Source: Leptospirales bacterium (lineage in GTDB: Bacteria; Spirochaetota; Leptospiria; Turneriellales; JAOUFE01). Taken from it: DNA of 64,000 bases. Shown piece by piece: positions 1 through 64,000 of this stretch. The stretch is taken from positions 64,001-128,000 of the forward strand of contig JBEQLE010000001.1 in NCBI GenBank assembly GCA_040326155.1. Direction: 5' to 3'. Both the position numbers and the translations under genes were made by a program. The notes under the pieces were generated by a model. That model made no database searches, had not been told where the DNA came from, and was given only the letters and a program-made list of their open reading frames with translations. Each line of letters opens with the position of its first letter. Within the stretch, counting starts at the first letter, position 1.

Positions 1-1829
1 AGGGTAAAAATTCGCCCTTCCCGTTCATCAAAAGTAACAGCCTCTCGAAGGGCATTTTCGATCATGGGGTCAACCTGTATAGAGTGTAAAACCCCATCTT
101 CAACGTATGGCTGAATAATTTGTCGACCAAGTTTCAAACGAACATATTCGGTCAATATCGTTGGGTCTTTTGTTTTACCGCCCTGATCGGCAAGTGTTTC
201 AAGAATTACATTCGCATTTCGAATCGATACATTTTCTTTAATAAGGTTATGTAGAACCTGCTGAATAATCCCCATGGTGAGTTCACGGTTCACTTCTTCA
301 ACCACAGCAGGAAATTTCTCTTTCAGTTTATCAAGAAGCAATTTCACCTCTTCACGACCCATAACCTGAGTAGCGTAAGTACGAATAATTTCGCTTATGT
401 GGGTTATAATAATATTTCCGGCATCGACAACTAAATACCCTTTTTCTTCGGCGTCAGATTTTTTATCGGTATCAATTAAAACAGCAGGAAGCGAATACGT
501 GGGGTCTTCAAACACTTCGCCTTCTATGGCCTCTTTTACCCGACCACTATCGAGAGCGACAAGTTTGTCCGGGTAGGCTTTCGCACGGCCAACTTCAATT
601 CCGCTGACAAGAATAGAATACTCATTGCCGTCAAGATCCATATTGTCATTAATTCGAATCGGGGGTACAACGAGTCCCATGTCTCTGGCAAACTTTTTAC
701 GAAGGTTGGTAATTCTCTCAAGTAAAGTTCCACCCTGGGTTGATTCAACCAGGGGTATTAAATTATAACCGATTTCAAGACGCATAACATCGAGGCTGAT
801 TTCGTCGAGAAAACTCTCGGGAGCGTCTGGTTTTTTGGCTTTTTCATCTTCCAGTCTGGCTTGTTCTTTTTCGTCTTTAATCCGGGTCTGGGTAATCGAG
901 TAAGCGATAAAGCCAAGAAGGCCAGCGACAGACCACATAGAAATCATGGGAAAGCCGGGAAGCAGCGACGCGACACCGAGTGTTCCGGCGACCATCCAGA
1001 GAATTTTTGGATTATTAAACAACTGGGACGAAAGCTGTCCGCCGAGATCCTGGTCGGCTCCAGCGCGAGTTACAACCATACCGGTAGCGGTGGTTATTAG
1101 TAAAGAAGGAATCTGCGAAACAAGACCATCCCCGATGGTTAAAAGAGTGTAAGTTTCCAAAGCCACCTCGAGACTTTCACCCCGCATACTCATTCCAATA
1201 ACAAGTCCGCCAACAATATTAATGGCGGTAATAATAAGACCGACTCGAACATCCCCCTGAACAAATTTGGTAGCTCCATCCATCTGCCCGTAAAAATCGA
1301 CCTCTTTACGAAGCTCAGCTCGGTTTTTTCGGGCTTCTTCTTCGGTAATAAGACCGGCAGAAAGGTCTGAGTCAATGGACATCTGTTTACCGGGCAGAGC
1401 GTCGAGTGTAAACCTGGCCGCAACTTCGGAAATTCGAGTAGCACCTTTTGTAATTACCATCAACTGAACCAAGACGAGAATTAAAAATATAATAAAACCA
1501 ATTACATACTGGCCTGAAACCACAAATTCACCAAAAGCCCGTATCAACTGACCATCAAAATTGGGCCCTTCTGTTAAAATAAGTCGGGTCGAACTCACAT
1601 TCAAGGCAAGTCGAAAAACGGTAGATACAAGTAACAACGATGGAAAAACTGAAAAATCAAGGTTGTTCTTATTGCTCATTGCGGTCAACAAGATAATAAG
1701 CCCGATCATAATACTAAATGCCAGAAATACATCGAGTAAAAATGCAGGCATGGGAATAATCAGCATGGCCACAATGGACACAACTGCTAATCCAAGCATC
1801 ACATCGGTTTGACGGTACCACTTATTCAT
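1..1829 (-). CDS. flhA: Flagellar export apparatus protein FlhA (3' end runs off the window)
   Basis: Manual translation from ATG at 1829 gives [33 protein letters not shown]..., with [15 protein letters not shown] and [13 protein letters not shown] motifs; directly downstream of flhB. Confidence 0.95.
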
Positions 1830-1832
1830 AAA

Positions 1833-3044
1833 TTATCCTGCCCTCCGGCTAAGGCGCTCTTTCATTCCGTCAATGCTAAGGAAAATATCGATTAACACAC
1901 GATAAAAATGTTCTGGTACGGTTTCTCCTTCCGATACCGTTCGATACAATTCACGGGCAAGAGGCTTATTCTCAATAATTGGAATATCATTTTGACGAGC
2001 GAGATTCCGAATTACAAAAGCAAGATTGTCTTCCCCTTTTGACAAAACCCTTGGCGAGTCTTCCATTTCCGGATCATAACGTAGCGCAATAGCATAATGA
2101 GTCGGGTTCGTTATGACAACGTCAGCCTTTTTGGTCTCCTGAAACATATTACGTCGCAGCATCTCAAAAGCGCGCTGGCGTCGACGTTGTTTTACAAGAG
2201 GATCTCCTTCACTCTCACGAGACTCTTGTTTAAGCTCTTCTTTGGTCATTTTAATAGATTCAATAAATTCAAATTTCTGGTAAAAATAATCGGGAAGGGC
2301 AATTACAAACATGACAACCGATAAAATTACTGCGAGCTTAAAGGCAATCTGTGACAAAAGGCGAACAGAGTTAGCGACACCGATAGACCCCAGAGAGAGC
2401 AGAGCGTCAAAATCTGACTTTATAAGATAATAACTTATTACACCGAGAAAACTGACTTTAAGAAGTGTCTTTATTAAAGTCACCGCAATCTGGCGGGAAA
2501 AAAAGACTTTTCGCATCATAGTGGGAAAATCGAGTTTAATTCGTTTAAAATCTGGCTTCAGGGGTTTAAGCGTAAACATTATCCCGACCTGGACAACATT
2601 ACCTGCAATAGCTAAAAACGTAGAGACAAGAAAAATTGGCGCAAGAAGAATACCAACTTCGCGCACTAGAAAAATAAAAAGAGCTATAACCTCCGACTTA
2701 TCGAGAGCGGGAAGCTCAGAAAATTTACCGAGAAAGTAAGTTGCAATATTGGCCATGCCCGAGAGCATCCAGCCGCCAATGGCAAAAAGCGTTGCGAGTC
2801 CACCAATGGTCACAAGTGAAGAAGGAATATCGGGACTTTTAGGAACCCTCCCTTTTTCGCGCTCTTTTTGCTTTTTTCGTTCGGTTGGCTCTTCGGTTCG
2901 CCCCTCGTTTTCGGCAGAAGCAAAAAACATAGGCAAAGCAAAATCACCAACACCGGCAAAGCCTGGCGAAAATCGCAACACCCGTATCGAACGTTTAAAT
3001 ATGCGATTTAATAGTATATGTAAATATAATTGTAGAAAAACCAT
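1833..3044 (-). CDS. flhB: Flagellar export protein FlhB
   Basis: RTEEPTERK N-terminal motif, TM segments, EGDP motif and NPTH autocleavage site. Confidence 0.95.
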   Translation of the reverse strand: MVFLQLYLHILLNRIFKRSIRVLRFSPGFAGVGDFALPMFFASAENEGRTEEPTERKKQKEREKGRVPKSPDIPSSLVTIGGLATLFAIGGWMLSGMANIATYFLGKFSELPALDKSEVIALFIFLVREVGILLAPIFLVSTFLAIAGNVVQVGIMFTLKPLKPDFKRIKLDFPTMMRKVFFSRQIAVTLIKTLLKVSFLGVISYYLIKSDFDALLSLGSIGVANSVRLLSQIAFKLAVILSVVMFVIALPDYFYQKFEFIESIKMTKEELKQESRESEGDPLVKQRRRQRAFEMLRRNMFQETKKADVVITNPTHYAIALRYDPEMEDSPRVLSKGEDNLAFVIRNLARQNDIPIIENKPLARELYRTVSEGETVPEHFYRVLIDIFLSIDGMKERLSRRAG

Positions 3045-3378
3045 GACGTTTTTGGGGTCGATGTCCCTGACCCATTAGCTGAGTCAAATGTGACATAATA
3101 CCCATTATGACAAAACGTATATAGGCGACAAGCAGTTTTTCAGATCCGAATTATAGTAAAAAAAAGAACTTTCACCAAAGATCAGTCGATCATCACACCT
3201 GTTTTTCTCAGGGCTCTGACAATCAAGTTGAAATCTTCTTTTAGCATCTCTTTTAACTTTTGGATGGGAATCCTTGTATACCGAGAAACAATTTCATATT
3301 TTTCTATCTTCGACATATTCGGTATGACGCAAATAATTATGAATATGAAACAAAAAAACGATATGGTATTTTACCCAC

Positions 3379-3723
3379 CTAGGCTTCGAATTCTTCAGGT
3401 TTATCGACCCGTTCAAAGATCATTCGCAGGTAAATTGCATTATCTTTGTTCATTTGTCTGAGTTCGGCGTTACCTTGTTCAATCCTTTCTAAAAGCCTTT
3501 CGGTTTGACGAGAGTCTTTTTTACTCTCGATGTGCATATGCCTTAAAAAAGAGGATTGTTTTTCATCGGCCTCCCGGCTCTGTTTTCGGCTCTCTTTTCG
3601 GCTTTGCTCGCTCAAGCGATGAAACGTAGCCATCTGGCCACTGAGAATACCCAAAACCAAAATTATTAAAAGTACAATGAAAATTCCACTGACAACCGCG
3701 ACCATATATAAACTTGCATCCAT
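3379..3723 (-). CDS. Hypothetical protein, N-terminal TM helix plus coiled coil
   Basis: 114-aa ORF with hydrophobic N-terminus and charged helical C-terminus. Confidence 0.6.
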   Translation of the reverse strand: MDASLYMVAVVSGIFIVLLIILVLGILSGQMATFHRLSEQSRKESRKQSREADEKQSSFLRHMHIESKKDSRQTERLLERIEQGNAELRQMNKDNAIYLRMIFERVDKPEEFEA

Positions 3724-3826
3724 ACAATGGTAATGTATAAAAAATCAGTTTTTTTGCACATTTTTGAAGTTTTTTTTCAAAAAAAAATGGTTTTCAGTCG
3801 CCTCGGATTATTCTCGCAAAAAAGAA

Positions 3827-4020
3827 TTATAAGGAAAGCAGGAATTCAGGAATGAAAAGAAGGAAAAAAAGAAGAAAAATATTATAAAATAAAATAAGAG
3901 TAAAGGAATTTATACAAAATATCCTACACCCTCAAATTACGTGCCGGGCAAGCACTTTTTATACTCTGCCTTTTCCCTTCCTCTCTTTTCCTGTATTCCT
4001 GCCCTTCCTGCCTTCCTTAT
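3827..4020. repeat. Inverted pair of ~9-nt-period tandem repeats (TTCCTG-core, REP-like)
   Basis: TTATAAGGAAAGCAGGAATTCAGGAA (3827-3852) is inverted relative to TTCCTGTATTCCTGCCCTTCCTGCCTTCCTTAT (3988-4020); related copies at 4185-4204 and 29773-29797. Confidence 0.6.
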
Positions 4021-4076
4021 TAAAATCCCTTTCTTTAGGTCGGAAATTCCACAACAGCAAGCGGTGAAATCTTCAT

Positions 4077-4187
4077 TCTACGATACAAGGTTGTAGTCCG
4101 GTAGCATTCCGAACTACGAACAGGGGGAGTTACATACCTTTACGTTACGTAGATAGTCGGCTCGTCGCCTGCCTTATTTTCTATCTG
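4077..4187 (+). ncRNA. Putative structured non-coding element; diverged homolog of the 125-bp repeats at 30496 and 57633
   Basis: 4099-4143 matches the reverse complement of the 57633 repeat at 36/45 nt ungapped; stems 4077-82/4148-53, 4087-91/4136-40 and hairpin 4093-4117. Confidence 0.45.
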
Positions 4188-4267
4188 TTTCCTTATAAAA
4201 TTCTATTTTATATCTACTTTATCTCGAAAAAGTGAAATAAAAACCATTTTTTGGCTATTACACCTAT

Positions 4268-5521
4268 ATGACTACGGAACAAGAAAATGCCGCACATTGG
4301 TTGTGGAGTAATAACGAGAAAAAGTATCTTCAACTTGTGGCTGGCGCGGGGTCGGGAAAAACGACAACGATGGTTGAAACGCTTTCTGTTGCCAAAGAAG
4401 CGGGGTTCAATCCATCTTCCTGTTGCCTTATTACGTTTACGAAAAAGTCCGCCAACGAAATGGAGCAGAGGTTGTTGAAAAACAATATTCGCGCAGGTTT
4501 CACAGGAACGATGCACTCGCTTGGTTATTCCATTTTAAAAAACAAATATGGTGGTGCATTGAATATACTCACCGATTCAGACAAAGTTATTAAAGATATT
4601 ATATGTACACTTTTTCCACAATACCGGCATATACCCCCGGATGTTTTATCGAAGTCAAACCTTCTGAGCCATGTCGAAAAAGAGAGGCTGCAGAAAGAAT
4701 ACTTTTTGTATAAACAAAAAAAAGACCTTTTCGACCTTGACGATCTTATACACCGGGCGCGAAGCGTTTTAGAAAGTTCGTCTGACCTGTTTCCTTATGA
4801 ATATGTTATGGTGGATGAATTTCAAGACACTTCACCGGAGCAGGTCTCTTTTATTCAATCGATGCGCCCTGGAAAACTTTTTGCCGTGGGGGATGACTGG
4901 CAGTCGATCTATGGGTTTCGCGGGGCTGATGTTTCGATATCTCGAAATTTTTCTCAATACTTTCCAGGCGCTCGGCGTTCTTTTTTAACTAAAAATTTTC
5001 GTAGTCAGGGAAGAATCGTTCAGCTCGGGAACAAAGCCATACGCTTAAGTGAAGAGTACATTAAGAAAAAACTTCGCGCTCACCACTCTTCGACGGTAGC
5101 GCCAAGGTGTTTTATAATTTCGAAGAAGGTAAGCCCTGAAAAAGCGTGGTCTCTTTATGCAAAAGTTAAAAACGAAATTTCGAATTTAACAGTATTGGTC
5201 CGCACCAATTACCTGCGAACAATTATCGAAGAAATCGCGCCTGCGGGTGTGAATGTTTTAACCATTCACTCTTCAAAAGGACTTGAGTTTGAAAATGTTC
5301 TAATTTTCGGTGTAGCTAAAAATATTTTTCCGCACCGCTTTAATGACCCCGATGAAGAAGTACGGCTTTTATATGTTGCCATTACCAGGGCTAAACAACA
5401 AATTGATTTTTTATGCTGGGAAGACGGGTCTGACTACTCTTCTTTTATGCCTTTTTTAGCGTCTAACTGTAAGATCACTTATTTAAAAGAGTCCGGGCGT
5501 GGTCTAAAGCAGACTGGGTAA
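4268..5521 (+). CDS. Short UvrD/Rep/PcrA-family (SF1A) helicase
   Basis: AGAGSGKT, TFTKKSANEM, VDEFQDT, VGDDWQSIYGFRGA, TIHSSKGLEF, YVAITRAK motifs in only 417 aa. Confidence 0.9.
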   Translation: MTTEQENAAHWLWSNNEKKYLQLVAGAGSGKTTTMVETLSVAKEAGFNPSSCCLITFTKKSANEMEQRLLKNNIRAGFTGTMHSLGYSILKNKYGGALNILTDSDKVIKDIICTLFPQYRHIPPDVLSKSNLLSHVEKERLQKEYFLYKQKKDLFDLDDLIHRARSVLESSSDLFPYEYVMVDEFQDTSPEQVSFIQSMRPGKLFAVGDDWQSIYGFRGADVSISRNFSQYFPGARRSFLTKNFRSQGRIVQLGNKAIRLSEEYIKKKLRAHHSSTVAPRCFIISKKVSPEKAWSLYAKVKNEISNLTVLVRTNYLRTIIEEIAPAGVNVLTIHSSKGLEFENVLIFGVAKNIFPHRFNDPDEEVRLLYVAITRAKQQIDFLCWEDGSDYSSFMPFLASNCKITYLKESGRGLKQTG

Positions 5522-7181
5522 TCTCTTTGCCAGCGATCATTCGAGCAAGTTCCTTTACTCTTTCTTCTTCGGATAATCTGGTTATACGCGTACCATTTAC
5601 CGCATCTTTGCTGACACAAAAGTGACTTACGTTCTTCGCGTTCAAGCCTGCCACCTGGTGTAAATGTGTTATGACAACGACCTGTGCGTTCTTACCCAGC
5701 GACGCAATCTTTTGCCCCACCGCTTCTGCGACCCCGCCGCCGACCCCTGTATCGACCTCGTCAAATACCAACGTCGAAACCGGGTCCGATTCAATAATAA
5801 TTTTTTTCAAGGCTAACATTATACGACTCATCTCTCCGCCAGAAGCGATTTTTCGCAAAGGCCGTAGCACATCGTTTTCACCCTGCCCGAGTAAAAACTC
5901 GACCATATCCAGTCCATGATTATGTAATATATATTTCTTGTCCGGTTCTTCGGGAACGGTAAATTCGCCATCGTCACCATATTGCCATTTCATTGAAATT
6001 CGAATTTTTGTTTGCCCCATGCTCAGGTCGACGAGTTCTTTCGAAACCGATTCTTCCAGGCGACCCGCCGCCTCCTTTCGTTTGTGCGAAATGACTTCGG
6101 CTTCTTCAATCAGTTTCTTTGTCAAACTCTGAATTTCGTCTCGAAGTTTTATCTCTTCTTCGCCGGAAAGTTCTATACCCACCAATTCATTTTTAGCTTT
6201 TTCGAGATATATTTTTGCATCTTCAACACCCGGGCCATACTTTCGCAAGACATTATGTATAGAGTCGATTCTCTCTTTTATTGTTTGTATCTCTTCGGGA
6301 CTGAGCATAACCGAATCGGCTTTTTCTCGCATTTGAGCCGCAGCGTCAGAAAGCAATAAATACGATTCCCGAACTGGCGATAAAATATCTACCAGGCTGT
6401 CGTCGTACTCGCTGTCTTTTTCGAGAGTTCGCTCCATAAGTGAAAGGTCTTTAAGCATGCCCCGGTCATCGCCTTGCAACAGACCATACATGTCAGAAAG
6501 ATTTTTAACCAGACTCTCTGAATGCTCCAGAAGTTTTTCCCGGTTTTGTAACTCTTCAAATTCGGCTTCGTCTTTTAATTGCGCCGCTTCGAGTTCTTGA
6601 ATTTCATGGTTTAAAACTTCAAGCCGCCTGTTTTTCTCTTGTTCATCTAGAGAGACACTTTTCAGTTTTTGTTTTAGTTCATCTCGTTTTATAAAAGTCT
6701 TTTTGTAGGCTGCCACTTCTTCTACAATATGACAAAAACGATCGAGTATAGCGCGGTGAGTCGAGGTATTTAATATATTTTGGTTTTCGTTTTGCCCATG
6801 AATGTCTACAAGGTAACGGCCTACTTCTTTTAAAAAACTGACCGGAACCTGCTGGGAATTTATGAAACTACGTCCTTTACCTTCTACGGTTATTTCCCGT
6901 TTCAGTATCATTGCCTCTTCGTCGTAAACCCCCCGCTCTTTTAAGAGGTTTTGTAAATCAGGATTTTGCGATATAGAAAATGAGCCTTCGACAACAGAAC
7001 GCGCAGCTCCGGTTTTAATCATATCGGTGGTTGCCCTGGAACCGAGCAGCAAGTTCAACGCTCCGAGTATAATAGATTTACCCGCACCGGTTTCTCCGGT
7101 TATAATATTTAAACCCCGGCTCGTCGTTAAACGAAGCTCTTGAATTAAGGCAAAATCTTTTATATATAACTCGTCTATCAT
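5475..7181 (-). CDS. recN: DNA repair protein RecN
   Basis: ITGETGAGKS Walker A, DIHGQ, coiled coil, ASGGEMSR and FDEVDTGVGG motifs. Confidence 0.95.
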   Translation of the reverse strand: MIDELYIKDFALIQELRLTTSRGLNIITGETGAGKSIILGALNLLLGSRATTDMIKTGAARSVVEGSFSISQNPDLQNLLKERGVYDEEAMILKREITVEGKGRSFINSQQVPVSFLKEVGRYLVDIHGQNENQNILNTSTHRAILDRFCHIVEEVAAYKKTFIKRDELKQKLKSVSLDEQEKNRRLEVLNHEIQELEAAQLKDEAEFEELQNREKLLEHSESLVKNLSDMYGLLQGDDRGMLKDLSLMERTLEKDSEYDDSLVDILSPVRESYLLLSDAAAQMREKADSVMLSPEEIQTIKERIDSIHNVLRKYGPGVEDAKIYLEKAKNELVGIELSGEEEIKLRDEIQSLTKKLIEEAEVISHKRKEAAGRLEESVSKELVDLSMGQTKIRISMKWQYGDDGEFTVPEEPDKKYILHNHGLDMVEFLLGQGENDVLRPLRKIASGGEMSRIMLALKKIIIESDPVSTLVFDEVDTGVGGGVAEAVGQKIASLGKNAQVVVITHLHQVAGLNAKNVSHFCVSKDAVNGTRITRLSEEERVKELARMIAGKEITQSALDHARTLLNK

Positions 7182-7182
7182 A

Positions 7183-7734
7183 TTACAACTTAATATATTT
7201 AACCTTTCTAATAATTCGATGTGCTATTTCCCCTGGCGTCATACGGTCAATTCCGATCGCCATCTGCGCAAGTTTTTCATACCAGGGTTTTCGTTTATTT
7301 AAAACTTCCTGTAAATCATCTGCCACCAAAGCGGGACGATGTGCGGACGGCTGAGCATCGGACAGTCGTTGCAACAACAAGTGGTCTTGCATATATAAAT
7401 AGACACAAAAGTAACAATTTTTCAATATTTGGAACTTTTTTTCAGAAAGTTCACCATTTTCGTCTTCCATTATTCCGCCCCCTGTATCGAGCAAAACTCC
7501 GGGACGGTTCGAAAAAAAACGGAGAGCTTCGGACTCTTTATTGCGAAACTCTTTCCACCCCTTTTCTGCTACTAAGTCGGTGATCGTTGACTTCGTTTTT
7601 TTTTCTATGTACTCATCGAGGGAAACATACCGTATTCGCATTTTTTTTGCCAAAATTTTACCGACAGTACTTTTTCCGACACCACGAAAGCCGATTAATG
7701 CAATTCTTGGATATGGAGTGCTAATGTTGCCCAT
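7183..7734 (-). CDS. aroK: Shikimate kinase
   Basis: GFRGVGKST P-loop, DTGGG, adjacent to aroE. Confidence 0.9.
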   Translation of the reverse strand: MGNISTPYPRIALIGFRGVGKSTVGKILAKKMRIRYVSLDEYIEKKTKSTITDLVAEKGWKEFRNKESEALRFFSNRPGVLLDTGGGIMEDENGELSEKKFQILKNCYFCVYLYMQDHLLLQRLSDAQPSAHRPALVADDLQEVLNKRKPWYEKLAQMAIGIDRMTPGEIAHRIIRKVKYIKL

Positions 7735-7736
7735 AC

Positions 7737-8660
7737 TTATTTCGAACTACTTTTTAAATGCCCTTTTAGAATTTTTTCCATAACTTCGATGGGAGCTTTT
7801 TTGCCGGTAAACAATTCAAACTGCCTGGCACCCTGGTATAATAACATTTTATAACCCGGTATCGTTTTCAACTTTTTAGCGCGTGCGACTTTAACCAGTG
7901 GGGTAACTTCAGGATTGTAAACTATATCGAACAAAACCTGGTGTGAAAAGAGATACTCTTTGCTCAAGGGCGTTACCTGCTGCTCAGAATGACCACTCAT
8001 ACCCAAAGGGGTAGTTTGAATAATTAAATCGTACTCTTTCAGTTGAGATGGATCGTTTAATATAGACTCATAACGAAATTGAAGTCGAATTTTCTTTTCC
8101 TTTTCTCGAGGAAAATGAAAAGCTTTTAACTCAGGACAGCTTCGACTCAGTTTCAACCCCCGAATAAGATTGCGCACAGCCGGAGCATTACGCGCTAAAA
8201 CAGCAATCGCGGAAGGCCCTTTTTCAAGCAATGAAAAAGCGATACCTCTGGCTGAACCACCCGACCCGATAATCAACACTTTTTTTCCTTTTATTGAAAA
8301 CCCCGACTCTTCAATCGCTTGCACGGCTCCCGGACCGTCGGTGTTATAACCTTCCAGAAGACCATTTTTATTCCATAAAACCGTATTTACCGAACCTATT
8401 TGCAGAGCGAGCGGGTCAATTTTGTCAACCGACCTGCGAATATTGATCTTATGCGGAATCGTCACAGATAATCCCTGCACCGAAAACTGACGCATGGAAT
8501 ATTTTATATTAATGACATTTTTCATTGGAAAAGTCAAATAGACCGCATCTATTCCTGCGGCCACAAAAGCGGCATTGTGCATAGCCGGAGAAAGACTATG
8601 CCCCAGCGGATATCCGATTATCCCGTATATTTTTGTACCGGGATTCACACTTTTAATCAT
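7737..8660 (-). CDS. aroE: Shikimate dehydrogenase
   Basis: GHSLSPAMHN, SVTIPHK, NTDG, GSGGSAR, DIVYNP motifs. Confidence 0.95.
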   Translation of the reverse strand: MIKSVNPGTKIYGIIGYPLGHSLSPAMHNAAFVAAGIDAVYLTFPMKNVINIKYSMRQFSVQGLSVTIPHKINIRRSVDKIDPLALQIGSVNTVLWNKNGLLEGYNTDGPGAVQAIEESGFSIKGKKVLIIGSGGSARGIAFSLLEKGPSAIAVLARNAPAVRNLIRGLKLSRSCPELKAFHFPREKEKKIRLQFRYESILNDPSQLKEYDLIIQTTPLGMSGHSEQQVTPLSKEYLFSHQVLFDIVYNPEVTPLVKVARAKKLKTIPGYKMLLYQGARQFELFTGKKAPIEVMEKILKGHLKSSSK

Positions 8661-8665
8661 ACGGC

Positions 8666-9889
8666 TTAATGGTTCCCGCGTTTGTTTTTGGATTCTATTG
8701 AAATTATTTCGTCGAAAAACTTATATGCCACGTTCTGCTTTATCAATTTGCCGTTAAAATAAATAGTCGGGGTACCTGATATATTAAGACGGGTAGCCTC
8801 GGCGATATCGGCGGCAATAATTTTTTTGGTTTTGTCAGATTTCATACAAGAGTTAAAGCGACTCATATTTAAAGAAGCGCCTTGCGCAAGCTGGTTAATT
8901 TGGGTCGGAGTTACCCCTTGTGCAAGTTCTTGTTGACGAGAAAATATTTCATCATGCATATCCCAGAATCGGTTTTGCTCGGAGGCGCATTGCGAAGCAT
9001 AAGCCAACTCACAAGCGCCGAGATGTATTTGTCGTGAAAGACTGTGGTTGCATGTATTATCCAGAGGGTAATGACGAAATGCTATTTTTACATCTTCAGG
9101 ATAGCGGTGTAAAATTGTTTTTAAGTCTTGTGACGCTAATGCACAATGTTGGCAAAGAAAGTCTGCAAATTCAGTTATCGTTATACTTCCTTCTAAAGAA
9201 CCTTTTTGCGGAGCGTTTGAGTTATCCAGAAAAGCCACGGAGGTATTTCGGTACATATTATAAAACCCTTTTTGAGCTTGCTCCAGATGATACTCGGGAG
9301 ACCCGGTTTTCGAAGCGCCACTTTTAACGGAACTTTTTGCCATCAAATCGACCATCCCGCCCACGGCAAGAACGGCTATGGAAGCGACGGCAAAATATAC
9401 AACAAAAGGAACTGATTTTTCGAGGCTCTCTTTGGCTTTAAGGGAAAAATTGATATTGTTTTGTTTCATATGCAAAAACAGAAAAATTGCAATGGCGACG
9501 GTGGCAACATATGTCAGCGAACACATTTGACAGAACGCTTCAAGACTAATTACCATTACAGCAAGCAGGTAGAGATCGACCAGAACCCCGAGAGCAGCCA
9601 GAAGAAAAGATACCTGAACCAGAAAATTAATTCTCGAAAACGCGTAACCAATCAATGAAATCAATATAAATAGATATAAAAGAAGTCCCCATACGGCCAG
9701 AGGCAAACCGCCGACTTCCGAGATATCGGACCGGTTGACTTCGCTACACCCTTTGGAATTCTCTCCACAAACGACATCGACAAGAGAGTTCTGGAAATCG
9801 AGGTCGTAATGGTGATAGGTTAATAGAACGGTTAATGTCGCTCCTATTAATGCGAAGACGGAAGCAATTTGTACATAATATTTTGACAT
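8666..9889 (-). CDS. VKOR-DsbA/thioredoxin fusion (disulfide-bond formation)
   Basis: N-terminal membrane VKOR with loop cysteines and FCQMC; C-terminal DsbA-like FADFLCQHC and GTPT. Confidence 0.88.
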   Translation of the reverse strand: MSKYYVQIASVFALIGATLTVLLTYHHYDLDFQNSLVDVVCGENSKGCSEVNRSDISEVGGLPLAVWGLLLYLFILISLIGYAFSRINFLVQVSFLLAALGVLVDLYLLAVMVISLEAFCQMCSLTYVATVAIAIFLFLHMKQNNINFSLKAKESLEKSVPFVVYFAVASIAVLAVGGMVDLMAKSSVKSGASKTGSPEYHLEQAQKGFYNMYRNTSVAFLDNSNAPQKGSLEGSITITEFADFLCQHCALASQDLKTILHRYPEDVKIAFRHYPLDNTCNHSLSRQIHLGACELAYASQCASEQNRFWDMHDEIFSRQQELAQGVTPTQINQLAQGASLNMSRFNSCMKSDKTKKIIAADIAEATRLNISGTPTIYFNGKLIKQNVAYKFFDEIISIESKNKRGNH

Positions 9890-9979
9890 AATTAGTTACC
9901 TGTTTTTTTTGATGTGTGTTTCATGAAGCCATGAACGAACACCCAAAATTGCGATTTCACTATGAATGTCAAATAGTTT

Positions 9980-11425
9980 TTAATGTAATTTTAACTCTTC
10001 TTCGATATCTTTCAGGGTAAGACGAAAACTTTCATCTTTGTCGGCTTTATCGCGAATTCGTTTTTCGCCATGAATAACAGTTGTGTGGTCTTTGCGTCCG
10101 AGCGCCTGGGCAATTTGAATTAAGGACATAGTAGGAATAAACCTGCGTATAACATACATACAAACGTGACGGGCCAGAGCAATGGCCTCCATACGGCTTT
10201 TACCATAGATATCTTCTGTTTTTACACCAAAAGCCTTGGCAACTGTACGTAAAATATCTTCGACGCTGATAATGGAAACATGGGCCTGCCCCTGAATATT
10301 CCCAAGCACCTCTTTTACCGATGCAAGGTCCGGCTTTCTTTTCTCATACTCAAATGAAAACTTTAAGCGAATAAGCACCGCTTCGAGAATGCGAATTTGA
10401 TCTTTTACATTCAGCGCAATATATTTAATTACTTCTTTAGGTATAGTCAGGTTTTGTTCACTGGCTTTTTTTATTAAGATAGATTCGCGCGTCTCCATGT
10501 TGGGAGGTTTAATATCAACAATAAGCCCTGACTGAAATCGACTGATCAGTCTGTCTTTGAGCATAGAGAGTTGTTGAGGCGGTCTGTCGCCGGAAATTAC
10601 AATTTGCTTGTTATTCTGGTATAAATAATTAAATGTATGGAAAATGGTCTCCTGGGTAAACTCGGCGCGGTGGCTTATGAACTGGATGTCATCGATTAAT
10701 AAAATATCGACATTTCTGTACTTTGCTTTAAAATGAGGCAGTGTATTGTTTGCGGTGGCCGTTATAAGGTCATTCTGAAAGGTCTCAGATGGAATATATT
10801 CCACTTTCATCCATGGATACCGTTTTTTAATATCGTTGGCGATAGCCATCAACAGGTGAGTCTTACCCAGTCCTACTCCGCCAAACAAATACAAAGGGTT
10901 ATGGTATTGCATCGGATTTTTCGCTACGCCTTGTGCGGCGGCAAATGCATGCTCATTCGAAGGGCCTTTAACAAACCTGTCAAAAACATAACTTTCATTA
11001 ATAAATATTTTCTGGTCGGCAACGGCTTCATTACCAGATGAATGTCTCTCTTTTTCAGGAGAATTAAATATATTCAATTGGTTGGCATCAACCTTCTTCT
11101 TTCGAGCGACAGGACGTTCCGATCCGGTTGCCGGTAGGGTTTTCTCCAACTGAAAGTCAACTTCAAGGTGATCACTGGAAATCTCACGAGCAAAACTGGT
11201 AATGATTTTCGCATAACGATTTCGAAGATGAGAAATTACTTTATCATCCGAACTGGCCAATACCAATATATTATCACTCCACTCTACTGGATGAAGATCT
11301 TTAAAAAATGCGTCAAAGAATTGAACAGGTACGGCACTTTCAAGTTTTCCGTATAGTTCATGCCAGGGTTTACCCCAACTCTCATCTTCCGACTCATATG
11401 AATCGGTTGTGGAATGTCGACTCAT
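9980..11425 (-). CDS. dnaA: Chromosomal replication initiator DnaA
   Basis: NPLYLFGGVGLGKTHLL, LLIDDIQF, RLISRFQSGL, GRKDHTTVIH motifs. Confidence 0.97.
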   Translation of the reverse strand: MSRHSTTDSYESEDESWGKPWHELYGKLESAVPVQFFDAFFKDLHPVEWSDNILVLASSDDKVISHLRNRYAKIITSFAREISSDHLEVDFQLEKTLPATGSERPVARKKKVDANQLNIFNSPEKERHSSGNEAVADQKIFINESYVFDRFVKGPSNEHAFAAAQGVAKNPMQYHNPLYLFGGVGLGKTHLLMAIANDIKKRYPWMKVEYIPSETFQNDLITATANNTLPHFKAKYRNVDILLIDDIQFISHRAEFTQETIFHTFNYLYQNNKQIVISGDRPPQQLSMLKDRLISRFQSGLIVDIKPPNMETRESILIKKASEQNLTIPKEVIKYIALNVKDQIRILEAVLIRLKFSFEYEKRKPDLASVKEVLGNIQGQAHVSIISVEDILRTVAKAFGVKTEDIYGKSRMEAIALARHVCMYVIRRFIPTMSLIQIAQALGRKDHTTVIHGEKRIRDKADKDESFRLTLKDIEEELKLH

Positions 11426-11499
11426 TTACTTCCCTCCTTCACAAAATACCAACCTTCTAGGTCTTTTTGGCAAGGGATGGATGGTCGGAAAAAGCTGGT

Positions 11500-11670
11500 T
11501 CGGCAAGCCAAATTTTATAGGTGTGACAATATTTTTTTCCACCACTGCGCACTACTAGTGTATCATTGTGAACCTAGATTATGTCACATTTACTAAATTA
11601 ATATATTCACAATATTGAATAATTCAAACATTGCAATAAAATTTATTTCTGCGGATACAGAATATTTGTA
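11500..11670. promoter_or_regulatory. AT-rich region upstream of dnaA with degenerate DnaA boxes (autoregulation or possible oriC)
   Basis: TTTTCCACC 11535-43 and ATATTCACA 11603-11 (8/9 to TTWTNCACA) plus several 7/9 matches. Confidence 0.4.
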
Positions 11671-11755
11671 CCTACAATTGCATGGACTTCAGCGGTTCAA
11701 AAACAGTGATTAAATTAACGTAAAACGTCGGTTTATATGTGTTGACCGGTCAACT

Positions 11756-12901
11756 ATGTTACATAATGTTACAGGTATGGAGACGGTCTACCTGTTTGCC
11801 ATTGGCATCTTATCTTTAGCCATTGTATACATCATATTACAATATCGCTTATCTGGAATGATCAGCGAAAAAATGGAAAAATTCTATAAAAACCAAATGG
11901 TCAATGATATGCAGGAGTTTTACCGTGAACTGGAAAGCTATTCTGCGATACTTGAATCTCGTATACTTAGGTTAAAGACCCTCGTTGATCGTCAGGAGAG
12001 TTCTGTTCGCGAATGGAATACCATCGGATTGCAGCTCGGTAAATCTAAGAAGACGAAAGAGGTTCAAGCTTTTTTAGATGACAAACAAAAAGAAGAGAAA
12101 GCTCTTTGGCGTGAAGTTGAATTATTGAAAGAAGACATATATCGAATGAAATCGAGAACTGTACCGGAATTGCAAAAACCAATGTCGGTAGCGGTGCCTG
12201 AATTCAAACAAAAAATTAAACCCGAGCCTGTAAAAACACCTGCTTCTGATACAGAAGACCAGGACTCCTCTTTGGCCGAAGAACTTATTTCCGATTTAAA
12301 CATACCGGATACGTTTGAGCGTATCGGTTCGCCCGCTTTAACAAAACCGCGACCTTCCAGTCGTAATACAACGAAACCCAAACCCAGACGAACGCCGAAA
12401 ACGGAGCCGCCACCGGAGTCTGAAATTAAACCTGAACAAAAAGAAGAGAGCATAGACAAATCGCTTCTGAATATTTTGTCCTCCATTGGAAAATCGATTT
12501 CACCGATGTTCGGAGAAAAGAAAAAAGAGGAGGGCTCTACCGATATTGTACCGGAGAACCCAGCCACAAAAGCTGATTTTCAAAATATGCTCCGAGAAAA
12601 AATGCCAGAAAATGCACCGACGGCCCCCATAGAAAAAATAATCCGTAAAAATCCAATTCCGGAAAAAGCGAAACCCGCCGACCCTGCCGAACTTCCCCTT
12701 TTTTCTACCCCGAAGGCGGTAAAAAGACTCAACCCTGAAGATCTTGTCAATTTGGTAGAAAAGTTGAATTTGTCTTCACAGCGTCCCGACGCCCTTCGTT
12801 TATTGCTTGAAAACGGGTTTAATATCGATCAGATCTCTAATCTCTCAAAAATACCGCATAGCGATCTTGAGATGACTCGAAATATCTATAACATCGAATG
12901 A
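11756..12901 (+). CDS. Hypothetical membrane-anchored protein (TM, coiled coil, Pro-rich linker, HTH-like C-terminus)
   Basis: 381-aa ORF, overlaps ispH start. Confidence 0.75.
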   Translation: MLHNVTGMETVYLFAIGILSLAIVYIILQYRLSGMISEKMEKFYKNQMVNDMQEFYRELESYSAILESRILRLKTLVDRQESSVREWNTIGLQLGKSKKTKEVQAFLDDKQKEEKALWREVELLKEDIYRMKSRTVPELQKPMSVAVPEFKQKIKPEPVKTPASDTEDQDSSLAEELISDLNIPDTFERIGSPALTKPRPSSRNTTKPKPRRTPKTEPPPESEIKPEQKEESIDKSLLNILSSIGKSISPMFGEKKKEEGSTDIVPENPATKADFQNMLREKMPENAPTAPIEKIIRKNPIPEKAKPADPAELPLFSTPKAVKRLNPEDLVNLVEKLNLSSQRPDALRLLLENGFNIDQISNLSKIPHSDLEMTRNIYNIE

Positions 12902-13869
12902 AAATGAACTCTCCTGAAAAAATGGAAAAAAAAATTATTATAGCCTCTGCCAGGGGATTTTGCGCTGGAGTCATTCGGGCTATTCATACAGTGGAACAGG
13001 CACTGAAAATTTTCGATCATCCTTTATATGTACATCACCAGATTGTTCACAATAAATATGTGGTGGAAGACCTTGAAAAAAGGGGGGTTCGGTTTATAGA
13101 AGAGCTCGATGAAATGCCCGATAATTTACCGGTAATTTTCAGTGCTCATGGGGTTTCTCCCGAAGTTCATAAAAAAGCCGCCCAAAAAAATCTTCAGGTC
13201 ATTGACGCCACTTGTCCGCTTGTTGCAAAAGTCCACACGGAAGCTATTCGTTATTCAAAAAATGGTTACCGTATTTTTTATATCGGGCATAATAATCACC
13301 CGGAAACAAAAGGTACATATGGCGAAGCTCCCGAGGCCATCACTGTAATTGAAAATGAGGCCCAGGCTGACCAGTTAATGGCTACAAAAGATAAAGCCGC
13401 CGTTTTAACCCAGACAACGCTTTCGATTTACGATACAGAAAAAGTCATTACCAGTTTAAAACAAAAGTTTCCCGACCTGGCAACTCCTAAAAAAAGTGAT
13501 ATCTGTTTTGCTACGACAAACCGCCAGGAATCTGTTTTGACTTTGTCTAATAATTGCGATTTGGTATTCATATTAGGTTCCAAAAATTCTTCAAATTCAA
13601 ATCGTTTAAAAGAAGTTGCTTTTTCTCAGAATACTCCGTCTTACCTAATTGACGGGCCCGAAGATATCGAAACCGAGTGGCTATTGAATGCTCAAACTGT
13701 TGGTATTACAGCCGGGGCCTCAGCTCCTGAATTTCTCGTCACAAAAACTATTGAGTTTTTAAAAGAGAAGTTTGGTTTTAAAAATGTCGAATATCGAAAT
13801 ATAAAAGAGGAAAATATATCATTTCAACTTCCCGAAGAATTGCAAAAATTATTGACAAAAGCACAATGA
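12898..13869 (+). CDS. ispH: 4-hydroxy-3-methylbut-2-enyl diphosphate reductase
   Basis: RGFCAGV, IVHN, DATCPLV, TQTT, ICFATTNRQ, SSNS, TAGASAP motifs. Confidence 0.97.
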   Translation: MKMNSPEKMEKKIIIASARGFCAGVIRAIHTVEQALKIFDHPLYVHHQIVHNKYVVEDLEKRGVRFIEELDEMPDNLPVIFSAHGVSPEVHKKAAQKNLQVIDATCPLVAKVHTEAIRYSKNGYRIFYIGHNNHPETKGTYGEAPEAITVIENEAQADQLMATKDKAAVLTQTTLSIYDTEKVITSLKQKFPDLATPKKSDICFATTNRQESVLTLSNNCDLVFILGSKNSSNSNRLKEVAFSQNTPSYLIDGPEDIETEWLLNAQTVGITAGASAPEFLVTKTIEFLKEKFGFKNVEYRNIKEENISFQLPEELQKLLTKAQ

Positions 13870-13890
13870 TATAATGACATTACAAATGAA

Positions 13891-15792
13891 ATGCTAAAGA
13901 ACATTAAAAACACTTTCTTCTTTAGTCTGTTAATTCTGGCTTTGAACCCATTTTCGTTGAGCGCAGCTTATAACACGGAAGATCTCGAAAGTTCCGAAGT
14001 TTTGCAGAGTTTGACGCTCAAAGCAATTCAGTTTTATCACCAGAAGAAATACGACCAGACGGCCCTTATTATGGATCGTATTCTGAAAGTATATCCGGAT
14101 GATAAAACAGCTTACGAATATTATATTAAAGCCAACGATCAATTGATACGAGCCTTAATTCTGGGAAAGCAAGCCGTTATACTGGTGAATAACGGACAAC
14201 TGCTCGAAGCGCAAGCCCGTATCGAAGAAGCCGGTCGCATTGCCCCCCACTCCCCGGCTATAAACAAGCTGGCAGAATATATTAAAAATAAATCTGAAGA
14301 TTTAAAACCACTCTCACATCTGGACGAACAGCAACGTAAAAGCTTTGAAATTCTTTTAAAAAAAGCTACGAAAGAACTCAATGAAGGACGTAACGAAGAA
14401 GCGCTTTTATTATTTCGAGACGCTTTAAAAATAGCACCGGAGTCTCCCCGCGCGGTTCGCGGTTATAACCTCGCCCTGCTACGCTCCCGTTCGGAAAACT
14501 ATTCGGAGCAAACCAAAAGGTTGTTTCAAAAGGCTGACGCGTTTCGCAAAGCAATACAATACATTAAAGCTAAAGGTGTATATGAAGAAATTCTAGCATA
14601 TGACCCGGCAAATATAAGGGCTGAAACGGGTTTAAAAGAGATGGAAAAACTTATTGCCGAACTTTCTCAGGCTGCTGAAAAATCGCAACTTGCTCAGCAA
14701 TATTACGACGAAGCTCGTGACCACCTTGACGGTAAAGAGTTCGAGAATGCCATCGAAAAATACGAACTTGGAAAAGCGACTCTCGCCCCGTATAAAAACT
14801 GGGACCAGTTAATTATCAATGCAAAAAAACAAAAAAAAGATTTTGAAAATAAAGACAGGGCGGAAAAAAGCGCCATGCTTGATAAATCTTTGAATAATGC
14901 CTTTGTATTAATTACAACAGAAAGATATAAAGAGGCAGTTAAAGAACTAAATACAGTTGTTATTATTTCTAAAGAGCTGGAGTTAGAAACATTTGAAACA
15001 CAAGCTATTGAGCTTTTGAAAAAGACACAAGAGAGTATGCGCAAACAGGAAGACGAGACTATTACCATAATTCATCCATATTATGACGCCATAAATACCC
15101 AGAAAATTCTCGGCCTTGAAGCTTATAAACGGAAAAAATATAAACTTGCTCAGGAATATTTCTCTTCCATACTCGAACTTTTTCCTAAAAACCGGTTTGC
15201 CAATATCTACAATATTAAATGCACCATTGAACTCGGTATCGGTAGTAAAACCCAGGTAATGAACGATCTAATTTCAGGTATCAATGTAAACTTGAAAAGC
15301 GGTGACAAATTCGAAGCAAAGCGTCTTTACAATATAGCCAAAGAGATTGAGCCAGGTAATGCCGAATTAAAAGCACTTTCTCCAAAGTTTGATAAAAAAA
15401 GAATAATAAACGATCTGCTAAATAGAGACGAATCTATTACCGATACACAGATCGAAAATATGTATAAAAACGCCTTAAATTTAAGCCGTTCCAAACCCAA
15501 AGAATCTATAGCAGTATTAAACCGAATTGTGAAAGCTGACCCCGCAAACACCAAGGCGCGTAAACTACTTTTACAACTTCAAAACATAGCAAAATCCAGG
15601 TCATCCACTTATGAGGCTCCCAGAATAAACTCACGCGCCCAACAATACTATGCCGACGGAATTCGTCACTACAATAATGGTAGAATAAGGGACGCTAGAA
15701 GTTCATTTATTAAAGCTCTGAGAATTGAACCATCTTATACCAAAGCAAGAAAAGCCCGTGAAAAATGCGACAAATATCTTGGTATAAAATAA
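13891..15792 (+). CDS. Exported TPR-repeat protein
   Basis: Signal-peptide-like N-terminus and repeated TPR-like helical pairs. Confidence 0.8.
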   Translation: MLKNIKNTFFFSLLILALNPFSLSAAYNTEDLESSEVLQSLTLKAIQFYHQKKYDQTALIMDRILKVYPDDKTAYEYYIKANDQLIRALILGKQAVILVNNGQLLEAQARIEEAGRIAPHSPAINKLAEYIKNKSEDLKPLSHLDEQQRKSFEILLKKATKELNEGRNEEALLLFRDALKIAPESPRAVRGYNLALLRSRSENYSEQTKRLFQKADAFRKAIQYIKAKGVYEEILAYDPANIRAETGLKEMEKLIAELSQAAEKSQLAQQYYDEARDHLDGKEFENAIEKYELGKATLAPYKNWDQLIINAKKQKKDFENKDRAEKSAMLDKSLNNAFVLITTERYKEAVKELNTVVIISKELELETFETQAIELLKKTQESMRKQEDETITIIHPYYDAINTQKILGLEAYKRKKYKLAQEYFSSILELFPKNRFANIYNIKCTIELGIGSKTQVMNDLISGINVNLKSGDKFEAKRLYNIAKEIEPGNAELKALSPKFDKKRIINDLLNRDESITDTQIENMYKNALNLSRSKPKESIAVLNRIVKADPANTKARKLLLQLQNIAKSRSSTYEAPRINSRAQQYYADGIRHYNNGRIRDARSSFIKALRIEPSYTKARKAREKCDKYLGIK

Positions 15793-15799
15793 CATGATT

Positions 15800-18670
15800 T
15801 TATAATCTTTTAATGTATTTACTTTCAGGAAAACTCTCACGCAGACGTTCGCGGTAAAGTTCATACTCTCTTACCTTTCCCGCTTTCTTAAAAGAGAGTG
15901 AACTTTTATACAAAGCTCTTTCGAAAAGATCGGAAATACCCGAATAAAGATATACAATTTTCGTGTAATCTCTCGCTGCTTTCAAATAGGCTTTTCGCAA
16001 TAAGTGAATTTCACCAAGATAATAAAATGACCACGCCGCCAGAAATTCGTCGCGTCCCTGAGAAACCTGACGAAAATAATCAAAAGCGACATCGTATTTT
16101 TTTTGATAATAATGCGCAAGTCCGGAATAATACCGGGCAACAATCGAATGGTCTTGTTCGTCCAGTAGAGGCTTTAATAACTTTATTGCTTTGTTATATT
16201 CCTTTTGCATTAACCAGATTTTTGCTTCAACAATAGTTAATTGACCAATTGTATTTTTATCATTGGAAGAATTCTTTTTTTGCTTGCCAATCAACTCAAG
16301 GGCCATTTCAACATTCCCACTCGAAGCATAAATTTCAGTCATGGTTTTTACCAGGCGAATACGGTAAGGCTCCATGTCTTCGGCGTTAGAATTCAAAAGT
16401 TTTTCACAAATACCCAGGGCTTCTTTGTATTGTCCTGTTGACGAATACATCGAAACACGAGCAAATTGAGCCTCCATTTTATCACCGGTAGTTTTCGCAT
16501 TACGTATCATTTTACGATACAATGCATCTGCCTTGGAGACCTCTCCCCGCTTACGAAAATATACACTTATAATACGTAAAATTTCTGCTCTGTATAACGA
16601 TGCAGATTTTTTCTTGGCAAGCTCATAATACACATTTTCAGCATGCTGTGGCTGTTTTACCTGCAAATAAGATTTCGCAAGAAGATAATAAACCTCTTCG
16701 ACTGAAACCGATTCAGGGTATTGTTTTAAAAAATTTCTATACTGATCAATAGCCCCCCAGAAGTCCCCCTGCAATGCAAGTATCTTTGCATAATCAAGCA
16801 AAGACCTTTCTTTAAAAGGATTGTCTTCAGGCGACTCTTTATGACATTTTAAAAACAGTCCTTCAGCCTTTTTGTAGTTTCCCGTTAAATGCAGGCTTTT
16901 CGCCTGAAAATAAAGAGCATCGGGAGCGCGTTTACCTGACGGAAATTTTTCAAGATATGTAATAAACTCTTTTTCAGCCTGTGCATAATCATTCAATCGA
17001 AAGTAGACCCATGCAATTTGAAAATAAGCCTCTTCAGCTTCCGGCTCTTCAGGATATAATTTAATTACATTTTGATAGTATTTTATGGCATCGTCGAAAT
17101 CTCTAAGATTATAACGACACGAAGCGATGGCGCTTAACACCCATGCTTTTTCACTATCATTAGAAGCGAATTTTTCATATTTTCGAAACTGGTCAGATGC
17201 GCGTTCGTATTGTTTCAACTCAAGATAAGACCACCCTACCCCCATAGCCGAGGCAAAAAATCTTCTGTGCCCTTTGTATTGGCGAAGAACAATATTATAA
17301 TATTGTAGTGCTTTGGTATAATCGGTTAAAGCGTAATAAATTTCTCCATACATAAAGTATGCATCCCCTTTCCATTGCGAATGGGGATATTTTTTGACCA
17401 GTCGATCAAGAGTGTTCAAAGCAGTGTCATACATCCCTACTTTATATAAACTCTGGGAACGCATAAACATTGTCTCAGGCGCCGATTCATCGGTCGGGTA
17501 TTCTTCATAAAAAATCTGATAAACTCTGGCAGCCTTTTCAAACTGTTTTTCAATTAATAAAAGATTACCCATTTTCAGTAAAACAACTTTTCTGGCTTTT
17601 CCTTTCAACTTAAAAGAGTCAAGCAACATCTGGTAAATTCTCAAAGCCTCATCTGTTTTACCAAAACTCCGGTAGCTGTCAGCCATTAACTCAAGCGCCT
17701 GAATATAAAATTCACTGTCCTGATAACGTTCGACCACAAGACGATAATCGGCGGCCGCTAGGGCATAATTTTCCCGAATCTGGTGTATCTGCCCTCTTCG
17801 AAAATAAGCTGAGCCAAGCTCTGACCACTTCTTATAGTTTGCAATAATGTCGTTTAAAACTTCAAATGTTTTTTCGGGGCCTTCTGTTTTATAATAACAC
17901 AAAGCAAGGTGATACTTGGCATCGGGTACAATATCGCCTTGCGTATGCTGTTCTAAAATATAAAGAAATTGCGCTTTAGCATCTTCGTATTTATTTTCAG
18001 CAAAATATGTTTTGCCTATCCATAATTGAGCTTCTTTAGTGTCAATATCTTGATATCGTAATATAACCGATTGAAACTGTTTTCTTGCTTTGGAATAATC
18101 ACGATTATTGTAATGGGCGATACCAAGTTGCAATGCAATTTCAGGCGAGATATTGCTCTTTGGATATTTATTTAATGCGTCTCTAAACGTAAAAACCGCA
18201 TCATCATATCGCTCCGTTAATATGTACATATAACCGATTGTGTATATGGCATAAGCGGCCCTTTTACTTTCAGGAAAATCTTTAATGAATTTATAATGAG
18301 TAGAGAGCGCTTGTCGGTAATCTTTTAAATAATAAAAGCATTCACCCTCCCAATAACGAGCCTTAACCTCATAAGATGAATTGGGATAATCTCGCAACAA
18401 AACTCGAAACTCAAACAAGGCCGACTTATAATCGGCTTCGTAATAGTATGTCAATGCAATGTAGTATTGAGAGTCATCGCCAAACTCACCTCGGGAATCT
18501 TTGTTCAAGATTTCCTGAAATAAAAGCCTGGCCGAATAAAAGCTTTTTTGTTGAAAAGCTTTTATTCCAGCCTGGTAGGTTCGTAAGGATGAAATTGTAT
18601 TGTCTGCCGCAAGAGAAGAGACAAAAGCCACTCCCAGAAAAGCAAGTAAAAGTGTTTGTTTACGAAGCAT
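15800..18670 (-). CDS. Large exported TPR protein (BamD/YbgF-type repeats)
   Basis: Signal peptide; many 'Y/FP.S...A.Y..G' TPR units. Confidence 0.85.
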   Translation of the reverse strand: MLRKQTLLLAFLGVAFVSSLAADNTISSLRTYQAGIKAFQQKSFYSARLLFQEILNKDSRGEFGDDSQYYIALTYYYEADYKSALFEFRVLLRDYPNSSYEVKARYWEGECFYYLKDYRQALSTHYKFIKDFPESKRAAYAIYTIGYMYILTERYDDAVFTFRDALNKYPKSNISPEIALQLGIAHYNNRDYSKARKQFQSVILRYQDIDTKEAQLWIGKTYFAENKYEDAKAQFLYILEQHTQGDIVPDAKYHLALCYYKTEGPEKTFEVLNDIIANYKKWSELGSAYFRRGQIHQIRENYALAAADYRLVVERYQDSEFYIQALELMADSYRSFGKTDEALRIYQMLLDSFKLKGKARKVVLLKMGNLLLIEKQFEKAARVYQIFYEEYPTDESAPETMFMRSQSLYKVGMYDTALNTLDRLVKKYPHSQWKGDAYFMYGEIYYALTDYTKALQYYNIVLRQYKGHRRFFASAMGVGWSYLELKQYERASDQFRKYEKFASNDSEKAWVLSAIASCRYNLRDFDDAIKYYQNVIKLYPEEPEAEEAYFQIAWVYFRLNDYAQAEKEFITYLEKFPSGKRAPDALYFQAKSLHLTGNYKKAEGLFLKCHKESPEDNPFKERSLLDYAKILALQGDFWGAIDQYRNFLKQYPESVSVEEVYYLLAKSYLQVKQPQHAENVYYELAKKKSASLYRAEILRIISVYFRKRGEVSKADALYRKMIRNAKTTGDKMEAQFARVSMYSSTGQYKEALGICEKLLNSNAEDMEPYRIRLVKTMTEIYASSGNVEMALELIGKQKKNSSNDKNTIGQLTIVEAKIWLMQKEYNKAIKLLKPLLDEQDHSIVARYYSGLAHYYQKKYDVAFDYFRQVSQGRDEFLAAWSFYYLGEIHLLRKAYLKAARDYTKIVYLYSGISDLFERALYKSSLSFKKAGKVREYELYRERLRESFPESKYIKRL

Positions 18671-18675
18671 TGATT

Positions 18676-20025
18676 CTATAATACATATTTGGAAAGGTCC
18701 TCATTTGTTATGATCGCGTCGAGCTGTTCGCGAACATATTTATCATCGATTATAATTTCCTTTCCTTTGTAATCTTCAGAATGAAACGAGATTTCTTCGA
18801 GCAACTTTTCCATGATCGTATGCAAACGTCGAGCTCCGATATTTTCCGATTTTGTATTCATCTCTGTTGCAATTTTTGCAACTTCCCCCAGACCGGAACG
18901 TTCAAACTTTAAAGCAATATCTTCGGTCGACAAAAGGGCCTGGTACTGCTTAGTTAAAGCGTTCTTCGGATTTTGCAATATCGCATTATAATCCGCTTCG
19001 GTAAGAGACTTAAGTTCTACACGAATAGGGAATCGCCCTTGAAGCTCAGGAATTAAATCGGATACCGAAGAGACATGAAAAGCGCCGGCGGCTATAAACA
19101 AGATGTGATCGGTTTTGACCGTCCCATGCCGAGTGTTCACACTCGAACCTTCTACCAGAGGTAAAATATCGCGTTGCACTCCTTCGCGTGAAATGTCCGC
19201 TGAACTTTTGGAAGCTCGTGAACTGATTTTATCGATCTCGTCAAAAAATACGATTCCGTTTTGTTCTACACCTTCAATTGCCTCAGCTTTAATTTTATCA
19301 TGATCAAGTAAATTATCCATTTCTTCTTCAAATAGTACTTTTCTCGCTTCCGAAATTGGAACTTTTTTATTAGACTTTTTCTTGGGCATCATATCGCCCA
19401 ACAGGCTTTGCATCTGGTTTTCAAGATCTTCCATCCCGGGCATTGCCATAATCTGCATACTTGGATTTTGCGATGTAGTCGTCGCCCTGACCTCAATTTC
19501 ACGATCTTCAAGATTACCGGCATGCAGTTTTTTTCGAAACATTTCGCGAATATTCTGATCTTCTTCACTTAGCGCGTCTTTAGAGCTGTCTCCGCCTGAA
19601 ACAAGAATATCCAGAATGCGCTCTTCCACTTTTTGTTCACTCACCTTCTGGTATTTTTCTTCGTGTTTTTTACGATACATCTTAATCGACATACTTACAA
19701 GATCGCGAATCATGCTCTCAACATCGCGCCCCACATACCCGACTTCGGTAAATTTCGTCGCTTCCACTTTTACAAAAGGAGCATCGACGAGCCGTGCCAG
19801 GCGTCTGGCAATTTCTGTTTTCCCAACACCGGTTGGACCAATCATTATTATATTTTTTGGATGAATCTCCTCTTGAATCGGATCGTCACCCAGTGCCATT
19901 CTTCTCACCCTGTTTCGAAGAGCAACGGCGACCGCTCTTTTAGCATCATCCTGGCCAATTATAAACTCATCTAATTTTTTTACTATTTCTTTAGGTTTTA
20001 ATCCATCTAACATATTTTTAACCAA
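18676..20025 (-). CDS. hslU: HslUV protease ATPase subunit
   Basis: [39 protein letters not shown]. Confidence 0.97.
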
Positions 20026-20563
20026 TTTCCTCTATTATAATTTCTTGATTCGTATACACACAAATATCTGCAGCAATGTACAACGACTTTTCAACGATTT
20101 CTTTTGCATTCAGTTTGGTATTTGCTATTAAAGCTTTCGCTGCCGCTGCCGCGTAGTTACCACCAGAACCAATTGCCAGTACGCCGTCTTGAGGTTCAAT
20201 AACATCTCCATTTCCTGAAATTAATAGCATTTTTTTGCCATCAGAAACAATCATCATTGCTTCAAGACGACGCAACATACGATCGGTACGCCAGTCTTTA
20301 GCAAGCTCAACAGCCGAACGCATTAAATTTCCAGAATAAGCTTGAAGCTTCTTTTCGAAAAGTTCAAGCAAAGTAAAAGCGTCAGCAGTAGAACCGGCAA
20401 ACCCCGCTATAATTTTATTCTCATATATTTTCCGCACTTTTATAGCATTGCCTTTCACCACGGTTTGACCGAGCGAAACTTGCCCGTCTCCCGCCATGGC
20501 AATTTTTCCATCTTTTTCTATGCAACAGATGGTAGTGCCATGCATTTTATTTGAATCACTCAT
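20018..20563 (-). CDS. hslV: HslUV protease peptidase subunit
   Basis: HGTTI N-terminal Thr, [16 protein letters not shown]. Confidence 0.97.
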
Positions 20564-21528
20564 AATTTATTTCCTTTTTTAGCATGCGGATGACAGTTTC
20601 GAAACGTATTTTGTATTCTTTCTTTTGCTACATGCGTATAGTTTTGTGTAGTTGAAACACTCGAATGGCCCAACATCTCCTGGACAACCCGAATATCAGC
20701 TCCGGAATTCAACATATCCGTGGCAAACGTATGTCGAAGCGTATGTGGACTAACGTCTTCGTTGGCCAATAGCAGAGACTTCCGTTTCTTTAAAATATAA
20801 GCAGCGCCTCTTCTGGAGAGTCTACCACCGCGATAATTTATAAACAAAGCGGTTTTGTCCATGTTTTCCCGGTCAACACCTTTTAAAACATTTTTTAAAA
20901 CAATAGTGCGCGCTTCCAGATAAAGCTCAAGAGCCTCTTTGGCTTTTACACCAACAAAAACAACTCTCTGTTTTCCGCCTTTGCCTTCAATCACTAAATT
21001 TTCTTTTATACTGCCATTCATTTCAATAACTTCTTCAGCATTTAACGGCAACATTTCGGAAATTCTCATTCCACTGGAATACAGAGTTTCCAGAATTGCT
21101 CTGTCCCGAATTTGTATCCAGGGCAGCTGGTCGGTTCCATCTTCCAAATAACGCTCCATTTCTACAGGCCGCAATGGTTTCGGCAAAGAACGATTATATT
21201 TTGGCGAACGTAATTTCTTTAACGTGTTTTTTTCAATAATGTCATTTCGTTCGCAATACGAGTAAAACGATTTTAGACTGGCGGTTTTCCTGGCCTGAGA
21301 ACTTTTCGATATTCCCTTCTCACTACGAAGTTCGCTTAAAAATGCATACACACTTTGTTGTTCCACCGTAACCCAGTCAATTTTCTCTCGTTCAATGTAC
21401 GTTACCCACTGTGTTAAATCATTACGATAGGCATCAAGTGTATTCACCGAATAATGTTTTTCAAATTCGAGGTAGCTAAAAAATGAATTCAGCTGTGTAT
21501 CTATTTGCAAATCCATATTCTCTGGCAA
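20560..21528 (-). CDS. xerC: XerC-family tyrosine recombinase
   Basis: [24 protein letters not shown] catalytic residues; topA-xerC-hslVU context. Confidence 0.85.
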
Positions 21529-21529
21529 C

Positions 21530-23650
21530 TCAGTCAGTTTTTTGCTCCATTACAAATTTACAAGCGGGATTTTGACAAGTGAGCGTTATTCCGCTTTTTT
21601 TAACTTTTTGTCCCATAATGGATTCGCATTGCGGACAACTCTGCTGCGAGGGTTTGTCGAGCATTGTAAATTCACATCCGCTGGAAGCATAGTTTTCACA
21701 ACCGTAAAACTTACGCCCTTTTTTCGAAGCTTTAGAAACAACATTACCAGCACACAATGGACATTTACCGAGTGGAATACTTTCGGTATATCGACATCCC
21801 CCTGCGAAATTTGCACAGCCTATAAAATAGCCATTTTTTCCAAGCTTTTTTTGCAGGGCATTACCACAGTCAGGACAGTCTCGACCGATGGGTATGCGAA
21901 TAATATGTGACATATCCGGCATACTTTCCCCGGCAGCTTTCAGAACATCCTGAAAGGGAAAGAAAAAATCACCAAGCATTTTTTTCCAGGCAATTGTCCC
22001 CTTGGCGACATCATCCAAAGTCTCTTCCAGGTTTGCTGTAAACTCCAGATCTACAATATCAGCAAAATGGTCTTGCAAAAGACCGCTGACAAGCATACCA
22101 AGCTGGGTGGGTAAAATTTGTCTGCCTTTTCTTTCGATATAAGATCTTTTATCGAGAGTCGCCATAGTCGGAACATACGTTGCAGGACGTCCAATACCTG
22201 ACTCTTCCATTTTACGAATAAGAGAGGCCTCTGTATAACGCGGCGGTGGCTGGGTAAATTTTTGCATTTTTTCAAAAGTGTGAATTTCCAGAGCCAGCCC
22301 CGGTTCAAATTTTGGTATATGCTCTTTTTTATTTTCCCCAGATGGAAAAACAGCGCGATAACCGGGAAAAGTCTGTCTACCTGAAGAGAACCGAAACAGA
22401 TACATTTCATCATTCGATAAAACTTCAATGGTTACCAGTTCATCTACACCCGTAGTCATTTGCGAACCGACAAAACGCTTCCAGATTAAATCGTACAGCT
22501 TGAACTGATCTCGGCTTAAATATTGCGAAATTGAAGCCGGGGTTCGCATTACATCGGTCGGGCGAATTGCTTCGTGAGCGTCCTGGGCCGATTTTTTTGA
22601 CGCATATATATTTGCTTTTTCGGGAAGGTATTCAGACGAAAATTTTTCTTTAATATAACTTCTAGCCATTCCCAGACCGGCTTCTGAAATTCTTGTCGAA
22701 TCTGTTCTCATATAGGTGATTAAACCGGTTGGTCCGCCTTCACCCAGATCGACACCTTCGTATAGACTCTGAGCAACAGACATAGTTTTCTGAGCACGGT
22801 AACCCAGCCGGGTCGATGCGTCTTGTTGCAAACGACTGGTAATATAGGGCGTAGGAGGCTTGCTCTTTCTTTCGGATATTTTTCGAACAGTAGTCGAGAA
22901 TGACTGTTTTAAACAGGTTTCTTCAATATGCTGCGCTGTATCTCCATTGGTGATGTTTACTTTTTCGCCGCCAACCTGAACAAGCTTAAAAATTACGGCT
23001 TTATCTTTTGCCTTAGCCAGGTCGTGCTCAAAAGTACTTTCTACTTCCCAGAATTCAACGGGTTTAAAATCTTTAATCTCATTTTCTCTGACAGTAATAA
23101 TTTTTAAAGCCGCCGACTGAACACGCCCGGCAGAAAACCTTTTAGAGCTAAATTTTTCTTGCAAAATAGGAGAAATACTGTAACCAACCAGACGATCGAG
23201 CAATCTACGAGCCTGCTGAGAATTCACCATCAACATGTCGATTTCTCTAGGATGGCTGATGGCATCTTTTACGGCCTCTTCGGTAATTTCATTAAATTCA
23301 ATTCTTTGAATATTATCGTTCACGGCTGAGAGGGCCCGTTCAAGGTGCCAACTGATCGCTTCACCTTCCCGGTCAGGGTCAGTCGCAAGTAAGACATTTA
23401 CGGAAGATTTTGCAGCTTTTTTCAATTCGGCTAAATCTTTTCCTTTACCGCGTATAGTTATGTATTGCGCTTCAAAATTATTTTCAATATCAATACCCAT
23501 TTTACTTTTAGGCAGGTCAATTAAGTGCCCTTTTGAGGACTCAATTCTATAGTCCGGTCCCAGAAACTTTGCCAGAGAACGAATTTTTGTCGGGGACTCA
23601 ACAACAATTAACGTTTTAGTTTTTTTTGATTTCTTAGTTTTAGTAGCCAT
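21530..23650 (-). CDS. topA: DNA topoisomerase I
   Basis: VVESPTK, ATDPDREGE, SAGRVQS, ITYMRTDS, C-terminal Cys4 zinc ribbons. Confidence 0.97.
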   Translation of the reverse strand: MATKTKKSKKTKTLIVVESPTKIRSLAKFLGPDYRIESSKGHLIDLPKSKMGIDIENNFEAQYITIRGKGKDLAELKKAAKSSVNVLLATDPDREGEAISWHLERALSAVNDNIQRIEFNEITEEAVKDAISHPREIDMLMVNSQQARRLLDRLVGYSISPILQEKFSSKRFSAGRVQSAALKIITVRENEIKDFKPVEFWEVESTFEHDLAKAKDKAVIFKLVQVGGEKVNITNGDTAQHIEETCLKQSFSTTVRKISERKSKPPTPYITSRLQQDASTRLGYRAQKTMSVAQSLYEGVDLGEGGPTGLITYMRTDSTRISEAGLGMARSYIKEKFSSEYLPEKANIYASKKSAQDAHEAIRPTDVMRTPASISQYLSRDQFKLYDLIWKRFVGSQMTTGVDELVTIEVLSNDEMYLFRFSSGRQTFPGYRAVFPSGENKKEHIPKFEPGLALEIHTFEKMQKFTQPPPRYTEASLIRKMEESGIGRPATYVPTMATLDKRSYIERKGRQILPTQLGMLVSGLLQDHFADIVDLEFTANLEETLDDVAKGTIAWKKMLGDFFFPFQDVLKAAGESMPDMSHIIRIPIGRDCPDCGNALQKKLGKNGYFIGCANFAGGCRYTESIPLGKCPLCAGNVVSKASKKGRKFYGCENYASSGCEFTMLDKPSQQSCPQCESIMGQKVKKSGITLTCQNPACKFVMEQKTD

Positions 23651-23687
23651 AATCTATTTTATACTATCGGACAAAGACGATATTCTT

Positions 23688-24710
23688 TCATTCAAGTTCT
23701 TTCTGATTTAAATAAAAAATCCGAAAATTTAAACTTTCGTCGCCTTTTTTCCAAACCGCCTTTTTATTTTTTTCCAACTCATGAATTTTTTCCATAGCAG
23801 CCTCTTGGACAATTAACCCTTTCTTCGGCGCTTTCGTAGCTATTGCCTGAGCTACTCTCAACCCCTCAAATGATATATCTTTATCTTTGTGTAATATCGC
23901 TCCCGCTTGAATCTCTCTTTCTAGAAATGGATGCGTTCCGGTAAAGTAAACTTTCAATAACCTGTCGAATACTTTTTTTGACAAGTATCCCCTGTAAAAG
24001 TGAGGACCTGCCTCCAGGTATAAAAACATCTTCCGTAGTTTCCGTCCTTCTTTTGTTGAAAACGCATTTTCCGGGTCGTAAGGGTTGCAAACCACATAAA
24101 GTGCAATTAGATCGGAGTTTCCTGTTACGGACCCCAGGTATCGAAAGCCAAAATACAAAAGAAACAAAAACACAACAGCTAAATTTGCATATAGATAATC
24201 ACTGCTTTGCCATATACCGGTATAAAATTTTTTCATTTCGGGCATCGTATATTGAAACTGCCACCGTACTAGATTACTTTCATTTTTTGTGTGGCAAATT
24301 AAACAAGGCTTAGCAGGATGTTCCGTATAGGTAATAAGTTCTGGAGAGAGCTTTTCATAACCGGTTTTTACACTTTCACCGTTTTCCAGTTTATTCGGTA
24401 CAAAACGCGCTTTTGTTTGAATACAATCTTTTGATGCACCCTCATCATCGTTTAACCCGGCACATTGAAACAGAGGTTTCCACACATAAGGCTCGGCTGC
24501 TGAAAGTTTCAAGTTGACCAGCTCTCTTTTTCGAATTTCAAGAGCTCGATAATAGAAAAAACCACTTTTATCGCGTGATTCTTTTTTATAGAGCAGAAAA
24601 ACAACAGCGTTCAGAAGAATAAACACCCCAACCAGAAAAGCCAGAAACGTTTTTGGCCAGAAGGAAGGGTGAAATAACCAATTTTTCCAAACTCTGGTCG
24701 CAGCCCACAC
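23688..24710 (-). CDS. Two-TM membrane protein with periplasmic CxxCH motif and possible degenerate cyclase-like cytoplasmic domain
   Basis: TM-[PCLICH]-TM architecture; C-terminal EGLRVAQAIATKAPKKGLIVQE. Confidence 0.6.
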   Translation of the reverse strand: MWAATRVWKNWLFHPSFWPKTFLAFLVGVFILLNAVVFLLYKKESRDKSGFFYYRALEIRKRELVNLKLSAAEPYVWKPLFQCAGLNDDEGASKDCIQTKARFVPNKLENGESVKTGYEKLSPELITYTEHPAKPCLICHTKNESNLVRWQFQYTMPEMKKFYTGIWQSSDYLYANLAVVFLFLLYFGFRYLGSVTGNSDLIALYVVCNPYDPENAFSTKEGRKLRKMFLYLEAGPHFYRGYLSKKVFDRLLKVYFTGTHPFLEREIQAGAILHKDKDISFEGLRVAQAIATKAPKKGLIVQEAAMEKIHELEKNKKAVWKKGDESLNFRIFYLNQKELE

Positions 24711-24713
24711 TAG

Positions 24714-25736
24714 TTATGTTCCTTTCAGAAAAATCTCTAATTCCTTTGCATGGCCATATTTCTGAAGCTTAAGGAGGGTCTTTTTCTCAATCTGGCGAAC
24801 TCGTTCTTTAGATAAACTGAATTCTTTTCCGGCCTGGGTCAACGAAAGTCTTGGTTTATTATTCAATCCAAAACGAAACTCAATAATTGCTTTCTCTGAC
24901 TTGGTAAGTTCTTCGAGTATGGAGTTAATGGCCTCATGCAGGGCAATATTCATCACCTGTGTTTCAGGCGATTCGTATTTATCGTCTTCGATCGTTGACA
25001 TCTGCGTATTTTCAGAGTCGGTTCCAAGAGGCGCATCTAACGATACATAGTCAGCAGAGACTAGTTTCAACCACTTTATTTCGTCTTCAGGAATATCAAT
25101 ACGATCTGCAATCTGAGCAATAGTAGGTTCAACACCCAACTCATGTTCGAGCTCTTTTTGAACCTTCTCAATTCGATTTAAATCGATGGTTCGATTCATG
25201 GGTAGACGTATAATGGACGCTTTTTGATTTATAGCGAGTATAATGGCCTGGCGAATCCACCAGACTGCGTAACTGATAAAATGAAATCCCATATTAGGGT
25301 CAAACCTTTCAGATGCTTTTATTAAACCCATATTTCCTTCGTTAATTAAATCAAGAAGAGAAATACCATATTTCTGGTACTTTTTTGCCACTTGCACCAC
25401 AAAACGCAAGTTTGCAACAATCAAGCGCTCTTTGGCTTTTTCATTACCCGCAATCGCTTGTCTGGCATAAGTATCTTCTTCTTCGCGACTCAATAAGGGT
25501 ATTTTATTAATTTCTTCAAGATACCATTGAATACTGGATTCAGTATAAGGGTGTTTATTTTTTACTGCTTTTTTCCTGGTTTTAGTCGTTTTTTTAGGCT
25601 TTCCAGTATCTTCTTTTTCCTTTATATCTTCTTCAGATACTTCAGACAACCCTTCTACCTTCGAAACAACATCTTTCTTTTTGACTTTTTTAGAGCCGGT
25701 TGTCTCTTTAGTAACATTTTTGCTGCTTTTTTTCAT
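24714..25736 (-). CDS. RpoD/RpoS-family sigma-70 factor with Lys-rich N-terminus
   Basis: ANLRFVV, DLINEGNMGL, FISYAVWWIRQAI, SKERVRQIE; no region 1.1. Confidence 0.92.
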   Translation of the reverse strand: MKKSSKNVTKETTGSKKVKKKDVVSKVEGLSEVSEEDIKEKEDTGKPKKTTKTRKKAVKNKHPYTESSIQWYLEEINKIPLLSREEEDTYARQAIAGNEKAKERLIVANLRFVVQVAKKYQKYGISLLDLINEGNMGLIKASERFDPNMGFHFISYAVWWIRQAIILAINQKASIIRLPMNRTIDLNRIEKVQKELEHELGVEPTIAQIADRIDIPEDEIKWLKLVSADYVSLDAPLGTDSENTQMSTIEDDKYESPETQVMNIALHEAINSILEELTKSEKAIIEFRFGLNNKPRLSLTQAGKEFSLSKERVRQIEKKTLLKLQKYGHAKELEIFLKGT

Positions 25737-25949
25737 TATATTATACCGGAAACTTGACTATACACAATCCAGAACACCAGTTTCGCCTATGGGCGTATGA
25801 TGTAAAGGTATTCTATCGTATCTGTATTCTATTCTCAATTAGACGAAAATAACGCATAATAACCGTGAATATAAGATAATAAATGGAACACCGGTTTTCC
25901 GTTCCTGCTTTACACCCTGTCTATTTGGCGTAATAAAGTTTCAATAGTA

Positions 25950-27038
25950 ATGCACATGGAAATTATAAATAACAAACCGATCTATGGTATAGGAATTGAA
26001 TCAAGTTGCGACGAAACAGGTATTGCAATTAGCCAAAACGGGAATAAAATTCTTGCCAACCCGGTATACACGCAGATTGACTTTCATGCCCAATACGGGG
26101 GTGTCGTTCCTGAATCGGCCAGCCGTCTGCACCTTGAAAAAATTGCGCCGATGCTCCAGGAGAGTTTTTCTACAGCAGGCATTACACCGGACCAACTCTC
26201 GTATGTAGCAGTTACCGTTCGTCCGGGTCTGGTTGGTTCCCTGCTTGTGGGGTATTACACAGCCCGCGCGCTTGCCGATTTTTACGAAATTCCGCTTATA
26301 CCCATCCATCATCTCGAAGCCCATCTATATGCCATTGAAATTGCTGGAATTCCAGTCCAATACCCCTTTCTGGGTCTGCTTCTTTCAGGCGGTAATTCGG
26401 CAATATACAAAGTCGAGGGGCTCTCCAATATAACTACCATGGGAGACACACTTGACGACGCCGCAGGCGAAGCTCTCGATAAAGCGGCCGCGCTGCTGAA
26501 TCTAAGTTATCCGGGAGGGCCGGTCATTGAAAAACTGGCCCGATCGTTTGCGAACAAAGGTGAAGAAAAATTTGACGTCCTCAGAGAAAAAGGTGGGGTA
26601 AGAAACCTGGCTCGTAACCCTTTGCCAAAAATACTGGCAACCCAACCCTCCGACAAATATGAGTTCTCGTTCAGCGGTATTAAAACAGCCCTTTACTATT
26701 TGCTGGAAAAAAAAGAGAAAACGTATACACCAGAACACCTTGCCTGGGCTTTTCAAGAAAGAGTTTTTGAGATCGTACTGCGAAACGTCACAAATGCCCT
26801 CACCAATAAAAAATTTCCCCGACTGGTCGCCGCCGGCGGCGTGCTTGCCAACCAGACGCTAAAAAAACAACTCGCTGAAGCGGCGCAAAAAACCAACACT
26901 GAATTTATTTCCCCCCCACCCGAACTTTGCACCGACAACGGAGCTATGATCGCTGCGCTCGGTTTTCGCTATTTCCAAAATGGTAATTTTGAAAACCTGA
27001 GCCAGGAAGTGACTTCGTCTAAAAAGTGGGGTGTTTAA
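25950..27038 (+). CDS. tsaD: tRNA N6-adenosine threonylcarbamoyltransferase TsaD
   Basis: GIESSCDET, GGVVPE, HHLEAH, DDAAGEA, FSFSGIKT, CTDNGAMI. Confidence 0.96.
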   Translation: MHMEIINNKPIYGIGIESSCDETGIAISQNGNKILANPVYTQIDFHAQYGGVVPESASRLHLEKIAPMLQESFSTAGITPDQLSYVAVTVRPGLVGSLLVGYYTARALADFYEIPLIPIHHLEAHLYAIEIAGIPVQYPFLGLLLSGGNSAIYKVEGLSNITTMGDTLDDAAGEALDKAAALLNLSYPGGPVIEKLARSFANKGEEKFDVLREKGGVRNLARNPLPKILATQPSDKYEFSFSGIKTALYYLLEKKEKTYTPEHLAWAFQERVFEIVLRNVTNALTNKKFPRLVAAGGVLANQTLKKQLAEAAQKTNTEFISPPPELCTDNGAMIAALGFRYFQNGNFENLSQEVTSSKKWGV

Positions 27039-27049
27039 TTGACTGGACC

Positions 27050-27898
27050 TCATGAACCCGCCAACGCATCAATGAGTTTGGCGCAACCACCGTTTTTTAT
27101 ATATTCCGTATGCTCATCGATTGTCTTAAAGTTTTTTCCGGTTATTTCAGAACATAGCATTTCATAGTCGGTCACGCCCTGAAATGTTTTTAATATACGA
27201 TCTGCTTCAGGGTTACGAAACCCTGATTTTATTTTGTTTTGTTCTTTCAGTGTTTTTAGAGAGCGCATCCATATTGCAGCGCTGAGAGCGCCACAGGCAT
27301 TACCGTTTAAACCAAGGCCTCCGGCAAAACCGGCAACCATAACTATTTCCTCATCGCTGGCGCCCATTTTTCTGGCAACTTCAGAAGCGCAACTTATACA
27401 GGTTTTGGGTAAATTTGACTTTTGCGTAGACAACCCTTTCGTCGCCGCCTCGATGGCTTCGGGGGCCCACTTCTCTGACAATTTATAACATCCCAGAGCT
27501 TTTCCGGTCACTAAATATTTTGCTATACTCAAAGGATTTTTAAAATCGGCTTCGGTTATATCGGAGCACTCAACGGTTTTGGTCCTTTTAGAAAAAGATT
27601 CAACTATGTGTTGGGTCGCGGTTAAGGCCAACCCGATTGCCGAGTTAAGACTATCGCTTCTTCGAAAGGCTTCGGCTCCTGCGGCTAAGGTAGCTCCCCA
27701 TAACATACCGCATTGGTACCCTTGCCTCAATATTCCACCCGCTAAATGGTCTGAAGCGCTTTCTGCTTGTTCCTGAACATGCCCAAATTCCCGATTTAAT
27801 ATGTGGAAAAATGCGTGAGAGCAAGTTCCTTTTTTCAGAAATATTTTCTTTGCGTCATTTTTTATTCTAATTTTATTTGTTTCCATTTTTTCCCTCAT
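27050..27898 (-). CDS. Duplicated C-GCAxxG-C-C family putative redox protein
   Basis: Two repeats: GGILRQGYQCGMLWG...CSDIT and GGLGLNGNACGALSA...CSEIT. Confidence 0.8.
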   Translation of the reverse strand: MREKMETNKIRIKNDAKKIFLKKGTCSHAFFHILNREFGHVQEQAESASDHLAGGILRQGYQCGMLWGATLAAGAEAFRRSDSLNSAIGLALTATQHIVESFSKRTKTVECSDITEADFKNPLSIAKYLVTGKALGCYKLSEKWAPEAIEAATKGLSTQKSNLPKTCISCASEVARKMGASDEEIVMVAGFAGGLGLNGNACGALSAAIWMRSLKTLKEQNKIKSGFRNPEADRILKTFQGVTDYEMLCSEITGKNFKTIDEHTEYIKNGGCAKLIDALAGS

Positions 27899-27916
27899 TC
27901 ATCAATCATCAATCAT

Positions 27917-28927
27917 TTAATCAGTCACTGTAATTACGACATGGCCTTTTTTCTTTCCCGCTTCGGCGTACGCGTGAGCTTCGGCAGTTTGCTCCAATGT
28001 AAAACATTTGTCAATAACGGTCTTAATCTTTCCCTGTTCCACCAGCTCTTTAATATACACCAGATCTTCTTGCTTATAGCTAGACATCGCACAAATAACT
28101 TTCTTACTACCAAAAAACTTTGTTCGTAACATTTGAAATATCGGTTTTGTTTTAAAACTTGCCAGCAAATATATTCCATTTTTCTTTAAAGATTTGTTAC
28201 AAGCCGAAAAGGAGCTCTTGCCCAGCACATCGAGAATGATATCATAGGTCTGCCCGTTGGAAGTAAAATCTTCTTTCGTGTAATCTACGACATAATCTGC
28301 TCCGAGCGATTTTATATAGTCTAACCTTGCAGTGCTGCACACCCCGGTAACTTCAGCTCCAAAAGATTTAGCCAACTGGAGAGCGTAACTTCCAATACTT
28401 CCGGAAGCTCCATTAATTAAAATTTTAGAATTTTCCCATTCTATATTTTTAGAATCGAGTTTTCTAAGTACATTCAGGGCCGTTAATGCCCCATAGGGGA
28501 CCGTACATGCCTCTTCAAAAGTCATATTACCCGGCTTTAAAGCCACCAGACCGTCAGCCTTCATGCATATGTATTCTGCATTGGCGCCAAACTTCGCTTC
28601 GGGGTATGCAAAAACGAGATCGCCTTCTTTAAAATTTTTGACATCTTTGCCTACGGCTTTCACCTGCCCTGCCAATTCACTTCCGAGAATATTTATTTTG
28701 GGTTTCCAGACACCAAACACAAGGCGCACCATAGGCAACAAAAATAGAGGCATGTTAAATTGACTGGAGGTTATATTTCCAAAATTCCGTGCGAGCATAT
28801 CGCCATAATTGACAGGCGTAGCATGCACCTTAATTAAAACTTCATTATCTTTCGGAACCGGTTGTTCCACCTCTTCAAGCTTTAGAACCTCCGGGCCTCC
28901 GTATTCTGTGTATACAATTGCTTTCAT
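27917..28927 (-). CDS. NAD(P)-dependent alcohol dehydrogenase / quinone oxidoreductase (MDR family)
   Basis: YGGPEVL, LGSELAG, INGASGSIG, GADYVVDY. Confidence 0.9.
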   Translation of the reverse strand: MKAIVYTEYGGPEVLKLEEVEQPVPKDNEVLIKVHATPVNYGDMLARNFGNITSSQFNMPLFLLPMVRLVFGVWKPKINILGSELAGQVKAVGKDVKNFKEGDLVFAYPEAKFGANAEYICMKADGLVALKPGNMTFEEACTVPYGALTALNVLRKLDSKNIEWENSKILINGASGSIGSYALQLAKSFGAEVTGVCSTARLDYIKSLGADYVVDYTKEDFTSNGQTYDIILDVLGKSSFSACNKSLKKNGIYLLASFKTKPIFQMLRTKFFGSKKVICAMSSYKQEDLVYIKELVEQGKIKTVIDKCFTLEQTAEAHAYAEAGKKKGHVVITVTD

Positions 28928-28961
28928 TTTATACTCCTTAAGTTACAAAATTTTTAAAACT

Positions 28962-29189
28962 TCAATTGACTTTCTCTTCTAAATTATAAGAGAAAACCTC
29001 TTCCAACGGTATGCCAAACACATGAGAAATGCGAAAGGCTAAATCAAGAGAGGGCGAATATTTTCCTTTTTCGATGGCTACAATTGTTTGCCGTGACACT
29101 CCTGCATTTTCCGCCAGTAGTTGCTGGGTCATTTCATCATGGTTAAAACGTAATTTTCGAATGTTATTACTGACAAGATATTTACTCAT
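28962..29189 (-). CDS. XRE-family HTH transcriptional regulator
   Basis: MTQQLLA...GVSRQTIVAIEKGKYSPSL. Confidence 0.92.
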   Translation of the reverse strand: MSKYLVSNNIRKLRFNHDEMTQQLLAENAGVSRQTIVAIEKGKYSPSLDLAFRISHVFGIPLEEVFSYNLEEKVN

Positions 29190-29190
29190 C

Positions 29191-29649
29191 TTAGACTCCT
29201 CTACGATACAAATAGAGTTTTATAATTTCACCCAGTCCATTGCCAAAAAACATAGAGTACATAATGAACAAGAAAACCATAAAAGGCGCAATTCCCAGAG
29301 CGAGTGCCCCCATGGAGCCGACAAATCCGACACCAAAGGCTATAAAAGAGACCTGCATTCCTTTAAGTTCAATCAGTTTGTCGCGCTCATCCGTAACCGA
29401 TTGTACTTTTTCTTTGGTTATTATCGCATAAAAAATATTGAATAGAATGGAAACGGCGATGGTAACTAAGATACTGGCGCAAATCAATACAAAAATAGAT
29501 TTTCCCACAAGGGCGGCCGCACCGGCTCCATCGAAACGCCCTTCCTGGTACATATTAAACATGTACATTCCATAGAGTCCAAATACTATTATAGAGCTGA
29601 TTAAATTTGCGATTGTATTTCTTTCTTGATATGACATTCCGTCCTCCAT
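29191..29649 (-). CDS. Four-TM membrane protein paired with the XRE regulator
   Basis: TM helices, DERDKLIE motif, ends YRRG. Confidence 0.8.
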   Translation of the reverse strand: MEDGMSYQERNTIANLISSIIVFGLYGMYMFNMYQEGRFDGAGAAALVGKSIFVLICASILVTIAVSILFNIFYAIITKEKVQSVTDERDKLIELKGMQVSFIAFGVGFVGSMGALALGIAPFMVFLFIMYSMFFGNGLGEIIKLYLYRRGV

Positions 29650-29690
29650 TTGTCTGGTATTCTTTACTTTTAGTCTAGTTTGACAGACAG

Positions 29691-29732
29691 AATGTAATAT
29701 AAATTATACTATGTGTCAAGTTTTCTTTACAT
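29691..29732 (-). promoter_or_regulatory. Sigma-70 promoter with overlapping palindromic operator for the XRE operon
   Basis: Minus strand TTGACA-17 nt-TACATT; TGTAAAG-AAAA-CTTGACA imperfect palindrome over the -35. Confidence 0.65.
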
Positions 29733-29935
29733 TTGTATTAAAAAACGAAAACATACTTTCTTTTCAAGCCCCTTCTTGCCTTCCTTATAAAAACTCTTTT
29801 CTTACTGATTTTAAGAAATTCAATTTGGAAAATCAGGGGCCTGTATTTCTATAATAAAAAACTTCATTTACACACAATAGCGTTAAACAATACTTTCCAT
29901 CGTCGGGAAGTTGCATTTTCTGGCGTTAACTTAAT

Positions 29936-30220
29936 ATGGTTTTTATAATATCAATAATAACATCTGCCGTTTTAACTTTGTTCTTTGGTTTAAGAGGCCA
30001 GTTCGCAAAAAAAGAGACACAAGTCTATCTGGTAAGAAGTTATATTCTTGGAATAATCTTAATTCCTATCGTTGGCGGCCTTCAAGGCAGTTTTCATTCA
30101 GACGCTTTCAGCATACCCTGGTGGTTTTTTGGGTTAATCAACTTTTTCGCAATAAGTCTAATGGCTGTTATCGCAATCGTAATTTTGAAAATCTTTAGTT
30201 CCGCGCAAAAAGAACAATAG
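29936..30220 (+). CDS. Small three-TM hypothetical protein
   Basis: 94-aa hydrophobic ORF. Confidence 0.6.
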   Translation: MVFIISIITSAVLTLFFGLRGQFAKKETQVYLVRSYILGIILIPIVGGLQGSFHSDAFSIPWWFFGLINFFAISLMAVIAIVILKIFSSAQKEQ

Positions 30221-30495
30221 CCGACACTCTTCCATTCTCGTTTAAATTATTTATCCACTAAAAACGTGATTTCTGGCGGCTTATTTCCTGTTTTGCCCGC
30301 TCCATATCGTATGGGGTGGCGGAGAATCTTTTTTAGTATACTAAAAAAATTCGCAGACAGGGGAAAGAGGAAAGTCGCGCAGAGTAAAGTATTTTTGTTT
30401 GCAAAACAAAAATGCGCATCCCCGCTTTCCCCATTTATGCTTGTTGGTTTTCATCATCGTTTATCGCAAAAAGAGAAAGTAACTGGATCAAATTT

Positions 30496-30620
30496 CAGAT
30501 CTTTAAAAAAATCAGGCCGACGACGTCCCCGGTAGAATCGGGTTGTTAAGGTATTTTATTCCACATGTTCGTACTGCGGAATTCGACCGCGCATCGAACC
30601 GTGAAAATAGTCGGGGTACA
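30496..30620. repeat. 125-bp direct repeat, left copy, flanking the CIS locus
   Basis: Matches 57633-57757 with 5 mismatches and no gaps. Confidence 0.95.
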
Positions 30621-30655
30621 TTTCGAAACTAACTTATATAATTTTTATAAATAAC

Positions 30656-30683
30656 TTGACACACTTCATGAGTGTGGTATATT
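30656..30683 (+). promoter_or_regulatory. Promoter of the CIS operon with palindromic operator in the spacer
   Basis: TTGACA-16 nt-TATATT with extended TG; CACAC-TTCATGA-GTGTG imperfect palindrome. Confidence 0.65.
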
Positions 30684-30749
30684 CGTTTTAGAAAATATTT
30701 ACTTATCATATTCTCCCACCTATAAAATTCGCTTTTAAGGAAGGGTTAT

Positions 30750-31781
30750 ATGCCAGAGATTATATTACCGGGAACATATGTTTCCGTTCGCGATGAGGGT
30801 TTGATAAGCGCCGGTGGTGTGATATCAGGGAATATCGGGGTGGTCGGGACAGCTGCTTCAGGTACTGTTAACAAAGTAGAAATACTGGGTTCTCTTACGG
30901 AAGCCGGAGAAGTTTTTGGGGCCAAAAAAAGTGGTCTCAATTTACTTGATACATTAGAATTGATTTATGGAAACGGCGGCCGCACGGTTTATGCGATACG
31001 CGCCAACAGTGATACTCCGGAAGATTACAAGGCGGCACTTGCGCCGCTCGAAAAAGAGATCGTTAACATCGTTCTTTTGGCGGGTCAAGATTCCTCCCAG
31101 GTTGAGATGGTCGCCGCGCTACAGGGGCACATTGCCTCTACTTCACAGATTAAAAGAGAACGCATTGGTTTGATCGGATGCGCTACCGCAGACGATGTCG
31201 AAACTATAGCGGCTCACCCGCTCAACAGTGAACGCGTGATTTTTGCCGGCCCCGGCATCAAGATCGGGGGAGTTGATTATTCCGGCGCATATACGGCGGC
31301 GGCCCTGGCCGGTCTGCTTTCTTCTTTACCCGTACAGGCAAGCCCGACCAACAAAACGTTAAACGTACAAGGACTGACTGAAGAATTTACTTCATCAGAA
31401 TTAGAGAAGCTCGTTATGAGCCGGGTTCTAGCCGTAGAAAAACGTAAGGGCTATCGTGTAGTCAAAGGGATTACCACTGCAACCAATAGCGCATGGCATC
31501 AGATCACAACTCGGCGTATTATCGACTATGCAACTTACGGAGTACGCTCTTGTTGCGACCCTTATATTGGAAAACTGAATAACGACCGCGTGCGTAGCGC
31601 AATGAAAGCGACCATTGATTCCTTCTTAACGGGGATGGCAGCTGACGAAGCTTTAGTCAGCTATGAATTGGAAGTTGGCGCCACCAGAGCGCAGGAAATT
31701 GCCGGTGAGTGTATCGTCACTATGACACTACGTCCGACATTCAGTATTGATTTCATCAAAGTAACCATGTACCTCGGGTGA
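30750..31781 (+). CDS. Contractile tail sheath protein (compact, 343 aa)
   Basis: LPGTYV start, VVGTA, SPTNK, ITTRRIIDY, YIGKLNNDRVR, LRPTFSIDFIKVT sheath C-terminal motifs. Confidence 0.9.
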   Translation: MPEIILPGTYVSVRDEGLISAGGVISGNIGVVGTAASGTVNKVEILGSLTEAGEVFGAKKSGLNLLDTLELIYGNGGRTVYAIRANSDTPEDYKAALAPLEKEIVNIVLLAGQDSSQVEMVAALQGHIASTSQIKRERIGLIGCATADDVETIAAHPLNSERVIFAGPGIKIGGVDYSGAYTAAALAGLLSSLPVQASPTNKTLNVQGLTEEFTSSELEKLVMSRVLAVEKRKGYRVVKGITTATNSAWHQITTRRIIDYATYGVRSCCDPYIGKLNNDRVRSAMKATIDSFLTGMAADEALVSYELEVGATRAQEIAGECIVTMTLRPTFSIDFIKVTMYLG

Positions 31782-31805
31782 TGGAAAAGGGATAAGGAGT
31801 AACAT

Positions 31806-32315
31806 ATGCCAAACAATAATGTTTTTCGAGGGTCGGACGCAACACTTGTGCTGGCCGTGGATGACAGCGCAACGGTAGAGGGAGGCCTTGCCGATGGCTT
31901 AATAAGCGAATATGATTTTTCCAATATCGTCGGGCGCTTGCAAGATGTAAGAGTGAAAGTACTCAATGAGGTGCGTCCTTACCATGAGATTGGAAAAAGA
32001 TACCCGACTGAATTGAGACCGGGTAATATTGACGTTACGGGTTCGGCTCGCCGCGCTCATATTAACGGAGCGATGTTAAAACTGCTTTTAGGGGATGGCG
32101 CAAAAAGTCCTCCTCCGGGGGGAGTGATGGCACAACCGGCTTTCAGTATGGTTTTAAATTTACAAAACCCCGCGTTACCGGACAACACCAGTAAACTGGT
32201 CCTTTTTGGAGTGAAGTTTGAAAGTTGGAACTTTGAACTACCAGAAGATGATTTTGTAATGGAGTCGGTTACGTTTCGGGCTATTCGTATTGCAGGTGAA
32301 GAAGCCAGCGCATGA
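31806..32315 (+). CDS. Tail tube protein
   Basis: 169 aa after the sheath; VGRLQDV...HEIG...GNIDVTGS, MESVTFRA beta pattern. Confidence 0.75.
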   Translation: MPNNNVFRGSDATLVLAVDDSATVEGGLADGLISEYDFSNIVGRLQDVRVKVLNEVRPYHEIGKRYPTELRPGNIDVTGSARRAHINGAMLKLLLGDGAKSPPPGGVMAQPAFSMVLNLQNPALPDNTSKLVLFGVKFESWNFELPEDDFVMESVTFRAIRIAGEEASA

Positions 32316-32686
32316 GTCAGGTCGATTTAAAATTAACTCCGGAGGAGATGTTGGCCGGATCACAATTTAACTATGATCTGACAATTCCTGAGGAGATTTT
32401 AAAACCGGCAATGAATTCTGAATCGTCTGCTGACATTTCATCGGGCAAAGACAGTAAATTGCACAATACGGTTACGATTGTTCCGCTATCGATTTCCCGA
32501 TTTCAGTTGATTATGAAGGCGGCAAAAAATGACCCGGCAATGATACCTTTATTAATGATTAAAGAATCATTGCGTGAACCATCTCTGAGTCTCAAACAAA
32601 TAGAACAATTGCATATGGGGCTGGTTCGCTTTTTAATACAAAATATTCGTGAAATCAGCGGTTTGTTAGAAAAAAAAAATATATAA
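32312..32686 (+). CDS. Tail assembly chaperone (G/E-like short form)
   Basis: Position after the tube gene; ends in GAA AAA AAA AAT ATA TAA slippery run. Confidence 0.7.
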   Translation: MSQVDLKLTPEEMLAGSQFNYDLTIPEEILKPAMNSESSADISSGKDSKLHNTVTIVPLSISRFQLIMKAAKNDPAMIPLLMIKESLREPSLSLKQIEQLHMGLVRFLIQNIREISGLLEKKNI

Positions 32687-32832
32687 CAGAACTAGACCGC
32701 TCGTTCCTTGCGCAATCTTCGTATCGGTTAGCCAAAGAGTTTGGCTGGACCCCCTCTCAGGTAAGGAAAATGACTTTTTTACAGGTTAAATTATTCTTGC
32801 AGATGTTGGATAAAGACAAAGGAGTGGAGTAA
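32677..32832 (+). CDS. -1-frame extension of the tail chaperone (GT/E'-like)
   Basis: Open -1 frame KYITELDRSFLAQSSYRLAKEFGWTPSQVRKMTFLQVKLFLQMLDKDKGVE; no start codon ahead of the FGWTP motif; stop abuts next ATG. Confidence 0.7.
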   Translation, partial: KYITELDRSFLAQSSYRLAKEFGWTPSQVRKMTFLQVKLFLQMLDKDKGVE

Positions 32833-32833
32833 C

Positions 32834-34018
32834 ATGACTTCTTACGGTAAAACTCTTTTCCTCGAATTTACCAGATTACAACGCGAGTTAGAAATCCAAA
32901 GTGAAGCACCCGAATTTCTAAATATTGGTAGGGAATTTCTTGACCCTTTTCATGACCTGTCCAACACCGAAACTGTTGTGCGAGAGGCGATTGATCTTTC
33001 ACATTTTTTAACCTCCGGTTTTTTTCCTCATTCATCCGCTGATTTTCCTTTTATCGATACAGACCTCCGGCATCCTGATGATTTTCACGAAGATTTTGAA
33101 TATTCGGAAAATTTACCACACCAAGAATCAGAAGCGCAAAAAGGATATGATACAAACCAAACTCTTAATGAGCAAAACACCAAACAATCGCCTTCACCCG
33201 AACAAAATTCAAAAAAGCCGAATACGGAACAAAAAACTGAAAGCGAAATAAATTTTTTATCAAATCAAAACCCCGATAGGGAAACCATCGAACCAAATCG
33301 GGAACCGCAAACTTCCCAAGAGCCGAATGAGCAAAACACCAAACAACGGTCTTCACAAGATACAGCTTCAAGCGAGCGCACTTCACCGACAAAATCTACG
33401 CAGGTCTATCGATCAAAAAAAACGGCCACAGGAACATTACAAAATGGAAATGTCGATTCGTTGCGACAGCTCGGTATTGAAATTTCTCAAGATGTCCGCA
33501 ATGATATAAAAGGAATACAACCAATTAATGACAGTGGAAATTTTACTAACCAAATCCAGATTTTGGAAAATCAAAATGCCTCCGCTGAAAGATCACCATC
33601 CGGAAATAACGTCGGGGAAACGTTGGGCCAACACTCTCAACAACCAACGTCTCAGGAAAGTTCTCCGCTAAGCAATTATATATCAGAGAAAAACGATTTT
33701 CCTGCGCCGCTGGGTTCTTTGCGGGAATTGGCAAAGAATATATCAGAAGGAGCTATCGTTTCTTCCGATGGAATTCTTTTTGCACAAGAAGAACTCACCA
33801 AGCCAAAACCGGAGACAAGTCAAAACGAAAACGAACACTCTATCTCCGGGACCGGGCAAGTTTCTACGGGAACACCGGAGCAGTTAAAGCATTTCGATTT
33901 GGAAAACAGCCGAGAATTTGACGTTAAGGATGGCCAGGGAATCGACAAGGAAGAGATGCTCGATTTAATTAAAAACGAGTTAGAATTACAATATTTGAGG
34001 TTATACGGCGAGGATTGA
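32834..34018 (+). CDS. Largely disordered Q/N/S/E-rich CIS protein at the tape-measure position
   Basis: Low complexity, internal 21-bp repeat (33167-87 / 33326-46), short helical termini. Confidence 0.6.
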   Translation: MTSYGKTLFLEFTRLQRELEIQSEAPEFLNIGREFLDPFHDLSNTETVVREAIDLSHFLTSGFFPHSSADFPFIDTDLRHPDDFHEDFEYSENLPHQESEAQKGYDTNQTLNEQNTKQSPSPEQNSKKPNTEQKTESEINFLSNQNPDRETIEPNREPQTSQEPNEQNTKQRSSQDTASSERTSPTKSTQVYRSKKTATGTLQNGNVDSLRQLGIEISQDVRNDIKGIQPINDSGNFTNQIQILENQNASAERSPSGNNVGETLGQHSQQPTSQESSPLSNYISEKNDFPAPLGSLRELAKNISEGAIVSSDGILFAQEELTKPKPETSQNENEHSISGTGQVSTGTPEQLKHFDLENSREFDVKDGQGIDKEEMLDLIKNELELQYLRLYGED

Positions 34019-34058
34019 TTTAGGTCCTCTATGTTTAAAAAGGTAAAACAGGTAAGAT

Positions 34059-34811
34059 ATGGCTATAGAGTTGGCAGAAATTGAGTTAAAGCGGGTTCAC
34101 CGAATCGTAACGCAAGAACCCACTGCCTTTGTGCGCCATGCCATTCCGGGCATGGATGGCGACATGGTCCAGAACCTGGGGCGCGGAAGCGTTCGCCTTT
34201 TAATCGAAGGGATTTTTTATGGGCCGGAAGCTGCCAACGATCTGGAAAAACTACGCGGCCTTTATCGCAAAGCGCAACCCGTTGAGTTTCTAGCTGAGAT
34301 CACAGGGCAATCCTATTTTGGCGAGGTCACACTGGAGGATTACCGGGTTTGGCAGTTGGCTTCGGAGCCCGACCAGTACAGTTACACTCTTACGATTGCC
34401 GAATACTTAAAACCGCCCGAACCGGAGACGGTCGAAGTTCCCGTAGCAACCGAAGTCGAAAGTCAAATCAAAGATCTGGCGTCGAAGGCGATGGATCTGG
34501 TGAGTTTACCGAAATTGGAAAACCCTTTGCCCGCCCTGGAAAAAGCGTTGGCCGATATACAAAAAGGGATCGAACTACTTGCGCTTTCTCCGAACTCGAT
34601 TATCGAAAGCCTGCGTCCTGTTTTTGGTTTGGTCGAACCCAAAGCTGTCGAGATGAGCGCAGTTGATGAGGCTGGGAATCCGGTTCCCGACATGCCTTTA
34701 TATTTTATCGACGAGGCAGGCGAAAAACACAAAGCGCAACTCGAAAACGGCAAGCTTGAAATGAAAGAGCTACCTCCGGGAAGTTATCGCGTCGTGGTGG
34801 GTAAGGAATAA
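34059..34811 (+). CDS. Tube-initiator-like protein (DNA_circ_N-like) with C-terminal beta-sandwich
   Basis: HAIPGMDGDMVQNLGR...YSYTLTIAEY; C-terminal VDEAGNPV...LPPGSYRV. Confidence 0.6.
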   Translation: MAIELAEIELKRVHRIVTQEPTAFVRHAIPGMDGDMVQNLGRGSVRLLIEGIFYGPEAANDLEKLRGLYRKAQPVEFLAEITGQSYFGEVTLEDYRVWQLASEPDQYSYTLTIAEYLKPPEPETVEVPVATEVESQIKDLASKAMDLVSLPKLENPLPALEKALADIQKGIELLALSPNSIIESLRPVFGLVEPKAVEMSAVDEAGNPVPDMPLYFIDEAGEKHKAQLENGKLEMKELPPGSYRVVVGKE

Positions 34812-34813
34812 CG

Positions 34814-35503
34814 ATGGCTGTCGCACAAAATTTCGCGGTCATGGATATGATTGTTCCCGGCGGTGTATATAAAACCTTTCACGAATTCACCGCTTATGCA
34901 GATTTTACCAACTGGGTTGCCGAAGCAGATAAACAAAATATTTCTGAAGGCTACCCCTACGGTAAAATTGACGATCCGGATAAGCCGCACAATCTGTATG
35001 TTTACTCCAAGAACTTTGCCGGCACAATTAGTGTTGGTTCAACTTTTACGGTAAAGCAGGTTGTCTATCACGCCAAAGCCGCTTTAAAGCGCGGCACAAC
35101 TCTCCATGGCCCCTACCAGTGTATTTTGGTAGAGTTTGATTACGGCGGCGCCAAAACCCAGGGCTATATCTGGCCGGTCTACAACGGTTGGGTAGCCGAA
35201 ATTGTCCCGGAAGGTTTATCTTTAATTATCGAAGAGGGGCAACTTGCAAATTTCCAGGCTATTTTTAAACAAAATTCCGACGGTAGCTATTCGCTCATAG
35301 ACTTTGCGTTTTTCATAGAGATTGAAGACGACACTTTAGAAATCCATGTGATCGACCCCGGCGGAACACCGCTTTCATCGGCCACCATGATCTTAACCGG
35401 AGTCGACATTGCGCTTGAAAAAACGATTACAATTACGGATGGAACCGGTACACAAAGCGGATTAACACCGGGGACGTATCTGATTAAGAAGGGGGGTGTG
35501 TAA
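34814..35503 (+). CDS. Hypothetical CIS accessory protein with C-terminal carboxypeptidase-regulatory-like beta-sandwich
   Basis: VIDPGGTPLSSA...GLTPGTYLI. Confidence 0.55.
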   Translation: MAVAQNFAVMDMIVPGGVYKTFHEFTAYADFTNWVAEADKQNISEGYPYGKIDDPDKPHNLYVYSKNFAGTISVGSTFTVKQVVYHAKAALKRGTTLHGPYQCILVEFDYGGAKTQGYIWPVYNGWVAEIVPEGLSLIIEEGQLANFQAIFKQNSDGSYSLIDFAFFIEIEDDTLEIHVIDPGGTPLSSATMILTGVDIALEKTITITDGTGTQSGLTPGTYLIKKGGV

Positions 35504-35506
35504 CCC

Positions 35507-38500
35507 ATGATTCCCATACTTGAACAAATTCCCGACCCCGAAGAGGTACAGTTTCAGCTTTCGGAGATGGCGCGTACGGTCGATGAGATTGTCGCCCGGG
35601 CGGAAGAAATTGCCTCGGGTGATTTTTCTTTACTTTTTGAAGGGGCGTCTTCTTTGCCTTTTCCGAAACCGGAAAATTTGACTGGGCCGATGCTCGAAAG
35701 TCTGAATGCCATAGTAAAAAATATTCCCGATAAAAAGACTCTGCTGGTGGAGCAATATAAATACCGGGAACAAATTCGTTCGCAAGTAGAAACATTACTC
35801 GCTTTTGACCCTGCCGAGGCCCAGAGTTTATTTGAGTTGATTACCCCAAAGTTTGCTTCGCTTGACAAGTGGATTGAAAAAGCTGATTTTTTTAAAAGTT
35901 CGTATGACCCGAATGGATCGCCCGATTTTTTGAAAAACCATATCCGAAATCTTCATGTAATTTCGTCGGACTCCGGTTTGCATAATAAGTTTAAGGCGGC
36001 CAATGCCATAGCCCCTGATCTTATGGCGAATGTTCGGGAACCAGTCTCTTTTTTACGACGCTCTGTCTGGTTCGACCCGTTGCGACTGTCTCTGGAAACA
36101 ATGCGTGACGCTGATTTTAACGACGCGGCTCTTTTGCCCAGCCACCGGCAGAAACTGGAGCAGATAAAAACCCTTCTTTCGGAAACCGCTCTCGGCCTGG
36201 AAACTCGCTTTAATGAAATAAAAAGCGCGGTGTCCGCACTACCCGCTTTGAATGAACTCGAAGCGTTGGACGATGCAACTCCCGAAAACGATCTCGATTC
36301 TTTTCTTGAAGTCCTTCCCGAACTGCATGAACTACGCGACGGTCTATTTTGTTTGTGCCTTGGCGCAAATTTAAAAAGCGCCCCTGTAAATTTCTATTTA
36401 TTATATGAAAACTTTATTTTCAAAAACCAGGAGCTCCCAAAGGAGATATCAAGGGCCGGTACGGAAACCCTCAAGTTTTTAAAAAAGGTCCCGATCGCGA
36501 AGTCGGCTGCGCTCGCAGATTCGGCCATTTCTACCTGGAAAGAAGCAGCTGCGATATTGACCGACGAAACAAACGATCTTAAAAAAGATATTCTCGGGGC
36601 AACTACACAACTTACGTCACTGGCTTCCGAGTTTTCTTTGTCTGAGATCGGCTCTGCAATGGACGAAGCCGTTAAAGCATTGCGCCAGTCCGTCTCAGAA
36701 ATTGAACCGCGAGTAGACGAGGTTGCGAAGCAAATCGAAAACATGATCGAAGAGATATCGCCTGAAATTTCGGCGCTGGATCTTTCGAATATACAGTCGT
36801 TAATTCGTGAACTGCTGGAAACTTGCGAGGGCATATTTTCCGACCCGGAACTTGGAAAGGTGATCGACGTTGCCGGTGAGGCCAATAAACAAGTAGAAAA
36901 GGTTTTGAACCAGGTTCCGCTTGCCGCCCTTTTTGAACAACTCCATACGGCGCTCGACGATGTTGGAAAAAAACTCAACGGGGTCGATACGAAATCGCTA
37001 AGCGCTTCGGTCCGATTGCTGGTCGATGTGGCGCTTACAAGTATACACTCGGTCGACCTTCCCAAGCAACTTGGCAAAGTGATCAAAGAACAGTTCTCGG
37101 CGATCTTTATGGAAGCCGCCAAAGCTCTGTACCCCTTTCGTGAAATGTACAAACTGATTTCCGATACCGTGGACAATTGCGGGCCGGAGCGTTTACTCGA
37201 AGGCGACCTTCTTTCCTCATTTCAGAGTCTACAAAAAATTATCGAAAGTATTGATCCGCAAAATGCATTGGCGCCTTTAAAGAAGGTTCAAGTCAAGTTA
37301 AACAAAGAGCTGGAGCTTTTGGACCCCGCAAAACTTCTCGTTAACATTAAAGAACAGTTGAGTAAAATCACAACCCGACTTTCGGAACTTTCACCGGATC
37401 TGATCTCGGAAGAGCTGCAAAAGATCACCTTCGGAGATTCTTTAGAAGATGAACCCAACGTAATTTTTTCAGAACGCGTCGGTTCATTTGATGATTTAAT
37501 TGCGACACTCGAGAGCGCCCTCGCCGGATTTCCCGAAGAGTCTTTGTTTGATGATGCGATTTCGAATCTCGAAAATATACCCGAAACTTTAGAAGATCTT
37601 AAAAACAGGATGCTCAATTTTCTTTCGGGTGAGCAGGTAACCACCTCCGATTTTAAATTTTTAAAAGATCAAGCGTTAGAGCTCGGGGCCGCAACGATTA
37701 CTCCTGAGATCTCTTTTTGCAACGAGACAACCGCTCTTTTAAATGAATGTGATCTCCCGGCGGCGAGCGCGGCGCTCGGCGATCTATTGGCCGAGATATT
37801 AACAAAAATTGAATCGGCTACATTGCCAGCGCTTGACACCGGAGAAGTCGACACGTCCGGGGCTGCAGAGCTTGCCGCCCTCGGCCAGGATGTCGCGGCG
37901 ATTGACCCGACGCAAATATTTCAAAAAGCAAACGCAGCTTCCATCGATAATCCGGAATGGGAACAACGCCGAAAAAGATATAAACAAAGGTATGATACCT
38001 GTGTTAAAATATGGGAGGCGACGCGCGCAAAAATCGCAAATTTATCGACCGATACTCTCGGTGGTTCTCTTGATAATCTTACCGGGCAAATGCAAATGCT
38101 GTGGCCGCCATTTTCCTCCAAAGAAAATGTAGCGTATAAGGCTTACTTAAAATCTACGCGGGAAATTTGCAAAACTTTTCAACACACGCATCAGGAATTA
38201 CAAAGCTATCTTTTCGGGTTAAAAGAGTTTCGCCGTTTGAGCCAAGACGCGCTAACTTTGTATAACCCGACCGAGTTTGACTTTACTCAAGAGGCCGAAG
38301 CCTGGAACGCACTTTTAGAGCAGGTTCAATCTAACGTAAACAGTAAAGAGGTCGAAAAACGGATTCTCAATTTACGAAAAGAGATCGATAAAGAGATACT
38401 GAAAATCTATCCAGCCGAGAAACTCGAAAATCTCGACACAATCTTTGATTTGAAAATCAACAACCCTCTTCAAAAGTCCGACCCCCAGGCGAGTCTCATT

Positions 38501-38686
38501 AAACCGCTTTTGCCTCTTTATGAAAAGTTATGCCAGGCTAAAGAAAAAATAAATATCGACGTCATGCTAAAACCAACCATGGACAAACTCGCTTTGATGG
38601 AATCAGACATTCAGTCGGGGATTAAACGAACGTTGGAACTTGTGTTAAAAATTCCGCAGGTCGAAAAAGAAGGGGATGTTGCATGA
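35507..38686 (+). CDS. Long all-helical repeat protein, candidate tape measure
   Basis: 1059 aa with amphipathic repeats punctuated by DP/SP..L...L; lies before the hub gene. Confidence 0.55.
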   Translation: MIPILEQIPDPEEVQFQLSEMARTVDEIVARAEEIASGDFSLLFEGASSLPFPKPENLTGPMLESLNAIVKNIPDKKTLLVEQYKYREQIRSQVETLLAFDPAEAQSLFELITPKFASLDKWIEKADFFKSSYDPNGSPDFLKNHIRNLHVISSDSGLHNKFKAANAIAPDLMANVREPVSFLRRSVWFDPLRLSLETMRDADFNDAALLPSHRQKLEQIKTLLSETALGLETRFNEIKSAVSALPALNELEALDDATPENDLDSFLEVLPELHELRDGLFCLCLGANLKSAPVNFYLLYENFIFKNQELPKEISRAGTETLKFLKKVPIAKSAALADSAISTWKEAAAILTDETNDLKKDILGATTQLTSLASEFSLSEIGSAMDEAVKALRQSVSEIEPRVDEVAKQIENMIEEISPEISALDLSNIQSLIRELLETCEGIFSDPELGKVIDVAGEANKQVEKVLNQVPLAALFEQLHTALDDVGKKLNGVDTKSLSASVRLLVDVALTSIHSVDLPKQLGKVIKEQFSAIFMEAAKALYPFREMYKLISDTVDNCGPERLLEGDLLSSFQSLQKIIESIDPQNALAPLKKVQVKLNKELELLDPAKLLVNIKEQLSKITTRLSELSPDLISEELQKITFGDSLEDEPNVIFSERVGSFDDLIATLESALAGFPEESLFDDAISNLENIPETLEDLKNRMLNFLSGEQVTTSDFKFLKDQALELGAATITPEISFCNETTALLNECDLPAASAALGDLLAEILTKIESATLPALDTGEVDTSGAAELAALGQDVAAIDPTQIFQKANAASIDNPEWEQRRKRYKQRYDTCVKIWEATRAKIANLSTDTLGGSLDNLTGQMQMLWPPFSSKENVAYKAYLKSTREICKTFQHTHQELQSYLFGLKEFRRLSQDALTLYNPTEFDFTQEAEAWNALLEQVQSNVNSKEVEKRILNLRKEIDKEILKIYPAEKLENLDTIFDLKINNPLQKSDPQASLIKPLLPLYEKLCQAKEKINIDVMLKPTMDKLALMESDIQSGIKRTLELVLKIPQVEKEGDVA

Positions 38687-39639
38687 CGCGCAAGGTCGCT
38701 TATAAAGTCCGTATTGACGATCTGGAATTTACCTCCGGGGTAACATCGATTCGATGCGAGTCCGGTTTAACGGGCGGGGTCAATTTTTGTGAGCTCCGTT
38801 TTGCACCGGGAGGGGAGGATTTATTTACTAAGGCCGGCAAAAATAACAGCGTTTGCGTTGAACTTGGCTATGATGAACTTTTCACCGTGTTCACCGGCAG
38901 CGCCGTTCGCATGTCAAAAACGCATGAAACTATACAAGTCGTTGCACTATCGTGTTTCTCTACGATTCTACAAACCCATGCCAATCTCACGTACGAAGGT
39001 TTTCATGCCGGAGAGATGATCTCCGATGTTCTAGAAAAATATAAAATTTCCGAAGAAAAAATAGAAACAGGTATTTCATATCCGACGTACTATTTTTCAG
39101 ATCGATCGTCTCTTTTTTCACAGATCAAAACGCTGGCACTTTATTCGGGTTTTGACTTTTACGCAACGGTCACAGATCAAGCGGTTCTGGCAAAATATAA
39201 AGCCTCTAAAGTTCACAAGATCCATTACGGAAAAGAAATTATCTCTTATGAAGTGCGCTCTGACCGGGAACAACCGCAAGGCGTGGCCGTATACGGAATG
39301 AGTCCTGCAGGGTCCTTCGGATCAGACGCCTACTCCTGGATCTCACACAAAGAGGTGATAGGCCGTGCGGGAGATCCGGAATCGGAAAATACCTCTTTGG
39401 TAGAGCCTTCCTTGCGTGATGACGCTTCGGTGGAAAAAGCCGCAAAGGCGGTGGCTGATAAGAAAGCCATGGTGGATTTTGGTGAGCTTAAAATACCAGG
39501 GCGCTCGTCCATTCAACTCGGGGAAGCCGTAGCCATTATCGGACTGAACGGCGGTGAAGGCCATAAAATCAAATCGATAAAACATCATGTGAGCCGTGAA
39601 AAAGGTTTTGTCACAACACTAAACTGGGAGGGAAAATAG
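38683..39639 (+). CDS. Baseplate hub (gpD/gp27-like)
   Basis: VELGY...VFTG, LALYSGFDFY, IKSIKHHVS..GFVTTL pattern. Confidence 0.8.
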   Translation: MTRKVAYKVRIDDLEFTSGVTSIRCESGLTGGVNFCELRFAPGGEDLFTKAGKNNSVCVELGYDELFTVFTGSAVRMSKTHETIQVVALSCFSTILQTHANLTYEGFHAGEMISDVLEKYKISEEKIETGISYPTYYFSDRSSLFSQIKTLALYSGFDFYATVTDQAVLAKYKASKVHKIHYGKEIISYEVRSDREQPQGVAVYGMSPAGSFGSDAYSWISHKEVIGRAGDPESENTSLVEPSLRDDASVEKAAKAVADKKAMVDFGELKIPGRSSIQLGEAVAIIGLNGGEGHKIKSIKHHVSREKGFVTTLNWEGK

Positions 39640-39640
39640 A

Positions 39641-40411
39641 ATGATTGAAGTCATGCAGAAAGTGGCCGCCAAAGAAGCGCAAAAAATCTATACCACAGAA
39701 ATCGGAGTTGTTTCGGCTATTTTTCCCCATGAGGCGGCAGACGACATGGACAACTACCAGTGTTCGATCACTTTGCAAAACAAAAAGACCCCGGAAGGAA
39801 AGGACTTCGAGTTGCGTAAAGTTCCGGTGGCGTCGCAGCATGTGGGACTGGTGATGATTCCCGATGTCGGAGATTTGGTGGTGGTGGCTTTTATTAACGG
39901 CAACGTCAACGCGCCGATTATTCTGGCGCGGCTTTATGATGAAAAAAATCGCCCCCCGGAAAACAGTGCCGGACAATTGGTTTTAAAACATTTAAAAAAT
40001 ACTTTAATTGAACTCGACTCCGGAACAAAAATTGAAATCGACCCCAAGGGCAACGTGGCGATTGACTCCACGGGTAACATTAGTGTTACTTCACAAGGGC
40101 AGGTTTCATTGCAATCGGAAAAAGATTTTTCGATCAACTCAAAAGGGATGGTCTCGGTTGATGCGACGAAAAAAGCCACGATCAAATCTGCGGACGACGT
40201 CGTGATTGAATCAAACGGTAAAAAAGTAATCATCAATAAAGGCGATGCGGGAAAGGGAGCTGCCAGGTTCGATGATGATATTGAAATTTATGTCGACCCC
40301 AAAGAGATCATGGTCGCCTGTCCGTTTACGGGAAGTCCGGTTCCGTTAGTGCCAATCATTTTAAAAGGAAAAATCGTTTCTGCGAGTGAGACGGTGCAAG
40401 TCGGAGATTGA
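39641..40411 (+). CDS. Baseplate spike (gpV/gp5 OB-fold plus beta-helix) with PAAR-like C-terminal segment
   Basis: IPDVGDLVVVAFINGNVNAPIILARLY; beta repeats; GAARFDD...GKIVSASETVQVG. Confidence 0.85.
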   Translation: MIEVMQKVAAKEAQKIYTTEIGVVSAIFPHEAADDMDNYQCSITLQNKKTPEGKDFELRKVPVASQHVGLVMIPDVGDLVVVAFINGNVNAPIILARLYDEKNRPPENSAGQLVLKHLKNTLIELDSGTKIEIDPKGNVAIDSTGNISVTSQGQVSLQSEKDFSINSKGMVSVDATKKATIKSADDVVIESNGKKVIINKGDAGKGAARFDDDIEIYVDPKEIMVACPFTGSPVPLVPIILKGKIVSASETVQVGD

Positions 40412-40429
40412 AAAATTGAAGGATTATAA

Positions 40430-40852
40430 ATGAGCGATACCTATTTTACGGATTTTAAAATGAACAACCGCGACTTTGGCGATGTCGTTTCGAGCAGAGA
40501 TCAAGCGGACATTGCCATCTCGAAAGGGGATCTACTTGCCGTATCGGGTAGAGAAAATTTGACGCAGGCCTTAATCCACCGGTTGATGACTCGCAAAGGA
40601 GATTTGAAAGAGTTGGGGCATCCCGAATACGGTTCCCGTTTGCATGAACTACAGGGGCAGCCAAATAATGAACGCACCCAGTCTTTGGCGCGACTCTACA
40701 TACATGAGGCTCTTGGTCGAGAAAAAAGAGTCGAAGAAATTGAGAGGGTGGAAGTTACCGCCTCGACCGCCAATACAATGACAATCCGGATCCGAATTAT
40801 GCCGAAAGGAGGAGAGAGTTTGACTTTGAATATGTCGCAGACTCTGGCTTAA
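40430..40852 (+). CDS. Baseplate gp25/GPW protein
   Basis: GRENLTQAL..RLMTRKG..HPEYGSRL...EKRV. Confidence 0.88.
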   Translation: MSDTYFTDFKMNNRDFGDVVSSRDQADIAISKGDLLAVSGRENLTQALIHRLMTRKGDLKELGHPEYGSRLHELQGQPNNERTQSLARLYIHEALGREKRVEEIERVEVTASTANTMTIRIRIMPKGGESLTLNMSQTLA

Positions 40853-40853
40853 T

Positions 40854-42020
40854 ATGTTTACACCGAAAAAATATACGGAAATTTTAAATGATCTGAAAGA
40901 TCGTACCGAGATTCTTTCTGATTTTGAACCGGGCAGCGTGGCGCGCACTCTGTATGAATCGTTTTCTTTTGAGATCGCGGCTCTTTATGAAAAGATGAAT
41001 TTTGTTTATCTTTCGGCTTATATTGACACGGCCTCGGGAGTTCAACTTGAAAATGTCGTTTCGATATTGGGTATAAAACGGGGCCTTCCCGATTTTGCGG
41101 AAGGTTACCTTACGTTGACAAAGGACGAAGACAAAGATGACATTGAACTTACTCCGGGCACGATGGTTTCTACCGAAGAAACTCCTGAGTCACCGCGCAA
41201 AATGTTTCGGATTATTGAACAAAAAATATTCTCGAAAGGGCAAAGCGAGATCAGTATAAAAATCCAGGCTCTTCTGCCGGGAGCAGAACAAATTGCGGAC
41301 CCCGAAACCATCATTGTGATGCCTCGCCCCATATCGGGTATCAAAACGATTTGGAATCCGAAGGCGATTATCTTCAGCGGAAAAAAACTCGAGACCGATG
41401 AGCAGTTGCGCGAGCGCGCAAAAAACTGTATTTTAGCCGCAGGAAAAGCCACTTCATTTTCCATAGAAAATGCGGTGCTTGCCCTGGGTGGAGTAAGAGA
41501 CGTAAAGGTGAAAGAAAATTTTATAGAGGATGCGGCCAACCCCGGGCAAACGCAAGGGACCGGAATCATCGAGGTATTTGTCGATAGCGCAGACTTAAGT
41601 CATGAAGACCCCGAAGTGGTAGCGCGAGAAAGAGATCGCATTTTTGAGGCTATTAATCCGGTCAAAGCCGCGGGCATCTATGTAAAACTTTCTTCGGCGG
41701 TGAAGGTATTATTGCATATCACGTTCTCTCTGGAAATTCGTCATGAACTAAAACTCAACCAGGTGGAGATGACCGCCATAGAAAAACAGGTGAGCGATGC
41801 TATTACGGGTTATATCGGGGAATTAAAAATGGGCGATACCTTTTTATCGTCCCAGGTCACAAAAAGAATTTTATCGATCGACGAGATTTCGGATTTTGAA
41901 ATTATAAAAATTGTATCGGAAAAGGTCGGGATAAAAACAACGCTGCCGGCGTCGACCCGGCGTATTGAAGCCGAGGCGCTTGAAAAATTTGCACCGGGAG
42001 ATATGGGCAGCCTTGTTTAA
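40854..42020 (+). CDS. Baseplate J/gp47 wedge protein
   Basis: DFEPGSVARTL, TASGVQL, ETDEQLRER, VKAAGI. Confidence 0.9.
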   Translation: MFTPKKYTEILNDLKDRTEILSDFEPGSVARTLYESFSFEIAALYEKMNFVYLSAYIDTASGVQLENVVSILGIKRGLPDFAEGYLTLTKDEDKDDIELTPGTMVSTEETPESPRKMFRIIEQKIFSKGQSEISIKIQALLPGAEQIADPETIIVMPRPISGIKTIWNPKAIIFSGKKLETDEQLRERAKNCILAAGKATSFSIENAVLALGGVRDVKVKENFIEDAANPGQTQGTGIIEVFVDSADLSHEDPEVVARERDRIFEAINPVKAAGIYVKLSSAVKVLLHITFSLEIRHELKLNQVEMTAIEKQVSDAITGYIGELKMGDTFLSSQVTKRILSIDEISDFEIIKIVSEKVGIKTTLPASTRRIEAEALEKFAPGDMGSLV

Positions 42021-42065
42021 AAGGCTGCGGAAAAAGACTACGGAAATGGAAACGGTTTAGAAAAG

Positions 42066-43385
42066 ATGTCTAAAGAAAAACAAATCATCGGCAGAATGCC
42101 GCACTTTTACAGTGACGAAGGGGACCTGATGTCTCTGGTATCTGTTTTTGCGCACACGCTTGAAGAGGCTGATGCGGATTTATTAAAAGTCATGCGGGGC
42201 CACTGGGTTGATACGGCTAACAACGAAGGCTCCAAAGGATTAAATACATCAACGAAAGGGGACCTCGACAAGATCGCGTCTTTTTATCTGGAAAATCTGG
42301 GTTCGACGAGTTTGTTAAAACAGGTCAACCGCCCACCGGAAGACGCCGGGTTGGAAAGCGACGCCATTCACCGGGGTCGCCTTAAGGGTTTAATCGATAT
42401 TTTAAAAGAAGGCGCCTCAACCCAAAAAGGGATTGTGGAAATTATTGCGGCCAACCTCGGAATTTTCGGGAACTCTCCCGAGGCCGTAAAATCGAGGCAG
42501 TCGATCAAGATCATCGAGTTTGATCCTACACCTGAAATTATTTTTCACAATCAGCTTAAATTCTCACAAGAGTTCTCTGCGAATAACCAAAATCCGGAAA
42601 GCTCTCGTGCGCAATTTGTCATCGGTATCGATACGGTAAGCGCGACCCCGGTTTCACTATCGCGTTTACAGGTTATGAACCTCGATGTAACCGGGGAAAA
42701 CTATAGCATTAACAAAATCGGCGATACGCCGTCGGGTGTTTTGGAATACCGCGGGTCTCTTGCCAAAGGTGATCAGCTGTCGATCTTTCCGGATGGTAGT
42801 GCTCTTTTAAACGGCAGAAAAGTTCCCGTAACGGGCGACCTTGAACTTGCCCCTGGGACATCTCGCTTTCGTATTGAAGCGATGGTGGGTTATTCCCGTG
42901 GAACTCTCGATCAAACGTTGTACGACTTCTCGTTGTATGAAGATGAAAAGTTCAACGAGTTGAGCGCTGAACTAAAAGAGATTTATTCGATTGATGTGGA
43001 AGTCACTTTAATGAAATTAACACCGGGCGCTTTTCGCGCCGACATCCCGTGGGATATTCCGGGGTTCAGCGAGAAGCTCGATATTCTTGAAGACGATCCG
43101 CGCAGCCAGATTATTGATATCATCCAAAAAGTGAGGGCCGCAGGTGTTCGTTCATCTGTATCCTTTATAAAAACGTTTCATGAATTTCATGAGATGAAAG
43201 ATCTGTTCAAAGGACATGGCCGCCGAAACCCACTTATCGAAGACCATGTGCTCAAGGAAGACTTGCAGATCGCGAGCGTTCACAAACCCGTTCCGGGCGG
43301 GGAAGACATCGAGTTGGCTGATAGTTTAACCACCTCGGGTGTGTTTGATTATACGAGTTTTGATTCATTAAACAGGTTTACGTAA
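42066..43385 (+). CDS. Baseplate wedge protein (gpI-like) with inserted beta domains
   Basis: LDKIA...ESDAIHRGRLK...GASTQKGI, VRAAGV; position after J. Confidence 0.65.
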   Translation: MSKEKQIIGRMPHFYSDEGDLMSLVSVFAHTLEEADADLLKVMRGHWVDTANNEGSKGLNTSTKGDLDKIASFYLENLGSTSLLKQVNRPPEDAGLESDAIHRGRLKGLIDILKEGASTQKGIVEIIAANLGIFGNSPEAVKSRQSIKIIEFDPTPEIIFHNQLKFSQEFSANNQNPESSRAQFVIGIDTVSATPVSLSRLQVMNLDVTGENYSINKIGDTPSGVLEYRGSLAKGDQLSIFPDGSALLNGRKVPVTGDLELAPGTSRFRIEAMVGYSRGTLDQTLYDFSLYEDEKFNELSAELKEIYSIDVEVTLMKLTPGAFRADIPWDIPGFSEKLDILEDDPRSQIIDIIQKVRAAGVRSSVSFIKTFHEFHEMKDLFKGHGRRNPLIEDHVLKEDLQIASVHKPVPGGEDIELADSLTTSGVFDYTSFDSLNRFT

Positions 43386-43403
43386 AAGAAAAAAGGAGAA
43401 AAT

Positions 43404-43877
43404 ATGAAATCTACGGAAATATTAAATATGCAGGGAGCTTTAACGCTAGAGCTTTTTGATCGGAAAAATCAGCCGGTGCAAAAAACCAAACAGGGTAATC
43501 ATATCGTTCTTTCCGGAAGAGACCTGGTGATGAAACTTTTTATCAATGAGCAAATTGACCCGATCAGCCATATTGCGGTGGGCACGGGTTCGGGGGCGGT
43601 GACCGGGACGGATGTTAAACTCGAAAAGGAATTCTTCAGAAAGGCTTTTGATACGATCGACCCGAGCGTTCATCTTTCAACGACCGATGACAATCGGCGG
43701 AAAGTAATTCTGACCACGGAACTCGATTACGCGGAATCAAACGGTCCGCTGACCGAAGCGGGAATTTTTACGAACGCCGGGGCCAACCTCGGGACGATGT
43801 ACAATCGTGTGGTTTTTCCGCCGATTAACAAGACCTTGGATTTTAAACTGACCCTCATCTGGGAGATTTTATTTTAA
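43404..43877 (+). CDS. Tail-fibre collar/attachment protein
   Basis: NHIVLSGR, HIAVGTG, NGPLTEAGIF, FPPINKT. Confidence 0.7.
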   Translation: MKSTEILNMQGALTLELFDRKNQPVQKTKQGNHIVLSGRDLVMKLFINEQIDPISHIAVGTGSGAVTGTDVKLEKEFFRKAFDTIDPSVHLSTTDDNRRKVILTTELDYAESNGPLTEAGIFTNAGANLGTMYNRVVFPPINKTLDFKLTLIWEILF

Positions 43878-43897
43878 GAATACAAGAATGGAGATTT

Positions 43898-43934
43898 GAC
43901 AGGATTAACATGATTAACAGGATTTAGAATTGGG
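43898..43934 (+). repeat. 9-nt-period repeat GACAGGATTAACATGATTAACAGGATT, copy 1
   Basis: 34/37 identical to 62348-62384. Confidence 0.8.
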
Positions 43935-43966
43935 AAGAGTAATTGAAAGGAACAAGGAGCAAACAA

Positions 43967-46900
43967 ATGGCATTAAACGATAAAACCAAAAACCCGGGCG
44001 ACTTAATTAAGTCGCAGGACTGGAACGACACCGTAGACGAGGTCAACCGCCTGGGCACCGATAAACTCAACCGAAGCGGTGACATTATTCGCGGCGACCT
44101 GCGCGTTGACGGAGAACTCACCGTCACAAGACAATTGCAGATCGGAGACGCAAGCCATGTGAAAGCATTCAGTGAAACAGGCCTGGGCGAATTAAAAATC
44201 GCACTTGGTAGATTTGGCATCGGTACTATGATTCAACTCGAAGTTAAAATTGCCGGAAGTCATGCGGATACAGCGGGGATGTACCATGTCGTTTGCAACT
44301 GGAACGAGCGTCCTTCTATATTGTATCAGAGCGCCGGAAACAAAATGTGGAGATTTACTTTATTTGGGTATCGCCAAAACGAAGAGGTCAAAGACGCCTC
44401 GGGTGCAACGCCTACCAGCGGGGCAGCCTATCTTTGGGCTCGCTGGCTACCAGCAGATGGCAAACCTGCTAATGCGAATAATACGCTCCATATCAAAGTT
44501 GTCTCTGTCACTGAATTTGACGAAACCGATACCGGCGTCTGGGCGACAGCGGTAAAGTATCCGGTCTCAAAAGTTTTGAGCGTTCATGTACGAAGTAGTA
44601 ATGTGGGTATCGGAACCGACGCTCCGAAATCTAAACTTGAAGTAGCGGGAGACATTCGGGGCAATAACCTGTTAGTGGGCAATAGTATTTATCGCGATGG
44701 CTCTATTGAGCTGAGCGGTGCGACTCCTTACATCGATTTTCATCACGCCGAGGGCGTTACCGATTATAACATGCGGATCATCAATAATGCGCCGGGAGAA
44801 TTGACTGTTGCAGGCGGTATGTTACGAGTGACTCAGGGAAAAGAACTTACTCCTATCGTTGGAACAGGCTCTTTGGTTATTGGATCGGATACATCACTCA
44901 ATATGGGCTTTGATAATAACGAGATCATGGCTCGTAAAAATGGTCTTCCCTCGCCGCTTAACCTGAATATCAACGAAGCCGCCAATTCGCCGGTCATCAT
45001 CGGTACATTGTCAGTACTTAAAAATGGCACCATAGCCGGGGCAGCAAAAGTTGGCAGCCTAAGTGTGACGGGTAACGTTGGAATTGGGGTGGATGTGCCT
45101 ACATCAAAACTGGAAGTAGCGGGAGATATTGAATTAAGTGGTAAGATTAAATCAGGAGCCAATACTATTCGCGATGCTGGTGGAGGTTGGCTTCGTACAT
45201 ACAACAAAACCGGTTGGGTTAGCCAGACATACGGTGGCGGTTGGTATATGGCAGACTCTTCATGGATTAGAAGTTATGGCAATAAAAATATATTTCATAA
45301 TAAGGGGGTAATGCGTACCGATGGAACTTTACAAATTGGCCCTTCGGGAGGAACTCTCAGTATTGCAAATGGAGGGGATTTCGCTTACCGAAGCAATGTT
45401 CTTTTTGCAAATACATCAGGCGATGTGGGAATAGGGACGACTGGCCCCAAAGGTAAACTTCATATCAGAAACGCTGATGGAGCCGATGTGTATTCAGGTT
45501 TACGGTTTTATCCGGCTGATGCATCATCGGCGGGGAGAAATAGTTATCATCGCATTACTGGTTTTCGTAAAAGCGGATTGTGGATTTCGGGTAGCGCGAA
45601 TGGTACTGCACATACCAAATCTAATATATTGTTAAAAGATGAGGGTATCTTTTTTGGTACAAGTGATGGTACAACCGACCCCGAAGCAAACTTGAAGTTG
45701 TCCATTTTAAACAATGGTAATGTGGGGATTGGGACGGAGGCATTGGAGGGCAAACTTACGATAAATAGCGGTAACGGTAGTTGGATATTCTTAAAACAAA
45801 ACAGGGCAACTTCCGGGGGCGGCGGCTTTTCTATACATAACCCTTGGCGTAATAATGACCCAGTCGACAGAAACAGATTTGAAATTGCATATAAGTCTAA
45901 TACAGGGGTTTGGAAGTGGTCACTACTTCAAGTTCGTGCCGATGGATCTGTTTATGCCGGGTCTACTCATGTTACTTCGGATAGATCAAAAAAGAAAGAT
46001 ATTCTACCGATAAAAAAGGCTTTGGATGATTTGATAAAATTAAAACCGGTTAGCTTTTCCTGGAAAAACTCAGGTCTGGCTAAAAAAGAAGAACTTGGAT
46101 TTATAGCTCAGGATGTTGAACAAATCTATCCTGAATTGATTGGCGACAATGGTTACGGGGTAAAGCATCTAAATTATAATGGTTTAATGGCGCCAGTTGT
46201 ACAGTCCATAAAAGAACAGCAAACACAAATTGAATTGTTGACAACTCAAAATTACGAACAACAAAAATTAATAGATAGTAATAAACCAACATTACAGGGC
46301 GCTGATTTCGCAGAGTATTTTAAATCAACAGACGGAAGCTCCATTGATGTTGGTCTATCAGTAGTTTTAGAGAAAGACAAAATCAGGAAAGCGAAAAAAG
46401 AAGAAGTGCCGGTTGGTATCATTTCGAATAAGCCTGTAGTCCTTGGCGGTTCACATATGGAGTGGCCGGGTAAGATCCTTCAGGATCCCTTCGGCAACGA
46501 AATTCTCGAAGAATACAAAGAAGAGATCATGGCGCAAAAAACAGAAAAAGTCAAGCGCGAGCGACAAAAAGTAAAAACCAAGACTATCGAAGAAGATGTG
46601 ATCGAAACGGTTGAGAAAACCATCAAAGGCAAAAAGGTTATGGTTGAAGTGACCAAAAAAGAGAAGCGCGAGATCGATGAGCCGCAATTCAAAGAGGTCG
46701 AAATCTACGACGAAAAAACAAAAGAGATCATTCGCACCGAGCAGGTTCCGATCATGGAAACCTTTGAGGTCGAAGAGTTGGTCTACGATGAAAATGGCGG
46801 ACCGGTCATGGTGGGCACGGGTAAATTTGAGAAGAAGACTCGGCCGAAACTGAACCCTAAGTATGATCCAAAGCGTGAGTATGTTCCGCGTGACCAGCGA

Positions 46901-47023
46901 CCTGAGTGGAATGTTGTTGGGCTGGTTGGGCAGATACCGCTTCGTAAGGGGCAGCCGACTGCGCCGGGCTGGGTGAAGATGAAGGATTTGGATAAGGATG
47001 TGGAATTGTGGCTGGTGAAGTGA
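43967..47023 (+). CDS. Tail fibre 1: modular, with peptidase S74-like and peptidase G2-like chaperone domains
   Basis: ATG 43967 after AAGGAG; four G/SxVGIG boundaries; TSDRSKKKDI and GFIAQDVE (S74); GADFAEYF...EWNVVGLVGQI (G2). Confidence 0.85.
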   Translation: MALNDKTKNPGDLIKSQDWNDTVDEVNRLGTDKLNRSGDIIRGDLRVDGELTVTRQLQIGDASHVKAFSETGLGELKIALGRFGIGTMIQLEVKIAGSHADTAGMYHVVCNWNERPSILYQSAGNKMWRFTLFGYRQNEEVKDASGATPTSGAAYLWARWLPADGKPANANNTLHIKVVSVTEFDETDTGVWATAVKYPVSKVLSVHVRSSNVGIGTDAPKSKLEVAGDIRGNNLLVGNSIYRDGSIELSGATPYIDFHHAEGVTDYNMRIINNAPGELTVAGGMLRVTQGKELTPIVGTGSLVIGSDTSLNMGFDNNEIMARKNGLPSPLNLNINEAANSPVIIGTLSVLKNGTIAGAAKVGSLSVTGNVGIGVDVPTSKLEVAGDIELSGKIKSGANTIRDAGGGWLRTYNKTGWVSQTYGGGWYMADSSWIRSYGNKNIFHNKGVMRTDGTLQIGPSGGTLSIANGGDFAYRSNVLFANTSGDVGIGTTGPKGKLHIRNADGADVYSGLRFYPADASSAGRNSYHRITGFRKSGLWISGSANGTAHTKSNILLKDEGIFFGTSDGTTDPEANLKLSILNNGNVGIGTEALEGKLTINSGNGSWIFLKQNRATSGGGGFSIHNPWRNNDPVDRNRFEIAYKSNTGVWKWSLLQVRADGSVYAGSTHVTSDRSKKKDILPIKKALDDLIKLKPVSFSWKNSGLAKKEELGFIAQDVEQIYPELIGDNGYGVKHLNYNGLMAPVVQSIKEQQTQIELLTTQNYEQQKLIDSNKPTLQGADFAEYFKSTDGSSIDVGLSVVLEKDKIRKAKKEEVPVGIISNKPVVLGGSHMEWPGKILQDPFGNEILEEYKEEIMAQKTEKVKRERQKVKTKTIEEDVIETVEKTIKGKKVMVEVTKKEKREIDEPQFKEVEIYDEKTKEIIRTEQVPIMETFEVEELVYDENGGPVMVGTGKFEKKTRPKLNPKYDPKREYVPRDQRPEWNVVGLVGQIPLRKGQPTAPGWVKMKDLDKDVELWLVK

Positions 47024-47032
47024 GGGGGTTAT

Positions 47033-50000
47033 ATGATTGATAAAGGTCTTCTAAAAGAAGGGAAAGTATTTATCGTCCTGGGAAAAGACGGATTATTTAA
47101 TAATCCGGAATATACGACATATTATAATTTCAACTGGCGCGTGCATAAAACGGGACAACCCCTATTCGAATCCGGCTTTTATGAAGAGAGTGAACAACCG
47201 GTCCCTTTGCCTCCGTATACAATGCCGGAACATCGAATTGGAGATCTGGAGCCAAACGATGTCATAATTCTTGATCAGGTTTTATTTCATGCCGAAAAGA
47301 CGAATCGACAAAATGTGGCAGATACGGCGCACCAATGCCTACTTGTCACAGTAAAACAAGCTAAGAATAATCAGCTCATAGGTAAACAAGGGTTTATCTG
47401 GTCTGTTTATAACGGAAAACATTATATCACCCCATGTATAGGATCCGTTTCTTCTCAGGGAGGAAAGCCGGATCTGAAAATAACGAGTGGCCCGGGTAAT
47501 ATTACCAGTGTAAAGAAAAACGTCAATGAATCTATACCGGAAAGTAAAACTCCTAACTTCGATGAAGGTTACGTAATTGATCTTATTTGGTCCGATGGTA
47601 AACCAGGTTCAATACAAGGGTTAATTTTATATCCTGCTCTTTTGACGCCGGAAATACTCACTCCGAAATCAGAATCATTATCATTTGTATTGCTTACATT
47701 GGGGGGTTCTACTCAGCCCACAAGTAAACAGATCAAAGATCAGTTGAAAATTAGCTATGGCTTATATTTTAAAGAGCCTGCATTGATTTTATCGGGTCTC
47801 CAGGAGGTTGATATTAATGTAGATGAAATTGCAAATACGCAAGCCCTGATAAGTACCAATGATTTTAAAGGAGTTATCGATAGTCGAGTTGACTATAAGT
47901 CTAAAACGCAAGAGGACAACTGTTATAGGGTAACTATTCAAAAGAGCGTTTTTCAAAATGGAGATCCATCTAAACCTTTATTTAAGAAAAATAAATTAAA
48001 ACAAAAAAACTCAAATGATGAGGCGATTAACACAACATTAAAAAAATATAAAACAGATAAAATCCCCGGATCGGGTAAACACTGTTTTCAGTTTGAGGAG
48101 GATGATATTAATTTTACAAAATCTGATTTAACTCGCCCAATTCGCTCACACCATCCTGTATTTATATTAGGGAAAAAAGAACGGCATAAAACTAATGGAT
48201 ATAATTTTGCTCAAATGAGTGATATACATATAAGCTCTCGCGAGCACACGCTGAGGAAATCGCAAGCAAAAGTTATTGAGGGAGTTTCTGATGATATTTC
48301 ATGCCCAGTTGGATCGATGGTCAATATCGCATCGAAAAATATGAAATCATTTTTAGATATATCAGGTTGCTCAGACGAAACTGATATAATACTTATTTCC
48401 GGGGATGTGATTGACCATATACCAAATGCACGGGTGGATAGTAGCGAAACAGTTTCAGAGATTTGGGAGAACCTTAAACTTGAAGATAGCCCTTCACTTG
48501 GCGATTGGAGCCCGGATGATAATTACCAACTTTTCTGGGATCATATTGCCTTTTATTCGTTCATAGTTTACTTTTATGAAAGATTTAAAAAACCTTCATA
48601 TTATGTGACCGGGAACCATGATGTCTATGGCGCTCCCTATGGAATAACTCCTGTATTATTTTCTGAAGGCAATTTAGATTCAAATAAAAAAGAAAATCAC
48701 CCTCTGTTGAACGAGGGTATTCCTGCTGACCATAACCTTACTTTTTATGAAGCACAATTGATCTTTGGCGATACATCCAAATCTGTATATGAAAATAGCT
48801 CTGGAATAACGCTGAAATACCTGGACTGGATTCACAGTTGTTACACACCTTTTAAGGATTATTTGATTGAGTGGGATAAGCAAAATATAATCGCCCTTGG
48901 CTGGGGCGATAAGGAAGACCTTATGTTAGACTCTCAAGGTTGGATGGGGCATTTGCCAAGATCGGAAGACCCATTCACTGAAATTCAATTTAACTTATTG
49001 AAAGAAATAAATAATAACTCGAATAATACGAAAAAACATATTCTATTAAGTCATTTTACCTTTATCTCTTATCATGAGATGATTCCGGATCATCATTTAG
49101 ATGGCGGCGGCGTTTTAAAAAGTGAGTATCAAATGCCAAACCAGTACCAAATCAACTTAAATAAAGATTATAATTGGTATGATATGGGAACTTTTGAGGA
49201 GGAACGTTTAGCTTCATATAAATATGCTAAAGAGAGATTGCACGTAATTGTCACAGGCCATTCGCACCGCAGAGCAGCCTATACATTTGGGGATATAAAT
49301 ATAGATGGAACAAAAATTGAAACCAGGATGCACCCTTTGAGTGAGAGTAAATATTTTGATTTAGATGATGTTACAAAAACCTCCAGGACTCCTGTTGTTG
49401 TGGTGTCTGATTCGACAGGGCCGTTGCCCCGTCTCAATAGGGATGGGGAATTTTTTGGTTGGGGTAGCGATCAGGCAGCCGGATTGCTTCTTCATTTTTT
49501 AGATAATGACAAACTAAAGGTAGATACACTCAAAGTAGGCCCTAAACCACGCTTTTGTGTCACGCTTGACTACCAAACGGCCTTGCGTGAGGCGAGTATA
49601 GAAAAGTATCATGATATGTTCAACTCCAGTATATATGAGGACGAACACAATGCGTTTACTAAGATCATACCCGGACAATTTTTCGTAAAAGAGATAGATT
49701 TGCAGACACCTTTTCCAAATAATAGCATCCTTTTTCTAAATCAAGTAGGAATGAAGGGAATTCCTCAGACAAACCTGGGAACATTTATTCAGTCAGATTC
49801 AAATACAGTTGCTGCAAAAACCAAAAAAATTGTAGATATATTTAATTCTATAGTTTCCGATGACACCCGATTCCAGGCAGTAATGAATTCTTTTGTGAGT
49901 AATGATAGCTTAACTGAAGCTGGGTCGGATTATTTGGCCGGTTTAAACCTGGCAATTCAAAACGCTCAAAACAGTGACCAAGTGAGCTCTTTGCGTAAGT

Positions 50001-50674
50001 CATTCCTTCATAACTTGTTTCCAAAACTGACAAAGAATACAGATCCTTGGCTGCGTATTGATAAAGAGAAAGCCCACCCTGTTGCCGTTTTTTTTGTATA
50101 CAAAGATGCCCCTGGCACGCTCTATTGTAATTTAGATTCATCTTTAATGGAAGAAGTAAGTATTGAATCTATAAAATTTTACACTCACGAAATGGTTGTT
50201 AATAATGCAGTAACAAACACAAATTTAGTCGAAGTATGTACGAGCGAAGTCGAAGTGTACAAAATTACAAAAAAAAGCATAATTTCTGGAATTGAAAACT
50301 CTGTCAGTGTCTCTACTTATAAATGTAAAATAGACGACTCTCATCAAGCAAACTTGAACAGAATCTTGGGAAATGACGATCAGTTTGAAGAGGTATTTGC
50401 TTCCATAAAATTCTGTGGTAAAGAGAGCTCTATATTTAAAGATATATATTGCTTTAATACACCATGGAATTTTCTAATATTAAGGAGAAAACCTTTTGGT
50501 TATTTAGATTATGATATTGATGTTCAAAAGATTATGGACATTGAAGCCTATAAAGTAAGCGGAGAGTCGAAAGGTAAAGATGCTTATATACTTATTCCAT
50601 ATGTAGACCCACACTTTCTTCCCAACTATGAGTTGCGGCAAGAACTTTATCCTCAAAAATACTCTGAAGAGTGA
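47033..50674 (+). CDS. Large calcineurin-like metallophosphoesterase, candidate CIS cargo/effector
   Basis: SDIH, SGDVID, TGNHD, LSHF, TGHSH motifs in order; AT-richer than the structural genes. Confidence 0.75.
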   Translation: MIDKGLLKEGKVFIVLGKDGLFNNPEYTTYYNFNWRVHKTGQPLFESGFYEESEQPVPLPPYTMPEHRIGDLEPNDVIILDQVLFHAEKTNRQNVADTAHQCLLVTVKQAKNNQLIGKQGFIWSVYNGKHYITPCIGSVSSQGGKPDLKITSGPGNITSVKKNVNESIPESKTPNFDEGYVIDLIWSDGKPGSIQGLILYPALLTPEILTPKSESLSFVLLTLGGSTQPTSKQIKDQLKISYGLYFKEPALILSGLQEVDINVDEIANTQALISTNDFKGVIDSRVDYKSKTQEDNCYRVTIQKSVFQNGDPSKPLFKKNKLKQKNSNDEAINTTLKKYKTDKIPGSGKHCFQFEEDDINFTKSDLTRPIRSHHPVFILGKKERHKTNGYNFAQMSDIHISSREHTLRKSQAKVIEGVSDDISCPVGSMVNIASKNMKSFLDISGCSDETDIILISGDVIDHIPNARVDSSETVSEIWENLKLEDSPSLGDWSPDDNYQLFWDHIAFYSFIVYFYERFKKPSYYVTGNHDVYGAPYGITPVLFSEGNLDSNKKENHPLLNEGIPADHNLTFYEAQLIFGDTSKSVYENSSGITLKYLDWIHSCYTPFKDYLIEWDKQNIIALGWGDKEDLMLDSQGWMGHLPRSEDPFTEIQFNLLKEINNNSNNTKKHILLSHFTFISYHEMIPDHHLDGGGVLKSEYQMPNQYQINLNKDYNWYDMGTFEEERLASYKYAKERLHVIVTGHSHRRAAYTFGDINIDGTKIETRMHPLSESKYFDLDDVTKTSRTPVVVVSDSTGPLPRLNRDGEFFGWGSDQAAGLLLHFLDNDKLKVDTLKVGPKPRFCVTLDYQTALREASIEKYHDMFNSSIYEDEHNAFTKIIPGQFFVKEIDLQTPFPNNSILFLNQVGMKGIPQTNLGTFIQSDSNTVAAKTKKIVDIFNSIVSDDTRFQAVMNSFVSNDSLTEAGSDYLAGLNLAIQNAQNSDQVSSLRKSFLHNLFPKLTKNTDPWLRIDKEKAHPVAVFFVYKDAPGTLYCNLDSSLMEEVSIESIKFYTHEMVVNNAVTNTNLVEVCTSEVEVYKITKKSIISGIENSVSVSTYKCKIDDSHQANLNRILGNDDQFEEVFASIKFCGKESSIFKDIYCFNTPWNFLILRRKPFGYLDYDIDVQKIMDIEAYKVSGESKGKDAYILIPYVDPHFLPNYELRQELYPQKYSEE

Positions 50675-50878
50675 CCCACAAGGGGATAATCGATATTATT
50701 GAATCTATTGAGAACTTGTTGTAAACCTACTTAGCTCAGATTGATCCGGGAGGATACTTGACCTTAGCAAAAAATATGGAAGCTCTATGCGAGCAAAGCG
50801 TATAACTCGTCAAGAACCGCTTGTTTTTCTTCAACTATTCCTCCCTGTACATTAACTCGAGAATAAAACACCCACTAA

Positions 50879-50950
50879 TTATCCCCAAAATTATATAAAA
50901 ATACTTTACGCTTCCCAGAAACACTATACATATGGATATATATAAAGAGC
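50879..50950 (+). promoter_or_regulatory. Promoter-like block upstream of fibre 2, duplicated upstream of fibre 3
   Basis: Aligns with 55192-55261, including an identical 25-mer CACTATACATATGGATATATATAAA. Confidence 0.6.
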
Positions 50951-51069
50951 GTTAAAGCTACGACATTTGATTTCCCGCCTGCCGACATAGAACGTAGTTA
51001 GGAAATCCCTATCTATTTTTTCCTTATCTTGCGTAGTCAGTGCCGTGCAAATGACAAAAGAGGGAACAA

Positions 51070-54033
51070 ATGGCATTAATCGATAAACAGAAAAATCCTG
51101 GCGACATGATCAAGTCGCAAGACTGGAACGACACCGTAGATGAAATCAACCGACTTGATAAAGATAAGGTAAATAAAACGGGCGATCTGATTACGGGGGG
51201 TCTATCGGTAGGCGGTAAACTCACCGTGAAAGATCAATTTCAAATCGGCGATGCGAGTCACATAAAATCATTCACTCAAAAGGGCGCAGGCGAATTACAA
51301 ATAGGGCTGGGTAAATTTCGCATCGGTACGATGATACAGATCGAAGCGAGAATCGCCGGAGCCAATGCCGAGACAGCTGGGCTCTACCATATCGTCTGCG
51401 ACTGGAATGAACGGCCTTCGATTTTATACCAGAGCGTTGGTGACAAAATGGAGCGATTAGCGTTCTTTGGCTACCGCCAGAATGAAGAAACCCTGGACGC
51501 TTCGAGTCTGGCCATACCCAGCGGCGCTGTTTACCTCTGGGCAAGATGGCTACCTGACGACGCCAAACCCGTCGATCAAAATAACACGTTGTATTTAAAA
51601 GCCGCCTCTGTTACCGAATTTGACGAGCTTGATATTGGCGTTTGGGAGACGGCAGTGAAATATCCGGTGGGGAAAGTTTTGACTGTCGATTCGCGAAGCG
51701 GAAATGTGGGGATTGGGACAGATGCTCCGGTCACGAAGCTACATGTAACCGGTGCCACTACGCTTGAGTACCTTAGAGTATTACCATCTTCGACAAGTGA
51801 AGGCGGAGAAGTACAACTCTTGGGTGCCGGTACGAATCCACCTTGGCACCTCGACGTATATGACAACCGATTTCGAATTCACAGTGGAGGTGAGAAACTC
51901 AATATTCTTTCGAATGGAAATGTCGGGATAGGGACGAGTTCTCCTACAAACAAATTAATGATCACCGGAATTACACCACAGTCAAACGATGGCATCGTCG
52001 TTCAATCAACAGACAATCGCACTATTTCATTATTACCGAGTAGAGGGGCCGGAGGTCACAACCCTTTAGTTTCTGCCGGAGATACATCGATTATATATTC
52101 AGCAGGTGCACCAAATACAGGTGCCTTCGTTATTGGACAATGGAGTTCCACAACGAATGGTTTGAAAATTGCAGCAAATGGGAATGTTGGGATTGGGACT
52201 GGCACACCGAAAAACAAACTTCATCTATGCGGAGTTACCGATGGAGCGATCATCTCGGATCCAAATGATCGTCCAGGTCTTGTAATTACAGGCCAATACC
52301 CTCAAATCGATTTATTCAGTGCAATGAACAATGGAGCTCATGGGCCTACGATTCGTCTGGGTGGGTATAATGACGACAGTAAAACTACGTTTAAACATTG
52401 GGTCATTGGCACGTCAGGGAGAAACTGTAGGCATCTCGATATTGGATTTTCCGCCAATAACGACCCAAATCCACATGCGGGAATTCGCAATTACAATGGC
52501 AGTACGAAAATGACATTTCTGGAAAATGGGAATGTGGGAATTGGGACGCTGGAGCCGGGAGCGAAATTGCAAATCAAGGGGAATCAGATTATTGAACGAG
52601 AAGCTGGTCACTTGCTTTTAGATCGCCAAGCTAGTGAAACGACAGGCGGTAATAAGATATTTCTGGAGTTGCGACAAATGGATGCTAATCCTGCAAAAGT
52701 ACCAGCTATTTTTCCGTCTATTAGGTTTCACCATGCTTACAAGTTTTGGCATAGGCTGGAGGGGCGCCCGGATGGATTACACGTAAAAGATGGTCACGAA
52801 TTAAATGATGTTTATAGACCTTTCCATGCTTCTGAACTGACTATCCATGGAAATAATATACGAACAACTGGCCGAATGCATTTAGACGGACCTGAATTAT
52901 GTTATATTTTAAACAAAAGTGGTGTAATCATCGGTAAAGAGTGGGGTGGAAATGGTAACCTTTCGGTACAAGGTGTTTTTAGTAATTCCGATCGGCGTTT
53001 GAAAAAAAACATTAAAAAAATAAATTCATCATTAGAGAAACTAACGAAATTACAGGGTGTTTCCTATTACTGGAAAAACCCGGAACGTTTGCCCACTCTT
53101 CAAATCGGACTAATTTCTCAGGAAGTTGAAGAATACTTTCCAGAATTGATCAGCCTGGGTAGAGAAGGAGTAAAGTATATAAACTATTCAGGCTTAATCG
53201 CGCCCTTAATTGAGTCTACGAAAGAACAGCAAAAACAAATTGAAACGTTATCGGCACAAAACGAAAACCAGCAAAAAACTATCGACCACTATCACAAATC
53301 ATTAAAAGGCGCAGATTTTGCTGAGTACTTTAAATCGTTAGACGGAAAAAGTATGGCTCCGGGTGTTTCTGTTGTCATGGATAATGGGAAGATCCGCGTA
53401 GCGAAGAAAGGGGAAGTACCATTTGGCGTTACTTCGGAGAATCCACGAATGTTGGGCGGTCTCCATTCTGAGTGGCCTGGCAAAATTTTACAAGATACTT
53501 TCGGCAACGACATCCTCGAAGAATACAAAGAAGAGATCATGGCGCAAAAAACCGAAAAGGTAAAACGCCAACGCCAAAAAGTAAAAACTAAAACCATCGA
53601 AAAAGATGTGATTGAAACGGTCGAGAAAACCGTCAAAGGCAAGAAGGTCATGGTTGAGGTGACCAAAAAAGAGACGCGCGAGATTGACGAACCACAGTTC
53701 AAAGAAGTTGAAATCTACGACGAAAAAACCAAAGAGGTCATTCGCACTGAGCAGGTTCCGGTTATGGAAACCTACGAGGTCGAGGAACTTGTCTACAATG
53801 AAAACGGTGAGTCGGTCATGGTCGGCACAGGTAAATTTGAGAAGAAGACACGTCCGAAACTGAACCCCAAATATGATCCAAAGCGTGAGTATGTTCCGCG
53901 TGATCAACGTCCTGAGTGGAATGTTGTTGGGCTGGTTGGGCAGATTCCGCTTCGTAAGGGGCAGCCGACTGCGCCGGGCTGGGTGAAGATGAAGGATCTT
54001 GATGAGGATGTTGAGTTGTGGTTGGTGAAGTGA
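51070..54033 (+). CDS. Tail fibre 2: same N- and C-terminal frame as fibre 1, different central modules
   Basis: Homologous first ~220 aa and last ~240 aa; four GNVGIGT boundaries; SDRRLKK (S74) and GADFAEYF (G2). Confidence 0.85.
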   Translation: MALIDKQKNPGDMIKSQDWNDTVDEINRLDKDKVNKTGDLITGGLSVGGKLTVKDQFQIGDASHIKSFTQKGAGELQIGLGKFRIGTMIQIEARIAGANAETAGLYHIVCDWNERPSILYQSVGDKMERLAFFGYRQNEETLDASSLAIPSGAVYLWARWLPDDAKPVDQNNTLYLKAASVTEFDELDIGVWETAVKYPVGKVLTVDSRSGNVGIGTDAPVTKLHVTGATTLEYLRVLPSSTSEGGEVQLLGAGTNPPWHLDVYDNRFRIHSGGEKLNILSNGNVGIGTSSPTNKLMITGITPQSNDGIVVQSTDNRTISLLPSRGAGGHNPLVSAGDTSIIYSAGAPNTGAFVIGQWSSTTNGLKIAANGNVGIGTGTPKNKLHLCGVTDGAIISDPNDRPGLVITGQYPQIDLFSAMNNGAHGPTIRLGGYNDDSKTTFKHWVIGTSGRNCRHLDIGFSANNDPNPHAGIRNYNGSTKMTFLENGNVGIGTLEPGAKLQIKGNQIIEREAGHLLLDRQASETTGGNKIFLELRQMDANPAKVPAIFPSIRFHHAYKFWHRLEGRPDGLHVKDGHELNDVYRPFHASELTIHGNNIRTTGRMHLDGPELCYILNKSGVIIGKEWGGNGNLSVQGVFSNSDRRLKKNIKKINSSLEKLTKLQGVSYYWKNPERLPTLQIGLISQEVEEYFPELISLGREGVKYINYSGLIAPLIESTKEQQKQIETLSAQNENQQKTIDHYHKSLKGADFAEYFKSLDGKSMAPGVSVVMDNGKIRVAKKGEVPFGVTSENPRMLGGLHSEWPGKILQDTFGNDILEEYKEEIMAQKTEKVKRQRQKVKTKTIEKDVIETVEKTVKGKKVMVEVTKKETREIDEPQFKEVEIYDEKTKEVIRTEQVPVMETYEVEELVYNENGESVMVGTGKFEKKTRPKLNPKYDPKREYVPRDQRPEWNVVGLVGQIPLRKGQPTAPGWVKMKDLDEDVELWLVK

Positions 54034-54074
54034 TTTTATTTCACAATTATCCCCTTACGGACATAAGGTGGGTG

Positions 54075-54614
54075 TTAAACAAGAGAACCATATATCGGTG
54101 TTACATCAATAGCATTTAACATAAGTTCAAGCATTTGAGAATTTAAATGTCGATATGTAAAATAATATCGCAGATTTTTTTCAAATTTATTAAATTTGCC
54201 CCAATCAACTCCAACAATTGGACTGTTCGTATCATAGGACATTGTAATCATTAAGCTGATAGCAAAGTTTTCATTAACCCATTTAATTTGAGGATATTTG
54301 ATTAAAGTGTCTTTATCGATATCCTTTATTAATTGAATCGGCTTTCTTCTCGATACCCAATATGCTGTATAAGCGGCAACTTTTTTTGGATTTGCTCTTT
54401 CAATGCCGTGAAAATCTTTTAGTCGAGTAATATCAGAAAAGTAATCTAATAAAATTTCATCTATTAAATATTCATTAACTACTGCAAAATTATCAATATT
54501 TGCAGATTTAATGTAATGCCTTGCTTTTCCATAAATAAAAAGAAATCTATTTTTCAGGCATTCTTCGCCAAAGTCTTTTATTAGATTCTCATAAGAACGA
54601 TCACTGTTTTCCAT
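54075..54614 (-). CDS. Hypothetical protein, possibly degenerate Fic/Doc-like fold
   Basis: KVAAYTAYWVSRRKPIQ...NENFA; very AT-rich. Confidence 0.6.
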   Translation of the reverse strand: MENSDRSYENLIKDFGEECLKNRFLFIYGKARHYIKSANIDNFAVVNEYLIDEILLDYFSDITRLKDFHGIERANPKKVAAYTAYWVSRRKPIQLIKDIDKDTLIKYPQIKWVNENFAISLMITMSYDTNSPIVGVDWGKFNKFEKNLRYYFTYRHLNSQMLELMLNAIDVTPIYGSLV

Positions 54615-54807
54615 CGTCGGTAAGTAATGTTTTGAATTGGTCAGATTTTACAAAATTGTCAAAACTATTTGATGCTTTTTCAATTGGGTATTCTGGTGAG
54701 TTATTTAATTGAACTTGTTTTTTAAAGGTTTTATCTTTAATTCGATCAATAAATCTTTTACTTGCATCGATTGTTGATTTATCGAAATGTTTTTCGAAAT
54801 CGCTCAC
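54601..54807 (-). CDS. Small hypothetical protein overlapping the downstream gene
   Basis: 68 aa, GTG start after GGGGG, overlaps the 179-aa ORF. Confidence 0.5.
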   Translation of the reverse strand: MSDFEKHFDKSTIDASKRFIDRIKDKTFKKQVQLNNSPEYPIEKASNSFDNFVKSDQFKTLLTDDGKQ

Positions 54808-55191
54808 GTTTTACCCCCGCAAAAAGAATAAGTAATCTTAAAATAAATTACCATTTAATAAGCCATTATTTTTATGTAGTGTGCAGATAGTCAACAAAAA
54901 AATGGTTTATAGTATCGTTTCTGGCCAAAATGAACTTTATGAATATTTTTAAATCCAGAGTCGACATGATGCGATATGACCAATTCCGGGCACATAGTCT
55001 TTACATTGGTAGCGGCGTCATTTAGCCCCAAATAAATACGTTATCCAAAACAGACTGAAAAGATTTGGTATGAAATGCTCCATTACTAGCGCAAAAACCA
55101 TCGCAAAACTTCGAACCATTTCTTATAAAACAAATGGGATTACACATGGGACGTTGAGTAACCATCAAATTTTACCCGCAACAACCAATAT

Positions 55192-55261
55192 TTATCCCCT
55201 AAATTATATAAAATACTTTACACTTGTTAAAAGCACTATACATATGGATATATATAAAAGC
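55192..55261 (+). promoter_or_regulatory. Duplicate promoter-like block upstream of fibre 3
   Basis: Aligns with 50879-50950. Confidence 0.6.
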
Positions 55262-55379
55262 ATCCAAGCCTGCGCTATTTAACCTAATCCGTTACCGGTA
55301 TTCGCTCCGGTTGGGGAATTTCCTACCTGTTTTTTGCCGACCCCGGCAGGCCCGGATAAAACGATAACCGAGGGAACAA

Positions 55380-56135
55380 ATGGCATTAATCGATAAACAG
55401 AAAAATCCTGGCGATATGATCAAGTCGCAAGACTGGAACGACACCGTAGATGAAATCAACCGGCTCGACAACGATAAGGTGAATAAAGCGGGCGATCTGA
55501 TTACGGGGGGTCTATCGGTAGGCGGTAAACTCACCGTGAAAGATCAATTTCAAATCGGCGACGCGAGTCATATAAAAGCGTTCAGCGAAACAGGCGCAGG
55601 CGAATTAAAAATCGGGCTGGGTAAATTTCGCATCGGTACGATGATACAGATCGAAGCGCGGATCGCCGGAGCCAATGCCGAGACAGCGGGTCTCTACCAC
55701 ATCGTCTGCGACTGGAACGAGCGGCCTTCGATTTTATACCAGAGCGTCGGTGACAAAATGGGGAGATTAGCGTTCTTTGGCTACCGCCAAAATGAAGAGA
55801 CCCTGGACGCTTCGAATCTGGCGATACCCAGCGGCGCCGTCTACCTCTGGGCAAGATGGCTACCCGACGAGACCAAACCTGTCGATCAAAGTAACACGTT
55901 GTATTTGAAGGCCGCCTCCGTTACCGAGTTTGATGAGCTCGATACCGGCGTCTGGGAAACCGCTTTGAAGTATCCTGTAGGGAAAGTTTTGACTATCGAT
56001 TCGCGAAGCGGGAATGTCGGGATTGGGACGGATGCTCCGGGGGTAAAAGTGTACAAAGATGTAAAATTACCCATCTACACCCACCAACAAAAACAAATCA
56101 CCCTACTCCCGTTCTATCCACACGATTACTGGTAA
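55380..56135 (+). pseudogene. Truncated tail fibre 3 (N-terminal anchor only)
   Basis: Collinear with fibre 2 to 56040 (GNVGIGTDAP), then 31 unrelated codons and a stop; no S74/G2. Confidence 0.8.
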
Positions 56136-56137
56136 GA

Positions 56138-56689
56138 TCACGTAATCCCCGAAACCATTCCCCCCGGGCTGCCCACGAAAGGCGCATGAGCGCCCGGCAC
56201 CGGCGTTGTTGGCTTTTGCAATTTTACCCAGTCAATGACACAACCCGCAAGTTGCAGCATCGATTCCTCTCTGTCATTGGTATCATTATCCAGGTCAATT
56301 GCTATTGAGAGGTTGAGGTTTGTGATTGTGGGTGAATAGGCCATCGGCATGGGAGAAGTCGCAAAACCTACATCGGTGATGTTGTACATGGCCGCACTTA
56401 GTCCTGTGACCAACTCGCCTATCATGTGATCCATCGCCTCTTTCCGAATTTCGGCTTTTGATGCGGTTAAACTCATCGCCAGGTTTTGAATTTTTCCTTT
56501 GGCGGTGGTTATTGTGTCTGGGGTGCCTGCCGGATTTAACGCGACCCAGCTAAAACTTACCTCCGCATTATCAGCGATATATTTAGCAATAGCCTCGCCC
56601 AGTTTTGACAGCGCACCCTCTGGAGCAACCCCATCAGTCGCCGCCAGAAGCGCTTTTTGTAAACCCTCAGCACTTAAAGCCATAACCAC
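56138..56689 (-). CDS. Hypothetical protein with internally duplicated helix-strand unit
   Basis: LSKLGEAIAKYI and MLQLAGCVIDWV repeats, Gly/Pro-rich end. Confidence 0.65.
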   Translation of the reverse strand: MVMALSAEGLQKALLAATDGVAPEGALSKLGEAIAKYIADNAEVSFSWVALNPAGTPDTITTAKGKIQNLAMSLTASKAEIRKEAMDHMIGELVTGLSAAMYNITDVGFATSPMPMAYSPTITNLNLSIAIDLDNDTNDREESMLQLAGCVIDWVKLQKPTTPVPGAHAPFVGSPGGMVSGIT

Positions 56690-56874
56690 TTCCTTAGATT
56701 TTTCATAGACATGTTACACCGTATTGTTATAAAGACAATCATAACGTTTAAGAAACAATAGAATGTACAAAACATTGTTTTGTAAAGGAAAAAATAAAGC
56801 ATAAAGGCGCGAAAGAGATTCGCTGCTGATTATATTAATTATTTATAAAATTTAAATGTAGGTAGGTAAGAACA

Positions 56875-57069
56875 ATGAAAAAACAATTAGAACAAAGACT
56901 GGAAACACTCAAAAGTGAATTTTCTGACGGCCAAAAACAACTAATGGAACTTCAAAATCAGGAGACATCACTAAAAGAAACTCTACTACGAATTAGCGGC
57001 GCCATACAAGTTCTTGAAGAAGAGATAAATGGACCTGAACCGGCCTCGACGAATTTAAATGATAAATAA
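56875..57069 (+). CDS. Small coiled-coil protein
   Basis: MKKQLEQRLETLK...LLRISGAIQVLEE; RBS-like AGGT upstream. Confidence 0.75.
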   Translation: MKKQLEQRLETLKSEFSDGQKQLMELQNQETSLKETLLRISGAIQVLEEEINGPEPASTNLNDK

Positions 57070-57577
57070 ACTCATTCAATCCATCATTCTTCTGCTGGAG
57101 CAAAACTTGAGCGCGATTTTGGACACTCCGGTAGATCAAACAAATCCATCACTCACGGTTTTACCGGGCAAGTTTTCTTTTGTTCCCGGGGCCAATCAAG
57201 ATCGTCTGCAAGCACGCGCTCAGCAATTAGCGTCCGAGCGAGATTTCAACCAGGAATTTTTTGTAAAAATTCTGGCTCCGGACGTAGCGAAAAGTGAAGA
57301 AATAGCCGCGCTTGCCATTAACATTATTATCACAGAAAAAGAGTTCCTGCTTGGGCAGGTAAACCGCGAAAACAAAGCAACATACCAAACCGGTAAGTAC
57401 GTATCAGAAATCGATATAACCGAATTTCAGTTTCTCGAAGGCGCACTAGATAACTCCGGTGCCGTAATTAATTTCGTCATGAAATTTCAAGCCGGCGGAC
57501 GTTTAACTCTAGCCAAAGAAGCCGGACCGGCTGAAGTTATTGAAAAAGTAGTTCTAAATGAGCCTAACGTACAATAA
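57059..57577 (+). CDS. Hypothetical protein, candidate tail terminator/cap
   Basis: N-terminal amphipathic helix then beta/alpha pattern reminiscent of gpU/Pvc16-type folds; overlaps upstream gene. Confidence 0.45.
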   Translation: MINKLIQSIILLLEQNLSAILDTPVDQTNPSLTVLPGKFSFVPGANQDRLQARAQQLASERDFNQEFFVKILAPDVAKSEEIAALAINIIITEKEFLLGQVNRENKATYQTGKYVSEIDITEFQFLEGALDNSGAVINFVMKFQAGGRLTLAKEAGPAEVIEKVVLNEPNVQ

Positions 57578-57632
57578 GTCTTGACCGCACTCTACCCACC
57601 GCTTCCACGGTGTTTTGGCCCGGGTGAATTTC

Positions 57633-57757
57633 CAGATCCTTAAAAAAATCAGGCCGACGACGTCCCAGGTAGAATCGGGTTGTTAAGGTATTTTATTCCA
57701 CATGTTCGTACTGCGGAATGCGACCGCGCTTCCAACCGTGAAAATAGTCGGGGTACA
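57633..57757. repeat. 125-bp direct repeat, right copy
   Basis: Matches 30496-30620 at 120/125 nt. Confidence 0.95.
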
Positions 57758-57942
57758 AGAGTCCAATTCAATATATTGCAGAATTAATTGCGTAAACGTG
57801 TCCGGTTTTTCGGGGTCATATCAGGTGCTTGACAGGAAAGCCATGAGTAGCGCAATGCATTAATAAAATTGACGGATTGTCCATATCTTGTACTGGTGTG
57901 ACGTATCAAGTTATTTTGCATCTAGAAGTTGAAAAATTACCA

Positions 57943-64000: not shown

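Follow-up and report, generated by a model that had tools for sequence, protein, structure and literature searches.

A headless contractile-tail gene cluster in a Leptospirales genome and its cross-phylum family

The window, a 64,000-nucleotide stretch of a Leptospirales genome, contains at 30750-57577 a tightly packed cluster of contractile-tail ORFs in Mu gene order. This raises the question of whether the locus encodes a particle in its own right or part of a virus. Based on its sequence, we propose, with a probability of about 0.7, that it encodes a complete capsid-less contractile phage-tail-like particle of the R-type tailocin/eCIS-like kind, belonging to an undescribed cross-phylum lineage.

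Gene content and order of the cluster

Between 30750 and 54033 the ORFs lie on the plus strand, and their stops and starts overlap or nearly abut (e.g. 32312/32315 and 38683/38686). No internal stops are found in the cluster ORFs, and the core ORFs are intact and translationally coupled. The features are:

29936..30220, +, 94-aa ORF 5' of the promoter-like site, three hydrophobic segments; possible cluster member
30656..30683, +, sigma-70-like promoter site TTGACA-16-(TG)TATATT (11/12 matches, extended -10 TG; consensus match only)
30750..31781, +, tail sheath of 343 aa, a minimal form (PF04984 3.6e-12, PF17482 3.3e-15, phrog_279 2e-44)
31806..32315, +, inferred tail tube (position after sheath, size)
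32312..32831, +, tail assembly chaperone, 124 aa (ends 32686) plus -1 frameshift extension (position)
32834..34018, +, 394-aa acidic low-complexity S/E/Q/N/P-rich protein in tape-measure position
34059..34811, +, DNA_circ_N protein with Mu gp43-like N-terminal domain, hub-proximal (PF07157 3.5e-5, phrog_184)
34814..35503, +, 229-aa genome-specific protein, no assigned role (no family match)
35507..38686, +, 1059-aa acidic helix-rich protein (composition; weak phrog_1204 match)
38683..39639, +, baseplate hub, 318 aa, gp27 / Mu gp44 / Afp8-N-like (position, weak profile matches)
39641..40411, +, central spike, P2 gpV / VgrG OB-fold and beta-helix (Phage_base_V PF04717 1.2e-8)
40430..40852, +, gp25/W sheath initiator (PF10934 3.2e-9, PF04965 1.8e-7, phrog_975 3.7e-23)
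40854..42020, +, Baseplate J, gp6-like wedge (Baseplate_J 1.7e-15, phrog_6 7.7e-46)
42066..43385, +, second wedge protein, 439 aa, slot of Mu gp48 / P2 gpI / gp7 (position)
43404..43877, +, 157-aa peripheral baseplate or fibre-docking protein (phrog_5417 2.5e-23)
43943..47023, +, tail fibre A (domains: Peptidase_S74 intramolecular chaperone, Peptidase_G2)
47033..50674, +, 1213-aa metallophosphoesterase, candidate payload enzyme on spike or baseplate (Atlas 0.94 to Metallophos clusters)
51070..54033, +, tail fibre B, paralogue of A (Peptidase_S74 and Peptidase_G2 domains)
54075..54614, -, 179-aa ORF, no assigned role (four libraries searched, no family match)
55380..56135, +, truncated paralogue of the fibres, 251 aa (its 5' end and the 80 nt before it are a duplicate of fibre B sequence)
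56138..56689, -, 183-aa ORF, no assigned role (no family match)
57059..57577, +, tail terminator / cap, 172 aa (last conserved cluster gene; fold comparison)

The first-pass annotation had described one co-oriented operon with its own promoter. Strict co-orientation ends at 54033 because two minus-strand ORFs and the truncated fibre copy interrupt the 3' end, and the site at 30656-30683 is promoter-like, a consensus match that does not thereby evidence function (11 such sites in that region versus 6.9 +/- 2.9 in shuffles). The fibre duplication pairs 55359-55658 with 51049-51348 (93% identical) and 55180-55258 with 50867-50946 (88%). The rearranged 3' end could represent ongoing decay.

The sheath lacks an insertion domain carried by most relatives in the family alignment, and the solved structures nearest to its family profile are the sheaths of phage 812 (6.6e-9) and R2 pyocin (PA0622, 3.5e-7). 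The tube is assigned by position and size; its sole Pfam match, Phage_tube_2 at 5.6e-4, is below the Pfam cut-off, and neither PDB nor hhalign comparisons linked it to the tubes of Mu, P2 or eCIS. The chaperone, 46-55% identical across 17 loci, contains a slippery sequence, A AAA AAA, at 32672; its -1 frame stays open as far as 32831, immediately before the next ATG. The DNA_circ_N protein shows 40-49% identity in 8 loci and is fused with the large downstream protein in one of them (L018). No homologue of the 229-aa protein was found in the 18 genome-contig loci searched (L009-L026).

The tape measure is ambiguous, with the disordered 394-aa protein in the canonical slot and the helical 1059-aa protein after DNA_circ_N. 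In 8 related loci the former slot holds a gene of 300-816 aa that is similar in composition but shows no BLAST similarity. A Leu-rich protein or ORF pair follows DNA_circ_N in 8 related loci, measuring ca. 1140-1350 aa in six and consisting of smaller split ORFs in L022 and L026. The 1059-aa protein is 20-24% identical in the 5 loci that match and gave no match in an Atlas search; its features suggest that it is more likely to be the tape measure than the 394-aa protein.

In the baseplate, the hub profile weakly matches an AlgoCIS chain, Pvc8, a phage hub and Mu gp44 in the PDB (E 4e-4 to 0.03). The 256-aa spike matches TIGR01644 (7e-11, under the model's cut-off) and, by phmmer, P2 V (4e-5), and the Baseplate_J gene at 40854-42020 is present in a single copy in the whole genome. 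The 439-aa wedge candidate has no family match and is kept after J in all five extended loci at 29-40% identity. The 157-aa protein, 42-45% identical in 4 of the 5 extended loci, yielded an AF2 model (pLDDT 81.6) whose Foldseek matches include HFTV1 tail chain 9h4p_BD (2.9e-6) and A511 gp105 (prob 0.99). It had previously been taken as the collar; while family searches and position bear out the rest of the annotated tail set from sheath to fibres, this assignment was rejected, as the terminator fold belongs to the last gene (57059-57577). A homologue of that gene ends the cluster in 4/5 extended loci, and its AF2 model (pLDDT 63.7) gave VIA-align Z scores of 9.5 to the Pa193 neck, 8.5 to T5 p142, 8.3-8.4 to lambda gpU, 7.5 to the R2 pyocin and diffocin collars and 7.2 to the Mu terminator.

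A headless layout across phyla

The cluster contains no head genes. In agreement with the first-pass annotation, families for capsid, portal, terminase, integrase, endolysin and AAA+ proteins were matched neither by cluster ORFs nor by 30 flanking ORFs, and no holin family was matched. A XerC-type recombinase (20560-21528) lies outside the cluster within a TopA-XerC-HslVU housekeeping block, and the 94-aa ORF at 29936-30220, without family match or homologue in related loci, is holin-like in topology alone. The contig downstream of the window likewise shows no head or packaging family. We searched the whole assembly (171 contigs, 94.66% complete) for six Pfam head families, Terminase_6N, Phage_portal, TerL_ATPase, Phage_capsid, Portal_Mu and Mu-like_gpT, and obtained 0 matches, with the Portal_Mu control silent; the head and packaging genes that would mark a split prophage were thus not detected elsewhere in this genome.

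The same gene order is found in 18 genome loci and 4 IMG/VR loci from at least four phyla, with most hosts being cyanobacteria. Cyanobacteria (Microcystis, Nostoc and others), Bacteroidota and one gammaproteobacterial MAG have syntenic clusters whose sheath and tube are 57-76% identical to those of the window. Upstream of the sheath, each of the 16 related loci examined (93 ORFs) showed only cellular or transposase genes, and cellular genes are also found 3' of the terminator. The nearest true phage, with 28% sheath identity, served as a positive control: its terminase, portal and major head genes all lie no more than 6 kb upstream of the sheath gene. The strong conservation between phyla, 57-74% identity for the sheath and 66-76% for the tube, speaks for functional selection, and the cluster is not a lone remnant.

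The locus had been proposed to be a distinct subtype in a spirochaete-like lineage. Its distinctness holds, as the sheath falls in no characterised clade (reference branches of 5.8-10 substitutions per site compared with 0.14-0.58 inside the family), whereas the family is centred on cyanobacteria and Bacteroidota and is not a spirochaete speciality. The sheath was detected in none of 400 other sampled spirochaete genomes, nor in 40 relatives. The cluster consequently looks horizontally acquired, as the only spirochaete member of its family found in this sample, and the GC content of its core (44-47% versus 39.6% for the genome) also fits such an origin. We found no description of this cross-phylum lineage in the literature; the family is large, headless and apparently unstudied.

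A metallophosphoesterase gene among the fibres

The 1213-aa gene between the two full fibres had been taken as a structural unknown but encodes an enzyme with intact catalytic motifs (DIH 397-399, GD 457, GNHD 527 and GHSH 742), invariant in 15 sequences. It has 158 homologues at E<=0.001; the best 120 of these 158 span E 1e-74 to 4e-47 and most of them contain PF00149. In 10 of 13 loci examined, relatives adjoin VgrG, PAAR, DUF4123, Tss genes or a phage-type baseplate; 10/13 also have a pentapeptide-repeat partner, and in 6/13 the homologue (32-40% identity) lies directly 3' of VgrG. For this protein only, the locus resembles VgrG/PAAR-linked T6SS cargo or accessory modules. In contrast to these, it is a phage-type tail cluster with a gpV-like spike, lacking VgrG, PAAR, DUF4123 and the pentapeptide-repeat partner. 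Because its relatives sit beside VgrG, PAAR and pentapeptide-repeat genes, the enzyme is a possible payload delivered by the particle. It may also be an unrelated insertion, since the five extended related clusters contain no homologue and the pentapeptide-repeat partner is missing. No literature on this family in a payload role was found.

Known systems, rival explanations and a proposed mechanism

The family lies far from Mu, P2, R2 pyocin and AFP/PVC-type systems. Its order is identical to that of Mu gp39-gp49 (sheath, tube, chaperone, tape-measure slot, DNA_circ_N, hub, spike, gp25-like, J-like, second wedge and fibre), with a contractile mechanism and no ATPase in both. Mu-derived R-type tailocins exist, for example in Pseudomonas syringae. 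However, no sequence similarity to Mu proteins is detectable (phmmer E<=1), the tube profile is unrelated by hhalign, the terminator is the 3'-most gene, whereas in Mu it precedes the sheath, and the DNA_circ_N and hub genes are separated by the 229-aa gene and a helical gene of ca. 1,100 aa. The tape-measure position is taken by a low-complexity protein, and head, transposition and lysis modules are missing. Like R2 pyocin and diffocin, the locus would encode, from the chromosome, a headless contractile tail with fibres, with a similar terminator model and the PA0622 sheath match noted above. It differs from R-type tailocins in having a gene order unlike P2-type clusters, no detected holin, endolysin or spanin cassette, near-frozen sheath and tube across at least four phyla and an enzyme of a T6SS-linked family among its fibres.

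Similar to AFP/PVC-type eCIS, the cluster is a headless contractile-particle locus that may carry a payload, with generic sheath, tube, spike, gp25 and J. According to Chen et al., 2019 (PMC6899500), the eCIS superfamily has eight core subunits, including the Afp15 AAA+ ATPase, the Afp16/Pvc16 cap and Afp7 LysM; these three are the ones the cluster lacks relative to that list, and its sheath and tube are each encoded by one gene. Consistent with the earlier statement that no AAA+ ATPase, TssJLM or ClpV is recognisable, family searches of the cluster matched none, nor was a Pvc16_N cap, T6SS family or recognisable lysis gene found in it. A true AFP/PVC-type eCIS fragment (sheath, tube, AAA ATPase and Pvc16_N cap) is present on another contig of the same genome, C48, and its 495-aa sheath (phrog_23) is far from that of the window in the tree.

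It is unlikely that the system stays inside the cell and acts on death or stress, like the thylakoid-anchored tCIS of Anabaena or the cytoplasmic CIS of Streptomyces. No lysis cassette is found in the window or next to related clusters, and the family's hosts are mostly cyanobacteria, where a non-released CIS is documented (PMC8894136). However, a hydropathy scan of the cluster proteins revealed no membrane-spanning segment, the sole two hydrophobic windows flagged being in the spike, the sheath profile matches the tCIS sheath All3325 at just E 2.5e-3, and the long receptor-binding-type fibres with S74 chaperone domains are like those of free phage tails and tailocins. Membrane anchoring as a divergent T6SS is extremely improbable: genes of the metallophosphoesterase family mostly neighbour T6SS spike genes, but the gene set contradicts this reading, with no TssB/C, TssE-G-K, TssJLM or ClpV family in the cluster, a single PF04984/PF17482 phage-type sheath, and fibres, tape-measure-like protein, frameshifting chaperone and terminator all present. 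A genome-wide TssC search gave no match, with its control also silent.

An inert, decaying remnant of a Mu-order myovirus prophage that has lost its head, replication and lysis modules would explain the gene order, the truncated fibre duplicate with opposite-strand ORFs and the cluster being a singleton in its phylum. We consider this quite doubtful given the intact, coupled core ORFs, the retained frameshift signal, the strong sheath and tube conservation and the same headless boundaries, sheath first and terminator last, in 16/16 loci across phyla, which independent deletions would not give. It is very unlikely that the locus supplies the tails of a split or helper-dependent virus, which would join heads from elsewhere to form infectious or transducing virions. 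The assembly is fragmented and the head search covered six families; yet these gave 0 matches, the other phage-like contig is the eCIS fragment and not a head module, and no head-tail connector genes lie beside the sheath, unlike in Mu and the nearest phage.

For the capsid-less particle, we propose that transcription would start from the sigma-70-like site at 30656. Hub, spike and DNA_circ_N protein would nucleate a baseplate of gp25, J and the 439-aa wedge, and the 157-aa protein would dock the two full fibres, whose S74/G2 chaperone domains would be cleaved off. Tube and sheath would polymerise along the tape measure, probably the 1059-aa protein, aided by the frameshifting chaperone, and the 172-aa terminator would cap the particle. 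Neither the window nor the related loci showed a recognisable lysis cassette, regulator or secretion route, so we infer the extracellular step; release would most likely occur through death or lysis of a producer subpopulation by a route outside the cluster. Fibres of a released particle would bind a target cell and the baseplate would trigger sheath contraction, driving tube and spike through the envelope. In this genome the metallophosphoesterase is probably borne on the spike or baseplate and delivered, so that killing may combine membrane puncture with an enzyme. Overall, a spirochaete chromosome carries an intact set of genes for a headless contractile "syringe" that belongs to a large and apparently unstudied family.

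Organization of the contractile-tail operon

The cluster at 30750-57577 is best read as the gene set of a contractile particle that is functional, lacks a head and belongs to an undescribed lineage spanning phyla. The first-pass annotation had described a distinct capsid-less contractile cluster, and both that observation and the main inference drawn from it hold. Sixteen ORFs on the + strand, with overlapping or near-abutting boundaries, extend across 30750-54033, and their order is that of Mu gp39-gp49. A strong sigma-70-like site (TTGACA-16-TG-TATATT, 11/12, a consensus match only) is located at 30656-30683. NCBIfam named the spike alone in the cluster, a CheB row for the sheath being far below its cut-off and disregarded, and PADLOC returned no match for the minus-strand ORFs or for the 229-, 394- and 1213-aa proteins.

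Genes of the cluster, with domain matches and, where a percentage is given, amino acid identity to syntenic related clusters.
Sheath, +, 343 aa: PF04984, PF17482; phrog_279 2e-44 (Pfam, PHROGs); 57-74%
Tube (called), 31806-32315, +, 169 aa: Phage_tube_2 5.6e-4, sub-threshold; 66-76%
Chaperone (predicted), +, 124 aa; 46-55%
DNA_circ_N protein, +: Pfam 3.5e-5; 40-49%
Hub; 26-33%
Spike, gpV/VgrG-type, +: PF04717 1.2e-8; 35-49%
gp25/W sheath initiator, +: Pfam, PHROGs; 41-50%
Baseplate_J, +: 1.7e-15; phrog_6 7.7e-46; 35-54%
Wedge; 29-40%
157-aa protein; 42-45%
Two fibres, 43943..47023 and 51070..54033, +, each ~1000 aa: Peptidase_S74 and Peptidase_G2 domains (Pfam, PHROGs)
Metallophosphoesterase, 47033..50674, +, 1213 aa
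Terminator (likely), 57059-57577; 27-32%

The 169-aa gene 3' of the sheath is called the tube by position and size alone; neither its single sequence nor its profile matched the PDB, and comparison of the profile with P2 FII, Mu gp40 and the tube of a second system in the same genome gave a probability of <1% (hhalign). The 124-aa gene is a predicted tail chaperone with a classical frameshift signature, a slippery A AAA AAA at 32672 being followed by a -1 frame that is open to 32831 and ends three bases 5' of the next start. This extension explains the apparent 148-nt gap after the gene. Two tape-measure candidates had been claimed from the sequence and both are retained: an acidic, low-complexity protein of 394 aa at the canonical tape-measure position and a helix-rich protein of 1059 aa encoded 3' of the DNA_circ_N gene. 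The tape measure is assigned from position and composition alone, which are kept across the family for both candidates, and a protein atlas search with the 1059-aa protein gave no usable match. For the 318-aa product called the hub, a profile search gave weak matches (E 4e-4 to 0.03) to Mu gp44, a phage hub and the Afp8-type chains of AlgoCIS and PVC.

The 157-aa protein had been taken for the collar, an assignment that we reject. Its predicted structure (pLDDT 81.6) resembles A511 gp105 and one domain of an HFTV1 tail protein (E 2.9e-6), a likeness that makes it a putative peripheral baseplate or fibre-docking component; a profile search against PDB sequences returned only a short spurious stretch of Tako8. 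A terminator-like fold is predicted instead for the product of the last gene, which is kept at the cluster end in four of the five related loci that were followed further downstream. The AlphaFold model of this product is moderate (pLDDT 63.7) and aligned with Pa193 (Z 9.5), T5 p142 (8.5), lambda gpU (8.3-8.4), the R2 pyocin and diffocin collars (7.5) and the Mu terminator (7.2), with every Foldseek E-value >0.001 and Z-scores near 8 not far above background. The gene likely encodes a tail terminator with a general tail-terminator/neck fold.

Absence of head and lysis genes

Searches of the locus and the rest of the contig recovered neither capsid, portal and terminase genes, whose absence from the cluster had been claimed from the sequence alone, nor replication genes. 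Six head or packaging families had no match anywhere in the assembly (171 contigs totalling 4.26 Mb, 94.66% complete): Terminase_6N, Phage_portal, TerL_ATPase, Phage_capsid, Mu-like_gpT and Portal_Mu, the last carrying little weight since its control was likewise silent. As a positive control, the nearest true phage in GenBank, whose sheath is 28% identical and belongs to the same phrog_279, encodes terminase, portal, scaffold and major head genes at most 6 kb upstream of the sheath. The 30 ORFs flanking the cluster are housekeeping or defence genes, with FlhA, FlhB, DnaA, AroE/K, IspH, HslUV, XerC, TopA, a sigma factor and TsaD upstream, a type I restriction system downstream, and HsdM, Fic, Aat, PstCAB-PhoU and MurE/F on the contig beyond. 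A tRNA scan found no tRNA, and thus no tRNA-type attachment site, and no integrase marks an insertion site.

Holin, endolysin and spanin families are absent from the cluster and its flanking ORFs in Pfam, PHROGs and NCBIfam searches, the sole lysis candidate being an upstream 94-aa ORF with three hydrophobic segments. Together with a strongly basic ORF of 89 aa, this ORF occupies 29936-30535 (+), between the promoter and a pair of genes divergent from the cluster (28962-29649, -) that encode an XRE-type HTH protein and a 152-aa multi-pass membrane protein. For the HTH-paired membrane protein and the 94- and 89-aa ORFs, no family and no homologues in related loci were found; a part in regulation or lysis is conceivable for this group. 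Downstream, a small defence islet adjoins the tail cluster: two genes interrupt the type I restriction system (57877-63999), one for a HigB-like toxin (60889-61191) and one for an HTH-Peptidase_M78 protein matching PADLOC PD-Lambda-2_B (1.6e-48), with HsdM and a Fic gene farther along the same contig (L113:938-2464).

Relation to known contractile systems

In a sheath search 7999 proteins were scored, 1995 of them at E<=0.001, and the best 120 sheath clusters, many from Microcystis, are 62-74% identical in their best local alignments. Scanning of genomes yielded 18 related loci, 13 cyanobacterial, four from Bacteroidota and one on a short contig of a gammaproteobacterial MAG, while IMG/VR contributed just four. 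Synteny is kept across these loci, and the cluster is a member of this family, not a relic. For 16 loci (93 ORFs; the other six of the 22 have <2 kb upstream), the upstream DNA contains cellular genes and four transposase/recombinase fragments and gave no match to a head or packaging family; 3' of the terminator in related clusters lie cellular genes, with no match to a lysis or ATPase family. In one Bacteroidales relative, a co-oriented gene with a caspase domain (Peptidase_C14) lies directly 3' of the terminator-like gene (L027:8925-9734). Most relatives carry a sheath insertion of 100-220 aa, the sheath studied here being a minimal form shared with seven of the 120 best matches. Such minimal sheaths (340-362 aa) also include that of a Bacteroidales locus (L018), and longer family sheaths measure ~450-490 or ~540-590 aa, with the insertion after about residue 92, or 645-652 aa in two IMG/VR loci. 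We found no paper on such a tailocin or contractile injection system in Microcystis, other cyanobacteria or spirochaetes among open-access texts, supplements aside (e.g. the dbeCIS tables, PMC6899500).

The complete contractile module of R-type tailocins (sheath, tube, chaperone, tape measure, hub, spike, gp25, J/wedge, fibres and terminator) is also present here, and both are head-less. A dedicated lysis cassette is usual in characterised R-type tailocins, whereas none was found in or beside the cluster. The sheath, tube, VgrG-like spike, gp25 and J are likewise found in AFP/PVC-type extracellular systems (eCIS) but are common to all contractile systems and do not discriminate. The eCIS differ in having an Afp15-like AAA+ ATPase, an Afp16/Pvc16 cap and the LysM-type baseplate protein Afp7; the ORFs of our cluster contain no AAA family, as the first-pass annotation had stated, and no LysM domain, a DNA_circ_N protein standing in the place of Afp7 and a general tail-terminator fold in that of the cap. 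Afp15 and Afp16 are described as two of eight core eCIS subunits (Chen et al., 2019, PMC6899500). The TssB/TssC sheath pair, TssJLM and ClpV of type VI secretion (T6SS) were also not matched in the window, as the first-pass annotation had stated for TssJLM and ClpV; a genome-wide search for TssC gave 0 matches but carries little weight, its control likewise being silent. Mu has the same tail gene order, with DNA_circ_N as the only shared domain: Mu tail proteins gave no phmmer match in the cluster at E<=1, Portal_Mu and Mu-like_gpT are unmatched, and among Mu and P2 tail proteins the spike alone found a counterpart, P2 V (4e-5).

The family sheath profile matched the sheaths of phage 812 (6.6e-9) and R2 pyocin (PA0622, 3.5e-7), and a tCIS sheath only at 2.5e-3. 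In the sheath tree the family is compact, with end branches of 0.14-0.58, and Mu, P2, the eCIS sheath of the same genome and the nearest phage lie on saturated branches of 5.8-10; branching within the family is poorly supported, with no obvious match to host phyla. That eCIS sheath, of 495 aa (phrog_23 1.5e-72), is encoded on C48 (L032:1-4293), a contig of 4.3 kb truncated at both ends that is a canonical AFP/PVC-type eCIS fragment; besides the sheath it comprises the C-terminal part of an AAA+ ATPase, Pvc16_N (3.7e-33), a CarboxypepD_reg protein and a tube. It thus carries the AAA and Pvc16_N families that the window cluster lacks, and the only genome-wide Pvc16_N match is located there (C48:556-1044). 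In a related genome (G001), two sheath genes of ~505 aa each lie in tandem. Overall, the cluster is best read as tailocin-like in working principle and as lying outside both the eCIS and the T6SS.

The metallophosphoesterase, probable acquisition and wider meaning

The 1213-aa protein encoded between the two fibres was assigned to Metallophos clusters in a protein atlas (0.94). It contains the ordered calcineurin-like signature (PF00149; DxH, GD, GNH[DE], H, GHxH), and its motifs DIH, GD, GNHD and GHSH occur in canonical order and are invariant in a 15-sequence alignment. The protein itself falls below the Pfam reporting threshold, and its domain as a single sequence gave only chance aminotransferase rows against the PDB. 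The best 120 of 158 homologues span E 1e-74 to 4e-47; most of these carry a PF00149 annotation, and fusions to LysM or M23 occur in some. Relatives are encoded at 72 metagenome loci, with spike or baseplate neighbours by BLAST in 10 of 71 scanned. Pfam annotation covered 120 ORFs from 13 loci, a biased sample of seven BLAST-flagged loci and six chosen for long flanks.

Neighbours of metallophosphoesterase relatives in the 13-locus sample.
VgrG directly upstream: 6/13
PAAR: 4/13
DUF4123: 3/13
T6SS core genes: 2/13
Phage-type baseplate: 1/13 by Pfam (locus L108); locus L042 by BLAST only
At least one of the above: 10/13
Pentapeptide-repeat gene directly downstream: 10/13

The family is widespread, mostly ~850-1000 aa in length and placed directly between VgrG (5') and a pentapeptide-repeat gene (3'); PAAR, DUF4123 or genes for binding or cleaving peptidoglycan are frequent neighbours. 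At L041 and L042, on contigs that also hold archaeal-looking genes (TackOD1), a relative has PAAR and a phage-type baseplate as neighbours. Pentapeptide-repeat proteins have been described as T6SS spike accessory proteins. Because the window lacks a pentapeptide-repeat partner and no such enzyme is encoded in the five extended related clusters, its role as a particle payload is a hypothesis, to which we give somewhat less than even odds; the particle may be armed with the enzyme. Among open-access texts, we found no paper on a VgrG-linked metallophosphoesterase.

The fibre 5' end is present three times (43946-44245, 51049-51348 and 55359-55658; 71-93% nucleotide identity), and 80 nt 5' of the second fibre (50867-50946) are duplicated at 55180-55258, before a truncated 251-aa fibre copy. 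The gene that follows differs from copy to copy (the enzyme, then two minus-strand ORFs), a pattern resembling cassette exchange. The region has no inverted repeats, and an invertible switch like the Mu G segment was rejected on that ground.

The host is a spirochaete, as indicated by FlaA (PF04620), which is known only from spirochaete periplasmic flagella and occurs at three loci in the genome and in 0/14 controls. The enzyme is absent from 40 relatives. The sheath was not found in 40 relatives, one genome giving weak N-terminal matches to sheath-like ORFs of ~500 aa (one of 802 aa), nor, at E<=1e-20, in a further 400 genomes from the phylum. GC content is 44-47% in the cluster core, 39.6% in the genome and a host-like 37-41% in the fibre and enzyme part. 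The cluster is best read as acquired horizontally, a cross-phylum transfer into a spirochaete already owning a canonical eCIS.

Contractile injection systems are studied as weapons, symbiosis determinants and programmable protein-delivery tools. Present catalogues are built on the AFP/PVC core, ATPase included, or on Pseudomonas-type tailocins, and this abundant family fits neither definition. It provides a minimal 343-aa sheath and an unusual division of tape-measure functions, and the cluster described here joins a phage-type particle to a T6SS-type enzyme. A bolder and rather unlikely reading is that of a third major contractile-particle lineage, apart from AFP/PVC eCIS and P2-/Mu-derived tailocins, which would have no ATPase or lysis cassette, keep its sheath and tube near-frozen (57-76%) over Cyanobacteriota, Bacteroidota, a gammaproteobacterial MAG and a spirochaete, cross phyla and be able to gain T6SS-type spike cargo, here the metallophosphoesterase. 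Such genes in bloom-forming cyanobacteria have been interpreted as infection traces (PMC5647855). The hosts include ecologically important bloom-formers, and Microcystis and Nostoc strains that can be grown in culture allow a direct test of whether particles are made. If the third lineage is real, bloom-forming Microcystis and Nostoc would hold an unrecognised weapon or cell-death device that is now interpreted only as 'evidence of viral infection'.
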